DNA of 60,321 nucleotides from a virus. Lineage: Duplodnaviria > Caudoviricetes. The first letter of the stretch is position 1; the number at the start of each line of letters is the position of its first letter. Under the pieces are notes generated by a model that was given only the letters and a program-made list of their open reading frames with translations, was not told where the DNA came from and did not search any database. The stretch spans positions 1 to 60,321 of the IMG/VR virus record IMGVR_UViG_3300025154_001315. One strand, written 5' to 3'. Below, piece after piece: positions 1-60,321 of the stretch. Both the position numbers and the translations under genes were made by a program.

Positions 1-6
1 CAGCCT

Positions 7-132
7 CGGTAGGTGCAAGTGGGCGCGTACTGGGAGGTGAACTCCTTGGCCTCCGTGCCGAGGGCTTCCAGCACCTTCACCCTGCTCGCCCTGCACTTGC
101 GTCCGACGAGGCTGCTGGTCCGCCTGGCATCG
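7..132. repeat. 126 bp terminal overlap, identical to 60196-60321 (circular contig)
   Basis: Direct sequence identity; the first 6 nt of the window do not match; the overlap lies inside a CDS. Confidence 0.95.
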
Positions 133-794
133 GCGGGGATGAGCAGCTTGAGCGTCGTGTGCTCGTGGCCGTGCAGGACGGACTTCCACGCGATGAACTC
201 CCCCTCTTGCGGAGGGAGCTGGAAGTGAGGCAGGCCGGCGCCGCTCAGGTCGGCGCTGCGCAGGTCGGCGCTGCGCAGGTTGGCGCTGCGCAGGTCGGCG
301 CTGCGCAGGTTGGCGCTCCTCAGGTTGGCGCCGCTCAGGTCGGCATCGCTCAGGTCGGCGCCGCTCAGGTCGGCGCTGCGCAGGTTGGCATCGCTCAGGT
401 TGGCGCTGCGCAGGTCGGCGCTGCGCAGGTTGGCGCTCCTCAGGTCGGCATCGCTCAGGTTGGCGTCGCTCAGGTTGGCGCTGCGCAGGTCGGCGCTGCG
501 CAGGTTGGCGCTGCGCAGGTTGGCGCTGCGCAGGTCGGCGCTGCGCAGGTTGGCATCGCTCAGGTCGGCATCGCTCAGGTCGGCGCCGCTCAGGTCGGCG
601 CCGCTCAGGTCGGCGCTGCGCAGGTTGGCGCTGCGCAGGTTGGCGCTCCTCAGGTTGGCGTCGCTCAGGTTGGCGCTGCGCAGGTCGGCGCTGCGCAGGT
701 TGGCGCTGCGCAGGTCGGCGCGCTTGCCGTCTTGATCTCCGCGCAGATACTTGGCGTGCAGCTCCAGCACTTCCTTCAGGTTGATGGGGTCCAT
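7..794 (-). CDS. Pentapeptide-repeat protein with DUF5758-like C-terminal domain, 5' part (continues at 60195..60084)
   Basis: ATG at 794 with GGAG upstream; MDPINLKEVLELHAKYLRG then ~32 A(D/N)L(R/S)x repeats; continues ..LLIPADARRTSSLVGRKCRASRVKVL across the join. Confidence 0.9.
231..722. repeat. 15 bp tandem repeat (~32-33 units) encoding the pentapeptide repeats
   Basis: CAGGTYGGCGCTGCG-type units. Confidence 0.95.
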
Positions 795-896
795 GTACTC
801 AGCTCCTTGTGGGGTGGGGGTTACTCCGCCTTGCCAGGGCGCTTGGCATCGTCGTTCTCGGGCGCTTGTGGGGGCGCTATATAAAGGTAGGGCCGG

Positions 897-1151
897 CTAC
901 TCCACGTCGTCGTTCTCAGTCCTGCGGAAGGGCTTGCCGCGCCTGAGCGCCGTCTTGTCCACGGCGGCCATGATGTCGGGGAGGGACACCTTCTTCAGCC
1001 CCTGGTAGCAGAACGCGCGGATGAGGTTGGCGACGTTCATGCGGCGCTGCCTCTCGGGGTCCTTGGCGCTTCGGGCGCGGCACTTCGTGTTCAAGTCGTT
1101 AAGAGCTTTTCGCAGCTCTTCCGGTATCTTCAGGCTCTGAACCTGGTGCAT
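897..1151 (-). CDS. Putative ribbon-helix-helix-like regulator (paralog 1)
   Basis: GAGGAG RBS; MHQVQSLKIPEELRKALNDL..; similar to the 1613 and 1951 ORFs. Confidence 0.6.
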   Translation of the reverse strand: MHQVQSLKIPEELRKALNDLNTKCRARSAKDPERQRRMNVANLIRAFCYQGLKKVSLPDIMAAVDKTALRRGKPFRRTENDDVE

Positions 1152-1610
1152 TTGCGTCGCTCCTCGGTTGGTTGTTGGCGGTAAGGTAGTGTTGCTAGTT
1201 GGGCAGCCTAGCGCCTGTTTGGCGGGTTGGCAAGCATCGTAGTGCGATTCATCTGACGAAGGGGCTTGGGACTCACGTTGCAGGACGTGTTTTGAGGGGG
1301 CGCGTAACGGGGCCTGCAACGGCGGTAGTAACGTCGCTCTTCGCACTACGATGGCGGCGGTTTTACCTATGGGGAGGGGGTAAAATCCAGGCTTCACCTC
1401 TATACTCTGTTACTACTGTTACAACTTCCTTATAGAAAGAGTAGTAAGGGGTGCTTAGAAGGTGTGGTAAGACTGGGTGCCAACTTGCCTATATGCGGTT
1501 TGGCCCGTGTAAACCTGAAGCAGTAACGGGGCTCGGCGGGCTTGCGTGGAGTGGTTAGTGGGGGTAGTATGGCGGGTGTTGGTTCCTCGCAAGTGCAGAG
1601 TAAGGAGTGA
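1152..1610. promoter_or_regulatory. Divergent, less GC-rich control region; possible replication origin
   Basis: Lies between divergent paralogous regulators; GTAAC/GTTAC repeats; 13 bp inverted repeat 1235-1247/1341-1353. Confidence 0.5.
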
Positions 1611-1612
1611 AT

Positions 1613-1954
1613 GTGAAACGCACGATGGAGTTGCCGGACAAGGTTCATCAAGGAATCCTGGATTTGGCGGCCCGCCTCCGCATGGAGAACGGAGGCGCGG
1701 TCAAGTACAACCCCAGCAGCGTGACCAGGGTTGTTCTGGCGTTGGGCTTGGCCACTTTGTCGACGGAGGATGTGAAGAAGGCCATCGACAAGGAGGGAGT
1801 GCGGTGCGGCAAGCGCCCGTTCCGTCGAATCCAGACCGAGGAGGAAAAGAGCTACATCGTGGCGCGGATAACTCGCCTGAACTTGAAGCGCATGACCGCA
1901 GCAGAGGTTGACGAAGCGCTCAGAGCGTGGGACGCGCAGCGAGGCCGAAAGTGA
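1613..1954 (+). CDS. Putative RHH-like regulator (paralog 2)
   Basis: AAGGAG RBS; TMELPDKVHQGILDL..RCGKRPFRR resembles paralog 1 (RRGKPFRR); start uncertain. Confidence 0.6.
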   Translation: MKRTMELPDKVHQGILDLAARLRMENGGAVKYNPSSVTRVVLALGLATLSTEDVKKAIDKEGVRCGKRPFRRIQTEEEKSYIVARITRLNLKRMTAAEVDEALRAWDAQRGRK

Positions 1955-2136
1955 CCGGACTTCTTTCTAGACTCTTTTCAATTCACGACGTGGTCTACAG
2001 GCTCAACCGCAGGGACGACACGCCGCGCAAGCGCATCAACATCACACAGGTCTTGGTGGTGTACCTGAAGCTGGGTATCCCGCGCGTGTCCGACGACGAG
2101 CTGATGGCCGGGATCAAGGACCACTACGGACCATGA
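1951..2136 (+). CDS. Small protein, possible third paralog
   Basis: GTGA overlap with the upstream gene; RINITQVLVVYLKLGIPRVSDDELMAGI resembles RMNVANLIRAFCYQGLKKVSLPDIMAAV. Confidence 0.5.
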   Translation: MTGLLSRLFSIHDVVYRLNRRDDTPRKRINITQVLVVYLKLGIPRVSDDELMAGIKDHYGP

Positions 2137-2150
2137 CCTGACAACTTCGA

Positions 2151-2187
2151 ACCGGGCCCGTGGAGCGACGGGCCCGGTTTCGTTTCT
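2151..2187 (+). terminator. Intrinsic terminator
   Basis: ACCGGGCCCGT-loop-ACGGGCCCGGT followed by TTCGTTTCT. Confidence 0.7.
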
Positions 2188-2420
2188 GACAGCCCGTTCA
2201 GATCAGCCCCTCCCGTTGGTTGCGAATTCGTAAGTTGACAGCTCCCTCGCGCCGTCGCTGTGGGAAAGTGCCGAATTCGTTTGCGGCGGGGTGGGGCTCA
2301 GCTCATGAAGCGAGTCGCAGCGCGCTACCATTACATAGCTGCCCGGCGGCCGGTGTGATCTCCCTCCGCTAGATTCTTGATCAAGTCGGGCTTGATGGGC
2401 CGGAGCAGGCAGCCGGGCAC

Positions 2421-2448
2421 TTGTAATCGTAGTGCGGCGTGCTACCTT
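2421..2448 (+). promoter_or_regulatory. Sigma70-like promoter TTGTAA-16-TACCTT
   Basis: Near-identical copy on the minus strand at ~39931-39967; shared consensus with 3 other sites. Confidence 0.75.
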
Positions 2449-2483
2449 GTAGGTGCAAGGCAGCGCACACAAGGAGGCCAAAC

Positions 2484-2723
2484 GTGAAGGACCAACGCCG
2501 TGAAGTGCCCCTGGCAGTGATGATTAAGATGGCCCAGCACTACCGGGACTGCCACACCGTCGGGCACCGGGGCTGCGCCCGATGCACCCCCGCCAAGTGC
2601 CCCCACTGCCAAGCGGAAGGCCGTGAGGAGTACGCGCGGCAGGCCAAGGTGCTGGACCGGGCGGCCAACGCCTTCTTGGCCGCGCACGGCTTCAACCCCT
2701 ACAACGTGACGAAGGGAGGGTAG
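2484..2723 (+). CDS. Hypothetical Cys/His-rich early protein
   Basis: AAGGAGG RBS, GTG start, CxxC motifs. Confidence 0.7.
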   Translation: MKDQRREVPLAVMIKMAQHYRDCHTVGHRGCARCTPAKCPHCQAEGREEYARQAKVLDRAANAFLAAHGFNPYNVTKGG

Positions 2724-2724
2724 G

Positions 2725-2963
2725 ATGAAGACCAAGCTGGGCTACCTGGGCAACTTCACCTTCAAGCACCCGAACGAGGGCCCCGACAACTACGCGCCGC
2801 GCTGCCCCTACTGCAAGGCGGAGCTCGACGTCCTCACCGATGAGGAGTACAAGAACAAGGTTTCACGCACATCAACTGCCACTGCCCCACCGTCGGCGAC
2901 CACGGCCACGCGGACCACTGCCCCGTCACCATCCTGTCCAAGAAGCTGAGCGAGGAGGAGTGA
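2725..2963 (+). pseudogene. Small Zn-binding protein with an apparent -1 frameshift near 2859
   Basis: The -1 frame reads GFTHINCHCPTVGDHGHADHCPV..EEE* with typical C-ending codons and stops 2 nt before the next ATG. Confidence 0.6.
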
Positions 2964-2965
2964 AC

Positions 2966-3310
2966 ATGAGGACCGGTATCAAGTGGGACGATGTGAAGCA
3001 GTGGATGCAGAGCGAGAAGTTTGAGGAGGAAGAGGACGGCAGCTTCCGCCGCGTCTACTTGGGCACCGTCTTCACGCTGTCGCCGTCCGGCAAGTTCTAC
3101 ATGCCGTGGGCGCGCAGCAACGTCACCGAGGAGGAGGCCGCGAAGGACGAAGAGTTCTACGATGCGCTGCATGAAGAGGCCGAAGAGCACGGCTACTTCA
3201 TCCAGTCCGGCGAAGGCGACCCGTGCGACATCTTTGTCACCGAAGCGAAGGAGGACGAGAAGCCGCCTGACAGCATCGTGCAGCCGGATCGCTGCCGGCA
3301 GGACGACTGA
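2966..3310 (+). CDS. Hypothetical acidic protein
   Basis: GGAGGAG RBS, typical codon usage. Confidence 0.75.
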   Translation: MRTGIKWDDVKQWMQSEKFEEEEDGSFRRVYLGTVFTLSPSGKFYMPWARSNVTEEEAAKDEEFYDALHEEAEEHGYFIQSGEGDPCDIFVTEAKEDEKPPDSIVQPDRCRQDD

Positions 3311-3750
3311 TGTCCGCCTCCCACTGGTCCAAGATGGGGCTGCCCACCCCCACGAAGGAGCCGAAGCCCATGAAGCTGATCGACCACATGAAGAGCATGG
3401 AAGCTGAGTACCGGGAGTTCCTCTCCAAGATGATACGAGCCAAGACCGAGCAGTTCAACAAGACGATCGAGGTCGCCAAGAACGTGCGCCCCATCCGGCG
3501 CGCCGCGCAGAAGCACGACCTGCGCTACTTCTGGGGCGACCAGCTCTGGTGCCAGGATGTCAGCATCATGTCCTGGGATGAGTTCGTGGATGACGAGGCC
3601 TTCAAGTTCGCCGATGATCCGATGAACGAGGTCAACGCGAAGCAGCCGGAGGACGACGAGTGCGCGGAGTGGCTGAACACCGTGTTCGATTCCGTCTACC
3701 GCAGCCTCGCCGACGAGTTGAAGCTGCCGCTGGATGTCCTGGAGAGCTAG
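3310..3750 (+). CDS. Hypothetical protein
   Basis: TGATG coupling, typical codon usage. Confidence 0.75.
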   Translation: MSASHWSKMGLPTPTKEPKPMKLIDHMKSMEAEYREFLSKMIRAKTEQFNKTIEVAKNVRPIRRAAQKHDLRYFWGDQLWCQDVSIMSWDEFVDDEAFKFADDPMNEVNAKQPEDDECAEWLNTVFDSVYRSLADELKLPLDVLES

Positions 3751-3761
3751 GCCCAAGCCAC

Positions 3762-3789
3762 TTGCAATCACCACCCGGCACACTACTAT
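3762..3789 (+). promoter_or_regulatory. Sigma70-like promoter TTGCAA-16-TACTAT
   Basis: Matches the phage promoter consensus. Confidence 0.7.
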
Positions 3790-3834
3790 TAAGGTGCGGT
3801 AACGGCGCCGCCAAGAACGCACAAGGGGCACAAC

Positions 3835-4125
3835 ATGGCGTTTGACTTTGCGGTGGGGCAGCGGGTAATTGTCATACAGGTAAGCCTGGGCGATACGGAC
3901 TGCGACCACCCGGAAGCGCGTGGTGTGATTACGCGCCTGGACCCCAGGGGCAGCTACAGCGGTTCAGGTGAGCTGGAGCTCCACATCAAGGCCGATGACG
4001 GAAACCCCACTGTGGAGCCGGCCGACTGGTGCATCCCCGAAGTTGCCTGCACCTGCCGCAAGTACAACGATCACACCACCGACTGCCCCGTGTCCACCTT
4101 CAGCACCGCCGCCCACTACCGCTAG
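3835..4125 (+). CDS. Hypothetical protein with C-terminal CxC..H...C motif
   Basis: ORF directly downstream of the promoter. Confidence 0.7.
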   Translation: MAFDFAVGQRVIVIQVSLGDTDCDHPEARGVITRLDPRGSYSGSGELELHIKADDGNPTVEPADWCIPEVACTCRKYNDHTTDCPVSTFSTAAHYR

Positions 4126-4135
4126 GAGGCAAGCA

Positions 4136-4465
4136 ATGATTACCGCCAAGACCAACAAGACGGAAGCGCAGTACACCATCGGCTACATCAAGGAAGCAAT
4201 ACAAGACATGAAGCCTGAGGGCTACAAGCAGACCGATGTGGATGGCGCGCTGGCTAAGCTGGCGGCGGTCAAAGGCGACGAGACGGTTAGCTTCACACGA
4301 TGGGAAGCGGACATCGTATGGTGGTGTCTCTACCACATGCTGGATGCCAGCAACGAAATCCTCTGCAATTCGTTGGAGGGGCAGCTCTCCGAGGGGCTGG
4401 CCCCCTACCGCGGACACACCGACGTCTGCCCGACCTGTGGGCAGCTCACCAACACCAAGTCCTAG
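4136..4465 (+). CDS. Hypothetical protein with C-terminal CPTCG
   Basis: AGGAGG RBS; followed by a terminator. Confidence 0.7.
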   Translation: MITAKTNKTEAQYTIGYIKEAIQDMKPEGYKQTDVDGALAKLAAVKGDETVSFTRWEADIVWWCLYHMLDASNEILCNSLEGQLSEGLAPYRGHTDVCPTCGQLTNTKS

Positions 4466-4485
4466 CGCCCGGCCGACGCTAGGAC

Positions 4486-4522
4486 TGCCCCGCCCGCTAG
4501 CACAGGGGCGGGGCTTTTCTTT
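4486..4522 (+). terminator. Intrinsic terminator
   Basis: GCCCCGCCC..GGGCGGGGC followed by TTTTCTTT. Confidence 0.75.
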
Positions 4523-4528
4523 GCTCGC

Positions 4529-5068
4529 GTAGCACGATTCTTGACAATCGTGCTACTCCAGTCATTAAGCAGATTCGTCGAGTTTGCGTGTAAAGTTCCT
4601 TTACACTGATCCTAAAGCCCGATCGACGATCCGCCACCCGAGCTCGACGTATCGATCATACGAGTGAACGAGGTACGACGATCAATCCTCGTCCATCCAA
4701 GAGCGAAGTGCGAAGAGCCGAGTCCCATCTCCCTCCGCCAGAGCTCGAAGTGTCCGGGAAACACGAACTTGACAGTCAGATCCTGAGTTCTTGGACTCCA
4801 AGATCTGAATTCGTCATTTCCTCATACGATCGCGGACGAGTTTGACAGTCTGAGAGCGTAGATCTACATTCCCAGGTCCGAATTCGTCGTTTCCTCGACT
4901 GATCGTAGATCTTGGCTCGTGGTTCGAGGATCTTGGGACCTGGGAGCGGAGATCTTGGCTCTTGGTTGGCGGGATCTCAGTTCTCGGGTCGTCGAATCTG
5001 AAGATCCGGGAAAGTTGACAGCCGGATGCGATAAGATCTAAGATCTAAGTTCCAAATTCGTCAGAATC
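4529..5068. other. Non-coding TC/GA-saturated block with ~17 GATC sites and TTGACA..AATTCGTC modules
   Basis: No ORF >=60 aa; GATC sites counted by eye; 73 bp-spaced degenerate repeat (4769/4842, 4807/4880). Confidence 0.85.
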
Positions 5069-5311
5069 GGGGGTGCGTAATGTAGTGCGCGGGGTGGGTG
5101 CGTACTTTACGCACCTAAAGTAGTGTGTAAGCAAGGTGTGTGCTAGGCTGCTTTGCCCGCGCACTACCATTAGCAAGCGGCCCGTGGGGCAGGGTGCTTG
5201 GCACTTGGCACCCCGGCTGCACTACAGCCCGGCAACGTTGCAGCAACGCGCCCCGGCCTAGGGGCGTGCCACCCCACTTGCAGTTAACCCGTACCATACA
5301 AAGGTAACAAC

Positions 5312-5833
5312 ATGGCCAAGCACACCACCACCACCACCACCACCACTGGCAAGGGCAAGCGCGTGCCCGTGCCCAACGCCAAGCCCCAGGCGCCCGCCAA
5401 GCAGGCCCCGGCCGCCGCGCCCGTGGCCCCGGCCAGCCCCAGCACGGCCGCCGCGCTGGGCAACGCGCCCCTGGGGCAGCCGCCCGCCAGCGTGGCCCCG
5501 CAGGCCAGCCCCGCCCCCCGGTACTTGGCGCTGGCGGGCGTGGCGGCCCTGGCCGGGGACGTGGCCCTGGCCGTGTTGTACAGCGGGGGCAACCCCAAGC
5601 GCGGCAACCCCAAGCCCGGCCAGCCCCGCAGCGCCAGCCAACAGGCGTGGTTGCTGTACGCCGGGTGCGCCACCGTGGGCGCCTACCGCGCGGCCGTGCA
5701 GGCGTACGTGGCCAGCGGCGCCATGCCCTTGCTGGGCCACTGCACCAACGCCAACGCCAACTTGGCGTGGGACGCGGCCCACGGGCTGGTTGCCCTGGGC
5801 GGCGCGGCCCCCCGCACCCTGCCCAGCAAGTAG
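5312..5833 (+). CDS. NPKR..TV..AWD..H domain protein with Thr/Ala/Pro/Lys-rich N-terminus (paralog of 40050..40313)
   Basis: AAGGT RBS; no Glu, 2 Asp; motifs shared with the 40 kb protein. Confidence 0.85.
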   Translation: MAKHTTTTTTTTGKGKRVPVPNAKPQAPAKQAPAAAPVAPASPSTAAALGNAPLGQPPASVAPQASPAPRYLALAGVAALAGDVALAVLYSGGNPKRGNPKPGQPRSASQQAWLLYAGCATVGAYRAAVQAYVASGAMPLLGHCTNANANLAWDAAHGLVALGGAAPRTLPSK

Positions 5834-5847
5834 CGGTTAACCCCTAG

Positions 5848-5882
5848 TGCGCCCCGGCCAACACTGGCCGGGGCGCTTTGTT
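5848..5882 (+). terminator. Intrinsic terminator or attenuator
   Basis: GCGCCCCGGCCA-ACAC-TGGCCGGGGCGC followed by TTTGTT. Confidence 0.7.
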
Positions 5883-5891
5883 AGGTACCCC

Positions 5892-6200
5892 ATGGCCCAA
5901 TGCACTTGCCACCCTGGCCCCCACCAGCCCGGCACCACGGCCCCCGGCTGCCCCACCTGTACCGCCTGCCCCACCTGCCAAGCACCACACTACCACCCCG
6001 CGCAAGCCATACCCTACGGCGTTTGCCCCATAGCGGGCGGCTGCCCCACCTGCCGCTACCCCAACAGCAACCCGTGGCCCCCGCAGTGCCCCTGGTTGTT
6101 GGGCACGGGCCCCAAGCCCAACGCCCCGCAGTGCCACACGGGCCCCTGCCCCCTTTGCCACCTGGGGCACCACGGGTGTTGCGGCTGTAGCGCCCCGTAG
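5892..6200 (+). CDS. Cys/His/Pro-rich metallothionein-like small protein
   Basis: TAGGT RBS; repeated CPTC; no Asp or Glu; both Ile encoded by ATA. Confidence 0.7.
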   Translation: MAQCTCHPGPHQPGTTAPGCPTCTACPTCQAPHYHPAQAIPYGVCPIAGGCPTCRYPNSNPWPPQCPWLLGTGPKPNAPQCHTGPCPLCHLGHHGCCGCSAP

Positions 6201-6216
6201 CGCGTAGTGCGTAGCT

Positions 6217-6251
6217 GCCCGGCCCCCTGCCCAGGGGGCCGGGCTTTTTTT
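6217..6251 (+). terminator. Strong intrinsic terminator closing the TC-free cassette
   Basis: GCCCGGCCCCCTG..CAGGGGGCCGGGC followed by T7. Confidence 0.9.
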
Positions 6252-6430
6252 GTGCCCGTTTTTGGTTTGGCACAACACCTGCTCACTCTCCGGCTTATTG
6301 GAGAGGAGTTCTATGGACGAAGTCCCGAGAACGAAGACCGAGGAACCTTCCCCGAGCCCCGAGCCCCGAGCCCAGACCTCCCAGCCAAGCCCCTTGCACC
6401 TCGTCCGTCAGCGGTGCTAGCTTGTAGCGC

Positions 6431-6922
6431 ATGGATCAAGACGTCATTGTAGAAGCCAAGTTCCTCGTCAGGCCCGCTGAGCCGGACGACTTCGCCTTCA
6501 TCTTCTCCACTTGGCTGAAGAGCTACCGGTACAACAACCAGGACGTCTCCCGCGTCCCGGCCGAGCTCTACTACCGCAAACACCACGAGGTGATTGCCCG
6601 GCTGCGTGACCGCTGCGCCCTCCCAGTCGCCTGCCTCCCTGATTCACCCGCTGTGATCATCGGCTTCGCAGCGCTGGAGCTGCCCCCGGCCCTGCTGAAC
6701 ACCTCCTCTCTCCCACCGCCCGCTCCGGCGCCTCCCGTCATCCACTGGGTCTACGTGAAGCGCGCGTGGCGGCGGATGGGCGTGGCCACTCGGCTTCTCG
6801 GGCAACTCTCCCCCTCCGCCTGCTGCCACTCCCACTGGACCAGCGCCATCCACCCCTGGGCTCACGTCAAGTGGTCCGGCCTCCGCTACGATCCGTACTT
6901 GCAGGTCACCCCGCAGTCCTAG
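6431..6922 (+). CDS. GNAT-family acetyltransferase
   Basis: VRPAEPDD start; IHWVYVKRAWRRMGVATRLL acetyl-CoA-binding motif A. Confidence 0.8.
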   Translation: MDQDVIVEAKFLVRPAEPDDFAFIFSTWLKSYRYNNQDVSRVPAELYYRKHHEVIARLRDRCALPVACLPDSPAVIIGFAALELPPALLNTSSLPPPAPAPPVIHWVYVKRAWRRMGVATRLLGQLSPSACCHSHWTSAIHPWAHVKWSGLRYDPYLQVTPQS

Positions 6923-6931
6923 GAGCACCGC

Positions 6932-7153
6932 ATGAACCCGCTATTCCAGGTCCACACGCTGAACGACGACGGCATCAACAAGGCGAGGGCGATGGCCGAG
7001 GACTTCAGTGCTCTCGTGTCGAAGTTGCAAATCATCCTCGGCGACGGCGGCGTCAAAAGCCGAGAGTTTTCGCTCGTCAAGACGAAGCTCGAAGAGGCCG
7101 CGTTCTTCGCCAAGAAGGCGATGGCCAACCAGCTCGAGAACCAGACGAAGTAG
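6932..7153 (+). CDS. Acb2/Tad1-like hairpin protein (candidate immune-signal sponge)
   Basis: SREFSLVKTKLEEAAFFAKKAMA resembles the SRExSLAxTKLEEA motif. Confidence 0.65.
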   Translation: MNPLFQVHTLNDDGINKARAMAEDFSALVSKLQIILGDGGVKSREFSLVKTKLEEAAFFAKKAMANQLENQTK

Positions 7154-7189
7154 AACTCCCAGTTCACCCCGCAGTCCTAGGAGCACCGC

Positions 7190-7537
7190 ATGGCCAAGTT
7201 ACTCGTCGAGAACATCGCTCGCATCACTCACGAAGCGAACCGCGCCTACTGCCTCGCCCTGGGGGACAAGAGCCAGCTTCCGTGGGACGAAGCGCCGCAG
7301 TGGCAGCGCGACTCCGCCATCAACGGTGTGCGACACACCCTGGAGCACCCGAGCGCTCCGCCCTCCGTCTCTCACGACTCCTGGCTCGCCGAGAAGAAAG
7401 CGGCGGGGTGGAAGTACGGACCCGTCAAGGATCCGGAGAAGAAAGAGCACCCCTGCTTCGTGCCCTACGAGGAGCTTCCCGAGGATCAGAAGCTCAAGGA
7501 CACGCTGTTCCAGAACGTCGTCCGCAGCTTCATCTAG
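7190..7537 (+). CDS. RyR-domain protein
   Basis: HDSWLAEKKAAGWKYGPVKDPEKKEHPCFVPYEELPEDQKLKD. Confidence 0.85.
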   Translation: MAKLLVENIARITHEANRAYCLALGDKSQLPWDEAPQWQRDSAINGVRHTLEHPSAPPSVSHDSWLAEKKAAGWKYGPVKDPEKKEHPCFVPYEELPEDQKLKDTLFQNVVRSFI

Positions 7538-7567
7538 TTCACCCCGCAGTCCTAGAGGAGAAGAACC

Positions 7568-7810
7568 ATGCACTACCGCAACGGACGTGAAGCGAAGAAC
7601 GGCGACAAGATCGTGAAGCTGGAGGGCGGCAAGGTCGTCGCCTTCGGGGTGCTGCACAGCGCCGTCCCCGGCAACGACTTCTGCAACGGAAACATCGCCA
7701 CCATCCAGCCGCCCAACGACTACGCCTGCATGTGCGATTGCCTGCACGTCGACGACGTCGACGCGGTCCTGGCCGAGAAGGGCCTGGACAAGCGCCCCGC
7801 CGGAAAGTAA
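7568..7810 (+). CDS. Hypothetical protein (MHYRNGREAKNGD..)
   Basis: GAGGAG RBS, typical codon usage. Confidence 0.8.
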   Translation: MHYRNGREAKNGDKIVKLEGGKVVAFGVLHSAVPGNDFCNGNIATIQPPNDYACMCDCLHVDDVDAVLAEKGLDKRPAGK

Positions 7811-7844
7811 TCGGAAGTTCACCCCGCAGTCCTAGGAGCCCACG

Positions 7845-8165
7845 ATGCCCAGGCGTCTCCCGAAGCACGAAGTCGTCGAGTCCGAAGAGCCCGAGATCGT
7901 CACCGAGAACCCAACCGGCTTCTTCAAGGCCCCCAAGGCGCGGACGGTGATCCACGTCCGTACGCACGTCACCACGCAGATCGGCGCGTTCGGCAGCAGC
8001 CTGGACGCCAGCAAGAACAACCTCAAGATGGAGCTGCGCCCCGACCTGGGCGGCGTGCTGGTCTGCGCCAACTTCAACGGCAAGGAGCGCGAGTTCCTGG
8101 TCCCCTTCTCCATCATCGCCCACGCCGAGCTGGCGGTCGAGGTCGTCGACGTCGAGAAGGAGTAG
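7845..8165 (+). CDS. Hypothetical protein
   Basis: RBS within the repeat; typical codon usage. Confidence 0.75.
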   Translation: MPRRLPKHEVVESEEPEIVTENPTGFFKAPKARTVIHVRTHVTTQIGAFGSSLDASKNNLKMELRPDLGGVLVCANFNGKEREFLVPFSIIAHAELAVEVVDVEKE

Positions 8166-8193
8166 CCCCTCCCCGCCCGCAAGGAGCACGAAG

Positions 8194-8694
8194 ATGGTTG
8201 GAAAGCTCACCAGTCCGAAGCGGGTCCTGTCCCTCAAGCGGAGGGAGATCGCCCTCGCCCTCCGCTTGCAGGGCTACACCTACCACGAAATCGGCAAGCG
8301 GCTCAAGATCAGCCACGTCTCCGCGTGGCAGCACGTCAAGTCGGCGATGGAGGAGCACCGCAAGGCCCTGGCGGAGGACGTGGAGCAGGTCCGCGACATG
8401 GAGGTCAACCGCCTCGACGGGATGCTGGAGAAGCTCTACCCCCGCCGCAAGGACCCGCGCACGGCGGACACCATCCTGCGCTTGATGGACCGGCGCTCCA
8501 AGCTCCTGGGCCTGGACGTGCCGAATAAGGTGGACGTCAACGTCACCGGCCTGGAGAAGCTCAGCGATGAAGAACTCGTCAAGAAGGCCGAAGCCGTCTT
8601 CCGGCGCTCTGCCCGCAAGTCTGCAGAAGAAGCTGAGCGATCTGGAGAGGGCTCAGTTGATCCTGACGATTCGGGAGGCGCAGAAGAGGCATAG
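8194..8694 (+). CDS. terS: Terminase small subunit (HTH)
   Basis: LRLQGYTYHEIGKRL HTH; RRSKLLGLD motif; upstream of TerL. Confidence 0.75.
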   Translation: MVGKLTSPKRVLSLKRREIALALRLQGYTYHEIGKRLKISHVSAWQHVKSAMEEHRKALAEDVEQVRDMEVNRLDGMLEKLYPRRKDPRTADTILRLMDRRSKLLGLDVPNKVDVNVTGLEKLSDEELVKKAEAVFRRSARKSAEEAERSGEGSVDPDDSGGAEEA

Positions 8695-10105
8695 GCCATC
8701 GTTCCTCGACCTAGACTTCACCGCGCAGACCCGCTTCCTCAACGACACTTCCCCGCTCAAGGTGGGTCTCTGCACCCGCCGAGCGGGGAAGTCTTTTGGG
8801 ATGGGGCTGGGGCTGCTCCGGGCGGCGTACTACACCCCCGGCTGCAACTGCCTCTACGTCGCCCTGACACGCGACTCCGCCAAGAAGATCATGTGGAAGG
8901 ACGTGCTCAAGGTCATCGACAAGGAGGAGGGGCTGAACTGCAAGTTCCACGAGAACGACCTGACCTGCACCCTCCCCGACCCCATCAACAGCGTCATCTA
9001 CCTGCTGGGCGCCGACAGCAGCGAGAAGGAGAAGGCCAAGATGCTTGGCCAGAAGTATCGGCGCATCGTCATCGACGAGGCGAGCCAGTACTCCATCAAC
9101 CTGGAGGAGCTCGTCTACGGCACGCTCAAGCCCAGCGTGGCCGACTACCGTGGCGACATCTACCTCATCGGCACCCCCAGCGATATCCACAAGGGCCTCT
9201 ACTACGAGCTGACGCAGGGCCAGGACCCGACCACGCCGCACACCTGGAAGGCGAAGGGTTGGTCTGGGCACGCCTGGAGCGCCTTCCACAATCCGTACAT
9301 GGCGGAGAAGTGGCAGGCCGAGATCGACGACCTGAAGCTGGCGAACCCGCTCATCGACGAGACGCCCCTCTTCCAGCAGAACTACTACGGGCGTTGGTGC
9401 ATCAACGAGAGCGCCCTGGTGTACCGCTTCAACCGGGAGAGGAACCTGTGGTCTGGCGCCCTCCCCAAGTACGACAAGGGTGACTGGCACTTCATCCTTG
9501 GGGTGGACCTCGGCTACAACGACCCCTCCGCCTTCAGCCTCTGCGCCTACCACGACAACGACCCCTGCCTCTACGTGGTCTACTGCGAAGCCAAGGCGAA
9601 GATGGACATCACCGAGGTGGCGGAGCGCATCCGCATCTACCAATACCGCGTCCAGCACGAGTTCAAGCAGACGATCGAGGCGATGGTGGTGGACGGCAGC
9701 AACAAGCAGGCCGTGGAGGAGATGCGCCGCCGCCACGACCTGCCGGTTCAGGCCACCATGAAGACGGGCAAGTCCGACTTCATCGAGCTGATGAACGGCG
9801 ACTTCATCATGGGGAAGATCAAGGTCCACGAGACGCAGGCATACGACCTGACCGTGGAGTACGGCAGCCTCATCTGGAACGAGCACAGCATCAAGCGTGA
9901 GGAGCACCCCGCTTGCCCCAATCACTGTACTGACGCTACCCTGTATGCGTGGCGCAAGTGCTATCAGTATCTGAGCACGAAGCCGCAGAGCGCCCCCAAG
10001 CCCGGCACCAAGGAGTGGTTTGACGCGGAGGCGGCGGAGATGGAAGCGATGGAGCTCGCCCGTCTTGAGGAAGAGAAGGTCATGGAAAGGGACTGGTCAT
10101 GGTGA
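8567..10105 (+). CDS. terL: Terminase large subunit
   Basis: Walker A RRAGKS, Walker B IVIDEA, GTP motif, nuclease GVDLG and HCTDA; start uncertain. Confidence 0.9.
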   Translation: MKNSSRRPKPSSGALPASLQKKLSDLERAQLILTIREAQKRHRPSFLDLDFTAQTRFLNDTSPLKVGLCTRRAGKSFGMGLGLLRAAYYTPGCNCLYVALTRDSAKKIMWKDVLKVIDKEEGLNCKFHENDLTCTLPDPINSVIYLLGADSSEKEKAKMLGQKYRRIVIDEASQYSINLEELVYGTLKPSVADYRGDIYLIGTPSDIHKGLYYELTQGQDPTTPHTWKAKGWSGHAWSAFHNPYMAEKWQAEIDDLKLANPLIDETPLFQQNYYGRWCINESALVYRFNRERNLWSGALPKYDKGDWHFILGVDLGYNDPSAFSLCAYHDNDPCLYVVYCEAKAKMDITEVAERIRIYQYRVQHEFKQTIEAMVVDGSNKQAVEEMRRRHDLPVQATMKTGKSDFIELMNGDFIMGKIKVHETQAYDLTVEYGSLIWNEHSIKREEHPACPNHCTDATLYAWRKCYQYLSTKPQSAPKPGTKEWFDAEAAEMEAMELARLEEEKVMERDWSW

Positions 10106-10392
10106 AGAAGACGAAGCGCGAGGTGGCCGACGACCTGGAGCGTCTGCTCAAGCTGGCCCTGAAGCACAAGGCGCGGCGCCTGCGCTGCGGTGAGCTGGAA
10201 GTGGAGCTCGACCCGTCCGCGTTCGCGCCCCTCCCCACGCCCGCCAATCCGGACGACGTGGTCAAGGCCCTGGAGGCCGCGCGCAAGGAAGTCACCTGTC
10301 GCTGCGGCCACCCCTACGACGAGCACAACGAGATGGGCTGCCTCCACGGCTGCCCCCTGGGGACCTGTGCCCCTGAGAAAGAGGAAAGCTGA
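10099..10392 (+). CDS. Hypothetical protein with C-terminal Cys/His cluster
   Basis: Coupled between TerL and portal. Confidence 0.7.
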   Translation: MVKKTKREVADDLERLLKLALKHKARRLRCGELEVELDPSAFAPLPTPANPDDVVKALEAARKEVTCRCGHPYDEHNEMGCLHGCPLGTCAPEKEES

Positions 10393-12335
10393 TGGACTTC
10401 CGCGACTTCCACGTCAAGGGCGAGAAGCGCCCGAACAAGGAGCTCGAGGCGCGACCCCGCTGGTGGCTGGAGGAGGAGAACCTCAAGATCGCACAGTCGG
10501 TGAGCGCTGCCCTGGAGGTCATCAGCAAGGACCAGAACGAGCGGCTGAAGCAGTACCTCATCAGCACGCGGCTGTACGGCAACCTGGGCGTGAGCGGGCC
10601 CAGCGGAACCAGCTTCAGCAAGCTCAGCTCCACGCACCCGGTTCTCAAGGACAAGATCAGCTACAACGTGGTGCAGAGCGCGGTGGACACCATCGTCAGC
10701 AAGACCACGAAGAACCGCCCCAAGCCCCTGGCCCTCACCAACGGCGGCAGCTACAAGGAGCAGCGCAAGGCCAAGAAGCTGAACCGCTTCACGGAGGGCG
10801 TGTTCTACGAGCAGAAGGCGTACGAGAAGGGCGAAGTACAGATGCTGGACGGCTGCATCTGGGGCGACGGCCCCATGCACGTCTACGCTACCGACGAGGA
10901 CCGGGTGGGCTGGGAGCGCGTCCTCCCCCACGAGCTGTGGGTGGACAAGCTGGAGGCCTTCTACGGCGAGCCGCGCAACCTGCACCGCTGCAAGGACGTC
11001 GACCGGGAGGTGGCCTCCGCGTTCGTGACCAAGCTGCACAAGGGCAGCCCCAAGCTGCTCAAGGAGCTGCTGAAGGCCGTGGCCCAGGCCCCCGCCGCCC
11101 GCCCGGACGCTCACGGCACCTACGGCACCGTGAGCGACCTCATCACCATCCGGGAGTCGTGGCACCTCCCCAGCGGAAAGGACACCGGCGACGGCAGGCA
11201 CGTCCTCACCATCGAGGGGGCGACGCTCTTCGCGGAGGAGTGGAAGCGGCGGAGGTTCCCCTTCACCAAGTTCACGTGGTCGCGGCGGCGGCACGGGTAC
11301 TGGGGGCAGGGCTTGGCGGAGCAGCTCCAGCCCATCCAGCTCGAAGTCAACAAGCTGATGACCATCATCCAGCGGAGCTTTCACCTGGGAGGCACCTTCA
11401 AGGTCCTGCTGGAGAACGGGAGCAAGATCGTCAAGGAGCACCTGAACAACGACGTCGGCGCCCTGGTGATGTACAGCGGGACCAAGCCCGACTACATCGT
11501 CCCCCCGCTGGTCCCGCCGGAGATCTACCGGCACCTCCAGACCCTCCGCGATGCGGCGTACGAGCAGGCGGGCATCAGCCAACTCAGCGCGAGCAGCCAG
11601 CTTCCGCAGGGCGTGGAGTCGGGCAAGGCGATGCGGACCCTGAACAACATCGAGTCTGAGCGCTTCATCAGCATCGGCCACGCCTACGAGCGCTTCTACA
11701 TGGACGCGGCGGCGCTGAGCATCGAGACGGCCAAGGAGATCGCGGCTCGACACAAGGGCCACTACATGGTGAAGGTGCCGGGGCGAGTCTACTTCGAGGA
11801 CCTGGACTGGAGCGACGTCGATCTCGAGGAGGACTGCTTCGTCATGCAGGTGATGCCCATCAGCTCCCTGCCCAACGACCCAGCCGGGCGACTGGAGACG
11901 GTGCAGGAGTACATCCAGGCAGGCTTCTTCACCCCGCGCCAGGGAAAGAAGCTGATGGACTTCCCGGACCTGGAGGCGGCGGAGGGCTTGCAGGCCGCCA
12001 GCGAGGACTATCTCACCAAGATCCTGGACCTGATCCTGGACGAGGGAGTCTACACCCCGCCCGACCAGTTCGACGACCTGGAGCTCGGCCGCGTGATGGC
12101 GCTGGAGTACTACCAGCGCGGCAAGGCTAGCGATCTGGAGGAGGAGAAGCTGGAGATGCTCATCCGGTTCGTCGGCCAGATCGACGCGCGCAAGGCCGCT
12201 GCCCAGAAGCAGCTCCAGGAGCAGCAGACCGCGCAGCAGATGCAGCAGGCCCAGGCGGGGGTGCAGCCCCAGGCGGAGCCCGAGCCCCCGCCCACCAGCG
12301 ACATCATCCCCAACGTGCCGGGGATGCAGCAGTAG
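10392..12335 (+). CDS. Portal protein
   Basis: 647 aa, follows TerL, Gln-rich C-terminus; assigned by synteny. Confidence 0.8.
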   Translation: MDFRDFHVKGEKRPNKELEARPRWWLEEENLKIAQSVSAALEVISKDQNERLKQYLISTRLYGNLGVSGPSGTSFSKLSSTHPVLKDKISYNVVQSAVDTIVSKTTKNRPKPLALTNGGSYKEQRKAKKLNRFTEGVFYEQKAYEKGEVQMLDGCIWGDGPMHVYATDEDRVGWERVLPHELWVDKLEAFYGEPRNLHRCKDVDREVASAFVTKLHKGSPKLLKELLKAVAQAPAARPDAHGTYGTVSDLITIRESWHLPSGKDTGDGRHVLTIEGATLFAEEWKRRRFPFTKFTWSRRRHGYWGQGLAEQLQPIQLEVNKLMTIIQRSFHLGGTFKVLLENGSKIVKEHLNNDVGALVMYSGTKPDYIVPPLVPPEIYRHLQTLRDAAYEQAGISQLSASSQLPQGVESGKAMRTLNNIESERFISIGHAYERFYMDAAALSIETAKEIAARHKGHYMVKVPGRVYFEDLDWSDVDLEEDCFVMQVMPISSLPNDPAGRLETVQEYIQAGFFTPRQGKKLMDFPDLEAAEGLQAASEDYLTKILDLILDEGVYTPPDQFDDLELGRVMALEYYQRGKASDLEEEKLEMLIRFVGQIDARKAAAQKQLQEQQTAQQMQQAQAGVQPQAEPEPPPTSDIIPNVPGMQQ

Positions 12336-12368
12336 TTCTCGCAGCTCACCCGTAGCAAGGAGTAGATC

Positions 12369-13322
12369 ATGCCCGAGGCAACCCCAGTCGCCCCCGTCGT
12401 CGAAGCCCCGAAGGTCGAAGCCCCGAAGACCGAGCCGGTCAAGACCGAAGCCCCGCCCGTCGCCGCTCCTCCCCCCGCCGCTCCCGCCAAGGACGACGCG
12501 GCGGAGCGCATCGCCAAGGCGTTCGGCGCCATGAGCAAGAAGGAGAAGCAGCTCGTGGAGGAGAGCCGCAAGCTCAGCGCCGAGCGCGCGGAGCTGGCCA
12601 AGGACCGCGAGGCGGTGGCGGCGCACAAGGCCGCGCTCGCCGCCGCCAAGGCCAAGCCCCTGGAGGCGCTGGCCGCCCTGGGTCTCAGCTACGACGAGCT
12701 GACGAACGTCATCGCCAACAACAACCAGCTCACCCCGGAGCTGAGGACCAAGGCGGAGATCGAGGAGGCGAAGGACCTCGCACGCAAGGCGGCGGCGGAC
12801 CTTGAGGAGATGAAGAAGGAGAACGCCACGGCGGCCGAGCGGGCCAAGGAGGCGCGGAAGCAGGCGGCGCAGCAGCAGTTCCAGGCGCAGTATGACCGCT
12901 GGGTGGCGGGCACGGTTGCATTCGTCAAGGCGAATGCAGTACAGTATGAACTGACGAACCTCAACGATGCCCAGGGCGAAGTGCCCAAGCTCATCGAGGC
13001 GGTTCACAAGAAGACGGGCAACCTGCTGACGAAGGAAGAAGCCGCAGAGCGCATCGAGGCGTACTTCGTCGAGCGGGTTGAGAAGTCGGTGGCCAGCGAG
13101 AAGTGGAAGCGCCTGCAAGCGGAGAAAGCAGCCAAGGCCACGCCCCCGGCCGCCAAGAAGGGGGAAGAGAAGCCGGTCGAAGCGAAGCGGCCTACCCTGA
13201 ACAACGACCTCACCGCAACCACCAAAGTCCCCGTGCCGAAGAAGAACGAGACGCGGGAAGAGACGATGGCCAGGGTGAAGGCTGCATTCGAAGCGGCGAA
13301 GGCCAAGAACACTCCGGCCTAG
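12369..13322 (+). CDS. Capsid scaffolding protein
   Basis: Ala/Glu/Lys coiled coil between portal and capsid. Confidence 0.7.
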   Translation: MPEATPVAPVVEAPKVEAPKTEPVKTEAPPVAAPPPAAPAKDDAAERIAKAFGAMSKKEKQLVEESRKLSAERAELAKDREAVAAHKAALAAAKAKPLEALAALGLSYDELTNVIANNNQLTPELRTKAEIEEAKDLARKAAADLEEMKKENATAAERAKEARKQAAQQQFQAQYDRWVAGTVAFVKANAVQYELTNLNDAQGEVPKLIEAVHKKTGNLLTKEEAAERIEAYFVERVEKSVASEKWKRLQAEKAAKATPPAAKKGEEKPVEAKRPTLNNDLTATTKVPVPKKNETREETMARVKAAFEAAKAKNTPA

Positions 13323-13370
13323 TACCTCCCCCGCAGTGCTGCCGCCAAGCGGCAGGAAGGACAAAGGATC

Positions 13371-14606
13371 ATGGCGAATCTCGACCTGACCGCGATGTCG
13401 GCGGCTCTCAAGGAGTACTACCACGGCCAGAAGGTCACCGACCTGACCTTCAAGAAGAACCCCACCCTGGCCCTGCTCAAGAAGGACACCAAGGCGGGCG
13501 GCGAGGTCATCCCCGTCCCCGTGATGTACGGCAAGAGCCAGGGGCGCAGCGGCGACTTCGCCACGGCGCAGGCCAACCAGACCGCTCCGGTGCTGGCGAA
13601 GTTCATGCTCACCCGCAAGAGCGACTACTCGCTCGCCACCATCGACAACCAGACCCTGGAGGCCACGCAGAACGACGTGGAGGCCTTCATCAAGGCGAGC
13701 GAGCTGCACATCGACGCCGCCTACCACACCATCGTCGCGTCGGCGGCCAGCGGCATCTTTCGCGCGGGCACCGGCACCATCGGCCAGATCCACGCGGACT
13801 GGACCGACGGCAACGACGGCGTCTTCGAGCTGGCGGAGGCCGTGCAGGCGCTCCAGTTCGAGGTCGGCATGGCCATCACCGCCTCCAGCGGCGACGGCAG
13901 CGGCACGGTGCGCGCGGGCGTGGGCTACGTCCTCGCGGTGAACGTCGCCAGCGGCAGCATCACCGTGAGCACCACTCGCGGCGGCGCCGCGGGCGAGCCG
14001 ACGGCCTGGGCCGCCCTGGACTACCTCCAGGTCCAGGGCGACTACAACGCCAAGATCAGCGGGTTCGGCGCGTGGCTGCCCATCGTCCGCACCGGCCTCG
14101 CCACGAGCTTCTACGGCGTGAACCGGAGCCTGCACGAGCGGCGGCTGGCGGGCGTGTACCACGACGGCAGCGCCCAGTCCATCGAGGAGGCCGCGATCGA
14201 CCTCTCGAACTACACGGCGGAGAACGGCGGCAGCGGCAGCAAGCTCATCACCAACTACCGCTCCTACGGCGCGCTGAAGAAGGCCCTGGGCTCGAAGGTC
14301 CAGTACGTGGACCTGGAGACCGAGGTCGGCATCGGCTTCCGCGGGATCCGCATCAGCGGCGACGACGGCGAGATCGACGTCATCCCGGACCGCAACTGCC
14401 CCGCGCGCCTGGGCTACCTGCTCGACATGGACACGTGGTGCCTGCGCTCCGTGGGCGAGGTGCCGCACATCATCACCTACGGCAAGGAAGGGCTGGAGAT
14501 GCTCCGCGTCTCCAACCAGGACGCCGCCGAGGTCCGTATCGCGTACTACGCGAATCTCGAGTGCAACGATCCCGGCGCCAACGGCGTGGTCCAGTTCGGG
14601 GCCTAG
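13371..14606 (+). CDS. Major capsid protein
   Basis: 411 aa, strongly biased codons, follows scaffold, followed by a hairpin. Confidence 0.8.
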   Translation: MANLDLTAMSAALKEYYHGQKVTDLTFKKNPTLALLKKDTKAGGEVIPVPVMYGKSQGRSGDFATAQANQTAPVLAKFMLTRKSDYSLATIDNQTLEATQNDVEAFIKASELHIDAAYHTIVASAASGIFRAGTGTIGQIHADWTDGNDGVFELAEAVQALQFEVGMAITASSGDGSGTVRAGVGYVLAVNVASGSITVSTTRGGAAGEPTAWAALDYLQVQGDYNAKISGFGAWLPIVRTGLATSFYGVNRSLHERRLAGVYHDGSAQSIEEAAIDLSNYTAENGGSGSKLITNYRSYGALKKALGSKVQYVDLETEVGIGFRGIRISGDDGEIDVIPDRNCPARLGYLLDMDTWCLRSVGEVPHIITYGKEGLEMLRVSNQDAAEVRIAYYANLECNDPGANGVVQFGA

Positions 14607-14627
14607 TCGCCAGCGCGCAGTGAACTA

Positions 14628-14663
14628 GGGGGAGCCCGACCCATCGGGCTCCCCCGCCCTTTT
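14628..14663 (+). terminator. Terminator after the capsid gene
   Basis: GGGGAGCCCGA..TCGGGCTCCCC followed by a T run. Confidence 0.6.
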
Positions 14664-14673
14664 CGGAGGAATC

Positions 14674-15120
14674 ATGGCTTACGCACTCCCCACGGTGGCG
14701 GCGGTCTCCAACGGAGGCAGCAACCCCACCGCGAAGATCCCCTTCAACGTCGTCCTCACCGTCACCAGCACCGGCACGGTCGGCATCAAGATCCGGCGGG
14801 TCGTCTGCTCGCAGATCAGCGGGCCGGGCGTCACCATCGGCAACCCGGACCTGAACAGCGGCAGCTCCAGCGAGGACAGCGGCGGCGCCAGCGCCGACCG
14901 CACCCTCCCCACCGGCCTGAGCCACGCGGGGACCAACCAGCCGAGCACGAGCGGCTACCGGGCCAACGCGGGCAGCAGCGCGGCCACGGCGCTCACCGTG
15001 CCGTGCGTGGGCCTGAGGGCTGGGGCCGTGGTGCTCAAGTTCATCGTGATCGTGACCCGCGACGACGACGACACCGAGGTCATGGTCATCTGCGCCGACG
15101 AGTCCATCACCGTCGAGTAG
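14674..15120 (+). CDS. Putative virion protein
   Basis: GGAGG RBS; beta-rich; structural operon. Confidence 0.65.
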   Translation: MAYALPTVAAVSNGGSNPTAKIPFNVVLTVTSTGTVGIKIRRVVCSQISGPGVTIGNPDLNSGSSSEDSGGASADRTLPTGLSHAGTNQPSTSGYRANAGSSAATALTVPCVGLRAGAVVLKFIVIVTRDDDDTEVMVICADESITVE

Positions 15121-15223
15121 TACCCTGGGAATGGCGGGGCGTAGGGCCCCGCCACCCCGGTCCACATCAGGGGCGATCACTGGACCGTAACCAACTCCGC
15201 CCTCAGCACTGAAGGAGATACAG

Positions 15224-15613
15224 ATGAACCGAATGCTCACGCAGTTCCGCTACAGCTTCTACAAGAAGCTCGTCGACATCTTCGGCGAGGTCGCCATCGG
15301 GGCCAGCGGCGCTCCCACCCTCACCACCGCCAACAGCAAGGGCATCGCCAGCATCTCGCGAACCTCGGCGGGCCTGTACGTGCTCACGCTGAGCGAGGCG
15401 GTCAACAAGATCCTCGACCTGCATGTGATGTTCCTGGACGCCACCGACACGACCTGCCCGCAGGTCAAGATCGTGTCGCGCACGACCAGCGTCATCACCT
15501 TCCTGTGCCTGGGCCCCACCGACACTGCCGACACGGCGCTCACGGCCACGGACCCGGCCGACGGCGACACGATGCTGATCCACCTCATCGTGAACGACAC
15601 CTCGGCGATCTAG
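15224..15613 (+). CDS. Putative virion (decoration-like) protein
   Basis: AAGGAG RBS; structural operon. Confidence 0.65.
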   Translation: MNRMLTQFRYSFYKKLVDIFGEVAIGASGAPTLTTANSKGIASISRTSAGLYVLTLSEAVNKILDLHVMFLDATDTTCPQVKIVSRTTSVITFLCLGPTDTADTALTATDPADGDTMLIHLIVNDTSAI

Positions 15614-15625
15614 GAGACCTGACTC

Positions 15626-16009
15626 ATGGCGACCACGGCAACCATCACGCTCTCCGCGGACAAGGTCGTCCCCGGCGAAAAGTTCTCGGTGAGCCTGACG
15701 CTCGCCAAGGACGTCGCGTACGAGGTCATCTCCATCACCCCCACCGCCACCGACGAGTGCCTCCTGGGCGTGCCGGACCTCCGGTCGCGCACCTGGACGG
15801 CCATCGTCCGCAGCAACCCCAAGGAGGCCACCTACACGTTCGGCGCGCGCCTGCTGCTGAGCGACGGCACCATCGTCGTCGCCACGGGCGCGAACCTGCT
15901 GTGCCTCGGAAGCGACGACCTCTCCGCCAGCCGCTCAAACCAGGGTGGCGAAGTCGGAGAGCTGCTGTTCAACCAACTCGCGGACAGCGGCCTCGTGGCC
16001 GCGTTCTAG
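15626..16009 (+). CDS. Putative virion protein
   Basis: AGGAG RBS. Confidence 0.65.
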   Translation: MATTATITLSADKVVPGEKFSVSLTLAKDVAYEVISITPTATDECLLGVPDLRSRTWTAIVRSNPKEATYTFGARLLLSDGTIVVATGANLLCLGSDDLSASRSNQGGEVGELLFNQLADSGLVAAF

Positions 16010-16018
16010 GAGCCGATC

Positions 16019-17008
16019 ATGCCCAACACCACCCTCAGCGTCAAGAACTCGGCGGGAGCCGCCCAGTCCCTCAGCGGCGTCGAAGACGCCGGCAACAGCA
16101 GCGCCATCGTCACCAAGCACCTCCCCGTCGACTCCGACGGCACGGTGCTCTTCACCGAGGCGGCGGCGTCCGCTGACGCCGTGGCCAACCCCACGCTGGG
16201 CTCCATCCAGGGGCTCGCCAAGGTGTTCAACGGCACCACCTGGGACCGGGCCCGCTCCGGCACGTCGGACGACGGCGTGGCCGATGCCACTCACATCCTC
16301 GGGTCGCTGAAGGCCATCACCAAGGTCTTCAACGCCACCACCTGGGACCGGCTCCGGTCCGCGCTCACGGGCGATGCCGTGTCCGAGGCCAACGCCATCC
16401 TCGGGTCCATCAAGACCGTCAACAAGATCTTCAACGGCACGACCTGGGACCGACTCCGCTCGGCCCCCGGCACCGTCGGTGTCCTCGCTGCGAACAACGA
16501 GGGAACCAAGGCCACCTACGCCACGGGCGCAACGCAGATCACGCCCGATGCGACCCCGACCGACGTGGTGGAGATCGTCGGTAGCGCCACGAAGACGGTT
16601 CGCATCAAGAAGATCATCTTCCAGGGCAACGCAACCACGGCCAAGCAGTGGCCCGTTCAGATCATCCGCAGGGCCGAGGCCATCACCGACGGCACCGCCG
16701 TCGTTCCCGTCGTCACGCAGTTCGACACGGGCGACGACGCGCCGACGGCGGTGGTCAACCACTACACCGGCGATCCCACCCCCAAGGCCGCCAGCCCGGC
16801 GAGCAGCGTTCTGTTCGCCACCGACGTGACGTTCACCGCTCCTGCCACCGCCGCCGCACCACTGGTGCTGGACTTCAGCCGCAACCAGGACAAGCCCATC
16901 ATCTTGCGCGGAGCGGCGGACTGCCTCGTCATCAACCTCGGCGGCGGGGCCCTGGTGGCCGGCGAGAAGTTTTCGTACAGCGTGGAGTGGGAGGAGGACG
17001 CGAGCTAG
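16019..17008 (+). CDS. Putative virion protein with three ~35 aa FN(G/A)TTWDRxRS repeats
   Basis: Internal repeats visible at protein and DNA level (~16200-16460). Confidence 0.7.
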   Translation: MPNTTLSVKNSAGAAQSLSGVEDAGNSSAIVTKHLPVDSDGTVLFTEAAASADAVANPTLGSIQGLAKVFNGTTWDRARSGTSDDGVADATHILGSLKAITKVFNATTWDRLRSALTGDAVSEANAILGSIKTVNKIFNGTTWDRLRSAPGTVGVLAANNEGTKATYATGATQITPDATPTDVVEIVGSATKTVRIKKIIFQGNATTAKQWPVQIIRRAEAITDGTAVVPVVTQFDTGDDAPTAVVNHYTGDPTPKAASPASSVLFATDVTFTAPATAAAPLVLDFSRNQDKPIILRGAADCLVINLGGGALVAGEKFSYSVEWEEDAS

Positions 17009-17010
17009 TC

Positions 17011-17235
17011 ATGGCGACCGGAATCGCAGAGATGCTCGCCGCGAAGGAACCGGAGGTTCCTGAGGGCGAGGAGGCGATGGGCGAAGACATGGGCCTGGAG
17101 GCAGCCGCCGACGAGCTCATCAAGGGGATGCACGCGCGCGATCCGAAGATGGTGGTGAGCGCGCTGCGGAACGCCTTCGCCATCATGGGCAGCGAACCGC
17201 CGGAGGAAGCAGGCGGCATGGGCCTGGAAGAGTAG
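17011..17235 (+). CDS. Small acidic protein
   Basis: GGAGG upstream; followed by a hairpin at ~17247-17277. Confidence 0.65.
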   Translation: MATGIAEMLAAKEPEVPEGEEAMGEDMGLEAAADELIKGMHARDPKMVVSALRNAFAIMGSEPPEEAGGMGLEE

Positions 17236-17295
17236 CGTGGTCCTTGCGGCCCCCCGGAGAAAGGCTCCGGGGGGCCGTTGAGTTTGGAGGAGTGA

Positions 17296-18270
17296 ATGGC
17301 TACCCTGGCAACCCTGATTGCAAACGCGCGGCAGCGGGCCGATATGGTCGGTTCGGACTTCTGCACCGACGATGAGTTCACCACGTGGATCAACGAGAGC
17401 TTGTACGAGCTCTACGACCTGCTCATCCAGAAGTACGGCAACGACTACTTCGTCAGCACCGCGACCATCACAGCCGATGGAACGTCTGACGAGTTCGACC
17501 TGCCGAGCGACATGTACAAGATGATCGGCCTGGACGCGCTGGAGACGGACGAGTACCTGCCGGTGAAGCGATTCAACTTCGCCGAGCGAAACTTCGCCGC
17601 GCTCACCACGACCGTGGACGCCGCGCGCTACCGGCTGCTCGGCGACCAGATCCAGATCTTGCCCCGCCAGTCTTCCGGCCAAGTGTTCCGGCTCTGGTAC
17701 ATCCCCAAGCTGACCAGCATGGTGGCGACGACCCCAAGCGACATCACTGCGAACACAGCGGCCGGGACTACGCTCACCGCTTCCATCACTGGGACCAGCA
17801 CTGCCACGGGCGACGACGCGGGCCCTCACGATGTGGTGTTGCTGCTCGTCTACCACTCCTCCTCCGCCAGCCCGTACCTCGCCGTGTTCGTGGACGGGGA
17901 GTTCGTGGGCGACACGGCGCTCTCCGCTGCGCCGTTCACGGTGGCGTTGAGCACGGTGAGCGCCAAGCTGACTGGCCTGACGCTGAGCGTCGCGGGCAGC
18001 ACCATCGTCCATCCGGTGTACACCTACGCCTGGAGCTTCAACACGGGGGACCCAACCAGCTACAGCCCCACCGCCTGCGATCCGTATCTGGAGTACGTGT
18101 CGGTGGACGTGGCCATCAAGGCGCTGGAGAAGGAAGAGTCCAGCACCACCGAGCTTCGAGAGCGGAAGAAGGCGCTGAAGAAGCGAATCGAGGAGGCCGC
18201 TGAGAACCGAGATGCCGGGCTGCCCGCCACCGTGAGCGACAACTCCGCCAGCTTCGAGGAGGACTACTAG
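17296..18270 (+). CDS. Head-tail adaptor-like protein with an internal Thr-rich insertion
   Basis: TLATLIANARQRADM..WINESLYELYDLL N-terminus; LPSD and LWYIP motifs; position. Confidence 0.65.
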   Translation: MATLATLIANARQRADMVGSDFCTDDEFTTWINESLYELYDLLIQKYGNDYFVSTATITADGTSDEFDLPSDMYKMIGLDALETDEYLPVKRFNFAERNFAALTTTVDAARYRLLGDQIQILPRQSSGQVFRLWYIPKLTSMVATTPSDITANTAAGTTLTASITGTSTATGDDAGPHDVVLLLVYHSSSASPYLAVFVDGEFVGDTALSAAPFTVALSTVSAKLTGLTLSVAGSTIVHPVYTYAWSFNTGDPTSYSPTACDPYLEYVSVDVAIKALEKEESSTTELRERKKALKKRIEEAAENRDAGLPATVSDNSASFEEDY

Positions 18271-18271
18271 G

Positions 18272-18640
18272 ATGGGCCGCCGCATCCCCAGGGTGTACAA
18301 GATCCAGTCCAAGGACCCGGTGTTCAACAGGTTCCAGGACGAGATCGTCGCCGCCATCAACAGCCTTGCGGATGCCGTGGTCAACAGCGTGTCGACCATC
18401 GGGGGCGGTCATGGGGATGCGAGCACCGCTACTACCACTACGGACTCCGCCGGGTGGTACGAGGAGACGTTCTACTACCCCAGCCCGCTCGTGCTGAGCA
18501 GGACGCCGCTGCGCAGTAGTATCATGGTCTTCAAGAATGGCCTGCTGGAGCGCAGCTGGACGCTCAGCGGGCGGTTGGTGGTTCTGGTGTCAGCTCTTAC
18601 TGCCGAGGATGCCCATGTCGTCATTCGCTACCAAGTCTAG
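18272..18640 (+). CDS. Putative virion protein
   Basis: Coupled ORF in the structural operon. Confidence 0.6.
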   Translation: MGRRIPRVYKIQSKDPVFNRFQDEIVAAINSLADAVVNSVSTIGGGHGDASTATTTTDSAGWYEETFYYPSPLVLSRTPLRSSIMVFKNGLLERSWTLSGRLVVLVSALTAEDAHVVIRYQV

Positions 18641-19796
18641 CTTGCTGGTCCTGACGTTGCTGGCCGCCTCCGTCGCCGTGGCGCAGATCACCACGCGGCA
18701 GGCGCGGACAACCGGAGTCCCCGTGGCGGTGGGGGCGCCAGACGCTGGTAGCAACGGGAGCAGCGCCAGCTTCGCGCGGCTGGACCACGTCCACCCGGCA
18801 GGTTACGCTACGACGGCGGAGAGCTTGCTCGCCGACGGGGCGGACTGCACGGCTGGTACTCAGTGCGCCATCGGGGTGGACCAGAACGGCAACGCCGAGG
18901 GGTGCTGGACGCCGGCCAATCCAGTGTCTGATTGCTCTATCGGTGAATTCGTTGACTACATCAACGGGGCCTCGGTGGGCTGCAACCCGGAAGATGACCC
19001 TTCCGTCCCCAGCTGCACCGAAGATCAAATAATCCGCATGGGCGTGACAGCTTGGGGGTGCGGCGCGGCCGTCGAAGCCGAGACTGACCCCACCGTTCCT
19101 GCGGCTGCGATCTGCAGTGATGGCGACTACATGGGCGTGAACGGAACTGCCTGGGACTGCGAGACACCGCCGGTGCTGCACGACATCGCGGAGGCTGGGA
19201 GTTGGAACGGCGGCGCAGGCTGCAGCAGCACCCTTGACGCCCCGGTTTGGAACCAAACGACGCACGAGTGGAACTGCCAGACGCTCATCGCCCTGAACTA
19301 TCTCACCTGTTCGACGGGGCAGGTCCCGCGCAACAACGGGTCCTCGACGGCGTGGGTCTGCGACACGATGGGGGCAGCGTCGAAGAAGCTCTCAGGTGAC
19401 CAGAGCACCACGTCTACCACCTACGGCAATGTGAGCGGATTCTCGTGGACGGCGGCTGCGAGCACTGCTTACGCGGTGGACTGCTACTTCTCCTACAAGA
19501 GTGCGGCGACCACCACTGGCATCGGCCTCGCGTTGGCCGGGCCGGAGAGTGCTACCTTCTCCTACTCGGTCCACATCTGGGAGGGCTCTACCTTTGGTTT
19601 GGTATCCAACCAGAACGAGCCCGCCGCGACGCCAACTACCACCGACGTCGATGCTGCGGATACCTACTACTTCGCCAACATCAAGGGCTTCGTCATCGTA
19701 TCCGGATCGTCAGGGACCATCACGGTGCAGATGAAGTCTGAGGTCGACAGCTCCGCAGTGACTCTTCAAGCCGGTTCCTGGTGCCGCGTAGAGTAA
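18609..19796 (+). CDS. Cys-rich fibre-like protein with an N-terminal signal peptide
   Basis: K..LLVLTLLAASVAVA-Q; FARLDHVHP fibre-type motif; periodic Cys; start 18609 or 18615. Confidence 0.65.
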   Translation: MPMSSFATKSSLLVLTLLAASVAVAQITTRQARTTGVPVAVGAPDAGSNGSSASFARLDHVHPAGYATTAESLLADGADCTAGTQCAIGVDQNGNAEGCWTPANPVSDCSIGEFVDYINGASVGCNPEDDPSVPSCTEDQIIRMGVTAWGCGAAVEAETDPTVPAAAICSDGDYMGVNGTAWDCETPPVLHDIAEAGSWNGGAGCSSTLDAPVWNQTTHEWNCQTLIALNYLTCSTGQVPRNNGSSTAWVCDTMGAASKKLSGDQSTTSTTYGNVSGFSWTAAASTAYAVDCYFSYKSAATTTGIGLALAGPESATFSYSVHIWEGSTFGLVSNQNEPAATPTTTDVDAADTYYFANIKGFVIVSGSSGTITVQMKSEVDSSAVTLQAGSWCRVE

Positions 19797-19806
19797 GGAG
19801 ACCACA

Positions 19807-22761
19807 ATGGCTCTTCAACGACAGACGGTTGCCCTGCCGTTCGCCACGGGCATCGACACGAAGACCGACCCCAAGCAGGTCCAGATGGGGAAGCTGCTCG
19901 CCTTGCAGAACGGCGTGTACCGCACCCCCAAGGCCGTGAGCAAGCGGTACGGAACGGCGAAGCTCGGAGATACGCTGTTCAGCGCCAAGAGTCTGCATAC
20001 CTATAAGGACGAGCTGCTGGATCTTGAGAACACTGGCTCACTGAAGACCATTCCTAACGACAGCGCGGCGACGGAGAAGGGAGATGTGCCGACTGGGGTT
20101 CTCAGCACCTCCCCAATCGTGGCGAACACGAGCGACAACTACAGCGCGGACAGCGCCTATGCCAACGGCTACTGGATGCACTCTTGGGTCGTCCTGGCCA
20201 GCGACGGTCTGTCCTGCACGCTGTACTACTCCGTGGTGGATGCCGCGACCGGGGCCGAAGTGCTGGCAGGCTACGAGGCCAACACTTCCCCCAAGGTGCG
20301 CCCGCGCTGCCTCGCACTCGGCACGAAGCTGTTCCTCATCTACTACTGGGACACGGCCGGAACGATGGTGTTCCGCTCCATGGACACCGAGGCTACCCCC
20401 GCCATCGGCAACCGCACCTCCATCGGTGGCTGTACCAATACCGGCACCTTCGACGCGGTGACCATCGGCTCTGCCATCTACCTTGCCCACCAGGAAGACG
20501 CCACGACCATTCGGCTCACGAAGCTGATTGCCGACGGCACTTCCATCAACATTAGCATCACGGCGGCGTCTGCGGCCTTCGCCATTACGGTCTTCGCAGA
20601 TCGCACTGATACTCCGAGCGTGGTGCTGGCTTGGAACATCACCGGGCATCTGTACTACGCGGGCTACGCTGTGGCGGACCTCGCCGAAGTGCAGGCTCCC
20701 GTGGATCACACGCACACGATATACTCGGACGTGCTGACCGGTGCGTCGTTCGAGGGAAGCTCCGGCGGAGAGTTCTCAATCTTCCTGGGGGCACACTACG
20801 TCTCAGGCATCGACGCTGTCTTCAAAGTAGACGTGTCCGGCTGGGCGGCCACCCCAGCTACGGAGTCTGCGGAAGTGGTGCGCGATGTGCGACTGGTGGG
20901 CAAGGCGTTCGTCGACGATATCAACGACAGCGGGATGTACCTCCCGCTCATCCATACCAGCTCGCTTCAGTCTACGAACTTCCTCTACAACGTCTACACC
21001 TTGCAGTGGGCGGCCCGCTGGAACTATGGAACGGCCTACCGGCAGGCGTACAGCTCCACCGTCACGCGAGCGCTGGCGAGTTCCTGCATGTACACCAACG
21101 CTGCGGGAGATACTTGCTGGTCCATGGCGACTGGCGTGCGAAGCCCTCTGGCTGACCTCTCAGACTCCTCACTGCCTGTGGGCGCGCAGCTCACCACTTG
21201 GAACTTCACCGAGGAGACGTACAAGAACCTCGCGTTGGAGCTGGCGGGGGCGCTGCACTTCTCCGGTCCGCAGCTCACCATGTACGACGGTCGAAACATC
21301 GTGGAGCACGGCTTCTACCTGTGGCCCGAGGGCGTGACCGTCACCGGCACCGAGAGTGGCGGCACGGACGACGCCAACAAGTACGGCTACGTCGTGGTCT
21401 ACACTTGGGTGGACAACTTGGGGCAGGTTCATCGCAGTGCCCCCAGCCCAGTCGTGCAGTACATTCTCAACGATCCTGATCTCAACATCGGCGTGGGCGG
21501 AGTGGATACCACCGTCACCATTCCGCGGCTGAGCATTACCAACAAGACCGGAGTGCAGGCCGTCATCTACCGAACCGAAAAGGCAGGGGGTATCTACTAC
21601 AAGCTCGGCATGACCGCGTGCGGTCCCGCCGCGGGTGACGACGATACGACGTTCGCGGACACCGTCACCGACGCTTCGCTCGTGGCGGGTACTACGCTGC
21701 TCTACACGATGGGTGGAGTGATGCCCAACGCCTGCGCCAACCCCTGCCTGTGTCCCACTGAGTTCCAGGGACGGCTCTTCTACGTCGACTCCGTCAACCG
21801 CTACCGCATCATGTTCAGCCAGCAGGTCGTCAGCAGCAACGGCGGCGCGGCCAGCCCCGTGGAGCTGGTGGACGACTTCTTCATCGGGCTGCCAGAGACC
21901 GGGGGCCCCTGCACTGGCATCGGCGTGCTGGACGAGAAGCTCATCTTCTTCAAGAAGGACCGGCTGTTCCAGTTCGTCGGTCAGCTTCCGGACGTCTTCG
22001 GCATGAACGCGAACTACACGGTTCAGCAGCTCCAGATGAACATGGGCACGGAGGAGCCGAGGAGCATCGTCAGTGGCCCTGACGGGCTGTTCTTCCGCAG
22101 CGCGATGGGCTTGGCCATGCTGGATCGCAGCTTGCAGTCGTCGCTCGTGGGGTACGACGCCGACGGGCTGCTCACCGGCACCGTGGTCGGGGCGGTGGTC
22201 GTGCCAGACCAGCATCAGGTGCGCTTCACGCTGAGTGGCACGGTCACGCTGGTCTACGACTACCTCGCCAAGCAGTGGAGCCACTTCACGCACTCCGCCG
22301 ACGGGCTGAGCGCGGTGCTCTACCAGGATCTGCACGTCCGCCTGGGCGACGATGGTGTCCTCCTCCAGGACGACGTCACCACCTACGCGGACAACGGAGT
22401 GTTCGTTCCGTACTCCATGACGACGTCCTGGGTGCAGTTCTCCAATCTCCAGGGGTTCCAGCGGGTGCGCCGCGCCCTGCTGGTCGGGGAGTGCCTGGGG
22501 GTTTGCTACGTCAACGTCAGCGTGTACTATGACTACCAGACCCCTGTCGTACAGACGTTCGCCTCCTTTGAAGCATCCCCCGCCACCGTGCCGTTCAAGC
22601 ACAGGTACGATCTGGCACGACAGAAGTGCTCGGCGCTGAAGCTGGTCATCAGCGACGCCGAGAGCAGCGACCCGTCTTGCGGAATGTCGTTCTCCGCGCT
22701 GACGTTCGAAGCTGGGATGAAGCAGGGCAGCGACAAGGTGCCTGCCTCGCAGGCGGACTAG
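19807..22761 (+). CDS. Tail nozzle/stabilisation-like protein (P22 gp10 / T7 gp12-like position)
   Basis: 984 aa, beta-rich; follows the adaptor and precedes the ejection-like genes. Confidence 0.65.
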   Translation: MALQRQTVALPFATGIDTKTDPKQVQMGKLLALQNGVYRTPKAVSKRYGTAKLGDTLFSAKSLHTYKDELLDLENTGSLKTIPNDSAATEKGDVPTGVLSTSPIVANTSDNYSADSAYANGYWMHSWVVLASDGLSCTLYYSVVDAATGAEVLAGYEANTSPKVRPRCLALGTKLFLIYYWDTAGTMVFRSMDTEATPAIGNRTSIGGCTNTGTFDAVTIGSAIYLAHQEDATTIRLTKLIADGTSINISITAASAAFAITVFADRTDTPSVVLAWNITGHLYYAGYAVADLAEVQAPVDHTHTIYSDVLTGASFEGSSGGEFSIFLGAHYVSGIDAVFKVDVSGWAATPATESAEVVRDVRLVGKAFVDDINDSGMYLPLIHTSSLQSTNFLYNVYTLQWAARWNYGTAYRQAYSSTVTRALASSCMYTNAAGDTCWSMATGVRSPLADLSDSSLPVGAQLTTWNFTEETYKNLALELAGALHFSGPQLTMYDGRNIVEHGFYLWPEGVTVTGTESGGTDDANKYGYVVVYTWVDNLGQVHRSAPSPVVQYILNDPDLNIGVGGVDTTVTIPRLSITNKTGVQAVIYRTEKAGGIYYKLGMTACGPAAGDDDTTFADTVTDASLVAGTTLLYTMGGVMPNACANPCLCPTEFQGRLFYVDSVNRYRIMFSQQVVSSNGGAASPVELVDDFFIGLPETGGPCTGIGVLDEKLIFFKKDRLFQFVGQLPDVFGMNANYTVQQLQMNMGTEEPRSIVSGPDGLFFRSAMGLAMLDRSLQSSLVGYDADGLLTGTVVGAVVVPDQHQVRFTLSGTVTLVYDYLAKQWSHFTHSADGLSAVLYQDLHVRLGDDGVLLQDDVTTYADNGVFVPYSMTTSWVQFSNLQGFQRVRRALLVGECLGVCYVNVSVYYDYQTPVVQTFASFEASPATVPFKHRYDLARQKCSALKLVISDAESSDPSCGMSFSALTFEAGMKQGSDKVPASQAD

Positions 22762-22771
22762 GGAGCTTGGA

Positions 22772-25700
22772 ATGCCGTTGTTCACCGATATGGTGAAGAC
22801 CGCCACGGCGCGGAAGACCGGTTCGAGCGGGTTGGCCCTGGGCGGCAAGCAGCCCAGGGTCTTCCCGTTCGACAGGGAGCCTGCGACGCCCGGCCTGCTG
22901 GACGGTGTGGCGAGCAGCAGCGTCGCGGGGCAGTACAGCGCTCCTGTGGCCTCGCCGGAGCCGGTAGCGGCCCCCACACAGGCCCCCGCCCCAAAACCGC
23001 AGGGCGATGCCTCCCTGCCCTTCGAGAGCGCCTCCGCAACCCCCGCCGCACCCCTGCCTTTTGCGCCCCCGCCAGAGCAGGTTGACGGGCTGGTGCTACC
23101 CGACATGAGCGTGGGCGACCCCGATGCCTTCACGGGTGAGGCCTTCGACCCGTACTCGGACGACGGCCTGGACGCCTGGGGCTTCGACAGGGAGGGCTTC
23201 GGCAAGGACGGGTTCAACAAGGCCGGCTACGACCGCGAGGGCTACAACCGCGACGGCCTGAACGCTGCGGGCTACGACCGTGACGGCCTGGGCTGGGGTG
23301 TGATGAAGCCCGATGACTTCGAGCCGCCCTACAACCCGAAGTACGACACGAAGAAGGATGGAGACCAGCGGTTTGATATGGGCGGCGCCAGGACGCGCAC
23401 GGCCGCCGAGAAGGCCGCCGCCGCAGAGAATTACCAAGGAGGGTCTGACTTCGTCGGCGATGCGGACGAAGAGGAAAGGCCCGGCCCTCCGGGCTCCAGC
23501 ACCGGCACCGACGCGCCGGATTACCACGAAGGTGGAATCGTAGGCTACGCAGAAGGAGGCACCGTGTCCAGTCCAGTGTGGGGCTACGACGTCATCAACG
23601 GCGTTCGTACCGACGGCAACGAGCAGGCACGCAACGATCAGCTCGCCTACATCCAGCAGTTGCAGGAGCTCGCGGCGGGGCGGGGCCCCAGCGCGGCCCG
23701 TGCTCAGCTCATGCTCGCGATGACGCAGAACCAGAACAACATGGCGGCGCAGGCGGCGAGCGCGCGGGGCATCAACCCCGCGCTGGCGCTGACCAACGCC
23801 CTCCGCCAAGGGAGCATGGCCAATCAGAACAGCGCAGGGCAGGCTGCCCTGCTCAGGGCGCAGGAGCAGCTCGCCGCCACGGGGCAGCTTGGCACTGCGC
23901 TCGGGCAGATGCGTCAGCAGGATCTGCTCAGTTCGCAGCTCTCGCAGCAGGCCGCTCTCGCCAACCAGAATCGGCTCGACAACATCCTGGGAGCGCTCAT
24001 CACGGGAGGTGCATCCGCGCTGGCCAAGAGCGGGCTCGGTGGCGGGGGTGGAGGGATGCCCAGCAGCAAGGGCGGCGACGGCCCCAGCACCGATGTCGGT
24101 TCCAGCGGGCTGGCGCTGGGCAGCAAGGACGGCAAGCCCGGAGCATCCCCGTTCAGCGACGACAAGGTGTACGCCGATGACTTCTACATCCCCGGCGTGA
24201 CCCCTACCACGACCATCAGCAGCGGCGACGTGGGTAACAGCAGCGTCAGCACCACCGAGGGGCTGGACCAGGGACCCGCCCCGCTGCCCGAGCAGCCTGC
24301 CTTCGACGTCAGCGGCGCGGAGATGCCCTTCTACGACGCGCTGCCTCCGGGCGGTGGCGTGCTGAGCGAGCTTCCTTCCGACATCCCGGTGATGGTCGGC
24401 GGTGAAGAGCTCGGCGGTGATCTCGTCCCCGAGCCCGCTCCGCTCGAATCCCTGCCCGAGCTGGATATGCAGATCCAGCCCACCGAGCCTGACTTCTTCC
24501 TGCCGGAGGAGAAGCTCGAAGAGCCGGTCTACGACCCCTACGAGGACAACTACGGCGGGGACTTCCCGTCTTCCGACGAGAGCGAGGCCCCCAGCGAGCC
24601 TGTGGAGACGGAGGCTCCTCCCGAGCCCGCCGATGACGACGAAGACCCGAACGACTGGACCGGGGAGGAGTGGTTCAGCGGCGGCATGGCCGGGACGCAA
24701 GACCTGGACGACGAGGGTGGCCCCGTGCCGGGTGAGCCCAAGTACCCCGGCGTGGACCACCCCGCCAACGACACCGTGGACGCGGAGCTGACCCCGAAGG
24801 AGGTGGTGCTGCCCCTGAGCGTGACGCAGTCCGCCAATCCGCCGGAGGCGGCGCGGGCCTTCATGCAGTCCGTCATGGACCAGGAGGAGGGCGAGCCGGA
24901 CTACGGCGACGTGCTGGAGGCGCGGCGGTTCGCGGAGGGTGGAGAGGTCCCTGCCGCAAAGCCCAGCTTCATGGACAACGTGCGAAAGGGCTGGAGCGAG
25001 TTCGACATGAAGGGCGCTCTGGCGGACGCAGTCAAGCAGAGCGTCGTGGGAGGGCTGGGCGCGGGCATGAACACGGTCAGCGGCAACATCCCCAAAATGC
25101 TGTCCGACGTCTATGCCCCGTTCGCCCCCGCCGTGGACAAGCACATCACCCGCCCCGCCCTCAACGCGGCGGGGCAGCACCTGAGCCCCAAGGGCGAGCT
25201 GGCCATGCGCTCCATGGCGCAGGGGTTGCTCAACCCCATCGAGGGCGTGAGCCCCGGCGACCAGCTCGATGAGTACGGGATGACCCCGAAGGGCCGAGGG
25301 GCGGTGGAGGACACATCCCCCGCCGCCATGTTCGCCATGACGCAGGTGCCCAACCTACTCATGGGCGCGGCGTCCAGGTTGCGGCCCGCCGCCGCTCCGG
25401 CCTCGCGTGGCGCGCAGTGGGACGCCTACCTGAAGGCGCAGGGCAAGCCTGCGCTCAAGGCGGCTCCGCCCCTGGCTTCGCCGGAGAGCACCCGCGCTGC
25501 CCCCGCGTCGTACGTTGCCGATGTCCGCGACATCGACGATCTGCTCAACCTGAACGTCAGGCGCGAGCCCGTCGGTGGCGACTTCATGGCGATGGAGAAG
25601 GCGCAGATCTTCGACAGGAAGAGCAAGGGCCCCATCAACATCGACCCGCCCGGCAAGGTGACTCCGGCCTTTGAGCGCGCCCCCGACACCGACCTCACCG

Positions 25701-25969
25701 TCGCGCAGTTGGACGAAGTGCTGAACTGGCTGCACAAGGAACAGGGCCGCGCGCACCTCCGGCCTGACGGCGGCCAGCGTAGCAGCGGCCCGCTACAGAC
25801 GAAGAGCAGCCCCTACGACGCCGGCCCTCCCGCCGACACCTACGGGGACTGGGCCGAGTTCATGGACTTCAACGGCGTGCCGGGCGCTCCGAGGACGGCG
25901 GGTACGCAGACGAACGCGAGCGTGAGGGCCGTGGGGGAAGTGACGAAGCCCGGTAAGGTTCGTCGTTAG
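22772..25969 (+). CDS. Putative ejection/pilot protein, low complexity
   Basis: Gln/Ala helical segment, G(F/Y)DxxG repeats, repeated [YF]xxGG motifs. Confidence 0.55.
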   Translation: MPLFTDMVKTATARKTGSSGLALGGKQPRVFPFDREPATPGLLDGVASSSVAGQYSAPVASPEPVAAPTQAPAPKPQGDASLPFESASATPAAPLPFAPPPEQVDGLVLPDMSVGDPDAFTGEAFDPYSDDGLDAWGFDREGFGKDGFNKAGYDREGYNRDGLNAAGYDRDGLGWGVMKPDDFEPPYNPKYDTKKDGDQRFDMGGARTRTAAEKAAAAENYQGGSDFVGDADEEERPGPPGSSTGTDAPDYHEGGIVGYAEGGTVSSPVWGYDVINGVRTDGNEQARNDQLAYIQQLQELAAGRGPSAARAQLMLAMTQNQNNMAAQAASARGINPALALTNALRQGSMANQNSAGQAALLRAQEQLAATGQLGTALGQMRQQDLLSSQLSQQAALANQNRLDNILGALITGGASALAKSGLGGGGGGMPSSKGGDGPSTDVGSSGLALGSKDGKPGASPFSDDKVYADDFYIPGVTPTTTISSGDVGNSSVSTTEGLDQGPAPLPEQPAFDVSGAEMPFYDALPPGGGVLSELPSDIPVMVGGEELGGDLVPEPAPLESLPELDMQIQPTEPDFFLPEEKLEEPVYDPYEDNYGGDFPSSDESEAPSEPVETEAPPEPADDDEDPNDWTGEEWFSGGMAGTQDLDDEGGPVPGEPKYPGVDHPANDTVDAELTPKEVVLPLSVTQSANPPEAARAFMQSVMDQEEGEPDYGDVLEARRFAEGGEVPAAKPSFMDNVRKGWSEFDMKGALADAVKQSVVGGLGAGMNTVSGNIPKMLSDVYAPFAPAVDKHITRPALNAAGQHLSPKGELAMRSMAQGLLNPIEGVSPGDQLDEYGMTPKGRGAVEDTSPAAMFAMTQVPNLLMGAASRLRPAAAPASRGAQWDAYLKAQGKPALKAAPPLASPESTRAAPASYVADVRDIDDLLNLNVRREPVGGDFMAMEKAQIFDRKSKGPINIDPPGKVTPAFERAPDTDLTVAQLDEVLNWLHKEQGRAHLRPDGGQRSSGPLQTKSSPYDAGPPADTYGDWAEFMDFNGVPGAPRTAGTQTNASVRAVGEVTKPGKVRR

Positions 25970-26160
25970 AGGCGCTTGAAGTTCTTGCGGGCCTTGCAGA
26001 TGACGGTGTAGTCGTCACGGTTGCCAGGAGTACACAGCGAGCGGTCTTTGGCCTTGCAGGGCATGTCGCACAGGTGGTCATTGCAGCAAATCCACCTTCC
26101 GCCGGTAGTGCCCTCGGCGGGTGTCTGATACAGGAAGGGGCACCGCACGTCTTTGGTCAT
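25966..26160 (-). CDS. Antisense Cys-rich 64 aa protein with its own promoter
   Basis: AAGGAG RBS; 7 Cys; promoter at 26195-26222. Confidence 0.75.
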   Translation of the reverse strand: MTKDVRCPFLYQTPAEGTTGGRWICCNDHLCDMPCKAKDRSLCTPGNRDDYTVICKARKNFKRL

Positions 26161-26194
26161 GTGGCTCTCCTTGTTAAGTGCTACCCTTGCCTAC

Positions 26195-26222
26195 ATGGTA
26201 CGCCCCGCAAACCCGATAGCAA
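26195..26222 (-). promoter_or_regulatory. Sigma70-like promoter TTGCTA-16-TACCAT
   Basis: Matches the phage promoter consensus. Confidence 0.7.
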
Positions 26223-26245
26223 GGCCCTGGGCCCGGAGAAACTAG

Positions 26246-28042
26246 ATGCCCTTCAAGAATCCCGAGGCGAAGAGCCAGAGCGACAAGAGCTACTACCAGG
26301 ACCACAAGTTCACGGTCCTGGGCGAGAATTCCGCCTTCTTCAACCTGCGCTCCCCCACAGGGCAGACGGTGCGGGTGGCCAAGGCGGGGTTGAGTCCCAC
26401 CACCCTGGAGCGCATCCGGGGCTTCAACCCGCCGCAGAAGATGGCGGGGGGCGGAGAGGTGGAGGAACAGGCCGAGCAGACGAGTCCGCTACTCGACGAG
26501 CCCGGGGAAGGTGAGACGTTCGACCCATCCGCAGGCAGCCCTGAGCTCGGCGTATTCGATTACATCGCTCCCGCTGGCGAGGGCAAGGCCCCTGTGGGCC
26601 CCCTGACCCCCAAGATCGCCCAGGCGGCGAGCGCAGTCGCAGACATTGTCGCGCCGAAGCAGACGGTTCCGTTCGACCAGTCCATTCCGGATGCGTCCTC
26701 CGCGCAAGGCAAGACGGCTCCCGGCCTGACTCCGTTCATGCCGGTGGACAAGTTCATGGCGGAGTCGGACAAGCTGCCCGGCGTGCTGCCGGAGCCGCCA
26801 CCGCCCCCCGAGGACGACGAGGCGATGAACGATTTCACGCTCAGGTTGAAGAACCTGATGCGCGACGCAGCCAGCGCGTCCTACGTCGGGCGCCCCAACA
26901 TGCCCGAGTTCCCGGAGCTGAGCTTCGACGGGCTGGCCGACATGAAGACGCAGGAGAAGCTCCTGGGCGTGGCGGGGGCGCTGGCCAAGGAGCGCGAGGC
27001 CGCCGCCCTGGAGAACTACCTGGGCAAGAAGAACGAGCTGGGCGCCAAGCAACAGGAAGAGCTCGCCAAGCGCAACGCCGCCACCGCCGAGAAGATGAAG
27101 GACATCGAGAACACGCGCATCAACCCCAATCAGTTCTGGGAGTCGAAGAGCAACGGGGACCGCGCCGTGTCGCTCATCAGCATCATCCTGGGCGGGCTGG
27201 GCGCGGGGCTCCAGCGGTCCAACACGAACCAAGTGCTCCAACTCCTGGAGAAGTCCGTGGAGCAGGACGTCGAGGCGCAGAAGGCCAACCTGGGCAAGAA
27301 GCAGAACGCCCTCAGCATGTACATGGCCGAGACGCGTGACATCAAGGAGGCGCAGAAGCTTGCCGCCGCCGACCTGTACGACGTGGTGGCTACGCAGATG
27401 AAGATTGCCGCCGCCAAGTCCGGCAGCGAGCAGGCGCTCATCCTGGGCAACCAAGCCGCCGCGAAACTCCAGTGGCAGGCGACGCAGTATCGTCAGGGCT
27501 ACCTCCTGCAGAAGTATGGCGGCGAGATGGACAAGGCCAAGATGGAGCTTCAGCGCAACGTCGCCAACGCGAACATGCAGGCCCAAGCGGTGAAGGCCAA
27601 GCTCAAGCAGTACAACGACGCCCGTGCCCTCATGGTCACCGGGCCGGGCGGCAAGCGGTATGTCGCCAAGTCGCCCACCGACTACAAGGCGGCGCAGGAG
27701 AAGATGGTAGGCTGGCAGACCGTGATGGGTCCGCTCAGGGAGTTGAGGGGGCTGTATGCCAAGGATAAGATGGGCATCTGGAACCTGCTCTCCGACAAGG
27801 CAGCGCAGGCGGAGGTCTACCAGAAGATCCTCACGCAGACCATCGCCCGCGCCAACGAGCGCGGCGTGCTGTCTGACAAGGACCGCAAGTTCTACACCGA
27901 CCTCGTTGGCACGCCCATCGGCCTGAAGCCCAACTCCAGTCAGTACGGGGCGCGGCTCTCCGCACTGAGCGACGTCCTGGACAACGCCGTGATGTCAGCG
28001 CTGTCCGTCCACACCGAACCGCTGGACACCGCGCTGCGCTAG
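26246..28042 (+). CDS. Putative ejection protein
   Basis: Helical, Ala/Gln/Lys-rich, one hydrophobic Gly-rich segment. Confidence 0.55.
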   Translation: MPFKNPEAKSQSDKSYYQDHKFTVLGENSAFFNLRSPTGQTVRVAKAGLSPTTLERIRGFNPPQKMAGGGEVEEQAEQTSPLLDEPGEGETFDPSAGSPELGVFDYIAPAGEGKAPVGPLTPKIAQAASAVADIVAPKQTVPFDQSIPDASSAQGKTAPGLTPFMPVDKFMAESDKLPGVLPEPPPPPEDDEAMNDFTLRLKNLMRDAASASYVGRPNMPEFPELSFDGLADMKTQEKLLGVAGALAKEREAAALENYLGKKNELGAKQQEELAKRNAATAEKMKDIENTRINPNQFWESKSNGDRAVSLISIILGGLGAGLQRSNTNQVLQLLEKSVEQDVEAQKANLGKKQNALSMYMAETRDIKEAQKLAAADLYDVVATQMKIAAAKSGSEQALILGNQAAAKLQWQATQYRQGYLLQKYGGEMDKAKMELQRNVANANMQAQAVKAKLKQYNDARALMVTGPGGKRYVAKSPTDYKAAQEKMVGWQTVMGPLRELRGLYAKDKMGIWNLLSDKAAQAEVYQKILTQTIARANERGVLSDKDRKFYTDLVGTPIGLKPNSSQYGARLSALSDVLDNAVMSALSVHTEPLDTALR

Positions 28043-28051
28043 GGGACTTCG

Positions 28052-31000
28052 ATGCCCGAGAACTCGAAGTACATGGTGGACAGCAGCGGCGGCATCCGTC
28101 AGGTGCCTGCCGCTGAAGTAGCAACCAAGCTGAACACCGGCTGGCTTCCCGCCAGTCCCGAGCAGATCAAGCAGGCCGAGCGCGACGAGCGAATGAACGT
28201 TGGCGAAGCCGTGGCGGCGGGGGCCTTGGCGGCGACGCGCACCGCCACGATGGGTCTCAGCGACTTGGCTTACACCGAGTCTGGCCTGTTGGATGCGGAG
28301 CAGATCACCGACGTCAAGGAAGCCTACCCCGTCGCCAGCGGAGTAGGCACGGCGGCCGGCATCCTTGTCCCACTGGCGGTCTCCGGCGGGTCCAGCGCGC
28401 TCGCGCAGGGCGCGAAGGGCGGAGTGCAGGCCGCCGCCCGCGCGACCATGCCCGCAGTGGCCAACCGCCTTGGCCGAGCGGTGGAGTCCAAGGTGGCGGG
28501 GGCGCTGGCGCGGGACGGCCTGGGGCTGGCCGAGCGCGTGGCGGCCAAGGCCGTGAGCGCCGGAGCCGGGAACGCCGTGGAGGGCGCGTTCTACGGCATG
28601 GGCAACGTGGTCAGCGAGTACGCCCTGGGCGACCCGAACTTGACAGCCGAGTCTGCCGCTGCTGAGGTCGGCTTCTCGGCGCTCATGGGGGCTGGGGTCG
28701 GAGGCGCGCTGGGAGCTGCCGGCGAGACCCTGCCCGCCGCGCTGGGCATCGCCGGGCGCAAGGTGCGGAGCGTGAAGGACTATCTGGTGGAGAAGTACCC
28801 CGCCACCGCCGCCAAGCTGACCGGTCACAGCGAGGATAAGGTCCGATTCCTGCTGGAGAACCGGCACCTGAAGAACGCGCCCGAGGAGTGGCGCAAGGTC
28901 GAGGAGAGCTTCATCCGCAGCATGGACGACACGACCCTGGCGGACTCGCAGTACATCCGCGCCCACGACGACCTCGCGCCGCTGGCCCGCGAGGAGCTCG
29001 CGGCCACTCTGCCCCAGGAGCGCGCTCACGCCGCGCGCGAGGAGCTGCTGGCTCAGGCTGAGGACATGCTGGCGGCCATGCGCGCCGATCCGCTGAACTT
29101 CGAACACTACGACTACAGCAAGATTCTCAAGAACATCGAGAACTACAAGAACACCACCGGCCCCGAGACGGCGAGCCTCCAGCGCAGGCTGGCGGGCCTG
29201 CACGAGCGGTGGATGCGCGACCCCGCCGCCTACCTCGACCCCGAGCCCTTGGCTCAGCCCGCCGACACGCTGGCCCAGGCCCTGAGCGCCGTGGACGAGC
29301 TGCCGGTGCCGCAGGCCGCTGACCTCGCCAAGAAGGCGGAGATCCGAGCGGCGGTGGAGGCGGAACGGGCAGCTCAGGCCCGCGCCCTGGACCCGAGCAC
29401 GAAGGACGCAGCCCAGGAAGCCGCCATCCGCGCCGCCAAGGACGCCGCGCTCCAGACCAGCCCCCAAGCCATCCGCGCTGCGAAGATCGCGGCGATGGCG
29501 GCCAAGTACGAAAAGGGCTCCCCGCCCATCATCGGCAAGGAGACGGCGGGGCGCTTGGCCAAGGAGTACGCCGCTGCCCAGGCCATGCCGAGCAGCAACG
29601 TCGTCGAGAAGATCACGCGCGACGAAGCCCTCAAGTCCCTGGAGAAGCGAGCCGCCAAGGAGGCCTTCGAGGAGGCGAAGCGGCTGGGGCTGGACTTGCC
29701 GGGGCGCGGAGAGGCCAGCCAGACGGCTGTTCACCTGCTGAAGAACCCGAAGGACACGGCCCTGTCCGCAGCAGATGCCAATATTCTCCGGTCAGAAGGC
29801 GCGTGGGCCAAGGAAGAGCCGAACTATCTGTTCTCGGCCTTCAAGGACACGGTCAAGGATTTGGAGGCGTTGTTCAGGAAGGCGAAGAAAAAGGCCTCCA
29901 GTGGAGTGGGCAAAGGCACCGCCAGAAGCGACAACAACCTCGCCTCCACGTCCATCGCCGACCGAGCAGTCGCGCTGCAAGAGTTCCTCAACAAGGACAT
30001 GCAGCGCATCCGCGACGCCACGCCGGAACAGTGGCCCACGCTGGAGAAGGAGTTCAAGAAGTTCTACGCTGACGCTGAGGAGCTGATGACTCCGGCAGGC
30101 GGCAAGGGCGGCAACGTGGCGGAGGTGCGAGAGCCCGTGCTCAAGGCTCTGCGCCGTATGCGCGACGTGGAAGCGCCCCCTAAGCCCGCCCAGGCCCCTG
30201 CCAAAGCCGCTCGAGAGGCCCTCGAAGCGCCCCCGGCCGCCCCTGCGCCCACCCCAGCCCCGCCCCAGGCGGTTGCTCAGGAGGCCGTTCAGGAGGCCCT
30301 GCCGCCCGCGCCCCCCATGCTGCACCCCAAGGCAGCGGCGGCCCTGGACCGCGTGGAGGCGACCCGCGCCGCGCTGGAGACCGCTACGCACCAGGACCTC
30401 CCGGCGCTCCGCAAGGCGCTGCGTGAGGCAGCGGAGAGCTTGGAGGCCGAGCTGCCCCAGCACGCCGCCCAGCTCCGCAAGATGGACAAGCTGTTCGGCT
30501 CCGCCGCCCGCGCCCCGGCGGAGATCCTGCACAAGACCACGCAACTCCGCAACAACCTCGTGGACCTGCTGCCCGAGGACGGCCGGCTCATCCGCGGTTC
30601 GAAGGAGAACGTCTACAAGAAGGCCAAGGAGCTGGCCGACGATCTCAGCCGCGCGCTGCACGACCCCAACCGCTGGGGCACCGCCGCCAGCGGAGTGGAG
30701 CGGATGGAGACGGCCAGGGTCCTGCTGGAGAAGGCGCGGAAGAACCTCGTCGACGGCGAGGCCAAGCTGCTCCGCCCCGCCCGTCACGGCTACGCGGTGG
30801 ACGTGCCCAAGGTGCGCGCCTTCTTCAAGGAGTTCGACACCCCCGCCGGCGAGCGCCGCCGCCAAGCCCTGAGCAACTACCTGGAGGCCGGCGCCCGCTA
30901 CGCCGACGAGTTCAACGCGACCTACAGCACCCTCAAGCCCAAGGACCTGAATGCTGAGGCGCTGAAGTCTCTGGTCAGCAAGACCGGCGACGCGGCGCAG

Positions 31001-31957
31001 CAGATGCGAAAGCAGGGCCTCCTGGAGCAGTACACCAAGGAGCTCGCCCCGGAGCCGGGTGGTCTGAACGCTGCCTTGCTGAAGCCCGCGCTCGGCGGCT
31101 ACGCTTTCGGCGGTACGGGCGCGGCGCTCGGCGCGCTGCACGGAGCTTATGGGCTGAGCAAGAACGTCCCCGCCGCCGTGGCTGCGCTGGCCAACCTGGA
31201 ACGCGCGGCCAAGGCCGTGTCCAACCGAATGGACAACGCCGTGAGCACGCTGGTCCGTCACGGCGTCAAGGCGTGGAAGGTGGGGCGCGGCGAGGCGGCG
31301 GCGGGGCTGGGCAGCATCTTCGCCAAGCCCTACGAGAAGTCGGAGAAGAGCTACTCCAAGCACTCCGCTGAGATGAACCGGCTGGCGCAGGATCCGCAGG
31401 CGCTGGCGGATACGCTGGCCCGCCAGACCGGCAGCTTGACTCAGCACGCCCCCGACACTGCCCTGGCGATGCAGCAGACCACGGTGCGTGGCGTGATGTA
31501 CCTCGCCAGCCTCGCCAGGAAGATGGGCGCGGGCGGCGCGCTGGCGGCGGAGTGGCGTCCCAGCCGCACCGACATCATACTCTACAACCGCGCGGCGGAG
31601 GTGGTGGAGAACCCGGAGGTGGTGATCAAGCAGGCGGCGGCCGGGACCTTGACCGTAGAGGCAGTGCAGGCGCTCAAGGCCGTGTACCCCACCTACCACT
31701 TGGAGCTGACCCGTCGCATCTACTGGATGCTGGCGGAGCTGAAGACTCCGCCGGACTTGCAGACCCGGAATATGCTGGGGATGTTGCTGGAGCAGGACCT
31801 GGATGGGACCAGCGCACCCCAGGTATTGCTGTCGAATCAGGCAGCGTATACCATGCCTGACAGGAAGGACAACGCACGGCCTTCGCAGCGCAGTGGAGTC
31901 ACCGTGTCCGACCGCGCGCTCACCGCAACGCAGCAGACCGAAAAGGAGCAGCCATGA
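28052..31957 (+). CDS. Large putative ejection (internal virion) protein
   Basis: 1301 aa, helical, Ala/Gly-rich N-terminus. Confidence 0.6.
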   Translation: MPENSKYMVDSSGGIRQVPAAEVATKLNTGWLPASPEQIKQAERDERMNVGEAVAAGALAATRTATMGLSDLAYTESGLLDAEQITDVKEAYPVASGVGTAAGILVPLAVSGGSSALAQGAKGGVQAAARATMPAVANRLGRAVESKVAGALARDGLGLAERVAAKAVSAGAGNAVEGAFYGMGNVVSEYALGDPNLTAESAAAEVGFSALMGAGVGGALGAAGETLPAALGIAGRKVRSVKDYLVEKYPATAAKLTGHSEDKVRFLLENRHLKNAPEEWRKVEESFIRSMDDTTLADSQYIRAHDDLAPLAREELAATLPQERAHAAREELLAQAEDMLAAMRADPLNFEHYDYSKILKNIENYKNTTGPETASLQRRLAGLHERWMRDPAAYLDPEPLAQPADTLAQALSAVDELPVPQAADLAKKAEIRAAVEAERAAQARALDPSTKDAAQEAAIRAAKDAALQTSPQAIRAAKIAAMAAKYEKGSPPIIGKETAGRLAKEYAAAQAMPSSNVVEKITRDEALKSLEKRAAKEAFEEAKRLGLDLPGRGEASQTAVHLLKNPKDTALSAADANILRSEGAWAKEEPNYLFSAFKDTVKDLEALFRKAKKKASSGVGKGTARSDNNLASTSIADRAVALQEFLNKDMQRIRDATPEQWPTLEKEFKKFYADAEELMTPAGGKGGNVAEVREPVLKALRRMRDVEAPPKPAQAPAKAAREALEAPPAAPAPTPAPPQAVAQEAVQEALPPAPPMLHPKAAAALDRVEATRAALETATHQDLPALRKALREAAESLEAELPQHAAQLRKMDKLFGSAARAPAEILHKTTQLRNNLVDLLPEDGRLIRGSKENVYKKAKELADDLSRALHDPNRWGTAASGVERMETARVLLEKARKNLVDGEAKLLRPARHGYAVDVPKVRAFFKEFDTPAGERRRQALSNYLEAGARYADEFNATYSTLKPKDLNAEALKSLVSKTGDAAQQMRKQGLLEQYTKELAPEPGGLNAALLKPALGGYAFGGTGAALGALHGAYGLSKNVPAAVAALANLERAAKAVSNRMDNAVSTLVRHGVKAWKVGRGEAAAGLGSIFAKPYEKSEKSYSKHSAEMNRLAQDPQALADTLARQTGSLTQHAPDTALAMQQTTVRGVMYLASLARKMGAGGALAAEWRPSRTDIILYNRAAEVVENPEVVIKQAAAGTLTVEAVQALKAVYPTYHLELTRRIYWMLAELKTPPDLQTRNMLGMLLEQDLDGTSAPQVLLSNQAAYTMPDRKDNARPSQRSGVTVSDRALTATQQTEKEQP

Positions 31958-32547
31958 AGAAGCTGACCAAGATGCAGAAGTTGCTTGCCGTGCTGGTGGC
32001 CGTCTTGGTCCCCGGCAGCGTCATCGCCGGGAGCATTAGCCTCACCACCCCCAGCGGGCAGCAGAAGCCGCTGCGCGGCGACGAGCACGGCGCGGCCTAC
32101 ACCACGCTCAACACGCGCGCCGCCGATGGCGGCGCGCTGCCCCCGCAGCAGGTGACGCCCGTCAGCCCCGACGGCGGCGCCCCTGCCTTCCGCGAGTCTC
32201 CGTACATCTCCACCACCGAGGGATGTATGCAGGTAGAGTGCAGCCTCGTCGGCGACGCCGGCGTCGTGCGCGGCGTCATCCCGGTGGATGGGGGCACCTA
32301 CTACCCGCAGGCCGGTGTTCGGTATGTGGCCGTCACCACCTCCGCCACTGGAGTTCGCGTTCACAACCAAGCCTGCAACTCCTACTTGAGCGGCGCCGGG
32401 CTGCTCCTCAATGAGGGCCTGACACTCGGCTTCTACGGCCCCAAGAACCCCGACGGTGGCGTCGGCGACCTCGCGATGCACTGCTGCTCTCTGGCCGCGA
32501 GCAGCGCCAGCGCCCCAGCCCTGTTCCAGCTCTGCCCGGAGCCGTAA
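31954..32547 (+). CDS. Signal-peptide-bearing protein
   Basis: MKKLTKMQKLLAVLVAVLVPGSVIA-G; several Cys. Confidence 0.7.
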   Translation: MKKLTKMQKLLAVLVAVLVPGSVIAGSISLTTPSGQQKPLRGDEHGAAYTTLNTRAADGGALPPQQVTPVSPDGGAPAFRESPYISTTEGCMQVECSLVGDAGVVRGVIPVDGGTYYPQAGVRYVAVTTSATGVRVHNQACNSYLSGAGLLLNEGLTLGFYGPKNPDGGVGDLAMHCCSLAASSASAPALFQLCPEP

Positions 32548-32548
32548 G

Positions 32549-34420
32549 ATGCGCTACTTGATTCTCCTCTGCGCGCTCTCGCTGCTCGCGCCGTCGCGCG
32601 GTGCGGCTCAGTCGCTCGACCTCGGGCTGTCGCTTGGCGGCGGGGCGCGGGTGAGCACGTATAGCGGAGCCGTCGACTGGAGCCGCTCGTGGAGCGCGGA
32701 CTGGCCGAGCGGGATTCCGGCGCCGACGATTGAGTGCGAGGCGGACGCGGACTCGTTCGACTGCACTGGCGCGACGGCGAGCGTCGTCGGGGCGCCCACC
32801 TACGTCACGGCGGCTGGATACCCGGAGCGGTGGGCAGCGCGATTGAACGGGACGACGGACTACTACACACTGGGGGACATTGGCGACCCGTGGACCGATT
32901 ATTCAATCTGCATCCAGTTCAATACGTTGGCTGTTGCAGCAAATCGCCGGATTGTGACCAAGGGGGGGGCGGGTGGCGATGCGCTCATTCTGCGTGTCGA
33001 AAACAGCGGTGTCTTGAAGTTCTACGCATTCAGCGCGGTGTCGAACTCTAGCATCAGCTCGGCTGCGCTGTCCGTTGGGGTATGGAACACAGCCTGCGTC
33101 AGCTACGATTATGTTGCAAACGGCACCAGCATCATGCGGATGAATTTGAACGGCGTGGAATCGACGCCCGTCACCAACGCAGTTGGCCCTGCTCCAGATG
33201 TTGCAGAGCCCCTGAAGGTCGGCGCAGCTGGCGGCGTGATCGGTGAATACTTCAGCGGGGACGTGCTGAGTGTGCGCGTCTGGTACAACGCGCTATCCGC
33301 GTCGGAGCAGGCGCTGTGGGTCGCCAGCCAGCAAGCCCGCCTCGCGGCCAAGCCGGTGAACGCGCTGGTCACGGTGTCCAGCGGCGCCACCACGGCAATC
33401 GGCACGAGCGGGACCATGTACTCGCTGCCGGCGAACTCCCTCGCGTGCGGCGCGGCCGGGTGCGAAATCTGGAGCGCGGCGGCGCATTCCAATCTGCTCA
33501 CCAACTCCGAGAGCGGGAACGCCGGAGCCACAACCGTGAACTACGAGGCCGGCCCACAGGGCGGTTCGCCTACCGCCGAGCGGTTCACCATGAACACGAA
33601 TGTGGAAACCGTCTGGCAGTCCTCTGTGGCGGCCGGAACGACGCTAGCAAACAAGATGTTTTACTTGTCAGTCTGGCTCAAGGCAGTTTCAACACCGTGT
33701 TCTGCATATTTCGGAGCCACTGACACAAACGCCTGGACCGCCGGGCAGGCAGTTCAACAGGCGTGCTCAATCGGAACGACATGGGGGCGGTGCCTGATTC
33801 CTGTGGTGTACGGATCTGGTGCGCTTGGTTCCACGGCAGGCGTCGTGGGTCCCAGCACGAAGGGCAGACTGGGCAATCCTGATCTACCCGCCTGCGACCT
33901 TTCTGCGGTCAACATCAAGTTTGAGTTGTCCCCTGTCGCAGGCCCCTACGTCGCGACTGCCGGGACGCCGGTGGCCGGGGCGGCGGATTCGTCTTACACC
34001 GACGACACGACTGGCAAGATCACCGATGCGCGCGGGTGCGTGGCCGCCGAGTTCACGGTCAACGCATGGACGGCTAACGCACGTGCGGTCGGCTTCAACG
34101 GGGCGGCGGTTCCCGGCCTCAGCATCAACGCCACCAACAGTTTCAGCCTGTGGGATGGCACTGCGCCCGTAGTCCTCAACTCCGTGTCCTGCCCCGGCAG
34201 CGTCTGCCGTGTACTCGCGTGGTGGAGCGGGTCCGCGATGGGCCTGCTGGACCTCAACGGAGGCGGCTCGTCGTCTGGAGCCTATGACGGCACCATGTTT
34301 ACCGGCACGCCGCGCCTGTTCCAAGCTTCGCAGAGCGGCACAGCCAATCACCTGAACGGCCCATTCAAGCGCCTCGTGTGGGGCCGCACCTTGAGCGAGT
34401 GCCGGAGGATGCCGCAATGA
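32549..34420 (+). CDS. LamG/concanavalin-like putative receptor-binding protein with a signal peptide
   Basis: MRYLILLCALSLLAPSRGAA-Q; LNGTTDY..FSGDVLSVRVWYNALS LamG-type motif; atypical codon usage. Confidence 0.75.
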   Translation: MRYLILLCALSLLAPSRGAAQSLDLGLSLGGGARVSTYSGAVDWSRSWSADWPSGIPAPTIECEADADSFDCTGATASVVGAPTYVTAAGYPERWAARLNGTTDYYTLGDIGDPWTDYSICIQFNTLAVAANRRIVTKGGAGGDALILRVENSGVLKFYAFSAVSNSSISSAALSVGVWNTACVSYDYVANGTSIMRMNLNGVESTPVTNAVGPAPDVAEPLKVGAAGGVIGEYFSGDVLSVRVWYNALSASEQALWVASQQARLAAKPVNALVTVSSGATTAIGTSGTMYSLPANSLACGAAGCEIWSAAAHSNLLTNSESGNAGATTVNYEAGPQGGSPTAERFTMNTNVETVWQSSVAAGTTLANKMFYLSVWLKAVSTPCSAYFGATDTNAWTAGQAVQQACSIGTTWGRCLIPVVYGSGALGSTAGVVGPSTKGRLGNPDLPACDLSAVNIKFELSPVAGPYVATAGTPVAGAADSSYTDDTTGKITDARGCVAAEFTVNAWTANARAVGFNGAAVPGLSINATNSFSLWDGTAPVVLNSVSCPGSVCRVLAWWSGSAMGLLDLNGGGSSSGAYDGTMFTGTPRLFQASQSGTANHLNGPFKRLVWGRTLSECRRMPQ

Positions 34421-34923
34421 GCCCCAAGATCCTCGGCGTCCTCGCCATCGTCGCAGCAGGCGCAGGCGTCGCGCTCAGCGCGGGCGAAGCGGTGGACGTG
34501 GACGCGGTGGCCACGGCAGAGGACGGCAGCAAGAGCGTCGTGACCGTGCGCTGCAAGGCGGGCGCGAAGGCCGAGGAGATGGACTGCGGCGACCTCCCGG
34601 CGAACGTGGAGCCGGTGGCGCTGACCGCGAGCGCGCCCTACGTCACGCTCTCGGCTGCGGGCACGAAGGAGGCGCGCGAGCAGCCTTGCGCGTGCGGGCC
34701 GGTGGACGGCAAGCGGGTCTGCACCGTCCTCGACGCCGAGGGTGAGCGGCCAGCGCGCCCCGGCGAGCACCTCGCGGCCGGGACGTGGCAGGGCGCGTGC
34801 GCGCCTAAGCCCTGCTTCGAGCATGCCGCCGTCATCGCCCAGCGCGGCCTCGGCTACGCGCAGCCCGTCGCGTGCGGCGGCAGGGCGGCGAAGGAAGCAG
34901 CAGAGATAGGAGGAGCACCATGA
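34417..34923 (+). CDS. Cys-rich signal-peptide-bearing protein
   Basis: MSPKILGVLAIVAAGAGVALSA; 8 Cys. Confidence 0.7.
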   Translation: MSPKILGVLAIVAAGAGVALSAGEAVDVDAVATAEDGSKSVVTVRCKAGAKAEEMDCGDLPANVEPVALTASAPYVTLSAAGTKEAREQPCACGPVDGKRVCTVLDAEGERPARPGEHLAAGTWQGACAPKPCFEHAAVIAQRGLGYAQPVACGGRAAKEAAEIGGAP

Positions 34924-35177
34924 CGAAGAACGAAACCGCTACCTGGGTCCGCTGGTCCATCGGAGTTCTCGTCACGCTGGTCTTGGCCCTGGGTGGCTAC
35001 GCCCTGGCCCAAGACCGAAAGGTGACTACCCTGGAGGTCCAGCAGAAGTACACCGACCAGAAGGTGAGCGACGTGCTCCAGCGGGTGGAGGCGCTGCTCA
35101 ACAAGCAGGAACCGGTGATCGAAGCGATGAAGAGACACATCGCAATCGACGAGCGCGACTGGAAGGCTTCCAAGTGA
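34920..35177 (+). CDS. Single-TM coiled-coil protein (holin/antiholin-like)
   Basis: N-terminal TM segment; directly precedes the endolysin. Confidence 0.55.
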   Translation: MTKNETATWVRWSIGVLVTLVLALGGYALAQDRKVTTLEVQQKYTDQKVSDVLQRVEALLNKQEPVIEAMKRHIAIDERDWKASK

Positions 35178-35716
35178 AGTTCACCTCCCCAGTGGAGCCG
35201 ATGATCATCACCAGCTTCTTCGGCCCACGCCCCAAGCCCAACGGCCCCACGCACCCTGGCCTGGACTTCGCGGCGGTGCTGGGGCAGGCGGTGCGCGCCG
35301 TGCTCCCTGGGGTCGTGCTTCGCAGCTACTACAGCCCCAACCTCCGCCGCGTTCCCGTCTTCCTGCCGGAAGCAGGCCCCGACGGGCTCCCCATCCAAGC
35401 GATCAAGGACGGCAAGCCGGTCTTCAAGATGGAGAACTACCCCTGGCGCCCTGGCGACCCGAAGCCCGACGGCATGGGCTTCGGGGAAACGGTGCTGCTC
35501 CTCCACGAGGACGGGCGGCTCACGCGGTACGCCCACTTCAGCAAGCGTCTGGTCAGGGCCGGAGAGCGCGTCGCTCAGGGCCAGATACTCGGACAGGCCG
35601 GGACCTCCGGCTACAGCTTCGGAGTGCATCTGCACTTCGAACTCAGGGGCGATGGAGGGCGAAGCTACTTCGATCCCCTCCCCGAGTTCGCCCACCTCAA
35701 CCCCGCAGTCGTGTAG
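35174..35716 (+). CDS. M23-family peptidase, probable endolysin
   Basis: HPGLD (HxxxD), YAH, GTSG..GVHLHFE (HxH). Confidence 0.9.
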   Translation: MKFTSPVEPMIITSFFGPRPKPNGPTHPGLDFAAVLGQAVRAVLPGVVLRSYYSPNLRRVPVFLPEAGPDGLPIQAIKDGKPVFKMENYPWRPGDPKPDGMGFGETVLLLHEDGRLTRYAHFSKRLVRAGERVAQGQILGQAGTSGYSFGVHLHFELRGDGGRSYFDPLPEFAHLNPAVV

Positions 35717-35725
35717 GAGACCAAG

Positions 35726-36379
35726 ATGCCCGAGAACGAAAACCTGACGTTGGAGCAGAAGGTGGCCAAGCTGGAGCAGGCGTGGAACACCAGCCCGGAC
35801 ACCGTCATCCCCGCCAAGTACGCCAAGCTGGCGTGGATCATCTTCATGGTCCTGTCCATGCTCGTCGCCGGCTGGCAGAGCACCGCGATCCTCATCTGGG
35901 GGCAGGACAGCAAGTACGCCGCGATCTCCGCCATCTGGGTCGGCGTGGTCGCGGCCATCATCCGCTTCCTCACCACCAACAGCTTCGGCAACGCGGCCAA
36001 GCTGCTCGTCGTCGGGCTGCTCGGCCTCTCGGTGCTCGGCACCTCGGCGTGCGTCCACTGGAACAAGCCCAAGCTGGAGGCCGGGCTGAAGCAGTGTGCT
36101 GCCGGCTTCGTCGATGCTGAGGTCCAGGGCATCCTGCCCGACGTGCTGAAGGCCATCCAGGGGGACAAGGCGGACTGGCAGGCCCAGCTCGATCAGGTGC
36201 TGATGCGTGGTGGGATGGCCGCCATCTGCGCCCTGGGTGTCGTCATCAGCACGCTGGAGAGCGGCACGGGGGGCACGGCGGGCGCCATGCCCCTGGTGAT
36301 GCAGCCCCCGGAGGCCGGGGGTCTGCCCAGGGCGGTGGTCCTGCTCCGGGCCTACAGCTATGTGGAGAGCAGGCAGTAG
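35726..36379 (+). CDS. Membrane lysis protein: two TM segments plus a lipoprotein-signal-like segment
   Basis: Two hydrophobic helices, then AKLLVVGLLGLSVLGTSA-C. Confidence 0.55.
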   Translation: MPENENLTLEQKVAKLEQAWNTSPDTVIPAKYAKLAWIIFMVLSMLVAGWQSTAILIWGQDSKYAAISAIWVGVVAAIIRFLTTNSFGNAAKLLVVGLLGLSVLGTSACVHWNKPKLEAGLKQCAAGFVDAEVQGILPDVLKAIQGDKADWQAQLDQVLMRGGMAAICALGVVISTLESGTGGTAGAMPLVMQPPEAGGLPRAVVLLRAYSYVESRQ

Positions 36380-36402
36380 CGCGGGCCGGTTTCGCGCTCG
36401 GT

Positions 36403-36442
36403 GGGGGGCTTGGCGGCTCGGCGCCAAGCCCCCTGCTTTTTA
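36403..36442 (+). terminator. Terminator at the end of the late operon
   Basis: GGGGGCTTGGCG..CGCCAAGCCCCC followed by TGCTTTTT. Confidence 0.75.
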
Positions 36443-36735
36443 GGGCCCCGTGGGGGTGGCGGTACAGCATCTCGACCGCCAAAACAGCCCCTCCTGAGCG
36501 TTTGCGGCCCGCTGCCAGGTAGGGCGGCGGGCCTAGCTTTTGGCGCTCCCGAGGGGCGGGGCCCGCTACTTCTTGCACTTCTGACACACGGCCGTCTGTA
36601 TCTTGGTGCCGAGTGCCGTCCAGGACGTAATCTTCAGCGAGCAGCGGTGTTCGCAGCACATCTTGCCACAGACACGGCACGTCCATGTGGGAGGGCAGCC
36701 CTTGCGGAAGCACACCCTCCTCACCATCTTCTTCA

Positions 36736-37071
36736 TCACCGCCCCCTGCTAAGTCCGTAGGCCACGCCCGCCCCGAACCCCGCGCTCCTGGCGTCGTCCA
36801 GCGCGCACCAGATGGCGAACTGCGCGATGCTCCGGTGCTTTGCCACGATGACGCCCTGCCGCTCCAGCTCGGTGACCAGCCACGCCGCCCGGTCGCGGCT
36901 CAGGTCCAGGTACTTGGGGGCCTTGCGGTGCTTGACGGGCTTGGGCGGGACGCGCCGGGGGCTGGGCTTGGGCAGCACCCTCCTCCGCACCCCCGCCAAG
37001 CTGGCGGGGAGGGCGAAGGGCTTCCAGATGCCCGGCAGCGCGATGACCTTTGCGGTGTTCATGTTGGTCAC
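36736..37071 (-). CDS. Hypothetical basic protein
   Basis: Coupled ORF. Confidence 0.55.
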   Translation of the reverse strand: MTNMNTAKVIALPGIWKPFALPASLAGVRRRVLPKPSPRRVPPKPVKHRKAPKYLDLSRDRAAWLVTELERQGVIVAKHRSIAQFAIWCALDDARSAGFGAGVAYGLSRGR

Positions 37072-37274
37072 TCCGTTCGGAAGTCGCCGCCGTCGTACAG
37101 CCTGCGGAGCGCGCCTTCAATGTCCATCAGCTTGGTGAGCTTCTTTCCTAGGTCGTCCTCGTTCGCGGCGGGGCACAGCCCGTAGCTGACGGCGGCCTTG
37201 CGGTGCATCCGCAAGAGCTGTTGGAAGCCGTGCTTCTGCGCCAGCGCCACCTCCCGTTCTGCGTCCGTCTTCAC
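37068..37274 (-). CDS. Hypothetical protein
   Basis: GGAGG RBS, GTG start. Confidence 0.6.
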   Translation of the reverse strand: MKTDAEREVALAQKHGFQQLLRMHRKAAVSYGLCPAANEDDLGKKLTKLMDIEGALRRLYDGGDFRTE

Positions 37275-37468
37275 GGTTGCACCTCCCGCATGTCCATCAC
37301 CTCGCCCCCGTTGAGCTGCCGCACCAGCTCCTCCACCACGCAGCACCAGAACTCCCGGCCGGGGCTGTGGCGGGGGAACTCCAGCGCCACCTCCGCTGCC
37401 ACCCGGCGCGCGGTGAGGGGGTGATGTTCCTTCAGCATCCTGACGGCCTGCTTCTTTGCGTCTTCCAC
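37271..37468 (-). CDS. Hypothetical protein
   Basis: AGGAGG RBS. Confidence 0.6.
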   Translation of the reverse strand: MEDAKKQAVRMLKEHHPLTARRVAAEVALEFPRHSPGREFWCCVVEELVRQLNGGEVMDMREVQP

Positions 37469-37526
37469 GATGTTCCTCCTACGGTGAGGGCGGGGCCGCG
37501 CGGCCCCGCCCGTTGGTCTGCCAGAC

Positions 37527-38606
37527 CTACGCCTTCACCTCGACCTGCTTCAGCAGCGACGACGCGCGCTTCTCCAGGTCCAGCCGGTCGTCGTTCCACT
37601 TCATGCTGTGGGCGTGGCCCGTCAGGCCCTGCACCACGCCCCACAGGCTCCGGGGGTTCAGCCCCGGCTCCTCGCTGGCGATGCGGAAGGCCTCCTGCGC
37701 CTGCTTGGGGCTGAAGCCCCTGGCCTGGACCCAGGCGTAGGTGTCCTCGTCCGTCTTCGCCACCTCCAGGGCGCGCGCAGCCTTCACCGCCGCCGCGACG
37801 GGGGACACCTTCGCCTCCAGGTACTTCTGGAGCGCCGGCTTCGCCTCCGCCATGTAGCGGCGGGGGCCGCCGCTGCTGTGGCGGATGCGGAGGTCCAGGG
37901 CGAGGTCGAAGCCCCAGATGATGCGGTTGTCGCAGATGCGGTTGTAGTAGAACAGCGTGAGGAAGAAGGCCCCCGCGCCCACCTCGCTGTTGCCGATGAT
38001 GAGGCCCTTGTAGAGCGCCGACTTGCCGGGGATGTCGATGGGGTGGCTGTCGTCCACGAGGCAGATGAAGACGTCCCGGTCGCTGGCGTACAGGGTCGTC
38101 GCCTTCTTGGGGTCGGTCTTGGCGTAGCTGGCGCTGGGCACCTTCCACACGCCCAGGTCCATGTGCTCCAGCACGGCGCCGCTGGCGTCAGCGTCGTAGA
38201 TGCGCCCGTAGGTCGGGCTGGTGAAGCACGACGCGCTCCACGCCTTGCCGTCGTTGCGGAGCAGGGTCTTGCTGTTGTTCTCCTCCGCCCGCCCCAGGCT
38301 GTGCTGGAGCGGTACGATGGCCACCTCCGCCGGCAGGCTGCGGAGGTAGCTGGCGGGGGCGTGGGCGCGGGAGCAGAGCTGGCCGAACGCCCAGTTGTTG
38401 AGACGCGTGGGAACCTTCTTCGCCTTGTCCTGGATGGACACCTCGCCGTCCTTCGCGCTCAGCTCCATGGCCCGCAGGTCCAGCACGCGCTCCAGGCTCT
38501 TTTCCTTCTTCTGCAGGTTGTACTCGTGGAGGGCCTTCATGCTGAGGAAACGCTGGTCGTCGGGCCTCGTGCTCCACTCCTTGTTCAACCGCATGTCGTT
38601 CGACAT
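37527..38606 (-). CDS. DUF932-family protein
   Basis: EWSTRPDDQRFLS, WAFGQLC, YGRIYD, LYASDRDVF, NSEVG, CDNRIIWG motifs; own promoter and downstream hairpin. Confidence 0.8.
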   Translation of the reverse strand: MSNDMRLNKEWSTRPDDQRFLSMKALHEYNLQKKEKSLERVLDLRAMELSAKDGEVSIQDKAKKVPTRLNNWAFGQLCSRAHAPASYLRSLPAEVAIVPLQHSLGRAEENNSKTLLRNDGKAWSASCFTSPTYGRIYDADASGAVLEHMDLGVWKVPSASYAKTDPKKATTLYASDRDVFICLVDDSHPIDIPGKSALYKGLIIGNSEVGAGAFFLTLFYYNRICDNRIIWGFDLALDLRIRHSSGGPRRYMAEAKPALQKYLEAKVSPVAAAVKAARALEVAKTDEDTYAWVQARGFSPKQAQEAFRIASEEPGLNPRSLWGVVQGLTGHAHSMKWNDDRLDLEKRASSLLKQVEVKA

Positions 38607-38650
38607 TGTTGCCTCCTTGGTTTGACCACCTGTTGCCTTGCCGCAAGTAC

Positions 38651-38678
38651 AAGGTAGCGCGTTTGCCTGTGAACACAA
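38651..38678 (-). promoter_or_regulatory. Sigma70-like promoter TTGTGT-16-TACCTT
   Basis: Matches the phage promoter consensus. Confidence 0.7.
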
Positions 38679-38703
38679 GCCTAAATGCGCTACTTCTGGC
38701 GTT

Positions 38704-38898
38704 CTAGTGCGGTATCTTCGCCGTCTTCCACGCGTCCGGCAGGAAGCCTCCCTTGTCCAGCCAGCCGTCCAGCGCCTCCACCAGCTCCGCGAGGCGGACG
38801 GCGTCCTCCTCCAACGGCGGGTTGTGCTCATCGCCGTAGAGCATACGCTGCACGATGCGGCGCTGCTCTTCCAGGTTCGCGTTCGGGTCCATGTTCAC
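38704..38898 (-). CDS. Hypothetical protein (MDPNANL..LDGWLDKGGFLPDAW)
   Basis: Coupled ORF. Confidence 0.7.
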   Translation of the reverse strand: MNMDPNANLEEQRRIVQRMLYGDEHNPPLEEDAVRLAELVEALDGWLDKGGFLPDAWKTAKIPH

Positions 38899-39086
38899 TT
38901 CTCCTTGAAGCGGACTTCGTCAATCCACTTGGCGCAGTTTCGGCAGCCTCGGCGCGGAAGGAACGTTTCATCGCCCGGCGTGGTCGTTATCTTGTTGGAA
39001 CCGCAGAAGGGGCATTCGTCCGGGTGCATTTTGGTCATACACTCGAACCACTCCCGCTGGACAGAGATGGTGTAGGCCATGTTCAC
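38895..39086 (-). CDS. Small Zn-finger protein
   Basis: CPFCG..CRNC. Confidence 0.65.
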   Translation of the reverse strand: MNMAYTISVQREWFECMTKMHPDECPFCGSNKITTTPGDETFLPRRGCRNCAKWIDEVRFKEK

Positions 39087-39274
39087 CTCCCTCCGCCAAC
39101 GGCGCGGCGCGGTTCGTCGTTCTCAGGGCTCTGCACCCAGGTCTCCTTCACGTCGCTGTGGTCCGGGCAGGTATCGTCGTCGCGGCCCAGCGCCTTGCCG
39201 CACACTCCGCAGTAGCGGACCAGCCGCCAGCCCTTGCAGAGCATGAGCGTGCCCGCCTCCAGCCAGTCGTTCAC
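39083..39274 (-). CDS. Small Cys-containing protein
   Basis: GTG start, CGVCG, coupled. Confidence 0.55.
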   Translation of the reverse strand: MNDWLEAGTLMLCKGWRLVRYCGVCGKALGRDDDTCPDHSDVKETWVQSPENDEPRRAVGGGR

Positions 39275-39612
39275 TTTCCCTCCTTGGCGCAGGCGACACA
39301 GAGCTCGAAGCCGCGTTCCGTGACCAACGTAGCGGTCTGTTCTGAGATGTCTTTGTCGCAGTTGAAGCACCGCTTGGGCAGCTTCTTGGTCGAGCCCCGC
39401 TCCTTGGACTTGTAGAGCACCAGCGCGGAGAACCGAGTATCCGGGTGCTTCTGGTTGTACCCCTCGAAGACTTCCGTGTTGGCGGTGGAGAACTTGATGG
39501 TCATCAGCTCACACTTCTCCTCCCGCAAGCGCGCCAGCAGCTTATTCAGGTGGTCTTGGAAGGCCAGTGCCTCCGGGTGCGTGACCAGCTCCGCGTGCGT
39601 GAAGGCGCTCAT
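39271..39612 (-). CDS. Hypothetical protein with C-terminal Zn finger
   Basis: CFNC..CVAC. Confidence 0.65.
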   Translation of the reverse strand: MSAFTHAELVTHPEALAFQDHLNKLLARLREEKCELMTIKFSTANTEVFEGYNQKHPDTRFSALVLYKSKERGSTKKLPKRCFNCDKDISEQTATLVTERGFELCVACAKEGK

Positions 39613-39902
39613 CGCTCACCCCTGCTGAGCGCCAGCTCCTCGCGGTGCTCCTTGGCGTGCTGCGCGGCGCAGGCTTCGCCGCAGAAGGGGTGGAGCTCGC
39701 CGCCCCACCGCTCCAGGCCGCACTGGACGCACTTGCCCAGGAGCCACTTGTTTCCCTTGCGGACCAGCGAGGCGAGCTGCGACGCCCCAAACTCCGCCAC
39801 GATGCGGACGCTGGCGGGGTCCTCTGGGTTCATCCCCTGCAACCGCAAGCGCAGCCCTTCGATCGTCGCCAGCACTTCCCACTTCTCAAACGTCTTCGCC
39901 AT
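39609..39902 (-). CDS. Hypothetical Zn-finger protein
   Basis: GGAGG RBS; CVQC..CGEAC; downstream of a promoter. Confidence 0.65.
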   Translation of the reverse strand: MAKTFEKWEVLATIEGLRLRLQGMNPEDPASVRIVAEFGASQLASLVRKGNKWLLGKCVQCGLERWGGELHPFCGEACAAQHAKEHREELALSRGER

Positions 39903-39938
39903 GTTCAACCTCCGTGTTTGGTTGCCCGCTGCACCTAC

Positions 39939-39966
39939 AAGGTAGCGCGCCGCACTACGATTACAA
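39939..39966 (-). promoter_or_regulatory. Sigma70-like promoter TTGTAA-16-TACCTT
   Basis: Near-identical to 2421-2448. Confidence 0.75.
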
Positions 39967-39992
39967 GGCCAAAGCGCACTTCCCAAACGTCA

Positions 39993-40022
39993 AGGCCCCC
40001 GCTCCGTAAGGAGCGGGGGCCT
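39993..40022 (-). terminator. Hairpin terminator
   Basis: AGGCCCCCGCTCC-GTAA-GGAGCGGGGGCCT. Confidence 0.65.
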
Positions 40023-40049
40023 CTGGTCAACACCCGTGGGAGGGTGGAG

Positions 40050-40313
40050 CTAGTAGAGCTCGATGAAGTTGTGGTCGGTGTCCCAGGCGATGGCGGCGGC
40101 GCTGCCCCCGGCCTCCTTGAACTGCGCGACGGTCATGCCGTTCTTGTAGAGCTTGAAGAGGTCGAAGCTCTTGGAGCCCGCGCGCTTGGGGTTCTCCTTG
40201 GTGAGCAGCTTGATCTTCTTGCCGTCCAGGTCCTTCTCGGCCTTCTTCTGGTCCTCGCCGGCCTTCGCCACCTTCGCCGCCGCCTTCACGACCTGCTTCT
40301 CGGTCTTCGCCAT
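40050..40313 (-). CDS. NPKR..TV..AWD..H domain protein (short form; in-frame C-terminus of 40050..40883)
   Basis: GAGGAG RBS with ATG at 40313; embedded TTGCAA-17-TACAAC at 40390-40362. Confidence 0.8.
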   Translation of the reverse strand: MAKTEKQVVKAAAKVAKAGEDQKKAEKDLDGKKIKLLTKENPKRAGSKSFDLFKLYKNGMTVAQFKEAGGSAAAIAWDTDHNFIELY

Positions 40314-40883
40314 GACTTGCTCCTCGGTAGTGGAGGGCGGAATGCCCTCACGCTGAGTACTGTTGTACTGCTCCCGCTCCTGCTTTGCAAGCGTTTCCAA
40401 CTCCAACTCCTTGTCCAGTTGCGCTTGCAATTCCGCCTCGCGGCCCTGGGCCTTGCCCCAAGTCCGCTCGATCTTGTTGTCCGCCCCCACGTCCACGATG
40501 CCGACCTTGGGGAGCCCCTGCGGCTTGCACTTGGGGCACAGGGCTTGGTACTTCTCCACGGAGACTTCGGTGATCATCGTCCCGCAGCGCCGGCACATCT
40601 TGTTCCGCACGTTGTACAGGCGCAGGCACTCCTTGCAGGTCACGGTCTCGGGGTTGTTGGCGCCGCCCCAGGCCAGCACCTCCCCGATGTAGCGGGGCCC
40701 GTAGTTGCTGCACAAGGGCCGCTCCGCCGGCCCGAAGTGCCGCTGCTGATCGGTGGGGCAGAAGTGGATGGGCATCCCCACCAAGGGCTTGGCCTTCCGC
40801 TTGGCGGGGGTGGGCACCTTGGCGGCCTCGAAGACCTCGGCGGCCATGCGCTTGGCGGCGCGCTTCTTTGCATCCGTCTTCAT
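40050..40883 (-). CDS. Zn-finger protein fused in frame to the NPKR domain (long form)
   Basis: GAGGAGG RBS; three CxxC pairs; no stop before 40050. Confidence 0.65.
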   Translation of the reverse strand: MKTDAKKRAAKRMAAEVFEAAKVPTPAKRKAKPLVGMPIHFCPTDQQRHFGPAERPLCSNYGPRYIGEVLAWGGANNPETVTCKECLRLYNVRNKMCRRCGTMITEVSVEKYQALCPKCKPQGLPKVGIVDVGADNKIERTWGKAQGREAELQAQLDKELELETLAKQEREQYNSTQREGIPPSTTEEQVMAKTEKQVVKAAAKVAKAGEDQKKAEKDLDGKKIKLLTKENPKRAGSKSFDLFKLYKNGMTVAQFKEAGGSAAAIAWDTDHNFIELY

Positions 40884-40884
40884 G

Positions 40885-42288
40885 TTAGTACCTCCTCTTC
40901 AAGTGGTCCTTCAACGCGTTCAGCAACTTCTGCTGCGTCCTGTCCTTCTTGTTCAGCATTCCGCGGATGGCCTCGTCGACGGTATCCTTGGCCACTATCC
41001 AGTGAACCACCACACGCTCCTTCTGGCCCTGCCGCCACACTCGCCGCACGAGCTGCTCCGTGTCTTCGAGGTTGGGGGAGAGGCTGTGAAACACCACAGC
41101 CGCCCCCACCCCTTGGAGGTTGAGGCCGTGCGCTACCGACTGCGGCTGAGCCAGGAGAACCTGGAGCCGCCCGCCGTTCCAGGCCGCCTCCACCTCCCGC
41201 TGCTTCTTCGCGGTCACGCCCCCGCCAAGGTACTCAGCCTCGGGGAACACCTTCTGCAGCCGCTCCAGGTCGTGCTTGAACTCGTAGGCGATGAGGGCAG
41301 GCTTGCCGCTCAGCTCCTCCACGAGCTCCTGCACCGCCTCCAGCTTGGCATCGTGGATGTGCGCCCACTTGGCCTTGCCGCTCGGCACTTCGCCCTCGGG
41401 CGTGCCCAGGTAGGCCCCACCGTTCGCTATCTGGCGGCACTTGCCGAAGGTCGCGGCGGCGTTGGCGGCGGTGAGGGTGCCTTCCTTCAGCTCCGTGATG
41501 AGCAGGTCCTCCATCTGGTCGTACGCCTTGCGCGCCTCGGGGGGCAGCTCCACCGTGATGGTGTTGTTGATGAGAGGCGGGAGGTGGAGGTAGTCCTCGG
41601 CGCTCATGCGGAGGACCAGCGGGCGCAGCGCCTTGTAGATGCGCTCTTCGGCGTCGGGCTTCGGGACCCAGGTGTAGCCTCCGTACCCGGTGGAGTTGAA
41701 GAAGCTCATCCTGTAGTGCGTGACGTAGCGCCCCAGCGCGGCGCCCTGGTCCAGCGCGTAGACCTGCCCGAACAGGTCCAGCAGCCCGTTGGGAGCGGGC
41801 GTGCCCGTCAGGATATAGCGGCGCCGGAACTTGTTGAGGTGGGGCTTCAGCAGCTTGAAGCGGAGCGTTTGGGGGTTCTTTATCCGCGTAGATTCATCAA
41901 TGACCAGCATCTGCCACGGCCAGTCCTGGCCCTTCACCGCGTCGAAGAGCCAGCTCAGCCCTTCGAAGTTGATAACGTCCACCCCGCCCGTCAGCTCGCC
42001 GCTAGCCAGCAGGTCGGCCTTCTGGGGGCCGTGGAGCACGCGCAGGGTGATGTCGTGGAAGTCGTCCCAACGAGCAACCTCGCCCGGCCACACGGAGGTG
42101 GCCGGGCGCAGGGGAGCGATGACCAAAGCGCGACGTACCAGCTTCGTCTTTCTCAGCACCTTGAACGCGGCCAGCGTCGTGCTGGTCTTGCCGAGCCCTG
42201 GCGACAAAAAGAGGCCAGCCGCCCCCTGCTGTACCATGAACTTGATGGCTTTCTTCTGGTATCCGTGCGGTCGCCAGGGCTCAGACAT
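40885..42288 (-). CDS. SNF2-like helicase
   Basis: PGLGKT, VIDES, LTGTP, HGLNLQ, RVWRQGQ. Confidence 0.9.
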   Translation of the reverse strand: MSEPWRPHGYQKKAIKFMVQQGAAGLFLSPGLGKTSTTLAAFKVLRKTKLVRRALVIAPLRPATSVWPGEVARWDDFHDITLRVLHGPQKADLLASGELTGGVDVINFEGLSWLFDAVKGQDWPWQMLVIDESTRIKNPQTLRFKLLKPHLNKFRRRYILTGTPAPNGLLDLFGQVYALDQGAALGRYVTHYRMSFFNSTGYGGYTWVPKPDAEERIYKALRPLVLRMSAEDYLHLPPLINNTITVELPPEARKAYDQMEDLLITELKEGTLTAANAAATFGKCRQIANGGAYLGTPEGEVPSGKAKWAHIHDAKLEAVQELVEELSGKPALIAYEFKHDLERLQKVFPEAEYLGGGVTAKKQREVEAAWNGGRLQVLLAQPQSVAHGLNLQGVGAAVVFHSLSPNLEDTEQLVRRVWRQGQKERVVVHWIVAKDTVDEAIRGMLNKKDRTQQKLLNALKDHLKRRY

Positions 42289-42772
42289 TTTTCTTCCTCT
42301 TCTTGCTGAGTACGTGAATGCGGAAGTGCTCAGCTCGCGTCACAACTTCCAGGTTCTCTGGGCGATTGTCGCGCTTTATCTCGTTGATGTGATGAACCAG
42401 CTCGCCCTTCTGTAGAGGGCGGCCCAGTTTCTTTTCCGCCACCACTCTGTGCTCGTGCTTCCCGCGAACTTTCCGGTAGCTATTGCCGTGCCCTCGGTTT
42501 CTCTGCTTATCCCCGTTGTTCATACGGCCGCGCCGGGCCTGCTCTTCGTTCGACATCGTCCTGGTGTTGTGCCCTGCTATGAACCTCGGCGCCTGTGTGC
42601 GCTCGCCGCATCCGCATAAGCACAGCCTCCAACGCTGCTGCGACTTTGGCGTGTGGTAGTACGCGACGACGCAAGCGAGGCAGTAGTTGGAGAGCCCATC
42701 CTTGTTCTTGGCCTTGCGACCAAAGTCAAGTAGAGGCTTCAGTCTGCCACACTTGTAGCATCGCTTCTTCAT
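42281..42772 (-). CDS. HNH homing endonuclease
   Basis: EHRVVAE..VHHINEIKRDNRPENL; CLCGCG motif; lower GC. Confidence 0.85.
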   Translation of the reverse strand: MKKRCYKCGRLKPLLDFGRKAKNKDGLSNYCLACVVAYYHTPKSQQRWRLCLCGCGERTQAPRFIAGHNTRTMSNEEQARRGRMNNGDKQRNRGHGNSYRKVRGKHEHRVVAEKKLGRPLQKGELVHHINEIKRDNRPENLEVVTRAEHFRIHVLSKKRKKNV

Positions 42773-42782
42773 CAGCGCGCTC

Positions 42783-43070
42783 CTAGTAGATGGTACCCAG
42801 GGCCTTCATGGCGGGGCTGAAGAACACGCTGCACTTGGGGCACGTGAAGCCGTCCGGCTGCACCCCCATGAACAGCAGCACCTCCAGCGGGCCCTGGCAG
42901 TAGGGGCACACCGGGGGCGGGGGCTTGGCGGCGGGGGCTCCGGAAGGGCTCTCGAGGCCCGCCCTGCGGGCCTTGGCCTGTGCCAGCCAGTGGGGCGGGC
43001 ACCCTTCGCTGTCCGTGCCGCCCAGGTGATTGCGCTCGCACTCCGGGCACCAGTCGTTGCCGTGGCTCAT
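42783..43070 (-). CDS. Zn-finger protein
   Basis: Three CxxC motifs; AGGAGG RBS. Confidence 0.65.
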   Translation of the reverse strand: MSHGNDWCPECERNHLGGTDSEGCPPHWLAQAKARRAGLESPSGAPAAKPPPPVCPYCQGPLEVLLFMGVQPDGFTCPKCSVFFSPAMKALGTIY

Positions 43071-43079
43071 GTTCGCCTC

Positions 43080-43343
43080 CTAGTGGCCAGTCCTGCGGTG
43101 GCGGGCCAGCAAACTCTTCAGCTCGGCCCTTACTTCTCGGATGCTGTCTTCTGTCCTGTCGTTGTACCACAGCGCGATGGAGAGCACGTCTAGGATATCG
43201 TCGTCAGTGTCGACGTAACTGGTCCAAGTGAACTCAGCAGCCTCCTGGCCCTCGTGTTTCTTGATGTCTATCGCTCGGTTCTCCGATAAGACGCTCTCAA
43301 CGTCTTCGCCAGTTGCGTTGGCCTGCCAGCCTTTGAGATACAT
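43080..43343 (-). CDS. Hypothetical protein
   Basis: AGGAGG RBS; flanked by 17 bp junction repeats. Confidence 0.65.
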   Translation of the reverse strand: MYLKGWQANATGEDVESVLSENRAIDIKKHEGQEAAEFTWTSYVDTDDDILDVLSIALWYNDRTEDSIREVRAELKSLLARHRRTGH

Positions 43344-43352
43344 GTTCGCCTC

Positions 43353-43682
43353 CTAGTGTACGTTCGTGTTTGGCCAGTTGTTGACGCTGTGGCCGCTCAA
43401 CCAGTCGTTGACCACCACCTTCCCCAGCGCGACGTTGTCCACCACGCGCACGGCGAAGTCGTGCTTCTGCAGCATCGCGTGGAACTTGGCCTGCAAGGGC
43501 GTCGGCTTCAGCCCTTCGCGCTTGAATTCGATGAACAGCACCTTGCCCTGGTGGAGAAACATCCTGTCCGGCCATGCTCGGTTTCCCAGGCCGTTCATCT
43601 TGCGGCAGACCACCCCCATCTTCCGGGCGTGGTCCACCACGGCCTGCTCGATGCTCGCCTCCAAGCGCTTGCGGGGGGCCAT
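43353..43682 (-). CDS. VRR-NUC nuclease
   Basis: EASIE..WPDR..FIEFKR..PLQ. Confidence 0.85.
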   Translation of the reverse strand: MAPRKRLEASIEQAVVDHARKMGVVCRKMNGLGNRAWPDRMFLHQGKVLFIEFKREGLKPTPLQAKFHAMLQKHDFAVRVVDNVALGKVVVNDWLSGHSVNNWPNTNVH

Positions 43683-43684
43683 CA

Positions 43685-43996
43685 CTACGCTCCCTTGGAC
43701 GGCGGGTTGCTCGCCTGCTCCGCCTGCCGGGCCTTGCGCTTGGCGGCGGCGCGGGCGATGTAGCCGGTGAAGTTGAAGAAGCGGCTCACCAAGTTGCGGA
43801 GGCCCTGCTTCTGCTGCTCGGCGGCTCGGGCCGCTGCCGCGTCCTTGTGGCTGTCGAACCGCTCCAGCCACTTGCTCCGAATGACCTTGTCGTTGGTCTT
43901 CCGGTACTGGCTCACGCTGTAGAACCGAATGCTGTTGTCCCCCGCCTTGCGGATGCTGCGGAGTTCCTTCGCCTCGTCGTTTGCCTTGTTCCTCAT
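43685..43996 (-). CDS. Hypothetical basic protein
   Basis: AGGAGG RBS. Confidence 0.65.
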   Translation of the reverse strand: MRNKANDEAKELRSIRKAGDNSIRFYSVSQYRKTNDKVIRSKWLERFDSHKDAAAARAAEQQKQGLRNLVSRFFNFTGYIARAAAKRKARQAEQASNPPSKGA

Positions 43997-44091
43997 TGCG
44001 TGCCTCCTAACGTTGCCTGCCTGCCAGCGCCTACCGTGGCACAAAGCAGGCAGGCGCACAAACGCTTTGTAGTGTGATTAACTGCGAACCT

Positions 44092-44874
44092 CTAGAACTT
44101 GCAGATGCCGTTCTTCTGGACGCTGTAGGGGCAGTAGCGGCACGTCGGGTTCGGGGTGGGGGCGTGAACGGTGTCGGTGAACATGGGCTGCACCTTCTTG
44201 GTCCACCGCTTCTGCTCTGCCTCCAGCTCCGCCCGCGTCAGCACGCCGTTCTCCCTAGTCACTTCCTTGCCCACGTCCGTGAACCACAGGCTGGCGGTGG
44301 CCAGCTCCATCTCCGGCATGGAGGTGAGCATCGCCACGCAGTAGCAGCGGAGCTGATCGTCGTACTCGCCGTCGGGCTTGTAGCGGCCGGTCTTCCAGTC
44401 CGTGATGTGGACGCACTTCTTGTTCACCTTGCGGACGCCGTCGTCCAGGATGCCACCCGGCCCGGCCCGCACCTCCACCCCTATCTCCACGAGGTCCAGC
44501 TTGAGGCGGACCCACACGTCGCGGGCCATCCACTCGCAGGGCTTCCAGGCGGCGGTGAAGGCCGCGTCGAGCTCGGTGCGGACCTTGCCCTTCTTGTAGG
44601 TGGCGCGCAGCGCCTTGAGCTTGGCGACGGTGGCGGGGTGCCACACCACCTCCTCCCCCTGGAAGATGGTGGCCAGCACCTTGATGCGGTTGGCCACGAA
44701 GTGCTCGCACTGTTCGTGGATGAAGCTGCCCCTCACCAGCGCGGGGCCTCCGGGGTCGGGCAGCTTGTGGAGGTACTTGTAGCTCGCCTTCGCCGGACAC
44801 TCCTCGTAGCAGCCCAGCTTGGACGGCGCCCAGGAGTTGTGCTTCCGAATGACGTCGAACCCTTGCTTCTTCAT
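44092..44874 (-). CDS. Cas4/RecB-like PD-(D/E)XK exonuclease
   Basis: S..YEECP, RGSFIH, LD..DWKTG, QL..Y, CRYCPY..C. Confidence 0.85.
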   Translation of the reverse strand: MKKQGFDVIRKHNSWAPSKLGCYEECPAKASYKYLHKLPDPGGPALVRGSFIHEQCEHFVANRIKVLATIFQGEEVVWHPATVAKLKALRATYKKGKVRTELDAAFTAAWKPCEWMARDVWVRLKLDLVEIGVEVRAGPGGILDDGVRKVNKKCVHITDWKTGRYKPDGEYDDQLRCYCVAMLTSMPEMELATASLWFTDVGKEVTRENGVLTRAELEAEQKRWTKKVQPMFTDTVHAPTPNPTCRYCPYSVQKNGICKF

Positions 44875-45065
44875 TACTCGCTCTCTTTCTCTTCAGTCAC
44901 GGGGAACAGTCGCATCTCGCCGGTCCAGTTTAGGGGAGTGGTGTCCAGCGTGCAACCGATGGAGCCGTCCGGCAGCAGGGCCGCGCTGCCGATGCGCGTC
45001 CAGTGACGCTTGTCGCCCTTGGTGATCTGCACACTGATAGTGAAGAACTTCGTCAGGGTTGCCAT
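44874..45065 (-). CDS. Small protein (WTRIGSA..DGSI..LD motif)
   Basis: Coupled between PolA and the exonuclease. Confidence 0.65.
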   Translation of the reverse strand: MATLTKFFTISVQITKGDKRHWTRIGSAALLPDGSIGCTLDTTPLNWTGEMRLFPVTEEKESE

Positions 45066-45068
45066 AGG

Positions 45069-46907
45069 TCAGTCCTCGTACTTCTTCAGCTCACCCCAAG
45101 TGGGGCCTACCTTGCCGTCGCTGAGCATGGGGACGTCGAACTTCGCGCTGGCCATGACGTCGTTGAGGATCTTCATCTCACTCTCCACCGCCTTGTTGGG
45201 AACGCTGATGTTGATCTCGTCGTGGACGGTGACCAGGAAGCGTCCGTTCTTCTTGGCCTCGTTGTAGCGGATGACGGCCTCTTTCGTGCAGCTCGCCGCG
45301 CTGCGCTGGATGAGGTAATTCAACATCTTGTACTCGAAGGTCCTCATCTTCCCGTTGATGGGGCGCGGCGCCTCGCAGTAGATGAGGCCCCCGCCCCACT
45401 CCCGCACCGGCTCGCCCCTGCGCCCGCGTGCCTTGAGCTCAGCGTCCAGGGCTTGGACGTCCGGCAGGGCGGCCTTGTGCGCGCCACGGATGCGGGTGGC
45501 CTGAGCCTTGTCGCACTTGAGCTTCTCCATGATGGCGGGCACCCCGCCGCCGTACACCTGGAGGAAGTTCATGATTTTCACCTGCCTACGGTGCAGGTCC
45601 AAGCCGGTGATGTCGCGGATGAGGTCGTGGACCAGGACGTGGACGTCCACGTTGTTGTCGGCGTTGTAGGCCCGGCACAGGGCGCCGTCCTCGTAGTGCC
45701 CCAAGATGCGGAGCTCCTGCTGCCTGTAGTCTCGGTGGCAGAACTGCGCCCCCTCGTCCGGCAGGATGTAGCACCGCACGCGCGGCAGCTCGGGCACCCC
45801 CAGGAACTTGGGATGGACGTAGCCGTCGTCCTTGTCCATGTAGTCTTTCGTGATGTTCATGAAGTAGCTGCACGACAGGCGGGCCGTGCGGGTGCCTGCC
45901 AGCCCGCCGCCATGCTCCTGGCGCACTTGGTTCCAGGAGGTGGCGATGTAGCCCCCGAGCCGCGTGGCCATCTCCAGCCAGGGCCGCATGGACATGCTGA
46001 GGACGGTACACATCCGGTTGCGGTAGCCGAACACGCTGGCGACCTTGGGGTCGCGGAACTTGTCCACCGTCAGGTACTTCTTGCTGACGCTCTTCTCCTG
46101 CTTCTTGGGCGTCAGCCGCCACTCGGTGATCATGTTCGCCTTGTCCAGCGCCGCCGCCACGTCCTCGTCACTGTCCAGGTTCAGCCCTGGGGCCCTCAGC
46201 CGCTTTCGCAGCCACGCATCGGCCTTGGCCACGGCCTTCTCGAACAGGGGAATGTCGCGCTCCAGCCCTTCCACGTCCACCCGCATCCCGGTGCGCTCGT
46301 TCTCCAACAGGATGGGCATCAGCCTGCGCTCGCGGTCGTAGGCTTGGCGCATCCCCTTGTCGAACTCCGGCACGATGTGGTTGAACAGCAGGTCCGTCCT
46401 GTCCACGTCGCCGATGGCGTACTCGCCGACCAGCTTGCCGGGGGCCTTGCAGATGTGGGCGCCCCACTTCTTGTCGTTCTTGGCCACGATGCCCTTGGCG
46501 ATGAGCCAGTCGCGGACACGCTCCTGCTCCTCGGGCTTGATACCCAGGATGCGCTCGGCACTGGGCTTCAAGCTGAAGGTGGAGGCGTGGGGGTCCTTGA
46601 GGAAGATGGCGTAGAGGGTGTCGTGAATGCGCTCCCAGCTTGGCATCTTCAGCTTCCACCGCACCTCCGCCACGTCCGCGTCGAACTTGCCGTACTGGAA
46701 GAGCAGTGGGGCGCCGCTGTCGTAGACGTCCTTCAAGGCTCCACGCGCCTGGGCCTCGGTGCAGTTGTTCTCCGTCGGGTGGCCGAAGGCGTAGTACCGG
46801 CCCTTCCGTCCCGGATACTTGATGGCCACCCCCACGGGCTTGGGCGGGTACTCAGGACGGGGCTGGATGGCTTCGCTCTCGAAGTCGACCGTGATGGGCT
46901 TCTTCAT
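45069..46907 (-). CDS. Family A DNA polymerase with 3'-5' exonuclease
   Basis: VDFES (ExoI), YAIGD (ExoIII), DYRQQELR (A), RRQVKIMNFLQVYG (B), VHDE (C). Confidence 0.95.
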   Translation of the reverse strand: MKKPITVDFESEAIQPRPEYPPKPVGVAIKYPGRKGRYYAFGHPTENNCTEAQARGALKDVYDSGAPLLFQYGKFDADVAEVRWKLKMPSWERIHDTLYAIFLKDPHASTFSLKPSAERILGIKPEEQERVRDWLIAKGIVAKNDKKWGAHICKAPGKLVGEYAIGDVDRTDLLFNHIVPEFDKGMRQAYDRERRLMPILLENERTGMRVDVEGLERDIPLFEKAVAKADAWLRKRLRAPGLNLDSDEDVAAALDKANMITEWRLTPKKQEKSVSKKYLTVDKFRDPKVASVFGYRNRMCTVLSMSMRPWLEMATRLGGYIATSWNQVRQEHGGGLAGTRTARLSCSYFMNITKDYMDKDDGYVHPKFLGVPELPRVRCYILPDEGAQFCHRDYRQQELRILGHYEDGALCRAYNADNNVDVHVLVHDLIRDITGLDLHRRQVKIMNFLQVYGGGVPAIMEKLKCDKAQATRIRGAHKAALPDVQALDAELKARGRRGEPVREWGGGLIYCEAPRPINGKMRTFEYKMLNYLIQRSAASCTKEAVIRYNEAKKNGRFLVTVHDEINISVPNKAVESEMKILNDVMASAKFDVPMLSDGKVGPTWGELKKYED

Positions 46908-47116
46908 GCGTGCTCCAACATGCCGGCCAACTGCGCGCACTCGTGGCACAGCTTCTCGCCCAGCTTGATGGTCATCCCGCAGCCGGGGCAGCTCACCCAG
47001 TACAACTCCTTCTCGTCCGCCCTGTTGTGAAACGTCCTCTCCCACCCCTCCTTGTACTCCTTGCTCGTGGGGATGCTAGCGATCGACGCGTGATGGTGCG
47101 TTCCTGGTATCTTCAT
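46904..47116 (-). CDS. Small Zn-finger protein
   Basis: CPGC..CHEC; coupled to polA. Confidence 0.6.
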   Translation of the reverse strand: MKIPGTHHHASIASIPTSKEYKEGWERTFHNRADEKELYWVSCPGCGMTIKLGEKLCHECAQLAGMLEHA

Positions 47117-47258
47117 TTGCCTTGTCCTCCCGCGCCCACTTGCGGCGCTCAAGTACCAACTCTCGGTTCTTCGCATAATAGCGGGCGCTGTAGGTGCGCC
47201 ACCCTGCCCGCCGGGCCGTGTCCAAGGGCTCTCGAGGCCTTGCCATGCGTGCTCCCAA

Positions 47259-47289
47259 GCCAAAGCCGGGCCCCCAAGCGGGGCCCGGC
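47259..47289 (-). terminator. Hairpin terminator downstream of the tRNA-like RNA
   Basis: GCCGGGCCCC..GGGGCCCGGC followed by TTTGG. Confidence 0.6.
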
Positions 47290-47297
47290 AAACAAAA

Positions 47298-47444
47298 GGT
47301 GAGGAGGCGGACCGGACTTGCACCGGAGTTTCTCGGCTTGTAGCTGTCATTGACCGGGAGCTACGGGGCGCGACCCCGCGCTTTTCCCCAGTCTGGCGCC
47401 AGCGTCCGAGTGCCCTAGTCTCATTGGACGACCACCTCCTCACC
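47298..47444 (-). ncRNA. tRNA-like RNA with a 69 nt insert in place of the anticodon loop
   Basis: Acceptor GAGGTGG/CCGCCTC, D-stem GTCC/GGGC, anticodon stem CTCGG/CCGAG, T-arm CCGG-TGCAAGT-CCGG. Confidence 0.65.
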
Positions 47445-47452
47445 AACCTAGC

Positions 47453-48208
47453 CTAGAACTTCCGGCCCTTGCCCTTGGCGGGCTTGGCCGGCTCCTCCTC
47501 CGCGCGCGCCTCCGGGTACGGGAAGGCGATGGACTCGGCCACCTCCGCCCGCTTGGCCATGATGCCCGCCATCAGCTCGCTCTCCACGGTGCCGACCTCG
47601 TTGAACGTCACCTTGAACTGCGTCTTGGCGTCCGGCACCACCGCGATCTCCGTCAGCACGCCGAACGGCGGGCGCTTGAGCACGTTGGCGATGTTCTTCA
47701 CGTAGAGGCTCCACGCCTTCACGCTCGTCACGGGCAGCTTGAAGAAGAAGGCCTCCACGTCCTTGATGTTGTCGGCGGTGAGGCCGTTGCTGCTGATGAG
47801 CGCCAGCCGGCGGATGTTCTTGCACGCCTTGCCCTTGCCGGTGTCGGCCGTGCCGAACTCGTTCTTGGGGCAGCCCCGGCACTGTTCGTGCTGGGGCTCG
47901 GAGGACTTCTCGTGCGGCTTCAGGCCCTCCTCGTCCTCGCTGAAGGCGTAGCAGCACGGCGGCCGGGGGTTGTCCGGGTCGAACTTCCCGTCGTACATGG
48001 CGTTCTCGTAGATGCTGTGCAGCACCACGACCACCGCCTTGTTGTCCTTGACGGGCTGCCCCGCCACGGTGAGCACGCCGCTCTTGACGCTGATGAAGCT
48101 GCCCGCCGGGGTCTGCTCCTTGTCGCTGGCCTCCTTGGCGTACTTCGCCAGATCCTCGTCCCAGTTGGCCAGCGCGGTCGTCGTCGCCTTCTTCACGTTC
48201 TTCGCCAT
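47453..48208 (-). CDS. Putative ssDNA-binding/annealing protein
   Basis: AAGGAG RBS; C..CPKN.FG..GKGKACK..RRL motif; located in the replication module. Confidence 0.6.
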   Translation of the reverse strand: MAKNVKKATTTALANWDEDLAKYAKEASDKEQTPAGSFISVKSGVLTVAGQPVKDNKAVVVVLHSIYENAMYDGKFDPDNPRPPCCYAFSEDEEGLKPHEKSSEPQHEQCRGCPKNEFGTADTGKGKACKNIRRLALISSNGLTADNIKDVEAFFFKLPVTSVKAWSLYVKNIANVLKRPPFGVLTEIAVVPDAKTQFKVTFNEVGTVESELMAGIMAKRAEVAESIAFPYPEARAEEEPAKPAKGKGRKF

Positions 48209-48321
48209 CTGAACTGCTCCTTGTGCGCGTAGAGAACTGGCCACCCCGCCCGCGCCTGACGGGGGCCTGTACAGCGGGGAAGACTACTTCTCGGCTTCGC
48301 CGAGGCTTGCTTTCCAGTTGC

Positions 48322-48711
48322 TCACTTGCCGCTCTTGGTGATGCTGAGCTTGACCACGCCGAACGGCTCGACGCCCGGCACCTTGATCTGGTCATCCAGG
48401 CGCGCCCTGTAGGCGCTGTCGTTCACGCGGCGCTGGAGCAGGTCGAACGCCCCCTCCTTCGCCACGTACTTGTAGAAGGCCTCCCAGTCCTGCACCTGGG
48501 CCACGGTCTGGCGACTGACGCTGGCGGTGGCCACCTTGCCGCGCGCCCCCTCCACGTCGCCCTTGCTGAAGCTGTTGAGGATGTGGTCGCTGAGGGCAGT
48601 CTCCTGCGCCTTGAGCGTGCCGATGCGCTTCTCTTCCTCCAGGCGCTTGGCTCGCATCTGGTACAGCTTGTCGATGCAGGCGCCGAGGGTCTTCGGATAC
48701 TTCGCTTCCAT
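48322..48711 (-). CDS. Replication-module coiled-coil protein
   Basis: VQDWEAFYKYV..DLLQRRV..VPGV motif. Confidence 0.7.
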   Translation of the reverse strand: MEAKYPKTLGACIDKLYQMRAKRLEEEKRIGTLKAQETALSDHILNSFSKGDVEGARGKVATASVSRQTVAQVQDWEAFYKYVAKEGAFDLLQRRVNDSAYRARLDDQIKVPGVEPFGVVKLSITKSGK

Positions 48712-48825
48712 GTGTGCCTCCAGTTCGCTACGCGAACGGCCTTCATCCGCCATTCGCTGTCAAGTTGCCTACCCGTAACTGCCCGCCACCCTACACGGGC
48801 GGCGGGCAGACGGGCAAGCGTTGAA

Positions 48826-49173
48826 CTACTTCTTGCGAAACTGTCCGCCACCAGTCGGGCAGTCCAGATTGTCGTGGTCTCCCCACGTCGCTCCGCAGGT
48901 GGCGCAGAGCGTGCCCATGGGGTAGGACATGGGCGTCACATCCTTCGCCGCCTTCGGGTCCTGGATGACGCCCGCCTCCACCAGCTCGATGTACTTGGTC
49001 AGGTAGTGCTGGGCCTTCTTCAGATCCTCCAGGCCGTTCTTCTCCTTCCACCGCGCGATGTACTTGGTGATGGCCCCCTGGAAGTAGTCCAGGCCCAGCG
49101 CCCCCGCCCAGTCCCAGTGCTGGATGGGCTTCTGGTAGTGCTTCCCGCCGACCTGCATGTCGTTCGCCTTCAT
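48826..49173 (-). CDS. DUF3310 protein (putative nucleotide kinase)
   Basis: QVGGKHY..GAITKYIARWKEKNGLEDLKKAQHYL. Confidence 0.85.
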   Translation of the reverse strand: MKANDMQVGGKHYQKPIQHWDWAGALGLDYFQGAITKYIARWKEKNGLEDLKKAQHYLTKYIELVEAGVIQDPKAAKDVTPMSYPMGTLCATCGATWGDHDNLDCPTGGGQFRKK

Positions 49174-49685
49174 CGCCACTCTCCCTTCAGGTAGTCCACC
49201 AGCTCCGGCACGCCCTTCAGCTCCCCACACTCCTGCACCACGTAGTCCAGCACTCGGTTGAACACCTCCGTGTGGCGGGGGTGGCGGCAGCCCATCTGCC
49301 GCTCGTACAAGAGGTGCATGGCGAGGTCCAGGCGGTCAGCGGCTTGGACGACCAGCCTCTCCCACTTGTTCATGTCGGGCATCAGCACGCTGTTGCTGAT
49401 TCTCCACTCCACTTCCTCCAGCTCCAGGTCCTGACTCATCGTGGGGTGTCGCTTCTTCATGTGGGCAGGCACGTCGCCGGTCCACACCTCCGGCGCGTCG
49501 TGGACAAGGAGGGCATACAGCACCACCTCCATCCTGGCGGCGGGCAGGGCGTACATCAGCTCCATGGCGATGCACTGCGCCCCGTAGACGTGCTCCGCGA
49601 TGGTGTGGTTGTAGAGCGTGGGGACGGCGTGCAGCCGCTTCACGTGGCCTGCTTCGCGCAGGGCCTCCAGGCGCTTGAAGTTCAC
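49170..49685 (-). CDS. YfbR-like HD-domain deoxynucleotide phosphohydrolase
   Basis: VKRLH..IAEH..HDAPE..TGDVP..ADRLD. Confidence 0.85.
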   Translation of the reverse strand: MNFKRLEALREAGHVKRLHAVPTLYNHTIAEHVYGAQCIAMELMYALPAARMEVVLYALLVHDAPEVWTGDVPAHMKKRHPTMSQDLELEEVEWRISNSVLMPDMNKWERLVVQAADRLDLAMHLLYERQMGCRHPRHTEVFNRVLDYVVQECGELKGVPELVDYLKGEWR

Positions 49686-49894
49686 GAGAGCCCCTCCTTC
49701 TCCGCCCACCAGCCCTCAACGATGAGCTCTCCGTCACCAGCCTTCATGCTGTACACCTCGCTGTCGTCGTGGATGACTGACTTCGGGATCCAGTGCTCCT
49801 CCCCGTCTGACTCCAGGTAGACGAGCAGGGCCTTGGCCGTCTCGCGGACGGGGCGTGCCTTGCCCAGCCGCGCGGGTTCCAGTTCTGCACTCAC
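49682..49894 (-). CDS. Small protein (ETAKALL..WIPKS motif)
   Basis: Coupled GTG-start ORF. Confidence 0.65.
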   Translation of the reverse strand: MSAELEPARLGKARPVRETAKALLVYLESDGEEHWIPKSVIHDDSEVYSMKAGDGELIVEGWWAEKEGLS

Positions 49895-50106
49895 TTCACA
49901 CCCCAGCGTTGAATTGCGTCCATCATCTTCACGTCGCACGGGCTCTCGTGACCCCACTGACCCTGTGTGGCGTGTGCAGCGACGCGATACCAGCACCACA
50001 TCACCAGCGACTTTGGCAGGTGCCACGCGATCCAGATGGTCGCCCTCTGGACAAGGCGCCGCCGCAAGGCGCCTGCCTCCCACAACTTCCACTTGAGCCA
50101 CTTCAT
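49891..50106 (-). CDS. Small Trp-rich protein
   Basis: AAGGAGG RBS; coupled. Confidence 0.6.
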   Translation of the reverse strand: MKWLKWKLWEAGALRRRLVQRATIWIAWHLPKSLVMWCWYRVAAHATQGQWGHESPCDVKMMDAIQRWGVK

Positions 50107-51194
50107 CACTTGGCCTCCTTCTTCGGGTGCGCCGCCAGCCACGTCGCCGCCGCCAGCTTCCAGTCGGTGGCGATGCAGCCCTCCAGGTAGCCCGCGTCCC
50201 GGTTCTTCCAGGCGTTCCACAGGGGCGCGGCCACGAACTTCCACCACGGGTGCGTGAAGCTGCTGACCTGCACCTCCTGCCCGCCGTCAAACAGCAGGAA
50301 GAACGTCTCCAGGTCCTGGTGCCAGTAGTGGAGCTGGTCCTGGCGGTGGCAGGAGTTGTCCGGGTCGACGAACATGGGCTGCGGCTTCACCGCCCCCAGC
50401 GCGTAGGGGCTGCGCTCCTGGTAGACGCTCGGGCTCCACCCCGCCTTGATGCGCTCCCACACCTTGCCGCCCTCGCCCCCGGTGTAGACGTGGAGGCTGT
50501 CCGAGAACTGGACGTAGGTGCCCACCTCCAAGCCCAGGCGGGCGGCCATGTACTCCTGGAGGATGGAGAAGTGGACGACGTTGGCCCCGTAGGCGCCCCA
50601 GATGAGGTCGTTGCTGCGGTTGCAGACGGTCATGTTAAGCCGCCCGTCCCTCACCTTGAAGTAGGCGTTCGTGTTGCAGGGTATGTCAGTGCTGTCGATC
50701 CCCGCCTCCACGTGCGTCCCGTAGTCCACTCCGTGCAGGTCGTACGGGGGGCGCCACATCTGGAGCACTGCGCGCCTACTGTCGGGCTTCTGCTTCAGGT
50801 GGTTCACCAGGAAGTCGAGCTGGTCCACCCCGAACGCCTTGCGCCAACGGTAGCCGTAGCTCCCCTGCATCCTGTGGCCGTCGTCGCTGTAGTTGCGGAA
50901 CTTGGGGACCAAGTACTCCATGAACCGCACATCGTCGCGACCGGCGAGGAGCCACAGAGACTCGAACAGGTGGAGGAAGGGGTTGGCATCCCGCTCCTTG
51001 TAGAACAGCACCCGCTCCAGGGGGCGTTCGTAGTACGTGGCCACCGGCTCGTCGAACTCCAGGGTGTCCCCGTTGCGGCTAGTCTGCCGGTGCCAGCTCG
51101 TACCCTCGCCCTTGTCCTCACCCTCGTCGTACTCCAGCAGCATGAACAGCACCTTCCGCAGCGCGTCGTTGACACCTCGTGCGTGGATCTCCAT
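50106..51194 (-). CDS. Thymidylate-synthase-fold enzyme, probable dUMP hydroxymethylase
   Basis: SRNG, YGYRW, DSRRAV, catalytic IPCN, RSND..GAYGAN (Asn, dUMP-type), SLHVY. Confidence 0.85.
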   Translation of the reverse strand: MEIHARGVNDALRKVLFMLLEYDEGEDKGEGTSWHRQTSRNGDTLEFDEPVATYYERPLERVLFYKERDANPFLHLFESLWLLAGRDDVRFMEYLVPKFRNYSDDGHRMQGSYGYRWRKAFGVDQLDFLVNHLKQKPDSRRAVLQMWRPPYDLHGVDYGTHVEAGIDSTDIPCNTNAYFKVRDGRLNMTVCNRSNDLIWGAYGANVVHFSILQEYMAARLGLEVGTYVQFSDSLHVYTGGEGGKVWERIKAGWSPSVYQERSPYALGAVKPQPMFVDPDNSCHRQDQLHYWHQDLETFFLLFDGGQEVQVSSFTHPWWKFVAAPLWNAWKNRDAGYLEGCIATDWKLAAATWLAAHPKKEAK

Positions 51195-51655
51195 CACTTC
51201 ACCTCCCTGCGAATGCCGACCATTCCGTAGTTCCACAGCCCGAAGAAGTGCCTGTCCTGCGCCCTGTCGGCCAGCCGCTTCAGCCCGAGGATGTCATCCA
51301 GCGCGGCCACCGGCACGCCATCGATCATGTACGCCCTGCCGGCGTTGAGATAGCGTTGGCGCAGCCCGCTCGCGGGGATGTAGTCCACCTTGATGCCGTC
51401 GATCTCCGTTGTCGCGCTGCCCTCGGTGGAGCCCTTCGCCAACTTGGCCTCGATGCCCTCGCCACTCGGGGCCTTGGTCACCAGGAAGTCGATGTCGCCC
51501 GGGATGACGTCGAACCCCAACATCCACAGCGCCGCCGTTCCGATCAGCACGCCCGTCGCGCTGTCGTCCTTCCTCAGCAGGATGTGAGCCTTCTTGATGA
51601 CTTCGCGGCCAACCTCAGCTTGCTTGCACAGCTTCATTTCGTTCATCTCCATCAC
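51194..51655 (-). CDS. Pol-beta-superfamily nucleotidyltransferase-like protein
   Basis: IGTAA..GDIDF..KVD..LK....RAQD. Confidence 0.7.
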   Translation of the reverse strand: MMEMNEMKLCKQAEVGREVIKKAHILLRKDDSATGVLIGTAALWMLGFDVIPGDIDFLVTKAPSGEGIEAKLAKGSTEGSATTEIDGIKVDYIPASGLRQRYLNAGRAYMIDGVPVAALDDILGLKRLADRAQDRHFFGLWNYGMVGIRREVK

Positions 51656-51656
51656 T

Positions 51657-52427
51657 TCACCCCTTCTTCAGCGCCTTGGCCCACTGCACCCTCACGTCCA
51701 TCATCCCAGCCTCCATGCCGGTCCACGCCTTCTTCTCCCGCACCGTCACGGCGTGGGGGTACATCGCAGCCAGCCTGCGGGCACTGTCCGTCTGGCAGGG
51801 GGTGGTCCTCCAGGTGGAGCACCCGCCCTGGACGTTGCTCGGGCCTGCGTTCAGTCGGTACTCCAGGCTGAGGCGGTTGGGCAGCCCGGCGGACAGGAGC
51901 TGCAGAGTCATGTTGAAGTCCTCCATCGTGGCCACGTCCTTGGCCAGCCCCTTGCCGAAGGTGGCCTTGGCGTCCATCACCATCGGCACGTTGTAGGCCA
52001 GCGCGTACATCATCCGCTTGCACTCCAGCCACATCTCCGTGCTGGCCCAATAGGCGGTCCGCACCATCCAGCCGCAGTGGGCGCGCACGTCGAGCGTCTT
52101 CTCCAGCCAGTTGAAGGCGCCCACCATCTGCTGGTCCGTGGCGTTCTTGATCTTCATGTCGGCGCGTCGCACCTGGATGGTCAGGTCGTCGTCCAGCATG
52201 ACGAACTTCTGGATATCCTGCTCCGCGCAGTAGCGCAGGATGTAGTCGCGCGTGGCGGTGATGCCCTTGGCCTTGCACCAGAGCACGTTGCGCCCCCTGC
52301 TCTGGTGGCTGGGCGCCTCGCTGGGCGGGCACACCAGCTTCGTGTGCCTCTTCACGGCGTCGGGCAGTCGGTCGTAGGTCCACTGCCGGTCCACTCGGTT
52401 CATCGTCGGGATGAATACGTTGATCAC
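51657..52427 (-). CDS. GT-A glycosyltransferase, TAGT/GREB1/JGT-like
   Basis: VFIPTMNR, GITATRDYI, MLDDD, EDFNMTLQLL, GGC motifs. Confidence 0.8.
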   Translation of the reverse strand: MINVFIPTMNRVDRQWTYDRLPDAVKRHTKLVCPPSEAPSHQSRGRNVLWCKAKGITATRDYILRYCAEQDIQKFVMLDDDLTIQVRRADMKIKNATDQQMVGAFNWLEKTLDVRAHCGWMVRTAYWASTEMWLECKRMMYALAYNVPMVMDAKATFGKGLAKDVATMEDFNMTLQLLSAGLPNRLSLEYRLNAGPSNVQGGCSTWRTTPCQTDSARRLAAMYPHAVTVREKKAWTGMEAGMMDVRVQWAKALKKG

Positions 52428-52609
52428 TTGCTTGCCTCCTTCAACTGCGCCTCCAGTTCCTGTATCCGCTCCCTCGTCTTGACCAAGCTGGCCTCGCCCG
52501 CCGCCAAGTGCTGTCGCCTATCAGCCAGCTCCGCCTCCAGCGCGTGGCGCTGCGCCGCGTCGGTGCTCTGCCGCATCTTGATGACCTCGTCCAACATCTG
52601 CTCTTGCAT
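52424..52609 (-). CDS. Small coiled-coil protein flanked by 23 bp direct repeats
   Basis: Repeat at 52421-52443 and 52612-52634. Confidence 0.6.
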   Translation of the reverse strand: MQEQMLDEVIKMRQSTDAAQRHALEAELADRRQHLAAGEASLVKTRERIQELEAQLKEASK

Positions 52610-52614
52610 GGTGA

Positions 52615-52818
52615 TCACTTGCTTGCCTCCTTCACGTTGAGCTGTTGCAACCACTCCTTGATCCAGATCCTGCTGCCCGTCTTCTCCGCCTTGCGAGCCT
52701 CCTTCATGAACTCGGTGAAATGCTTCCGGCAAAGGTAGCTCACCTGCTCCTCCACGTCAAGGATGAAGACGCGCTGCCGGGCTTCCTTCTCCTCGCACTT
52801 GGCAACTTCGCACTTCAT
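52615..52818 (-). CDS. Small Cys/His protein
   Basis: C....C..LCRKH. Confidence 0.6.
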   Translation of the reverse strand: MKCEVAKCEEKEARQRVFILDVEEQVSYLCRKHFTEFMKEARKAEKTGSRIWIKEWLQQLNVKEASK

Positions 52819-52970
52819 CGGTACACGTTCCTTGCCGCCGCGACGGCCGCGCGGGCGGCAGCTATCCACTGCGCCCGCTCGCGCACGGTGAGGTCCAGCC
52901 ACCGCTGAGCACCCTGGCAGTAGGCGCGATGGGCTGCGCGGCCGAGCTTTTCCAAACTTTCTTCGTTCAT
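52815..52970 (-). CDS. Small hypothetical protein (51 aa)
   Basis: MNEESLEKLGRAAHRAY..; ATGA coupling. Confidence 0.55.
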   Translation of the reverse strand: MNEESLEKLGRAAHRAYCQGAQRWLDLTVRERAQWIAAARAAVAAARNVYR

Positions 52971-53015
52971 TCTTCGTTCCCCGGCTTTTTGAGTGTGGGA
53001 TGACCGGTAGTGTGA

Positions 53016-53969
53016 TTAGGCTATCTCGATACCGTTGCGCTCATGGGGGCGCTGATGGGGCGGGAGGTAGGTGGAGCGCGGCTTGCCCACGCCAGTCACC
53101 ACCTTCATTCGCTTTGCGTGTTCACAGAGACAGAATTGGACGTCGTGAGCGCTGAGCGTGCCGCTGTTCGGGAACCACTTCGTCCAGTTCTGGTTCACCA
53201 GCACGCGGAGGGCCACGACCTCCTCCAGCCACGTGTGCGAGTTGAGCGTGAAGTCCGGGTCGCGGCCCGCGATGTAGTTGAGCCCACGCCGCGCCCCCGG
53301 CCCCACCGGGGTCCAGGTCTCCTCGTCCCAGAACAGACCGGGGTAACAGAGGATGAAGTCCTGGAGGACCTCCTTCACCATGAAGCCGGTGCCACCGAAC
53401 CCCTCCAGCTTCATCATCTCCTCCCCCAGCGCCGCCCAGCTCGGGCTCTTGAACTTGAGCAGCGGAGCCAGCCGCTCCTTGTAGGCCGCCGCCAAGCCGC
53501 TCAGGTAGTCCACCACCACATCCTCCTTGGGCTCCTTCCGGCCGCCGTTGGTTATGACGTAGGCTCCGGTGAACACCTCCTGCCGCACGCGCACCCGCTT
53601 GTGGGGCCCGCGCACCCGCTCCACAGGGCTCTGGAGGCGCTCCTTGGCCACGCGCAGCACGCGGGCAGCCTGCCACCTTGCCTGCCAGCCAACAGCCTGT
53701 GCGAACCCTGCCGTTCCGAAGTACCTAAAGGTAGCGCAGTTGAGCAACGCCTGCTCGTACTTCCCCGGCTTGACGTTGGCCTTGTAGATGGCGAGGAAGG
53801 CCTGCGTCGTGCGGTCGTTCACGCGGCGGACATTGGTGAAGCTGTACTTCTGCAGGATCTCATCCTTGGTCCAGGGCCACGGCGCCCCGCTCTCCTTCTT
53901 GAGCCGGATGTTCTCGCGCTCGTGGATGTAGTAGAGGAACTTCTTGATGCCTTCGCTGCTAGCCTTCAT
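53016..53969 (-). CDS. aGPT-Pplase1 / 5-hmdU DNA kinase helical-domain family protein
   Basis: ERENIRLKKESG..PWTKDEILQKYSFTNVRR.NDRTT; GPGARRGL; QFCLCE. Confidence 0.85.
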   Translation of the reverse strand: MKASSEGIKKFLYYIHERENIRLKKESGAPWPWTKDEILQKYSFTNVRRVNDRTTQAFLAIYKANVKPGKYEQALLNCATFRYFGTAGFAQAVGWQARWQAARVLRVAKERLQSPVERVRGPHKRVRVRQEVFTGAYVITNGGRKEPKEDVVVDYLSGLAAAYKERLAPLLKFKSPSWAALGEEMMKLEGFGGTGFMVKEVLQDFILCYPGLFWDEETWTPVGPGARRGLNYIAGRDPDFTLNSHTWLEEVVALRVLVNQNWTKWFPNSGTLSAHDVQFCLCEHAKRMKVVTGVGKPRSTYLPPHQRPHERNGIEIA

Positions 53970-54616
53970 CGCTCACCTCGTACGTAGATGGCCGTCGTGT
54001 GCCACAACTTCTCGTTGTCCAGCTTCGGCGGCTTGAGCCACCTGAAGCCCTGCTCCTGCAACTCCACGTCCAACAGGTTGGCCGCCTCCCACTGCCCCTT
54101 CTTCTGTAGATGGTACTCGATGAGCACCGCCTGGAGCCGCTTGGGCAGCGCCCGGCCCAACAGCAGGTCGTACTCGGCGCCCTCGCAGTCCATCTTGAGC
54201 ACGGTGAAGCTACACAGCTTGAGCAGCGCCCCCATGCGGACCACCGTCACCGGCACGGGCTCCCGCCCGCGCGTGGGGACCGTGCTGTGGCTCCCCTTGT
54301 TCGGGCCAGGGCTGGTCCACAGGGGGATGGTCGCCCCTTGGTAGCTGTCACCCACCACCGCGCAGTTCATGGGGCGGACGTTGTGGCCGATGTTCCGCTT
54401 GAGCAGCGCGTAGTTCTCGGGCTCGGGCTCCACCGCCGTCACGGACTTGCACTGCTCCCCCGCCCACTGCGCGTAGCTGCCGATGTTGGCGCCGATGTCC
54501 AGCACCACGTCGGACTTGCCCAGCGGGAGGCGCTGGTAGCCCTTGAGCTCGTTGATGACGTACTTGTCCATCGTACCGGGACGGACCCAGTAAGTCTTGT
54601 AGGCGTCGTACTTCAT
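53966..54616 (-). CDS. FkbM-family SAM methyltransferase
   Basis: VLDIGANIG, EPEPENY, LKMDCEGAEY. Confidence 0.9.
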   Translation of the reverse strand: MKYDAYKTYWVRPGTMDKYVINELKGYQRLPLGKSDVVLDIGANIGSYAQWAGEQCKSVTAVEPEPENYALLKRNIGHNVRPMNCAVVGDSYQGATIPLWTSPGPNKGSHSTVPTRGREPVPVTVVRMGALLKLCSFTVLKMDCEGAEYDLLLGRALPKRLQAVLIEYHLQKKGQWEAANLLDVELQEQGFRWLKPPKLDNEKLWHTTAIYVRGER

Positions 54617-55119
54617 AGCACCTCCTCCAGCTTCGCCACGTCCACGCGCCCAAGGTGGATGAGCTGCTCCATCAGCCATTTGTCGCGGGGGCTGCGACTG
54701 GCGTAGGTGTCCTCCGCGTAGAGCACCGTGTTGATGCCGTTGGCCAGCACCACGTCCTTGAAGCACTGCGGGCAGGGGATGTGCGTGCAGATGAGGGCAG
54801 TGTTGATGCTGCCCATGTTGACCCCGGCCAGCAGCGCCTTGCGGGCGGCGTTGACTTCCGCGTGGATGACGAGGTCGTACTTGGTGAGGTAGAACATGTG
54901 CCCCAGCTTGTCGTCCACCTCGCCCGTGCGGTTGTTCCACAGCGACTCGTCCTCCTCCACCCCAGGCGGGAAGCCGTTGTAGCCGAGGTGAACGCTGCCC
55001 GTCGCGGCGTCGTAGATGGCCGCCCCCACCTTGGTCGAGGGGTCCTTGCTCCGGCTCTCCGCCCACAACCGGCAGATGGCCATCACCGACTCCGGCACGC
55101 CCAGCTTGCTCTTCAGCAT
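54613..55119 (-). CDS. dCMP deaminase
   Basis: SKDPSTKVGA, GYNGFP, HAEVNA, PCPQC; GGAGG RBS at the internal ATG. Confidence 0.9.
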   Translation of the reverse strand: MLKSKLGVPESVMAICRLWAESRSKDPSTKVGAAIYDAATGSVHLGYNGFPPGVEEDESLWNNRTGEVDDKLGHMFYLTKYDLVIHAEVNAARKALLAGVNMGSINTALICTHIPCPQCFKDVVLANGINTVLYAEDTYASRSPRDKWLMEQLIHLGRVDVAKLEEVL

Positions 55120-55184
55120 CACTTGCCTCCCTTCGGGTACGACGCGCGCCACGCATAGCCCCGCGCCTTCTGCTTCGCTATCAT

Positions 55185-55225
55185 CGCCTTGATCTTGCGC
55201 GGCTGGGCCGCGCAAGATCAAGGCG
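55185..55225. repeat. Perfect 19 bp inverted repeat with 3 nt loop
   Basis: CGCCTTGATCTTGCGCGGC-TGG-GCCGCGCAAGATCAAGGCG. Confidence 0.9.
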
Positions 55226-55550
55226 GCCACCGGGCGAACCTCCACCACGCGGCGCTTCAATACGCGTCCGCCGCGCAGGCGGTCGGCGTCCTTCTTCGCG
55301 TACTGTGCGTCCTCCAACGCCTCCTGCGCCACGCGCTTCTGCGTCGCGAGCTGCTGCTTCAGCAGCTTCGCCTCCTCGCGCAGCCGCACGACCTCCGCTT
55401 TCAGCCCTTCGAAGTTCATGTCGTACTTCACACCCTGCACCTTCGGGCGCGGCTTGAAGCCCTGGCAGGTTCCCCTTCCGGCACTGCCAATCGGCACCCT
55501 GTCCTCGCCGGCCGCGCTGCATCCGCCATCGCAGTCCTTGCAGTTCATTG

Positions 55551-55802
55551 TCACGCCTCCTTGAGCGCCGACAGCCGCTTGCGGTCCAGCACCTGGATGA
55601 CCCCGTAAGCCTTGCAGGGCCCCAGCACACCCTCGGCACGCTATCTGTTGATAATGGTGCTGGTAAAGCTCCGGTTGCAGCCCGCCATCTCCGCGAGCTT
55701 AGCCTGCGTCACGCGCACCACCCCGTCCTCCACCGGCACCTCCACTGCGTCCAGGGGGTAGCCCAGCTTAGTCAACATCCCAACCAGTTCGCTTAGCTTC
55801 AT
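55551..55802 (-). pseudogene. Crp/MrpC-like HTH protein interrupted by an in-frame TAG (55643-55641)
   Basis: TQAKLAEMAGCNRSFTSTIINR*RAEGVLG..IQVLDRKRL; the domain pattern continues past the stop. Confidence 0.7.
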
Positions 55803-55804
55803 GG

Positions 55805-56026
55805 CTAGAGCCACCTCACGCACTTCGGGTTCTTGCACGAAGCGGAGCTGCGACCCGTGGCGTACACCACAAAGCTCAGCGCCTTGGCCTGCCCGCAGAC
55901 GGGGCAGTTGATGGCGCCGCTGATGTTGTGCTCCCCCTTGGTGGCCTTGGTCACGGCAGCCATCGCCTTCTCCACGTCCTCGGGCTTACCGTCGTAGTCC
56001 AGGCTCTTCCTGTCGTCCATCTTCAT
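55805..56026 (-). CDS. Small Zn-ribbon protein
   Basis: GAGGAGG RBS; CPVC..C....C. Confidence 0.65.
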   Translation of the reverse strand: MKMDDRKSLDYDGKPEDVEKAMAAVTKATKGEHNISGAINCPVCGQAKALSFVVYATGRSSASCKNPKCVRWL

Positions 56027-56157
56027 GTGCTGCCTCCTCTTGCAATTCCACCCACCATATGGCAAGTGGCACTGTGCTCCAGGCTGCGTTGCTTGCCAAC
56101 CTGCAAAGCAAGCTAGCAGGCACTTGGCCCAGAACACAAGGGGGTGCGGTAGTGCGA

Positions 56158-56388
56158 TTAACGCTTGGTCTTGTGGAACTTTGGGAACTCAGCCTTCAGC
56201 CGCTTGAGCTCTTCCTTCGCGTACTTGATGGTCGTGGTGGGGGCGGTGGGCTCGGGCGGGAGACGCTTCTTTCGCTTGTAGGGAGCGCGCCCCGCCTCGT
56301 GGTGTCGCATGTTGCCGCGCATTCCCAAGTGATGGAGGAAAGACTCGCAGGTCTTGTACTCCTTGCCGCAGGAGCAGCGCCAGCTCAC
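56158..56388 (-). CDS. Small basic Zn-finger-like protein
   Basis: CSCGK..F..H. Confidence 0.6.
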   Translation of the reverse strand: MSWRCSCGKEYKTCESFLHHLGMRGNMRHHEAGRAPYKRKKRLPPEPTAPTTTIKYAKEELKRLKAEFPKFHKTKR

Positions 56389-56549
56389 GGCCCGCCCCCC
56401 ATCTTTAGCGCCGCGCCGGAGTCGGTGGCGAGGGCGGCGGCCACCCGCTCCAGCGCGGTTTCCAGCGCGGTTTCCAGCGCCTCCACCTTCTGCTCCAGTA
56501 GTCGAACGCGGGCGCGCAGCTCGCGGATCTCGTCGTGGTCGATGCTCAT
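56385..56549 (-). CDS. Small coiled-coil protein
   Basis: AAGGAG RBS; coupled. Confidence 0.6.
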   Translation of the reverse strand: MSIDHDEIRELRARVRLLEQKVEALETALETALERVAAALATDSGAALKMGGGP

Positions 56550-57067
56550 GGCGTCTCCTTAGCCGGCGCGGGGAGCAGGGTCTTGCTCCAGGCTGCCCGT
56601 GCGATCTCCTCGTGTGATTTGAGCGACCCGATCAAGTTGACGCTCTTGTGCCCGTCCGCGCGCTCCTTGTCGGTGAAACACCGGCCGTCCAACTCGGCGC
56701 GGAAGGCGGTCCAGAAGGCGTCGAACAACAGAGGGGCGTTGCTGGTCGTCGTGTAGCCAGCCGTCAGCGAGGTTGCCGGCGCGGGGAGTAGAGCGCGGGC
56801 GGCGCACAGCCAGCACTTGCTGATGCTGTCGGACTGGGCGATGTAACCAGGGTCATCGCAACGACACGCGCGGGACTCGTTTGCGTAAGCGGCTCGCAGC
56901 GCCCCCTCCAGCGCCTTCACGCGCCCGAGCGCCTCCGTCAGCGCCGGCGAGTCGGGGCAGATGAAATCGCCCTCCAGCGTCACGCCATGCCGGTGGCGTT
57001 CCAACTCGCGCTCCAGCGCCTTCACCTGCCGCGACAGGTGTGTCAACTGCTCGCACAAGAGACTCAT
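56546..57067 (-). CDS. Hypothetical protein
   Basis: GAGGAG RBS; coupled. Confidence 0.6.
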   Translation of the reverse strand: MSLLCEQLTHLSRQVKALERELERHRHGVTLEGDFICPDSPALTEALGRVKALEGALRAAYANESRACRCDDPGYIAQSDSISKCWLCAARALLPAPATSLTAGYTTTSNAPLLFDAFWTAFRAELDGRCFTDKERADGHKSVNLIGSLKSHEEIARAAWSKTLLPAPAKETP

Positions 57068-57300
57068 GGTTGCTCCTCGTACGCGGGGCGCTGCTGTCCG
57101 TACAGTTCGTAATACTCCTCACCGCTGTCTTCAAAAGCAGCGAAGCACTCCGGGTGCATGGTCCCCGGCCCGCTGTCGTAGCCCTCCGCCCAGAACCACC
57201 GCTTGTAGGACGACCCGCGCAAGATGAGCTCCCCGCAGTAGGTGCAGGTGTGCTCCTTTCGCGCGGCCTTCACCGTAGTGAATCCTAGCGTTATTCCCAT
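57064..57300 (-). CDS. Small Zn-binding protein
   Basis: ARKEHTCTYCGELI..HPEC. Confidence 0.7.
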   Translation of the reverse strand: MGITLGFTTVKAARKEHTCTYCGELILRGSSYKRWFWAEGYDSGPGTMHPECFAAFEDSGEEYYELYGQQRPAYEEQP

Positions 57301-57304
57301 GTAC

Positions 57305-57496
57305 TCACCCCTTCACTTTGGCGGGAGGGGCACAGTCTTCGGGGTCATGTCCGCGCTTCTTCTCGTGAATGTTCCCCGCGCAGTAGTCGCAGAGCGACAT
57401 GCCGCAGACACCACACTCGATGTCCTTGCCGTCGTGGCTATAGCCCGACTTGCTCGTGTCACCCCCACACTCTCCGCACTTCGGTTGCTTCTTCAT
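57305..57496 (-). CDS. Small Cys-rich protein
   Basis: Three CxxC motifs; GGAGG RBS. Confidence 0.65.
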   Translation of the reverse strand: MKKQPKCGECGGDTSKSGYSHDGKDIECGVCGMSLCDYCAGNIHEKKRGHDPEDCAPPAKVKG

Positions 57497-57507
57497 GCAC
57501 TCACCTC

Positions 57508-57771
57508 CTACCTACAGTAGAACGCCAGACTCAGCGCGTGGTCCACTACGAGCGTGTCGTTTCGCCCGACCCAGGCCCCTTCGCCGTTCTTCCCTCGTAT
57601 CCAGCCGTTCTCAACCTGGATGAACTTCCCATCCCAGGTCTTGCCCATCGTGCCGCAGAAGATGTGTATGCGTCTTCGCACTTCGTCGTCCTTGCGGCAC
57701 TCCACCAAGTACCCCACTCCAGCAGCGGCGAAGCAGAAGCAGGACATCGCCGCCAGCGTTCTCATCTTCAT
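57508..57771 (-). CDS. Small protein with a hydrophobic N-terminus
   Basis: GGAGG RBS. Confidence 0.55.
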   Translation of the reverse strand: MKMRTLAAMSCFCFAAAGVGYLVECRKDDEVRRRIHIFCGTMGKTWDGKFIQVENGWIRGKNGEGAWVGRNDTLVVDHALSLAFYCR

Positions 57772-57782
57772 GTACTCACCTC

Positions 57783-59774
57783 CTAGAACTTCGCGCTCCC
57801 CGGTCCGAAGTACCGAGACCAGTGGTCCGACAACTCCTTCACTCCTGCCCCAACCCACCGCTCCACATTCCGCACGGCGTACAGCCGGTCCAAGCCGCCG
57901 TTCAAGCGCATGGGGCCGCCGCCGTTCACCTGTCGCAGCCCCGCCTTCTTCAGCTCACGCCCCAGGCCGCAGGCCGTCACCCGCCCCGCATGCTCGGGGT
58001 CGTACGCCCTGAGTAGCTGCTTGTTCGTGTACAGGTCGCACTCCTTGGCTTGCCGCTCCCCCAGCAGGCGCAGGACGCTCACGGGGTCCTCCAGCAGCCC
58101 CGCCACCCAGGCCCCCACGTCGCTCTTGTTATCGAGGATCATGGCGCGCTTGCTACCGGTGTCCATGGCCGCGTCCATAGCCTCGAAGTCCCCAAGGTTC
58201 AAGTTGAGGAGGTGGTGGAACAGCGCCGCCGCGCCCTCTGGGGACTTGTACCACTTGTCGTAGGCAGCGTACTCCTCTCGCTTGGCCGGGGCGCCGACCA
58301 GTTCGTGGATGAAGAAGCGCCGGTCTCCGTCCTCCATGAAGAAGGCGTCCGGGTGGTTGCTGGTGAAGAGGTAGTTCACGCAGTCCGGCACGCTGTACTC
58401 AGGCAGGTACTTGATGTTGATGCTCAGCTTCTGCTGCGTGATCATGCTTTTCAGCATGTCGGCGTGGTCACGCTGGTCCGTGCCGGTGATCTCGTCCCCG
58501 AGTACGAACTGCTTGTTCTTCGCCCACCCGTTGAAGTTCCCCTTGAGGTTCTTCGGCTTCACCTCCTCGCCGTTCTCCCCGTAGATGCGGAGCATGGTGT
58601 GGCCTATCAGCGTCTTGCCGGTGCCTTGGGCCACTCCCCAGATGCACGCTGCGCTGAACAGCTTGGCTCCAGGGTGCTGGAGCGGATAGGCTAGCCATCG
58701 CTCAAACCACTGTTTTTCCTTGTGTTTCTCCTTGAAGACGAAGTCCAGCAGCCAGCGCCAGGGCTTGATGTCGCCGCGCTTGGGCTCCACGCCCCAGCCC
58801 TTCCAGTCGTTCCAGTTGTTGTTGTGGAACTGCGGCTTGCCGGGGTCGTAGGTGATGCTGTCCAGCTCGAATCGTCGTTCCCAGTCGAGCCAGGGCTGGG
58901 CAATCTTCGTCTTCACCGGCACCGGCACGCCCTTCAGCATCTTCACCATGTTGAAGTAGCGGTTGCTGTAGCTGTGATGGACGAAGTCGTTGGGGCGGAT
59001 GCGCCGCCCGTTCGCCTGGACCAGCACCACCCCCTGCTCGCGGATGTAGGCAATCTCCTTGTTCAGCTCCCACAGCGCCACCCCCTCGGCAAAGGGCACC
59101 GCTGACGTCAGCACCGCCGCCACGTCGCCCCCCGCCACCAAGAAGTCGTCGAGGCCCTGCTTCTTACCGTCGGGGGTGGGCGGAAGGGATGCCACCTTGA
59201 CCGTCGCGCCCCTGGCAGTGAGCTCCCGCGCCAGCCTGACCTGCGCACTCACCACGCTGGGGTTGGTGGCCGCGTCGCTGTCGAAGACAATCGTCGTGTC
59301 CCGGCTTCTCCAGTCCACGGCCTCGAGCTGGGGGAGCAGGGACATACCCCGCTTGCCGCTGCGCCACACGTCCACGCCTCCCAGCCCGATGCAGTTGAAC
59401 CCAGCGGCGCAGGCGGCAGCGGCCTTGAGCTCCCCTTCCGTTATGAGTACCGCGTTCCCGTCCACTTCCTTGAACACGGCAGCCCAGGGCTTGGGGAGCA
59501 GCGGGGGGAGGTAGACCTCGTTCAGCGAGCCCTTGGGCTGGGCGTACCGCTGGGGCTTTTCCATCGCGAAGCCGCCTGGAGCGTCCCCCAGGAACCTAAC
59601 CCTGTAGAAGCTAGACTGCTGCCCCGTAGGAGTGAAGTATGGGAGCAGCAGCCCGGTGCGGAGGGCGCCCACCTTAGCGGCCGTCTCCATCGGGCTCAGC
59701 TCCTTGTAGCCCAGATGCTTGGCCTGTTGGTCTGTGATGCCTGAGGACTTCCACTTATCACTTGCGAGTGACAC
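57783..59774 (-). CDS. Primase-helicase (DUF3854/Toprim-like plus SF3 D5-like ATPase)
   Basis: ITEGELKA, FDSD, GLDDF; GTGKT, GDE, FTSN, DRR. Confidence 0.9.
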   Translation of the reverse strand: MSLASDKWKSSGITDQQAKHLGYKELSPMETAAKVGALRTGLLLPYFTPTGQQSSFYRVRFLGDAPGGFAMEKPQRYAQPKGSLNEVYLPPLLPKPWAAVFKEVDGNAVLITEGELKAAAACAAGFNCIGLGGVDVWRSGKRGMSLLPQLEAVDWRSRDTTIVFDSDAATNPSVVSAQVRLARELTARGATVKVASLPPTPDGKKQGLDDFLVAGGDVAAVLTSAVPFAEGVALWELNKEIAYIREQGVVLVQANGRRIRPNDFVHHSYSNRYFNMVKMLKGVPVPVKTKIAQPWLDWERRFELDSITYDPGKPQFHNNNWNDWKGWGVEPKRGDIKPWRWLLDFVFKEKHKEKQWFERWLAYPLQHPGAKLFSAACIWGVAQGTGKTLIGHTMLRIYGENGEEVKPKNLKGNFNGWAKNKQFVLGDEITGTDQRDHADMLKSMITQQKLSINIKYLPEYSVPDCVNYLFTSNHPDAFFMEDGDRRFFIHELVGAPAKREEYAAYDKWYKSPEGAAALFHHLLNLNLGDFEAMDAAMDTGSKRAMILDNKSDVGAWVAGLLEDPVSVLRLLGERQAKECDLYTNKQLLRAYDPEHAGRVTACGLGRELKKAGLRQVNGGGPMRLNGGLDRLYAVRNVERWVGAGVKELSDHWSRYFGPGSAKF

Positions 59775-60072
59775 GCTTGCCCTCTTCTTTCCAACGCCGG
59801 AGGTCTTCGTCGCTTGGATCGATATCTGTCATGCCGTAGTAGTGCTCGAAGAAGTTCAGCTTCTCAGCTCTCAGGCAGTCCCACATTGAAAACTGACTCC
59901 CGACGGTAGTTGCCACACACGTTCCAGCCCCGGACCACGACCACGCGCCGCTGCACCGCTGCCAGTAGCCAGTATAGAGGCGCGTCAGATAAGAGCCCTC
60001 TGGCAGCGCCAGCCCATCTTGCCGCAGTCGTGCCAAGAGCAAGTCAGCTATCTTGGGCTTGTCCCTTCGCAT
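59758..60072 (-). CDS. Hypothetical protein
   Basis: GAGGAGG RBS. Confidence 0.6.
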   Translation of the reverse strand: MRRDKPKIADLLLARLRQDGLALPEGSYLTRLYTGYWQRCSGAWSWSGAGTCVATTVGSQFSMWDCLRAEKLNFFEHYYGMTDIDPSDEDLRRWKEEGKRVTRK

Positions 60073-60083
60073 CACACCCTCCT

Positions 60084-60321
60084 CTACATCCTGAACTCGT
60101 CGGCCTCTGCGCGCGTCATGAAGAAGTGAATGCCTTGGGCGCACTCCACGCGGATGTCGTCGCTGTAGCCGTCGGGCTCAGCCACCTCGCCCACGCGGTA
60201 GGTGCAAGTGGGCGCGTACTGGGAGGTGAACTCCTTGGCCTCCGTGCCGAGGGCTTCCAGCACCTTCACCCTGCTCGCCCTGCACTTGCGTCCGACGAGG
60301 CTGCTGGTCCGCCTGGCATCG
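60084..60321 (-). CDS. 3' part of the pentapeptide-repeat/DUF5758-like gene (joins 794..7)
   Basis: YRVGEVAEPDGYSDDIRVECAQGIHFFMTRAEA. Confidence 0.85.
   Translation of the reverse strand, partial: DARRTSSLVGRKCRASRVKVLEALGTEAKEFTSQYAPTCTYRVGEVAEPDGYSDDIRVECAQGIHFFMTRAEADEFRM

Follow-up and report, generated by a model that had tools for sequence, protein, structure and literature searches.

Why would a phage clear one dinucleotide from its promoter regions and retain a single copy of it beside the -35 box? We addressed this question in the window, 60,321 nt, which is the complete 60-kb genome of an uncultivated phage. Genes were taken from our own GC3-based calls (n = 91) in place of a standard gene finder; by these calls, 8.5% of the genome is non-coding.

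Promoter-like sites that retain one TC

A sequence-only reading of this DNA had listed five promoters with 16 bp spacers and TACYWT -10 boxes, each with a TC directly after the -35 box and then a tract devoid of TC and GA. We found all five as claimed, and the pattern was stronger than had been stated. The five tracts were confirmed exactly, as were four more in other upstream regions. The sites and tracts are listed below.

2421-2474 (+): P2421, with -35 TTGTAA at 2421-2426, TC at 2427-2428 and -10 TACCTT at 2443-2448; free tract 2428-2474 (47 nt), ending at the Shine-Dalgarno sequence of gene 2484-2723
3762-3815 (+): P3762, with -35 TTGCAA, TC, a 16-bp spacer and -10 TACTAT (3762-3789); free tract 3769-3815 (47 nt), before gene 3835-4125
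26169-26222 (-): P26222, with -35 TTGCTA, TC and -10 TACCAT (26195-26222); free tract 26169-26215 (47 nt), before gene 25966-26160 (64 aa)
38625-38678 (-): P38678, with -35 TTGTGT, TC and -10 TACCTT (38651-38678); free tract 38625-38671 (47 nt), before gene 37527-38606
39912-39966 (-): P39966, with -35 TTGTAA, TC and -10 TACCTT (39939-39966), an inverted near-twin of P2421; free tract 39912-39959 (48 nt), before gene 39609-39902
56079-56139 (-): sixth member, CTTGTGTTC, with an 18-bp spacer and -10 TAGCTT (56110-56139); free tract 56079-56132 (54 nt, from the run list)
1165-1237 (-): looser member, TTGCCA-N17-TAGGCT (1205-1233) within a 73-nt free tract, before gene 897-1151; no TC after the -35 box, nearest GA 4 nt upstream of it
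48761-48817 (-): looser member, with TTGCCC, the TC shifted by one base and -10 TAGGGT (48788-48817); free tract 48761-48809 (49 nt), before gene 48322-48711
44006-44076 (-): free tract of 71 nt upstream of gene 43685-43996, beginning directly after a TAATC-ACACTAC word; no -35/-10 pair was recognised in it

The five sites follow the motif C-TTG-N3-TC-N14-TACYWT; all are intergenic, and each faces a gene with a Shine-Dalgarno sequence. Searching both strands for CTTG-N3-TC-N14-TA-N3-T returned exactly 5 matches, 5/5 of them intergenic and gene-facing. In the -35 box, TTG is invariant, positions 4-6 read TAA, CAA, CTA, TGT and TAA, and A never occupies position 4. The -10 boxes are TACCTT (three times), TACTAT and TACCAT at a constant spacer of 16 bp; in these, as in the TAGCTT of the sixth member, the second base is A and the sixth is T. 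None of the five passed a sigma-70 consensus scan with a 9-of-12 threshold, and P2421 scored 7/12 by our own count.

After the TC, each of the five sites continues for 47-48 nt without TC or GA, up to the Shine-Dalgarno GGAG. TC/GA is likewise absent from the 14-17 nt that precede the -35 hexamer in these sites and at 56139(-), so that a zone from about -52 to +25 contains one TC, at about -29/-28. This TC is invariant in 6/6 members while the three bases preceding it vary. A relaxed scan for TTG-N3-TC gave 9 matches, 6 intergenic and 3 within coding sequences; the TC/GA-free length after the TC was at least 46 nt in 6/6 intergenic matches versus 1-2 nt in 3/3 coding matches. When we searched for TTGYNN-N15-18-TAnnnT with a TC/GA-free spacer through +20, all 8 matches were intergenic and gene-facing.

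These promoters serve small orphan genes and genes for replication or modification. Gene 25966-26160 lies antisense inside the structural module, gene 37527-38606 belongs to phrog_1362 with a weak DUF932 match below the Pfam cut-off, and the sixth member heads an operon that continues into nucleotide and modification genes. We found no informative family match for the genes behind these promoters, and no structural gene headed by such a promoter; upstream of the terminase gene, TC/GA was not depleted (17 vs 12.3 and 21 vs 17.0 expected).

TC/GA exclusion in promoter zones and one operon

The genome holds 22 TC/GA-free runs of at least 47 nt, compared with 7.0 ± 2.6 (maximum 16) in 200 dinucleotide-preserving shuffles, a ∼3-fold enrichment. 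The runs were not equally frequent inside coding sequences, an outcome that would have spoken against the sequence-only reading: 13/22 were mostly non-coding, in a genome with the small non-coding share given above. A run of at least 40 nt stood directly before the Shine-Dalgarno GA in 6/24 genes with an upstream spacer of at least 60 nt, versus 0/60 operonic genes (Fisher p = 3e-4). Because TC/GA had been picked post hoc, we tested all ten dinucleotide classes. At matched tail probability, the long runs were non-coding in 9/18 cases for TC/GA, 0/4 for CT/AG, 0/14 for AC/GT and 0/9 for CA/TG. In windows from -75 to -15 of 25 genes, the observed/expected ratio of TC/GA was 0.61 (100 vs 162.6), the lowest of any asymmetric class. 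Genome-wide, the word is slightly over-represented, not depleted (TC 1.10, GA 1.07), with densities outside the island described below of 0.126 (coding) and 0.121 (non-coding). The exclusion is symmetric between strands and includes the untranscribed spacer and the -10 box. These results support a link between TC/GA exclusion and promoter zones, with the exclusion operating at the level of DNA.

One operon, directly downstream of a block of tandem promoters, is cleared along its whole length:

4541-5062 (+): tandem TTGACA promoter units, with TTGACA at 4541, 4769, 4842 and 5015
5068-6283 (+): TC/GA-free island of 1216 nt, with 2 GA and 0 TC versus 123 expected
5312-5833 (+): island ORF1, an orphan of 173 aa
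5849-5876 and 6217-6244: island terminator hairpins, both strong
5892-6200 (+): island ORF2, a Cys-rich orphan of 102 aa

The island coincides with a predicted transcription unit: it opens shortly behind the last promoter and closes shortly behind the second terminator. The ribosome-binding sites within it avoid GGAG. When we recoded the two proteins with the codon usage of the genome, we obtained means of 31 (minimum 18) and 12.5 (minimum 4) TC/GA, versus 2 and 0 observed. ORF1 contains no Glu and only 2 Asp. In the tandem block, each TTGACA unit is followed by a conserved RAWTTCGTC box, and the units at 4842 and 5015 are the only sites genome-wide to pass the sigma-70 consensus scan. No stretch of the genome is richer in TC/GA than the surrounding 4466-5135 (126 vs 83 expected), which is GATC-rich too. 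Four TTGACA sites, two of them consensus, thus sit in TC-rich DNA, so TC near a promoter is not always excluded.

Modification genes and a candidate context

The phage appears to encode a thymidine-hypermodification pathway, recognised by a thymidylate-synthase homologue and a 5-hmdU DNA kinase homologue that lie with five further genes in a nucleotide/modification cluster (48826-55548, minus strand):

48826-49173 (-): nucleotide kinase-like gene (phrog match)
49170-49685 (-): HD 5'-deoxynucleotidase-like gene (HD/YfbR-like, E 5e-11)
50106-51194 (-): thymidylate-synthase homologue (PF00303, E 2e-20), a candidate dUMP hydroxymethylase
51657-52427 (-): TAGT-like glycosyltransferase (family match)
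53016-53969 (-): 5-hmdU DNA kinase homologue (PF18723 HMUDK_hel, E 1.8e-27, residues 8-290 of 317)
53966-54616 (-): FkbM-type methyltransferase (family match)
54613-55548 (-): dCMP-deaminase-domain protein (domain E 8.7e-14), unusually long at 311 aa

The kinase at 53016-53969 is presumed to be the writer, and its sequence context would be TC, which covers ∼35% of all T (7425/21040, both strands). Kinase homologues occur in 116 phage records, with 23-29% identity to the cultured-phage homologues among the matches listed. An aGPT-Pplase-family transferase was not found in Pfam and PHROG scans of 59/91 gene calls. Searches for relatives for a conservation comparison found none; DNA runs contain the same phage only.

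We then looked at restriction sites. Strongly avoided 6-bp palindromes (Poisson P < 1e-3) made up 0/14 of those with TC/GA versus 11/30 of those without (Fisher 0.009), a value that belongs to one of ten classes and becomes ∼0.09 after Bonferroni correction; a Mann-Whitney test on the palindrome ratios was not significant (p = 0.13). TG/CA palindromes were avoided (GTGCAC 0 vs 13.9 expected; CAGCTG 3 vs 42.4), as was CCGCGG (8 vs 47.8). In the control phage PAE1, CA/TG sites were avoided in 1/11 cases versus 16/27 (p = 0.010), and TC/GA sites in 8/13; in the first 50 kb of the control phage PaMx11, avoided palindromes were 0/14 with TC/GA and 0/11 with CA/TG. The test thus points to the published contexts of the controls, TG in one and TG plus TC in the other. 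In the upstream windows of PAE1, CA/TG was barely depleted (observed/expected 0.93), so such phages do not exclude the context from promoter zones as a rule. In the phage studied here, GATC, with a TC on each strand, is rarer than expected across the genome (167 vs 263.6); this does not fit the prediction for a protected site and counts against the TC-context reading. The palindrome statistics suggest that the anti-restriction device is the TC-context modification itself. The preference of the sequence-only reading for transcription over restriction avoidance was therefore a false choice.

Explanations and known systems

We propose tentatively, at a probability of roughly 0.45, that TC marks thymines for hypermodification and that early promoter zones exclude TC and thereby stay readable by the host polymerase. 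The five sites, the clear sixth and the two looser members would then be sigma-70-type promoters, early or middle, in a lytic phage whose thymidines are hypermodified after replication, most likely those before C on either strand. The groups added at C5 of T, bulky or charged, would protrude into the major groove, where they would obstruct the host RNA polymerase holoenzyme as well as other proteins that read DNA. Since modified T would hinder the polymerase, selection would have cleared TC and GA from the contacted zone, about -52 to +25. A consensus TTGACA, with its own GA, would have been ruled out, which would leave the -35 hexamers in non-consensus form (TTGY..); the whole 1.2-kb early operon may have been emptied in the same way. 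Cleared stretches would carry only T or 5-hmdU, and so be readable on incoming, fully modified DNA. The TC retained at -29/-28 would have a function within the promoter motif, either as plain sequence or through modification of its base. We infer three things here: the promoters are active, the modification context is TC, and initiation in this phage suffers from modification.

The mechanistic premise has precedents. PMC6457204 reports that treating a 5hmU template with 5-HMUDK brings E. coli RNA polymerase output down to 37% of that from natural DNA and 10% of that from the 5hmU template. PMC11550810 summarises earlier work in which larger major-groove groups stop bacterial polymerase at promoters, and calls the effect of hypermodification on phage gene expression underexplored. 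The sequence-only reading had linked the tracts to transcription, with modified TC blocking open-complex formation or promoter escape. The link stands in so far as the exclusion is promoter-tied and at the DNA level, the predicted pathway is present, such modification is dinucleotide-specific in published phages (PMC6449724, PMC13458397) and 5-HMUDK lowers polymerase output in vitro (PMC6457204); blocked initiation fails as a general rule at the TTGACA sites 4541, 4769, 4842 and 5015, which lie in the stretch richest in TC/GA and GATC.

A joint reading goes further and is, we think, unlikely: the genome would be partitioned by one dinucleotide, the placement of the modification context acting as a temporal transcription switch. 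TC-free early promoters and the immediate-early operon would be readable on incoming modified DNA, the tandem TTGACA block packed with TC and GATC would have modification-dependent activity, and the retained modified T at -29 would be an epigenetic tag for packaged versus newly replicated DNA.

There is also a small chance that TC/GA is excluded to escape a TC-attacking enzyme on exposed DNA, not the phage's own modification. Such an enzyme could be a nuclease of either host or phage, or a TC-preferring DNA cytosine deaminase acting on melted or heavily transcribed DNA; TC-preferring deaminases and the dC-specific T4 endonuclease exist. Among the phage's genes are those for an HNH nuclease, a PD-(D/E)XK nuclease and the long (311 aa) deaminase-domain protein, and the exclusion coincides with DNA that is melted or heavily transcribed, namely promoter zones and the operon behind tandem strong promoters. 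However, both strands are equally cleared, including the template strand, the non-melted spacer and the downstream duplex; TC/GA is at normal or slightly elevated levels (1.07-1.10) in the remaining genome, which is transcribed too, and the palindrome signature is not predicted.

The odds are poor for another alternative, which builds on the modification mark proposed in the sequence-only reading and in which the single TC by the -35 box is hypermodified and read by a phage activator or polymerase, with the promoters firing on phage DNA only. This TC is the sole TC/GA in a ∼77-nt zone and is invariant beside variable bases, and the weakness of the promoters by the sigma-70 consensus makes a helper plausible. 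However, we identified no activator, and the downstream genes have no informative family; ordinary base-specific contact explains the conserved TC equally well. In the twin promoters P2421 and P39966, moreover, the TC belongs to a longer word, AATCGTAGTGCG, which recurs elsewhere as a candidate operator.

It is very improbable that the constraint lies on RNA, with the leaders and the island transcript avoiding UC and GA against an endoribonuclease or spurious (anti-)Shine-Dalgarno pairing. Each promoter tract does stop at the ribosome-binding-site GGAG, and the island does match a transcription unit; however, ∼28 nt per tract (spacer, -10 box and discriminator) are untranscribed yet TC/GA-free, as are the 14-17 nt that precede the -35 box, and avoiding UC and GA takes two rules on RNA but one on duplex DNA. 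Scarcely credible is an absence of selection on TC/GA, the tracts being copies of one ancestral promoter-leader cassette that lacked the word by chance: P2421 and P39966 do form a near-identical pair (87% over 58 nt; 34/47 tract positions), but other pairs share only 16-26/47, so shared descent is not the explanation, the probability of no TC/GA per tract is 2e-4 to 2e-3 with its own letters shuffled and ∼1e-3 with invariant columns fixed, unrelated upstream tracts and the 1.2-kb island likewise exclude TC/GA, and no other asymmetric dinucleotide class behaves this way.

Phage DNA hypermodifications have been studied almost exclusively as armour against nucleases. If TC is the context, this phage pays for its armour by rewriting promoters, at a cost that would include non-consensus -35 boxes, altered ribosome-binding sites and one operon's proteins almost without Asp and Glu. 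Two sequence-only signatures, palindrome classes exempt from avoidance and context-free promoter zones, could predict the context without chemistry by screening across all 5-hmdU-DNA-kinase phages.

A thymidylate-synthase homologue together with a 5-hmdU DNA kinase likens this phage to M6, ViI, phiW-14 and SH-Ab 15599. A TG/TC context was inferred for M6, ViI and phiW-14 (PMC6449724), and dapT in SH-Ab 15599 has a TG context (PMC13458397). The proposed context, with its ∼35% of T, resembles published modified fractions of 43% of T-derived bases in ViI (PMC6449724), ∼23% of T in SH-Ab 15599 (PMC13458397) and as much as half of thymidines (PMC8989533). Here, as in the two control phages, restriction sites that contain the proposed or published context escape counter-selection. 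Unlike the published contexts, TG or TG plus TC, the context here would be TC alone, with TG-containing sites avoided; and in place of a Pplase-type transferase (none among the 59/91 genes scanned) there are the TAGT-like glycosyltransferase and the FkbM-type methyltransferase. In the hypermodification papers and literature listings consulted we found no account of promoters lacking the modification context, and the word "promoter" occurs 0 times in PMC13458397. In PMC6457204, an enzyme of this kinase family reduces transcription by acting on 5hmU in a template with a sigma-70 promoter, which is our mechanistic premise; however, that template was an artificial, fully substituted Pveg carrying the phospho intermediate only, with no natural phage promoter and no context-free design.

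As in restriction-site avoidance, a short word has been removed by selection on DNA, not protein, but here a dinucleotide is excluded locally, from promoter zones and one operon, and not genome-wide. Some promoters are controlled by GATC methylation in or near the -10 and -35 boxes, and vertebrates have CpG islands; in both, as proposed here, readability depends on a modifiable short motif. In those systems the mark is present or absent on an existing motif, whereas in this phage the promoter zone has lost the motif altogether. A closer parallel may be the tandem, GATC-rich promoters at 4541-5062.

Promoter-like sites and TC/GA-free tracts

A sequence-only reading had described five promoter-like sites in the window, named by the start of the -35 box, each with one TC right after that box and then a tract without TC on either strand (TC/GA-free).

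P2421 and P3762, plus strand, promoter-like sites
P26222, P38678 and P39966, minus strand, promoter-like sites
56110-56139, minus strand, sixth clear member, found with the spacer relaxed
1205-1233, minus strand, looser member from the TTGYNN scan
48788-48817, minus strand, looser member from the same scan

When the coordinates were checked, the five sites lay as described, and the free runs of these sites and of four tracts called similar agreed as well. The pattern CTTG-N3-TC-N14-TA-N3-T had exactly five matches on both strands, all intergenic and facing a gene with a Shine-Dalgarno sequence. Each of the five free runs starts at the C of the conserved TC. Four of them stop at the Shine-Dalgarno GA; the fifth, P38678, meets one TC ten bases short of it. 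A scan for TTGYNN, a 15-18 bp spacer and TAnnnT, TC/GA-free from the spacer through +20, returned eight sites, 8/8 intergenic. Position 4 of the -35 box is always T or C in these sites. For the six members that carry the TC, TC/GA is also missing from the 14-17 nt directly upstream of the -35 hexamer, and a zone of ~77 nt, about the length that a bound polymerase covers, holds a single TC at about -29/-28.

The expectation that long free runs exceed shuffled controls was borne out: we counted 22 runs of at least 47 nt, compared with 7.0 ± 2.6 in 200 dinucleotide-preserving shuffles. Thirteen of the 22 are mostly non-coding (coding and non-coding counts follow our own GC3-based gene calls, not a standard gene finder). 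At density-matched thresholds, 9/18 long TC/GA-free runs were non-coding versus 0/4 for CT/AG, 0/14 for AC/GT and 0/9 for CA/TG. A run of at least 40 nt preceded the Shine-Dalgarno sequence in 6/24 genes with a real upstream spacer versus 0/60 operonic genes (Fisher 3e-4). Genome-wide, TC/GA is not depleted (observed/expected 1.07-1.10), and this is therefore not ordinary site avoidance. We rejected internal promoters at within-gene free runs, since those inspected encode Pro/Ala-rich linkers and are compositional.

We also observed that CGCACTAC/GTAGTGCG is the 8-mer most enriched in intergenic DNA (8/9 copies intergenic, p = 2e-8), at 1239, 1344, 2429, 5082, 5162, 6204, 39953, 56149 and other positions. 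A longer form of it, TAATC-RCACTAC, lies upstream of minus-strand genes at 1239 (GAATC there), 44069, 53007 and 56149, and may be an operator or a further promoter element. The twin promoters (2420-2457 and 39930-39967) make up a short inverted repeat whose arms are 37.5 kb from each other. One contig of sequencing run X1 joins the P2421 core to sequence downstream of P39966 (opposite-strand joint, loose end at 2457), most likely an assembly-graph crossing at the inverted repeat; an inversion isomer is the less likely reading.

The TC/GA-free island and the TTGACA block

The strongest anomaly in the window is a 1216-nt island that contains 2 GA and 0 TC, compared with 123 expected.

5068-6283, plus strand, TC/GA-free island: spans two orphan ORFs with their leaders, plus two strong terminator hairpins
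5312-5833, ORF1
5892-6200, ORF2

Recoding the ORFs with genome codon usage and the proteins fixed gave a mean of 31 (minimum 18) and 12.5 (minimum 4) TC/GA; we observed 2 and 0. ORF1 lacks Glu altogether and contains just two Asp, ORF2 is rich in Cys with CPTC repeated, and the island ribosome-binding sites lack GGAG. Together, the recoding result, the dearth of Asp and Glu in ORF1 and the avoidance of GGAG place the constraint on the nucleic acid, with enough force to shape the proteins. Neither a Pfam family nor a usable Atlas lead was found for the island proteins, and a search of 5.8 billion proteins, confined to those of similar length, returned no ORF1 homologue but itself. We rejected C-to-T hypermutation as the source of the island, as its segments are 61-77% GC.

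Directly upstream of the island (4541-5062), four TTGACA sites lie in repeated units, two pairs 73 nt apart, each site followed by a conserved RAWTTCGTC box; those at 4842 and 5015 are the genome's only 10 of 12 scores in a sigma-70 scan. The 670-nt stretch with this block is the genome maximum of TC/GA (126 versus 83 expected), and 17 of the genome's 167 GATC sites, many as AGATCT, fall within 4560-5050. The stretch 4541-5062 could be a series of early promoters in tandem, an iteron array resembling an origin, or the two combined. With such TC-rich tandem consensus promoters present, the exclusion of TC does not extend to all promoters; we speculate that they may be deliberately modification-sensitive.

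Genome layout, modification genes and palindrome avoidance

The record (60,321 bp, ~65% G+C) is rated complete. It is a closed, circular assembly cut inside a gene, because a pentapeptide-repeat gene continues in frame across its ends; a Logan contig of run X1 has its own end at window 7-138. Our gene calls gave 91 genes and 91.5% coding sequence. Family matches place a thymidine-hypermodification tool kit in the minus-strand block.

3-794 and 60084-60320, minus strand, pentapeptide-repeat gene in frame across the record ends (PF00805, E 1.6e-48; ~343 aa joined)
1613-8165, plus strand, small orphan genes
8567-36379, structural module: terminase, portal, major head protein
36566-59690, minus strand, replication and nucleotide genes
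53016-53969, minus-strand block, 5-hmdU DNA kinase homologue (PF18723, E 1.8e-27)
minus-strand block, thymidylate-synthase homologue
minus-strand block, dCMP-deaminase-domain protein
minus-strand block, HD nucleotidase
minus-strand block, nucleotide kinase-like protein
minus-strand block, TAGT-like glycosyltransferase
minus-strand block, FkbM-type methyltransferase

The kinase clusters with the TAGT-like glycosyltransferase and the FkbM-type methyltransferase at 48826-55548 (minus strand); homologues of the kinase occur in 116 phage records. Scans of 59 of the 91 proteins turned up no Pplase-type transferase; a GNAT-like gene occupies 6431-6922. The thymidine adduct that the pathway finally makes may be one not yet described.

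The phage has so far come from groundwater metagenomes only. Its closest cultured relatives share only 42-43% identity in the DNA polymerase, and megablast and blastn against cultured phages gave 0 matches. In IMG/VR, the promoter pattern had one match, unrelated; the DNA polymerase matched two loci at 39% identity, both without dinucleotide-free islands; ORF1 and the kinase had no relatives. A metagenome scan returned one contig of the same phage (99.98% identity), and a further three groundwater runs gave DNA contigs that are pieces of it, with 0 differences among those listed and hence no variants for comparison. No RNA run was listed for the phage. The collections searched thus held no relatives for a conservation comparison.

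If the T in TC is protected, restriction-type palindromes containing TC/GA need no avoidance. We scored the 44 six-base palindromes expected at least five times, taking Poisson P < 1e-3 as strong avoidance, and found that 0/14 with TC/GA were strongly avoided versus 11/30 without (Fisher 0.009). Of the ten classes, only TC/GA had significantly too few avoided sites (p < 0.05; ~0.09 corrected for ten tests), and a Mann-Whitney test on the palindrome ratios was not significant (p = 0.13). TG-containing sites were among the most avoided (GTGCAC, 0 versus 13.9; CAGCTG, 3 versus 42.4); CCCGGG (2 versus 23.6), AAGCTT (2 versus 17.1) and CCGCGG (8 versus 47.8) were also strongly avoided. GATC was under-represented (0.63), contrary to the protected-site prediction. 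The strong avoidance of these six-base palindromes is probably a picture of the host's restriction systems.

Two control phages differed in the exempt class. In PAE1, an M6-like Yuavirus, only TG was exempt: CA/TG palindromes were avoided in 1/11 versus 16/27 (p = 0.010), whereas those with TC/GA were heavily avoided (8/13). In the first 50 kb of PaMx11, both TC/GA (0/14) and CA/TG (0/11) were exempt. PAE1 yielded no island comparable to 5068-6283 and little CA/TG depletion in its upstream windows (observed/expected 0.93), and for these reasons we do not claim the promoter rule as general. Of its 15 long CA/TG-free runs, five fall within non-coding DNA, which makes up 5.8% of that genome. Its CA/TG-free runs include 27100-27178, 59581-59638 and 61973-62037, and at least one non-coding run carries a promoter-like TTTACT-N17-TATACT, with TTG avoided and TC frequent, the mirror image of the window phage.

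Proposed mechanism and known hypermodification systems

We infer the modification, the kinase specificity and the transcription starts throughout from sequence. We propose that T before C is hypermodified after replication, such that the injected genome would arrive modified, and that both strands of the promoter zones needed on modified DNA have been cleared of TC. The host holoenzyme would use the sites as early or middle promoters; a phage-encoded RNA polymerase recognising a promoter of its own was rejected, as no such gene was found among the proteins scanned. Downstream of the sites are small orphan genes and the operons for replication and modification; no such site stands before the structural genes. 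The cost would be a -35 box that can never be TTGACA, because that hexamer contains GA.

The likeliest of the rivals, itself unlikely, is evasion of a nuclease or deaminase that would attack TC in exposed DNA; it leaves the strand symmetry and the palindrome signature unexplained.

In this model, the one TC kept in each promoter must have a function. By standard promoter geometry, a position half a helical turn from the -35 centre would have its major groove facing away from the polymerase. The conserved TC lies at such a position, and a modified base there could be tolerated, or read from the other face. Plain base recognition and recognition of a modified base could both account for it, as the sequence alone fits either; we give little credence to the narrower proposal of the sequence-only reading that the retained TC is a mark read by an activator.

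An RNA-level constraint is very improbable, as it cannot account for the half of each tract that is not transcribed. Shared descent or chance is scarcely credible: only P2421 and P39966 are near-copies, the remaining pairs being identical at 16-26 of 47 positions; the per-tract chance of no TC/GA is 2e-4 to 2e-3 with its own letters shuffled and ~1e-3 with invariant columns fixed; and this account fails on the divergent tracts and on the island.

The hypermodification model draws on published contexts. In PMC6449724, a TG or TC context is inferred for M6, ViI and phiW-14 hypermodification via a 5-hmdU DNA kinase; the exempt palindrome classes of our two controls follow the published TG and TG/TC contexts, and the window-phage signature points to TC. 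PMC13458397 places dapT in SH-Ab 15599 in a TG context, TC less, and the word "promoter" occurs 0 times there. T before C makes up 35% of all T in the window genome (7425/21040). PMC6457204 reports that E. coli RNA polymerase on a 5hmU template gave 350% of normal transcription, and that kinase treatment cut this to 37% relative to natural DNA and 10% relative to the 5hmU template; the introduction of PMC11550810 describes bacterial polymerase blocked at promoters by bulkier major-groove groups. A full-text search, whose coverage leaves out most subscription journals, found no paper in which the hypermodification context of a phage is kept out of its promoter zones or operons. Both components, hypermodification in a specific context and in vitro transcription that responds to modification, are known; their arrangement in this phage is not, as far as that search reached.

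What the first reader, a model, noticed from the sequence alone, without database searches (positions are those of the whole stretch)
5068..6283. A 1.2 kb two-gene cassette written without TC/GA dinucleotides: candidate modification-free 'boot' module
Seen: about 1215 bp contain no TC and only two GA, where on the order of 100 would be expected, and both edges are sharp. The constraint overrides coding preferences. There is no Glu, only 2 Asp in ~275 codons, Ser is AGC, Ile is the rare ATA, and the RBSs are AAGGT/TAGGT instead of this phage's usual GGAG. The unit includes its upstream region, two genes and terminators. Inference: the phage hypermodifies T in 5'-TC-3' context, and this cassette must stay unmodified so host RNA polymerase can read it from incoming virion DNA and make factors that unlock the rest. 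Alternative: avoidance of a TC/GA-targeting host defence in first-entering DNA.
Basis: partly seen in the sequence, partly recalled or inferred. Interest (0 to 1): 0.97.

Follow-up and report, generated by a model that had tools for sequence, protein, structure and literature searches.

The report
Phage gene cassette lacking TC/GA dinucleotides
A 1.2-kb self-contained gene unit in a groundwater phage that chemically modifies its thymines is written entirely without the DNA step TC/GA, a rule strong enough to ban whole amino acids from its protein, and a relative shows the same rule, which points to a cassette kept invisible to something that reads that step.

Summary
Window 5068-6282 has 0 TC and 2 GA, against 66 and 57 expected. 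The edges are sharp and the next largest TC gap in the genome is 155 bp. The rule covers non-coding leader, spacers, terminators and codon junctions (0 against 15.1 expected in gene A). It therefore acts on the nucleic acid, not on codons.

Gene A is a real gene with the phage's own codon usage. ORF B is doubtful. The phage carries a 5-hmdU-kinase thymidine-hypermodification cluster.

Two new results show the rule is maintained by selection:
- The only homologue of gene A (53% identity) has no Glu, Phe or Ile.
- A related IMG/VR phage (G001) has an unrelated 177-aa gene unit with 10 TC/GA against 72 expected and the same layout.

Ten comparison phages, nine with the kinase, have no such island. 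G001 shows no modification genes in the 69% of its genome that is available. The promoters in front of the island are the most TC/GA-dense DNA of the genome.

The best reading (0.4) is a unit kept free of a TC-addressed mark, probably the phage's own thymine hypermodification. I found no report of such an island in the papers searched.

The parts
4493..4512 (+). Intrinsic-terminator-like hairpin ending the upstream rightward operon of small orphan genes
4551..5067 (.). Non-coding region with the highest TC/GA density of the genome (113 per 500 nt, z about +4.4). It holds 17 of the genome's 167 GATC and 6 of its 10 AGATCT.
4769..5062 (+). Three tandem promoter-like repeats. Each has TTGACAG (4769, 4842, 5015) and, 32-33 nt after it, the box AATTCGTC (4808, 4881, 5055). 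The -10-like hexamers are TACATT and TAAGAT for the second and third repeat. A fourth, looser copy lies at 4541 and a fifth at 2235.
   Evidence: the first repeat read by eye
5068..6282 (.). TC/GA-free island: 0 TC, 2 GA, 72-75% G+C
5068..5311 (+). Non-coding leader with no TC/GA. It contains the palindrome GGTGCGTA-CTT-TACGCACC (5097-5115) and a 12-bp long-range complement (5082-5093 with 5157-5168). RNA fold z-score is -2.23. No reading frame is open.
5206..5221 (+). Exact match to the sigma54 -24/-12 core TGGCAC-N5-YTGCW, 90 nt upstream of gene A
   Evidence: consensus recalled
5312..5833 (+). Gene A, 173 aa: disordered Ala/Pro/Lys/Thr-rich N-terminus followed by three predicted helices. 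No Glu, Phe or Ile, and 2 Asp. Codon log-likelihood is 0.475 per codon (known genes 0.455-0.627) and GC3 is 0.98.
5849..5876 (+). Terminator T1 (12-bp stem, 11 G-C pairs, then TTTGTT)
5892..6200 (+). ORF B, 102 aa, rich in Cys, Pro and His (CPTC x3, CPLC). It is the best of the six frames but its codon log-likelihood is -0.18, so coding is uncertain. It has no self-hit in the protein collection.
6217..6244 (+). Terminator T2 (12-bp stem, 11 G-C pairs, then T7)
6268..6283 (+). Second exact sigma54-like -24/-12 match. Its last base is the first TC after the island. It lies 30 nt upstream of the start (ATG 6313) of the rightward operon that holds the GNAT, Acb2/Tad1-like, terminase and structural genes.
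53016..53969 (-). 5-hmdU DNA kinase (HMUDK_hel, E 1.8e-27)
50106..51236 (-). Thymidylate-synthase homologue (candidate dUMP hydroxymethylase)
51657..52427 (-). TAGT-like DNA glycosyltransferase (Pfam TAGT; PHROG 842)
53966..55554 (-). FkbM-type methyltransferase domain (C-terminal part of ORF 53966-55156) and a dCMP-deaminase-domain protein (54613-55554). The two listed ORFs overlap, so the true methyltransferase start is probably further downstream.

Best explanation
The island is a small, self-contained expression unit: leader, gene A, possibly ORF B, and two terminators. Purifying selection keeps it free of one of the ten base-pair steps, 5'-TC-3'/5'-GA-3', at the level of duplex nucleic acid. 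The most likely reason is that TC is the address of this phage's own post-replicative thymine hypermodification. In that pathway 5-hmdU is incorporated at every T, and the 5-hmdU DNA kinase and later enzymes then decorate only T followed by C. The unit would thus be the one stretch of virion DNA that carries no hypermodified base.

Why that is selected is inferred, not shown. The version I favour is that the unit is a 'safe-mode' cassette. It would stay intact and transcribable when modification-sensing host defences act on the modified bases of the incoming genome. Such defences include modification-dependent nucleases such as END nucleases, and glycosylases. The small basic product of the cassette would counter them.

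Shown: the exclusion, its sharp limits, its action on coding and non-coding DNA and on codon junctions, its maintenance in a 53%-identical homologue, a parallel unit in a related phage, and the presence of the modification genes.
Inferred: the TC address, the unmodified state, and the purpose.
For: - The exclusion is real and acts at nucleotide level: (0 TC and 2 GA against 123 expected; junctions 0 against 15.1; non-coding parts 0 against 47).
- Both TC and its complement GA are excluded, as expected for a mark on duplex DNA.
- It is not mutational erasure. GC3 is 0.98 and the codon log-likelihood matches other phage genes. Leu is CTG/TTG and Val is GTG, not the CTT/GTT that C-to-T hypermutation would leave.
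- The modification cluster is present. No TGT/DpdA is present (control positive in 14 of 14 genomes), so a GA-addressed deazaguanine is unlikely.
- Dinucleotide addresses have precedent. HMUDK preference for TG or TC: PMC6449724 (section 10 read). Phage T-dioxygenase 5mYOX97 prefers NTC: PMC13229309 (passages). Hypermodified T in a TG motif in Pbunavirus: bioRxiv 10.1101/2025.03.31.646159 (passages). A strict GA motif for dPreQ0: PMC10484667 (passages).
- 35.3% of T are in TC context.
- Palindrome test. In four Pseudomonas HMUDK phages, 6-mer palindromes containing CA/TG (p < 0.001) and GA/TC (p 0.008-0.027) escape the general depletion, which fits the published TS preference. In this phage GA/TC is the only class with p < 0.1 (median O/E 0.67 against 0.52, p 0.093), and CA/TG palindromes are strongly avoided (CAGCTG 3 against 42 expected).
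- The rule is maintained over evolution. Homologue P0005 has 78 substitutions and 26 extra residues but 0 Asp/Glu/Phe/Ile among them, against about 22 expected. Its one Asp sits at the conserved WD.AHG position.
- G001 has a parallel unit.
- Modification-dependent nucleases that hit T-hypermodified phages, and small phage inhibitors of them, exist (10.1101/2025.03.31.646159, passages).
- The neighbouring genes include an Acb2/Tad1-hairpin protein, and a pentapeptide-repeat protein lies elsewhere in the genome, so the phage invests in counter-defence.
Against: - No chemical or signal-level data exist for this phage, so the TC address is a guess.
- The palindrome signal is weak (p 0.093).
- 9 of 9 other HMUDK phages, including M6, ViI and PhiW-14, lack any step-free island. 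Such a cassette is therefore not a general need of T-hypermodifying phages.
- G001 has a TC/GA-poor unit but no HMUDK, ThyA or TAGT in 35.5 kb, and none in the syntenic primase-PolA interval. That contig is 69% complete.
- G002, the closest relative by primase (51% identity), has HMUDK and TAGT but no island in its 21.6 kb (48% complete).
- The sigma70-like promoters in front of the island are maximally TC/GA-dense, so they would be the most modified DNA of the virion.
- A cut or lesion elsewhere in the genome would still harm the phage. The benefit therefore needs stepwise DNA entry, repairable damage, or help to later co-infecting phages, and none of these is shown.
- No aGPT-Pplase/AADT-type transferase was found among the ORFs scanned, so the pathway after the kinase is unknown.
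Confidence: 0.4

Rival explanations
1. The step TC/GA is the target of an outside agent rather than of the phage's own modification. Candidates are a host defence or a phage host-shutoff enzyme that attacks unmodified or single-stranded DNA at TC, such as a TC-preferring cytosine deaminase or a short-site nuclease. The unit must survive that agent because it is expressed first or very heavily. The rest of the genome would be covered by other means, such as modification, timing of entry, or the unit's own product.
For: - G001 has a TC/GA-poor unit without detectable T-modification genes.
- The non-template (+) strand has 0 TC and the template strand 2, the direction expected if transcription-exposed single strands are the target.
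- Per-site selection must be strong, as for a lethal hit.
- Local purging of target sites from privileged early DNA is known in T5-like phages (PMC10644984, passages).
- TC-preferring deaminases and T4 endonuclease IV (cuts at TC in C-containing single-stranded DNA) are recalled, not checked here.
Against: - No such agent is identified.
- The rest of the genome has TC/GA at 1.07-1.10 of expectation, so any threat must be strictly local or temporal.
- The part of the promoter region that P1 and P2 transcribe (about 4800-5067) is TC/GA-rich.
- 0 against 2 is too small a difference to carry the strand argument.
Confidence: 0.25
2. The constraint acts on the RNA. The transcript must lack UC and GA to escape a sequence-specific endoribonuclease or RNA-binding repressor. 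Examples are toxin RNases, HEPN nucleases, and CsrA-type GGA binders together with anti-Shine-Dalgarno-like CCUCC. This would resemble natural ACA-less mRNAs that escape MazF.
For: - The free zone runs from about 17 nt after the predicted start of P3 to about 30 nt after terminator T2, so it tracks the transcribed unit.
- The same holds in G001, from the terminator to about 75 nt upstream of the ATG.
- GA exclusion removes every GGAG-type Shine-Dalgarno sequence.
Against: - It needs two independent motifs that happen to be exact reverse complements. A duplex-level reader needs only one.
- The free zone extends 32 nt past the T-run of T2 (probability about 0.02 at genome density).
- Transcripts from P1 and P2 would carry the TC/GA-rich 4800-5067 stretch anyway.
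- No RNase with this specificity is known to me (recalled).
Confidence: 0.1
3. The zone is a cis-acting DNA element, such as the first-entering terminal segment, a packaging or replication site, or the landing area of a sigma54 enhancer-promoter system. It must stay free of a bound or spreading factor keyed to the TC/GA step. The open reading frames would be secondary.
For: - The only two exact sigma54-core matches in the genome both lie in the island on the + strand, each in front of a gene start (at least 2 matches in 0 of 5000 island shuffles).
- The right edge of the island coincides with the end of the second match.
- The best named relatives of TerL are T5-like phages (24.6-24.8% identity), and the portal and capsid proteins are SU10-like. 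Stepwise DNA entry is therefore conceivable.
- Both proteins are low-complexity and fold poorly in silico.
Against: - Gene A has full codon adaptation and a conserved homologue, so it is a functional protein.
- 1.2 kb is long for a recognition site.
- No bEBP is encoded in the phage (control positive in 14 of 14 genomes).
- The genome ends are unknown. The assembly is circular with a 126-nt overlap, and the runs gave contigs only.
- The sigma54 motif was noticed after the fact.
Confidence: 0.1

Closest known systems
First-step-transfer (FST) region of T5-like phages
   Same: A privileged early-expressed segment from which target sites of host nucleases are purged, while the rest of the genome carries them. 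Sensitivity follows sites in that segment (PMC10644984, passages). TerL of this phage is distantly T5-like.
   Different: In T5 the purged sites are 4-8 bp recognition sequences of particular enzymes, and the region is about 8-10 kb in a terminal repeat. Here a 2-bp step is excluded outright from 1.2 kb, at the cost of whole amino acids. Position at a genome end and two-step entry are untested.
T7 early leader: tandem A1-A3 host promoters followed by gene 0.3 (Ocr) (recalled)
   Same: Three tandem strong host-type promoters drive a first small gene, plausibly a counter-defence gene, ahead of the rest of the rightward genes.
   Different: T7's early region is not motif-free and T7 DNA is unmodified. 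Here two strong terminators close the unit after 1.2 kb.
Dinucleotide-addressed phage DNA hypermodification (HMUDK TG/TC preference; 5mYOX97 NTC; Pbunavirus TG; iggy DpdA GA)
   Same: Shows that phage modification enzymes can read a single dinucleotide, including TC and GA (PMC6449724, PMC13229309, 10.1101/2025.03.31.646159, PMC10484667).
   Different: The passages I read in these papers do not describe a motif-free island. CAjan (GA/GGC motif), M6, YuA, ViI and PhiW-14 have none by my scan.
Motif-less mRNAs that escape sequence-specific endoribonucleases (such as ACA-less transcripts and MazF; recalled)
   Same: Local, selection-driven absence of a short motif that overrides codon preference.
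   Different: Those avoid a motif on the sense strand only. Here a motif and its reverse complement are both absent, in non-coding DNA too.

Membership tests
Thymidine-hypermodifying phage (5-hmdU kinase pathway) | 5-hmdU DNA kinase (HMUDK) | tested here: met
   PF18723, E 1.8e-27, 96.8 bits against a cut-off of 25
Thymidine-hypermodifying phage (5-hmdU kinase pathway) | dUMP hydroxymethylase (thymidylate-synthase homologue) and the phage's own DNA polymerase | tested here: inconclusive
   Thymidylat_synt hit (73.4 bits) and DNA_pol_A hit. The profile cannot separate a hydroxymethylase from an ordinary thymidylate synthase.
Thymidine-hypermodifying phage (5-hmdU kinase pathway) | Transferase acting on the phosphorylated base (aGPT-Pplase/AADT) | tested here: not met
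   No such family appeared among the cluster ORFs scanned with Pfam and PHROGs. A TAGT-like glycosyltransferase and an FkbM-type methyltransferase are present instead. Several ORFs remain unassigned.
Thymidine-hypermodifying phage (5-hmdU kinase pathway) | Hypermodified thymidine in virion DNA, in a defined sequence context | not testable with these tools
   Only metagenome contigs exist.
T5-type first-step-transfer region | Lies in the terminal segment that enters first; entry pauses at a stop signal | not testable with these tools
   The assembly is circular with a 126-nt end overlap. The runs are contigs without end information.
T5-type first-step-transfer region | Free of the target sites that the rest of the genome carries | tested here: met
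   True for the TC/GA step only. The island is not poor in other palindromes (15.6 against 7.7 per kb).
Motif-less mRNA escaping an endoribonuclease | Motif avoided on the sense strand of the transcript only | tested here: not met
   TC and its complement GA are both excluded (0 and 2), and the zone runs 32 nt past the terminator.
sigma54-dependent promoter | GG at -24 and GC at -12 with the TGGCAC-N5-TTGCW core in front of a gene | tested here: met
   Two exact matches to TGGCAC-N5-YTGCW, at 5206 and 6268. The consensus is recalled and the motif was noticed after the fact.
sigma54-dependent promoter | Cognate AAA+ enhancer-binding activator | tested here: not met
   No PF00158 in the phage. 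A host activator cannot be tested because the host is unknown.

The most novel reading that the evidence does not exclude
A lineage of groundwater phages keeps a dedicated 'safe-mode' gene cassette free of the single base-pair step (TC/GA) that addresses a DNA mark, here the phage's own thymine hypermodification. The cassette would be the only modification-blind DNA in the virion. It would remain uncut, unexcised and transcribable when modification-sensing immunity attacks the incoming genome, and its small basic protein would disarm that immunity. If so, step-free islands are a sequence-only read-out of a phage's modification motif and a pointer to its first-line counter-defence gene.
Probability: 0.2. 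Interest if true: 0.95.

Novelty: categorically new. Interest (0 to 1): 0.88.

Why it matters
Whatever the mechanism, the complete local exclusion of one of the ten base-pair steps is a kind of sequence constraint I could not find described. It is strong enough to remove Glu, Phe and Ile(ATC) from a conserved protein. They cover open-access papers and bioRxiv only, and supplements were closed.

If the step is the address of the phage's own thymine hypermodification, three things follow:
- The sequence specificity of a hypermodification could be read from a genome alone. That specificity is still open for most such phages.
- It would show that phages sometimes need DNA that is not modified.
- It would single out an orphan protein family (gene A and P0005) and an analogous protein in G001 as candidates for a new early counter-defence or take-over function.

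If the step is instead the target of an outside agent, the island reveals an unknown TC-directed activity in the host environment. Either way the idea is directly testable by recoding.

Tried and rejected
Hypermutation (TC to TT by a deaminase) as the origin is rejected. The island is more G+C-rich than the genome and GC3 is 0.98. There are no CTT, ATT or TTT codons and only 3 GTT.

A codon-, tRNA- or amino-acid-level cause is rejected. The non-coding parts and the codon junctions are equally empty.

A foreign origin is rejected for gene A. Its codon log-likelihood equals that of the phage's own genes.

General restriction-site avoidance is rejected. Other palindromes are twice as dense in the island as elsewhere.

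A GA-addressed deazaguanine is unlikely, because no TGT/DpdA is present. The Tet_JBP search was silent, but so was its control, so it says nothing.

The GA-free stretch at 227-734 is explained by the 15-nt repeats of a pentapeptide-repeat gene on the minus strand. It is not a second island.

Searches that led nowhere:
- No DNA match of 5000-9000 in the phage collection.
- No PHROG or Pfam hit for A or B.
- No Rfam hit near threshold.
- Atlas look-alikes were uninformative.
- No PDB relative (best E 1.3).
- AlphaFold single-sequence models were of low confidence (pLDDT 50.8 and 37.2), so no fold search was run.
- Related-locus scans with gene A, the GNAT, HMUDK and P0005 found nothing.
- Eight TerL relatives showed no island in the 4-21 kb fetched for each.

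Sequencing runs: no RNA holder is listed. All 11 runs are Logan contigs of groundwater or soil metagenomes. The 4 runs laid gave identical low-depth pieces, no variants in the island, no molecule ends and no usable depth.

The DNA of the 1901-bp ENA contig that encodes P0005 could not be reached. Complex prediction was not used because there was no partner to test.
Full report
WHAT THE WINDOW IS. The window is a whole IMG/VR virus record of 60,321 nt, which CheckV rates 100% complete. Its first 7-132 nt repeat the last 126 nt, so it is a circular assembly of about 60.2 kb. It has 65% G+C.

Genes run rightwards from about 1,550 to 36,400. In order these are small orphan genes, the island, counter-defence-like genes, the terminase, SU10-like portal and capsid genes, large virion proteins and an M23 peptidase. 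Genes run leftwards from about 1,400 across the junction down to about 36,700. These include a pentapeptide-repeat protein, a primase-helicase, the DNA-modification cluster, PolA, a PD-(D/E)XK nuclease and an SNF2 helicase.

The phage occurs in groundwater metagenomes of several studies. Only contigs are available.

THE OBSERVATION. Positions 5068-6282 contain 0 TC and 2 GA. Both GA are GAC Asp codons. From the island's own base composition 66.1 TC and 56.7 GA are expected. The TC gap is 1216 nt and the next largest in the genome is 155. The three largest combined TC/GA gaps (512, 491 and 213 nt) all lie inside the island, and the fourth is 73.

The edges are abrupt: 15 sites lie in the 65 nt before the island and 17 in the 67 nt after it. 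No other base-pair step shows anything similar in this genome.

WHAT LEVEL THE RULE ACTS ON. The rule is not a by-product of protein or codon choice.
- The 244-nt non-coding leader, the 58-nt spacer and the 82 nt after ORF B hold 0 sites, against 30.0, 7.1 and 10.1 expected.
- Within gene A no codon junction forms TC or GA, whereas codon-order shuffles give 15.1 +/- 2.7 (0 of 20,000 shuffles reach 0).
- A motif and its exact reverse complement are excluded together. That is what a reader of duplex nucleic acid would impose, and an RNA-level reader would need two unrelated specificities.

The rule is not mutational decay. Gene A has GC3 0.98 and a codon log-likelihood of 0.475 per codon, inside the range of the phage's known genes (0.455-0.627). 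It uses CTG/TTG and GTG where the genome normally uses CTC (34%) and GTC (38%).

The price is paid in protein. There is no Glu, Phe or Ile and only two Asp, against 12.7% Asp+Glu in the structural proteins. Both ribosome-binding sites are non-canonical (AAAGGT and TAGGT), while 32 of 43 other starts examined have GGAG, GAGG or AGGA.

ANATOMY OF THE UNIT.
- A terminator-like hairpin (4493-4512) closes the upstream operon.
- A 540-nt non-coding region follows. It is the most TC/GA-dense DNA of the genome (113 per 500 nt; mean 61.5, sd 11.7) and holds 17 of the 167 GATC.
- That region carries three tandem promoter-like repeats. Each has TTGACAG and, 32-33 nt later, the box AATTCGTC. Two of the three are called by the sigma70 scan. 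Looser copies of the same pair lie at 4541 and 2235.
- The free zone starts 24 nt after the -10 hexamer of the last promoter.
- It holds a structured leader (fold z-score -2.23), gene A (5312-5833) and a strong terminator (5849-5876).
- ORF B follows (5892-6200). It is the best of the six frames, but its codon log-likelihood is -0.18 and it has no self-hit in the protein collection.
- A second strong terminator follows (6217-6244), and the zone ends 32 nt after its T-run.

The only two exact matches in the genome to the sigma54 core TGGCAC-N5-YTGCW both lie in the island on the + strand. One is 90 nt before gene A. The other (6268-6283) ends exactly at the island's right edge, 30 nt before the first ATG of the downstream operon (island shuffles give a mean of 0.0086 and never two matches in 5000). 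I noticed this motif after the fact, and the phage encodes no sigma54 activator. I report it as a lead.

THE PROTEINS. Gene A encodes 173 aa: a disordered Thr/Ala/Pro/Lys-rich N-terminal 67 residues followed by three predicted helices (pLDDT 50.8). ORF B would give a 102-aa Cys/Pro/His-rich peptide with no confident fold (pLDDT 37.2). Neither has a Pfam, PHROG, PDB or informative Atlas match.

An exhaustive phmmer search of 1.84 billion representatives found two proteins. One is gene A's own cluster. The other is P0005 (187 aa, 53% identity, E 8e-16), from a single 1901-bp ENA contig.

EVIDENCE THAT THE RULE IS MAINTAINED. P0005 has 0 Glu, 0 Phe, 0 Ile and one Asp. That Asp sits at the conserved WD.AHG position, which is also one of gene A's two Asp. 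P0005 differs from gene A at 78 aligned positions and has 26 extra residues. A BLOSUM62-based expectation gives about 22 Asp/Glu/Phe/Ile among these; none is seen (rough P about 1e-11).

Phe and Ile are lost together with the acids, while Leu, Val, Tyr, Trp and Met are kept. TC/GA avoidance predicts exactly this in a genome that writes Phe as TTC (95%) and Ile as ATC (91%). A merely basic protein would not show it.

A SECOND INSTANCE. I scanned 10 IMG/VR loci that encode relatives of the primase. One of them, L068, stands out (record G001, 35.5 kb, 69% complete, primase 39% identical).
- A 721-nt zone has 10 TC/GA against 72 expected. The best 500-nt window has 5 against 48.
- It is the only outlier among the 18 relatives' loci that does not involve the rare TA step.
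- The zone is a single 177-aa gene with no sequence similarity to gene A and no Pfam family.
- That gene is again Ala/Pro/Lys-rich and basic, with 0 Glu and 4 Asp.
- It has 0 TC/GA at codon junctions against 15.7 +/- 3.0 expected.
- It is 72% G+C in a 60% contig and ends at a strong terminator.
- The densest TC/GA window of its contig lies directly upstream.

The same anatomy thus recurs with a different protein and the same base-pair step.

LINK TO THE MODIFICATION. The phage encodes a 5-hmdU DNA kinase, a thymidylate-synthase homologue, a dCMP-deaminase-domain protein, an HD phosphohydrolase, a nucleotide-kinase-like protein, a TAGT-like glycosyltransferase, an FkbM-type methyltransferase domain and its own PolA. 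This is the hallmark of post-replicative thymidine hypermodification (PMC8989533 and PMC5889632, passages read).

Published work supports a dinucleotide address:
- Resistant restriction sites in M6, ViI and PhiW-14 point to a kinase preference for TG or TC (PMC6449724, section 10 read).
- A phage T-dioxygenase prefers NTC (PMC13229309, passages).
- Pbunavirus carries hypermodified T in a TG motif (10.1101/2025.03.31.646159, passages).
- The iggy DpdA has a strict GA motif (PMC10484667, passages).

In this genome 35.3% of T are followed by C.

As an internal test I compared the depletion of 6-mer palindromes with and without each step. In four Pseudomonas HMUDK phages, CA/TG-containing (p < 0.001) and GA/TC-containing (p 0.008-0.027) palindromes escape depletion, which matches the published TS preference. 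In this phage CA/TG palindromes are heavily avoided, and GA/TC is the only class with p < 0.1 (0.093). That is weak but in the predicted direction. No DpdA is present.

WHAT SPEAKS AGAINST A SIMPLE LINK.
- None of nine other HMUDK phages (PhiJL001, Lucjan, Ab18, PaMx11, Epa5, M6, YuA, PhiW-14, ViI) has a step-free island. Nor does CAjan, which has a GA/GGC motif.
- G001 shows no HMUDK, ThyA homologue or TAGT in its 35.5 kb, and none in the primase-PolA interval where this phage keeps them.
- G002, the closest relative by primase (51% identity), has HMUDK and TAGT but no island in its 21.6 kb.
- Both of those contigs are incomplete.
- Complete relatives G003, G004 and G005 lack HMUDK and lack islands.

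The association is therefore open.

The idea that the cassette must be unmodified so that host polymerase can read it fits poorly.
- The promoters would be the most modified DNA of the virion.
- Promoters of the same type stand in front of ordinary genes (2235, 4541).
- The leftward operon, which encodes the modification enzymes themselves, has normal TC/GA levels and must be read from incoming DNA.

A better-fitting version is that the unit stays free of the mark so that modification-sensing immunity cannot cut, excise or stall it. Modification-dependent END nucleases restrict T-hypermodified phages, and small phage proteins inhibit them (10.1101/2025.03.31.646159, passages). T5-like phages show that target sites are purged specifically from the segment expressed before the rest is safe (PMC10644984, passages). 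The best named relatives of TerL are T5-like phages, but at only 24.6-24.8% identity, with no hit covering 80% of the query. Whether this phage enters stepwise is unknown.

VERDICT. Its cause is not established. I give 0.4 to exclusion of the phage's own TC-addressed thymine mark, 0.25 to an outside TC-directed agent, 0.1 to an RNA-level cause and 0.1 to a cis-acting DNA role. I found no description of such an island in four full-text searches. Supplements were closed and subscription journals are not covered.

Noticed in passing
window 3-794 (-), continuing across the circular junction: A pentapeptide-repeat protein (Pfam Pentapeptide, E 1.6e-48, plus DUF5758) built from 15-nt DNA repeats. 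The repeats leave a 507-nt GA-free stretch on the + strand only. It may be a DNA-mimic counter-defence protein at the head of the leftward operon.
   Followed up: partly
window 6431-7537: Directly downstream of the island lie a GNAT acetyltransferase (6431-6922), a 73-aa protein with an Acb2/Tad1 hairpin domain (6932-7153, E 2.2e-07; an anti-CBASS/anti-Thoeris sponge family) and a RyR-domain protein (7190-7537). Three of these starts share the upstream string CAGTCCTAGGAGC.
   Followed up: partly
window 5206-5221 and 6268-6283: The only two exact sigma54-core matches (TGGCAC-N5-YTGCW) in the genome. Both are on the + strand, inside the island and in front of gene starts. The phage has no sigma54 activator gene. 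ViI has 2 such matches in 157 kb, and the other nine comparison phages have none.
   Followed up: partly
window 2235, 4541, 4769, 4842, 5015; L068 1214-1221: A recurrent pair: TTGACA, then about 32 nt later the box (A/G)ATTCGT(C). It occurs five times on the + strand. AATTCGTC itself occurs 3 times against 0.3 expected. One copy also stands next to the TC/GA-poor unit of the relative G001.
   Followed up: partly
window 4600-5045: A cluster of 17 GATC, including 6 AGATCT, in 450 nt. Elsewhere the genome has about 2.5 GATC per kb and GATC is under-represented overall (O/E 0.63). Possible meanings are a binding array, an origin or a packaging signal.
   Followed up: no
whole window; comparison phages: 6-mer palindromes are strongly avoided genome-wide (O/E 0.58; for example CAGCTG 3 against 42 and GTGCAC 0 against 13). 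In four Pseudomonas HMUDK phages only palindromes without T-containing steps are avoided. Palindrome avoidance by step class may be a usable sequence-only proxy for modification context.
   Followed up: partly
window 53966-55554 (-): The listed methyltransferase ORF (396 aa) and deaminase ORF (313 aa) overlap by about 540 nt in different frames. The domain hits sit in the non-overlapping parts, so the true methyltransferase gene is probably about 210 aa. The deaminase has an unassigned 150-aa N-terminal extension.
   Followed up: no
window 1-132 and 60196-60321: IMG/VR labels the record 'linear', but its ends overlap by 126 nt (the first 6 nt differ). It is a circular assembly, and a minus-strand ORF reads in frame across the junction.
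   Followed up: yes

Follow-up and report, generated by a model that had tools for sequence, protein, structure and literature searches.

What is the non-coding block at positions 4529–5068 for, lying as it does directly against a gene cassette without a single TC dinucleotide? The block is part of the window, by which we mean the whole 60,321-nt stretch of viral DNA analyzed here (Caudoviricetes; IMG/VR record IMGVR_UViG_3300025154_001315). A preliminary description made from the letters alone had seen in it a densely modified landmark, for instance a packaging or terminus signal, an ejection stop or a transcription insulator. On the evidence below, the most likely role of the block is that of a control region, ahead of that of a packaging signal.

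Sequence content of the block

The non-coding character of the block was borne out, with no ORF of more than 50 aa and no PHROGs match among its five ORFs (0/5). Its GC content is 51%, against 65% for the genome. The roughly 17 GATC sites previously claimed amount to exactly 17 by direct count, compared with a genome-wide mean of 1.5 per 540-bp window, and AGATCT, said to occur several times, is present in six copies out of the 10 in the whole genome. As for the "many" TCGA and GAATTC, the former occurs eight times, but the latter just twice, so the word was too strong for it. TTGACA is found four times, always on the + strand.

The block had also been called saturated with TC and GA. It contains 63 TC and 59 GA, and none of 2990 sliding 540-bp windows (mean 34.7 TC) reached its TC count. 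However, the TC/GA excess comes entirely from GATC and TCGA: once the 25 TC inside these words are subtracted, 38 remain, about the genome mean, so the block is GATC-rich and not generally saturated with TC. We then compared it with 5000 sequences drawn from its own dinucleotide frequencies. GATC (17 against 7.6 expected) was matched by 6/5000 simulations, while the counts of AGATCT (6 against 0.55) and TTGACA (4 against 0.08) were reached by none of the 5000; for TCGA (8 against 9.2) and GANTC (6 against 6.8) there was no enrichment. In the rest of the genome, no other TC-containing palindromic hexamer is as depleted as AGATCT (4 copies against 13.3 expected). Depletion elsewhere together with six copies here is the pattern expected for a dedicated binding site.

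The elements of the block and its surroundings are the following.

2235–2280, + strand: M0, an outlying copy of the module described below (TTGACA at 2235–2240, AATTCGT at 2274–2280)
4487–4522, + strand: intrinsic terminator closing the upstream small-gene operon, with arms GCCCCGCCC and GGGCGGGGC followed by TTTTCTTT
4529–4579, + strand: M1, with a perfect 11-bp dyad (4529–4539 with 4546–4556)
4588–4606: 8-bp dyad, GTGTAAAG-TTC-CTTTACAC (fold z −5.18)
4608–4683: first GATC cluster, five sites, mainly (C)GATC or GACGATC, with TCGA interleaved
4608, 4621, 4628, 4654, 4680, 4779, 4802, 4828, 4861, 4901, 4908, 4929, 4951, 4973, 5003, 5035 and 5042: all GATC sites of the block
4763–4835, + strand: M2, the first of two tandem 73-bp copies (TTGACA at 4769–4774, GAATTCGTC at 4807–4815)
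4836–4908, + strand: M3, a promoter candidate formed by the second 73-bp copy (GAATTCGTC at 4880–4888)
4853–4962: long imperfect inverted repeat, 30-nt arms, 80% complementary, with 50 nt between them
4908–4977, + strand: 22-bp tandem array, 3.2 copies with 68% matches, three units beginning GATCTTGG
5012–5068, + strand: M4, the promoter candidate closest to the cassette (AATTCGTC at 5055–5062)

The modules pair TTGACA at 4769, 4842 and 5015 with (G/A)AATTCGTC at 4807, 4880 and 5054, just as the preliminary description had reported, and a fourth, shorter one is present at 4541/4573. In this last module, M1, TTGACA (4541–4546) lies in the dyad loop and the first base of the right arm, and ATTCGTC (4573–4579) follows at a shorter spacing than in M2–M4. 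The distance from TTGACA to ATTCGTC is 32–40 nt in all four block modules, on the same strand. A search of the genome for TTGACA-N28–38-ATTCGT returned four matches (2235, 4769, 4842 and 5015), compared with 0.00 expected from 100 shuffles. The match at 2235 lies among the related motifs noticed earlier around 2224–2280; this copy, M0, sits in an intergenic gap, 3′ of a terminator-like hairpin and 5′ of the gene at 2439–2723.

Dyads are interwoven with these modules. The 11-bp hairpin described at 4529–4556 is a perfect dyad, with a fold z-score of −4.99 as DNA, and looks like a candidate operator. The spacer of M2 is a GATC-ended dyad, the inverted repeat at 4853–4962 has the M3 core in one arm and a partial, inverted copy of it in the other (fold z −5.33), and the last, partial unit of the 22-bp array begins GATCTCAG. 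Such folding raised the possibility of a structured non-coding RNA, and the block as RNA does reach a z-score of −4.11, with none of 100 shuffles as stable. However, these dyads fold no less well when treated as DNA, the best Rfam score in 4300–6500 (E 0.11) was far below gathering scores with none under 0.1, no homologous sequences were found for covariation, and most of the block would lie upstream of the transcription starts if its promoters are real. We regard this weaker rival as extremely improbable.

Promoter-like modules and a model of the proposed control region

TTGACA is the sigma-70 −35 consensus, a point absent from the preliminary description. We scanned both strands of the 60,321 bp with the sigma-70 consensus, which is of the E. 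coli type and may not be that of the host. Six matches of at least 9/12 were found in the genome, and only two of them reach 10/12; the block contains both, in + orientation and thus directed toward the cassette. The first, in M3 (4842–4870), combines a −35 TTGACA (4842–4847), a 17-nt spacer and a −10 TACATT (4865–4870), the latter overlapped by an AGATCT. The second, in M4 (5015–5044), combines TTGACA (5015–5020), an 18-nt spacer and TAAGAT (5039–5044), which is overlapped by two AGATCT sites. Region 1–9000 as a whole holds four sigma-70 matches, against 1.0 ± 1.3 in shuffles, and the scan found no other sigma-70-like promoter for the 30-kb rightward operon.

An exact −35 is present in all five modules, M0–M4, and each module lies on the + strand in a non-coding gap, 3′ of a terminator and 5′ of + strand genes. 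A search of the genome for sigma factors (PF04542) had no match, so transcription by the host polymerase with a host sigma would be expected; the profile for single-subunit RNA polymerase, PF00940, matched neither the genome nor its control and is therefore uninformative.

Our favored reading, held with moderate confidence, is that the block would hold tandem promoters and operators for a moron-like unit that is self-contained and transcribed rightward. From the elements observed, with their order, orientation and statistics, we infer promoter firing, its timing and protein binding to the dyads as follows. The terminator at 4487–4522 would stop transcription of the upstream small genes, and the host RNA polymerase would start at the tandem sigma-70/SigA-type promoters M3 (~4875) and M4 (~5050), with M0, M1 and M2 as weaker or factor-dependent copies. 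Transcription would run through a 240-nt leader and two ORFan genes to two intrinsic terminators, and the conserved (A)ATTCGTC would fall at about +4 to +12 of each transcript. The GATC-centred dyads over the −35, spacer and −10, namely AGATCT, GATCTTGG, the 11-bp dyad over the M1 −35 and the 22-bp repeats, would be putative operator sites for some regulator; no DNA-binding regulator was found among the neighboring small genes, and the flanking ORFs had no family matches. The promoters might fire immediate-early, or else act as late promoters with read-through of the cassette terminators. Among the roles first proposed for the block, the transcription insulator comes closest, with a terminator before it, promoter-like modules inside and a terminator-bounded unit after it.

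Several observations run against the promoter reading. The (A)ATTCGTC partner, the most conserved part of the modules, has no known role in sigma-70 promoters, and the 17 GATC and the 22-bp array are not explained by promoter function alone. Moreover, only two of the five modules, M3 and M4, have an acceptable −10 (TAnnnT, 16–18 bp from the −35); M1 does not, M2 has a weak one (TGGACT) and M0 no good one. An ECF-type promoter reading of AATTCGTC was rejected, as inspection by eye revealed no AAC-type −35 at 16–17 nt.

A different promoter class was also weighed, in which the dyads would bind a host enhancer-binding protein activating sigma-54 sites of the form TGGCAC-N5-CTGC at 5206–5221 and 6268–6283. 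These are the only two exact TGGCAC-N5-YTGCW matches of the genome, where a first-order simulation predicts 0.22 (two were reached in 4/200 simulations); they lie on the + strand, the first 91 nt ahead of the ATG at 5312 and the second 30 nt ahead of that at 6313, and the dyads lie 160–350 bp upstream of the first site. However, the enrichment disappears when one mismatch is allowed (9 against 6.2 expected), the local TC/GA-free, GC-rich composition favors such words, and no enhancer-binding ATPase (sigma-54 activator) was found in the genome. Actinobacteria are not known to have sigma-54, so the mechanism would be absent from an actinobacterial host. This weaker rival seems very improbable to us.

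Read as a tandem promoter and operator region, the block has partial counterparts in well-studied phages. T7 carries three tandem host-polymerase promoters, A1, A2 and A3, ahead of gene 0.3. The resemblance lies in tandem sigma-70-type promoters packed into a few hundred non-coding bases, pointing in one direction and followed by small non-structural genes. Unlike the T7 promoters, the block has no demonstrated terminus beside it, has just two modules with a good −10, shares a downstream octamer among its modules and interleaves them with GATC dyads, and the unit that it would transcribe lacks one dinucleotide.

Morons are autonomous promoter-gene-terminator units in phages. Here, too, promoters (the predicted M3 and M4) and intrinsic terminators belong to the unit itself, which lies between early genes and packaging genes, and its GC composition deviates from that of its neighbors, as in morons. 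A multi-promoter region of 540 bp is, however, far above the size usual for morons. Finally, lambda PR′, with its terminator tR′, lies upstream of the late operon. The likeness is that of a strong constitutive-type promoter (here predicted) followed by terminators just upstream of packaging and structural genes; the difference is that a 1.2-kb unit with two ORFs, not a short RNA, separates promoter and late genes here, and that the searches made brought up no Q-like antiterminator.

The TC-free unit and predicted thymidine hypermodification

The unit downstream of the block is organized as follows.

5069–6282, + strand: TC-free unit, 0 TC and 2 GA in 1214 nt
5069–5311, + strand: leader
5312–5833, + strand: ORFan gene, 173 aa
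5849–5876, + strand: terminator with T-run, 12 stem pairs
5892–6200, + strand: Cys-rich ORFan, 102 aa
6217–6244, + strand: second terminator with T-run, 12 stem pairs

The switch to zero TC was said to happen at a single base, and it does: after the TC at 5067–5068, none occurs until 6283. The second-longest gap of the genome measures 155 nt, against 1216 nt for this one, and the two GA of the unit, which are two TC on the minus strand, are found solely at 5558 and 5771. The run starts ~18 nt past the transcription start predicted for M4, and 29 nt separate its end from the last T-run, so that its limits match those of a transcription unit. The longest TC-free run here is 9.49 times the Poisson expectation; in two cultured kinase-bearing phages, Lucjan, taken as a whole, and PhiJL001, taken over its first 50 kb, the longest dinucleotide-free run reaches at most 1.66 times. 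The cassette genes have GC contents of 0.77 and 0.72, against 0.58–0.67 for their neighbors, and 0 TC per 100 nt, against 1.1–9.1. A mutational (deaminase) origin of the run was rejected: its GC content is 71.5%, and the TT/AA products fall short of the enrichment expected.

Protein searches with the first cassette protein returned only itself and one P37T variant, and those with the second returned no match. An Atlas search gave nothing at or above 0.9, and no IMG/VR relatives of the cassette proteins or of the kinase were found. The leader region (5063–5320) did not fold better than shuffles (z −1.50). A literature search on modification-free regions in hypermodified phages brought up nothing relevant and no TC/GA-free precedent.

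Profile matches revealed a thymidine-hypermodification gene set in the genome: Thymidylat_synt (2.2e-20), HMUDK_hel (1.8e-27), the TET-associated glycosyltransferase TAGT (5.4e-12), an FkbM methyltransferase (6.5e-18) and a dCMP deaminase (8.6e-14). This content corresponds to the 5-hmdU kinase pathway, with a thymidylate-synthase homologue, a 5-hmdU DNA kinase and tailoring enzymes; family searches of the genome found no Tet/JBP and no HU/TF1-like protein. TG/TC-biased hypermodification is reported in kinase-bearing phages in PMC6449724, and an NTC-specific phage T-dioxygenase in PMC13229309. Dense modification of the block is therefore plausible, as it fits the gene content. For the present phage, only the TC-free run suggests TC as the modification motif; palindromic hexamers with and without TC/GA had observed/expected ratios of 0.63 and 0.54 (Mann-Whitney p 0.22).

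If T in TC is hypermodified, each recognition element of the block would carry a modifiable T and the transcribed unit almost none. The last T of both −10 hexamers is in a TC context, each TTGACA contains a GA, AATTCGTC contains two TC, and the 17 GATC have TC on both strands. The block might then be a modification-reading switch, a phage-encoded epigenetic timer based on thymine hypermodification, a prospect that we consider doubtful. Were it true, RNA polymerase, a regulator or the terminase would tell packaged hypermodified DNA from newly replicated unmodified DNA, and transcription of the TC-poor unit would be blind to the modification state.

Thymidine-hypermodifying phages have been studied mostly for restriction escape, and whether the modification also acts on phage transcription has yet to be settled; PMC6449724 says of promoter strength that the influence of modified T on it "remains to be studied". 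The present locus offers a natural contrast, as the region richest in candidate targets also contains the best promoter matches and borders, with single-base precision, on a terminator-bounded unit without TC. Should the TC context be true, it would be a test bed for hypermodified T in promoter recognition and in elongation; should the block be merely a promoter cluster, it would be an ordinary feature beside an extraordinary cassette.

Packaging, replication and conservation

A packaging or terminus landmark, as first proposed, would make the modules small-terminase sites and the GATC cluster a pac/cos-like cut or terminal-repeat boundary, perhaps read only when modified, and would put the cassette at the genome end that enters first. 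We consider this unlikely. Four same-strand modules in 540 bp beside dyads and tandem repeats would suit such a site, and promoters at a genome end are found at the T7 left end. A TerS-like protein (8194–8694) has an N-terminal HTH with a weak likeness to sigma-70 region 4 (E 0.0019, below the Pfam cut-off), and the nearest cultured TerL relatives, at 24.8% identity over 77% of the query, are T5-like, with long terminal repeats. In a PDB sequence search, TerL had no match and TerS four chance-level matches (E 0.4–0.54). However, the TerS-like gene lies 3.1 kb and nine ORFs downstream of the block, a module copy is found 2.5 kb off at 2235 in an ordinary terminator-to-gene gap, the IMG/VR record lists no terminal repeat, and the TTGACA and −10 pairs are more simply explained as promoters. 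The DNA was present in eight groundwater runs from four studies, none of them an RNA run, and four runs were examined as Logan contigs. Contigs from two runs span the end-to-start junction of the window and cross the block unbroken, and the map closes into a circle.

The IS10 promoter pIN is Dam-sensitive. Like it, and like P1 pac, a GATC-cluster precedent for packaging given in PMC6449724, the block has clustered GATC in a candidate cis-acting site where a DNA mark could gate recognition, and here the −10 hexamers of M3 and M4 each share bases with a GATC. In contrast to these systems, no Dam-family methylase (PF02086) was detected in the genome at E ≤ 1, and the mark proposed would be thymine hypermodification in TC. 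The block also differs from P1 pac by lying neither within nor beside a terminase gene, where pac and cos sites are found unless they are at the genome termini.

A replication origin would account for the same repeats in another way, in that the 22-bp GATC-headed repeats would be iterons, unwinding would take place in the AT-richer M4 core and transcription from the promoters would activate the origin. The 3.2 copies of the array fall in the 17–22 bp range of origin direct repeats, the block is at 51% GC in a 65% genome, and oriC, P1 oriR and the T7 primary origin are GATC-cluster or promoter-associated origins. Set against this, the repeats are only 68% alike, no initiator-like gene adjoins the block, the replication genes are 30–55 kb off on the opposite strand, and the GC-skew profile shows no clear inflection at the block. 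DnaA boxes (≤1 mismatch) number 13 in the genome against 22 expected, with none in the block. We hold an origin, also a weaker rival, to be quite unlikely. The injection stop signal of T5, iss, is described in bioRxiv 10.1101/866236 as a large untranslated region with repeats, inverted repeats, palindromes and a series of DnaA boxes. The block is similarly a repeat-crowded untranslated region, beside genes that may be expressed first, in a phage whose TerL is distantly T5-like (24.8% identity), but the DnaA-box series that defines iss is absent from 4529–5068 (≤1 mismatch).

The block was then sought in related DNA, where its juxtaposition with the TC-free unit might be conserved. No match was obtained with blastn (4400–6400) or megablast (8000–20000) against 50,697 phage records. 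Neither a long TC-free run nor a comparable GATC cluster was found in eight IMG/VR loci of TerL relatives (42–52% identity), and the features were likewise absent from eight of 12 JGI metagenome loci of TerL relatives (L015, L018, L020 and L021, of 1.0–2.6 kb, were left out) and from three GTDB loci of portal relatives, two of which are in actinobacterial MAG bins. TerL and portal identities are at most 58% over full-length matches. The juxtaposition of TC-rich and TC-free DNA, for which conservation had been suggested as a check, was thus seen in 0 of the 19 loci examined; only 8 of 23 loci reach at least 4 kb upstream, which makes its absence weakly informative. In none of the 19 is the neighbor-gene arrangement close enough to judge insertion.

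The lack of conservation would also be expected of a duplication-prone spacer with no dedicated function, whose repeats and palindromes would be born of slippage and whose promoter-like words would be due to chance; the 73-bp tandem duplication and the 22-bp array do speak of local slippage. Chance is, however, hard to reconcile with GATC and AGATCT being depleted elsewhere and concentrated in the block, with four TTGACA on one strand having a partner at a fixed distance, again at 2235, or with a TC boundary exact to the base, and we judge this explanation highly improbable. Beyond this genome, the module pattern occurs in at least 118 IMG/VR stretches, and each of 80 stretches among the matches listed has a single match, which is consistent with chance.

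Word composition of the block and the TC-free run

The preliminary description presented the non-coding block (4529-5068, 540 bp) as saturated with TC and GA and abutting a TC-free cassette at a single base. The junction is indeed that sharp: after the TC at 5067-5068 none occurs before 6283, a gap of 1216 nt compared with 155 nt for the second longest in the genome. Within this stretch, for which 66 TC and 57 GA would be expected from base composition and 78 and 71 from genome rates, GA occurs at 5558 and 5771 only. Saturation, in contrast, holds only in part: with 63 TC, the block exceeds every other sliding 540-bp window (0 of 2990 match it; mean 34.7), but the excess is the 25 TC contained in GATC and TCGA. 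We counted 8 TCGA, the announced 17 GATC and 6 AGATCT, a word that the whole genome has 10 times; GAATTC, also described as frequent, is present only twice.

In 5000 simulations from the block's own dinucleotide frequencies, the GATC count (17 vs 7.6 expected) was reached in 6, while the counts of AGATCT (6 vs 0.55) and TTGACA (4 vs 0.08) were never reached; TCGA and GANTC showed no enrichment. What stands out is thus the clustering of GATC-centered palindromes and TTGACA rather than TC density in general. In the rest of the genome, excluding block and cassette, GATC falls short of expectation (150 vs 252.7 under a Markov model, observed/expected 0.59), and AGATCT (4 vs 13.3) is the most depleted of the TC-containing palindromic hexamers. 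The confinement of the dyads to the block and this depletion elsewhere would fit a dedicated binding site.

No comparable dinucleotide-free run or GATC block was found in the 19 related loci examined or in two cultured kinase-bearing phages (Lucjan, whole genome, and PhiJL001, first 50 kb). As the cassette proteins are also ORFans, block and cassette are, within the reach of the collections, peculiar to this phage lineage. The lack of TC and GA forces an odd amino-acid composition on both cassette ORFs (plus strand). The product of the first (5312-5833) is Ala/Pro-rich, contains eight consecutive Thr, just 2 Asp and no Glu, and has one public variant, P37T; that of the second (5892-6200) lacks acidic residues altogether and carries about 20 Cys in CPTC-like repeats.

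Anatomy of the block and candidate promoters

Elements of the block and the terminator before it, from left to right
4487-4522, terminator with a 9-bp stem and a T-run
Module M1, its TTGACA within the loop of a perfect 11-bp dyad (4529-4556)
4588-4606, 8-bp dyad
4608-4683, five (C)GATC sites alternating with TCGA
Between this GATC cluster and the 73-bp duplication, purine-rich stretch
73-bp tandem duplication, source of modules M2 and M3
4853-4882 with 4933-4962, inverted repeat with 30-nt arms, the M3 core pairing with an inverted partial copy
4908-4977, 22-bp array of 3.2 copies, three units beginning GATCTTGG and the partial last unit GATCTCAG
About 4973-5007, further dyad
Module M4, ending six bases upstream of the TC-free run

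The hairpin and TTGACA modules noted earlier were recovered, TTGACA at 4769, 4842 and 5015 being paired with (G/A)AATTCGTC at 4807, 4880 and 5054. The related motif reported near 2224-2280 is a fifth module, M0 (2235-2280), preceded by a terminator-like hairpin and followed by the next gene. All five share TTGACAG(Y)C and (A)ATTCGT, the latter 39-40 nt from the TTGACA start (32 nt in M1). The M0 intergenic region also shares ATCTCCCTCCGC(T/C)AGA (2358-2373) with the block (4727-4742) and CGC.CTACCATTA (2324-2336) with the block's leader (5158-5171). The gene downstream of M0 (2439-2723, plus strand) has 3 TC in 285 nt of coding strand (1.1 per 100, vs 2.7-9.1 in its neighbors) and a normal GA content.

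A replication origin might be suspected from the 22-bp repeats, the reduced GC and the clustered GATC, yet there is no adjacent initiator and no DnaA box in the block, and GC skew gives no signal, making this quite improbable. A structured RNA, to which the fold z-score of -4.11 could point, is the least credible reading, as the DNA dyads match that score and Rfam returned nothing.

TTGACA is the sigma-70 -35 consensus. Scanning both strands of the whole genome with this consensus, which may not be that of the host, gave six matches of at least 9/12, of which only two reach 10/12:

4842-4870, plus strand, M3, TTGACA-17-TACATT, 10/12
5015-5044, plus strand, M4, TTGACA-18-TAAGAT, 10/12

A terminator lies directly behind these candidates, and two strong terminators (5849-5876 and 6217-6244) close the unit ahead. 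The TC-free run begins about 18 nt past the M4 start predicted from the -10 element and stops 29 nt past the T-run of the last terminator, so that its limits coincide with those of the putative transcription unit; the cassette also differs in GC (0.72-0.77 vs 0.58-0.67 in neighbors). Taken together, the simplest reading and best explanation, which we favor slightly over even odds from sequence features, is that the block provides tandem promoters and operators for a self-contained, moron-like unit. The cassette would then be transcribed from M3 and M4 up to its terminators, with the GATC dyads serving as operators, a role that suits their overlap with -35, spacer and -10 elements. A family search detected no sigma factor in the genome; a search for a single-subunit RNA polymerase gave no match either, but its control was silent too and it carries no information. 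Against the promoter reading, three of the five modules lack a usable -10, no promoter function is known for the octamer that the modules conserve, and no DNA-binding regulator was identified among the neighboring small genes. Two of three portal relatives are in actinobacterial MAG bins.

The block could instead act as a sigma-54 enhancer. The genome's only two exact matches to the sigma-54-type consensus TGGCAC-N5-YTGCW (0.22 expected) lie upstream of ATGs 5312 and 6313:

5206-5221, plus strand, 91 nt before ATG 5312
6268-6283, plus strand, 30 nt before ATG 6313

The phage, however, encodes no activator, and its host may lack sigma-54, which leaves this role very unlikely. The final base of the second site is also that of the TC-free run.

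The tandem promoter reading retains part of the earlier proposal of a densely modified landmark, namely a transcription landmark made of terminator, promoter candidates and terminator-closed unit. The genome scan found no other sigma-70-like promoter that could serve the 30-kb rightward operon. It is therefore conceivable that transcripts run past the cassette terminators and into the packaging and structural genes, an arrangement that would resemble lambda PR'-tR'.

Thymine hypermodification genes and the proposed TC context

The interest of the block lies in its base-exact junction with a TC-free unit in a thymine-hypermodifying phage.

Hypermodification cluster (49170-55554, minus strand), in order
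49170-49709, minus strand, HD 5'-deoxynucleotidase
50106-51236, minus strand, thymidylate-synthase homologue
153-aa ORFan
51657-52427, minus strand, TET-associated glycosyltransferase
53016-53969, minus strand, 5-hmdU DNA kinase
53966-54610, minus strand, FkbM-type methyltransferase
Within 54613-55554, minus strand, dCMP deaminase

Identity of the kinase to its cultured-phage counterparts does not exceed 28.7%. Its best match comes from PhiJL001, where kinase, glucosyl transferase, thymidylate-synthase homologue and dCMP deaminase occur in the same order, a DNA polymerase separating the last two. Exact modification motifs were described as unknown as of 2018 (PMC5889632). TG/TC enrichment is reported at restriction-resistant sites of M6, ViI and phiW-14 (PMC6449724), and NTC is the strongly preferred context of one phage thymine dioxygenase (PMC13229309). 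These biases make it plausible that T is modified in TC context here, the evidence within this genome being the TC-free run. Modifiable T would then amount to 122 of 264 in the block (both strands), 7425 of ~21,040 genome-wide (35%) and 2 of 346 in the cassette. In both -10 hexamers (M3 and M4), the last T is followed by C; TTGACA includes GA, and AATTCGTC two TC.

In an independent test of the TC context, palindromic hexamers with TC/GA had an observed/expected ratio of 0.63 vs 0.54 for those without (p = 0.22, not significant), and the nine most avoided hexamers (expected at least 8, ratio <0.30) all lack TC/GA. Outside 4529-6283, avoidance is extreme for several palindromic hexamers, GTGCAC (0 vs 13.4 expected), CAGCTG (3 vs 42.3), CCCGGG (2 vs 20.6), AAGCTT (2 vs 17.3) and CCGCGG (8 vs 46.0), which suggests host restriction pressure.

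Genome map and packaging

The IMG/VR record (60,321 bp, 65% GC) is classed as linear without end repeats, with a CheckV completeness estimate of 100%. In two further runs of the same study, contigs span its end-to-start junction, so the map is circular, or permuted or terminally redundant; they break instead within a 15-nt-period repeat, at 281-692.

Main gene groups
About 1.6 to 36.4 kb, plus strand, genes including TerS-like, TerL and portal
8194-8694, plus strand, TerS-like gene
8567-10105, plus strand, TerL gene
10392-12335, plus strand, portal gene
36.5 to 60.3 kb, minus strand, replication and nucleotide-metabolism genes; those for replication encode a family A DNA polymerase, SNF2 helicase, PD-(D/E)XK nuclease and DUF3854/DUF5906 primase-helicase-like protein

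A packaging or terminus site, as first suggested, would account for repeated same-strand modules and has a precedent in P1 pac; the TerS-like protein has an HTH with sub-threshold sigma region-4 likeness, and TerL is distantly T5-type (24.8% identity). Nevertheless, 3.1 kb with nine ORFs separate the block from the TerS-like gene, another module copy lies at 2235, and the genome encodes no Dam. We consider such a site unlikely, and a packaging or ejection signal is unproven.

The 15-nt-period repeat (about 32 overlapping copies at 111-785) is the break point of other assemblies, and many unrelated contigs stack on it. Both strands are open, leaving the coding strand ambiguous at 1-1.4 kb; its minus-strand translation has several PHROGs matches of unknown function (best 2.1e-59), and the plus-strand frames have a GC3 of 0.90-0.95. 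The region separating the cassette from the terminase genes contains a weak GNAT acetyltransferase match (6431-6922, plus strand) and an RyR-domain protein (7190-7537, plus strand). A 22-38-nt element (GTTCACCCCGCAGTCCTAGGAG...) precedes four consecutive gene starts on the plus strand (6897-6934, 7155-7192, 7530-7567 and 7810-7847); the ATG closes it in three copies (6932, 7190 and 7845), and the fourth start, 7568, directly follows its copy. It may serve these genes as a common control element, translational or RNA-binding.
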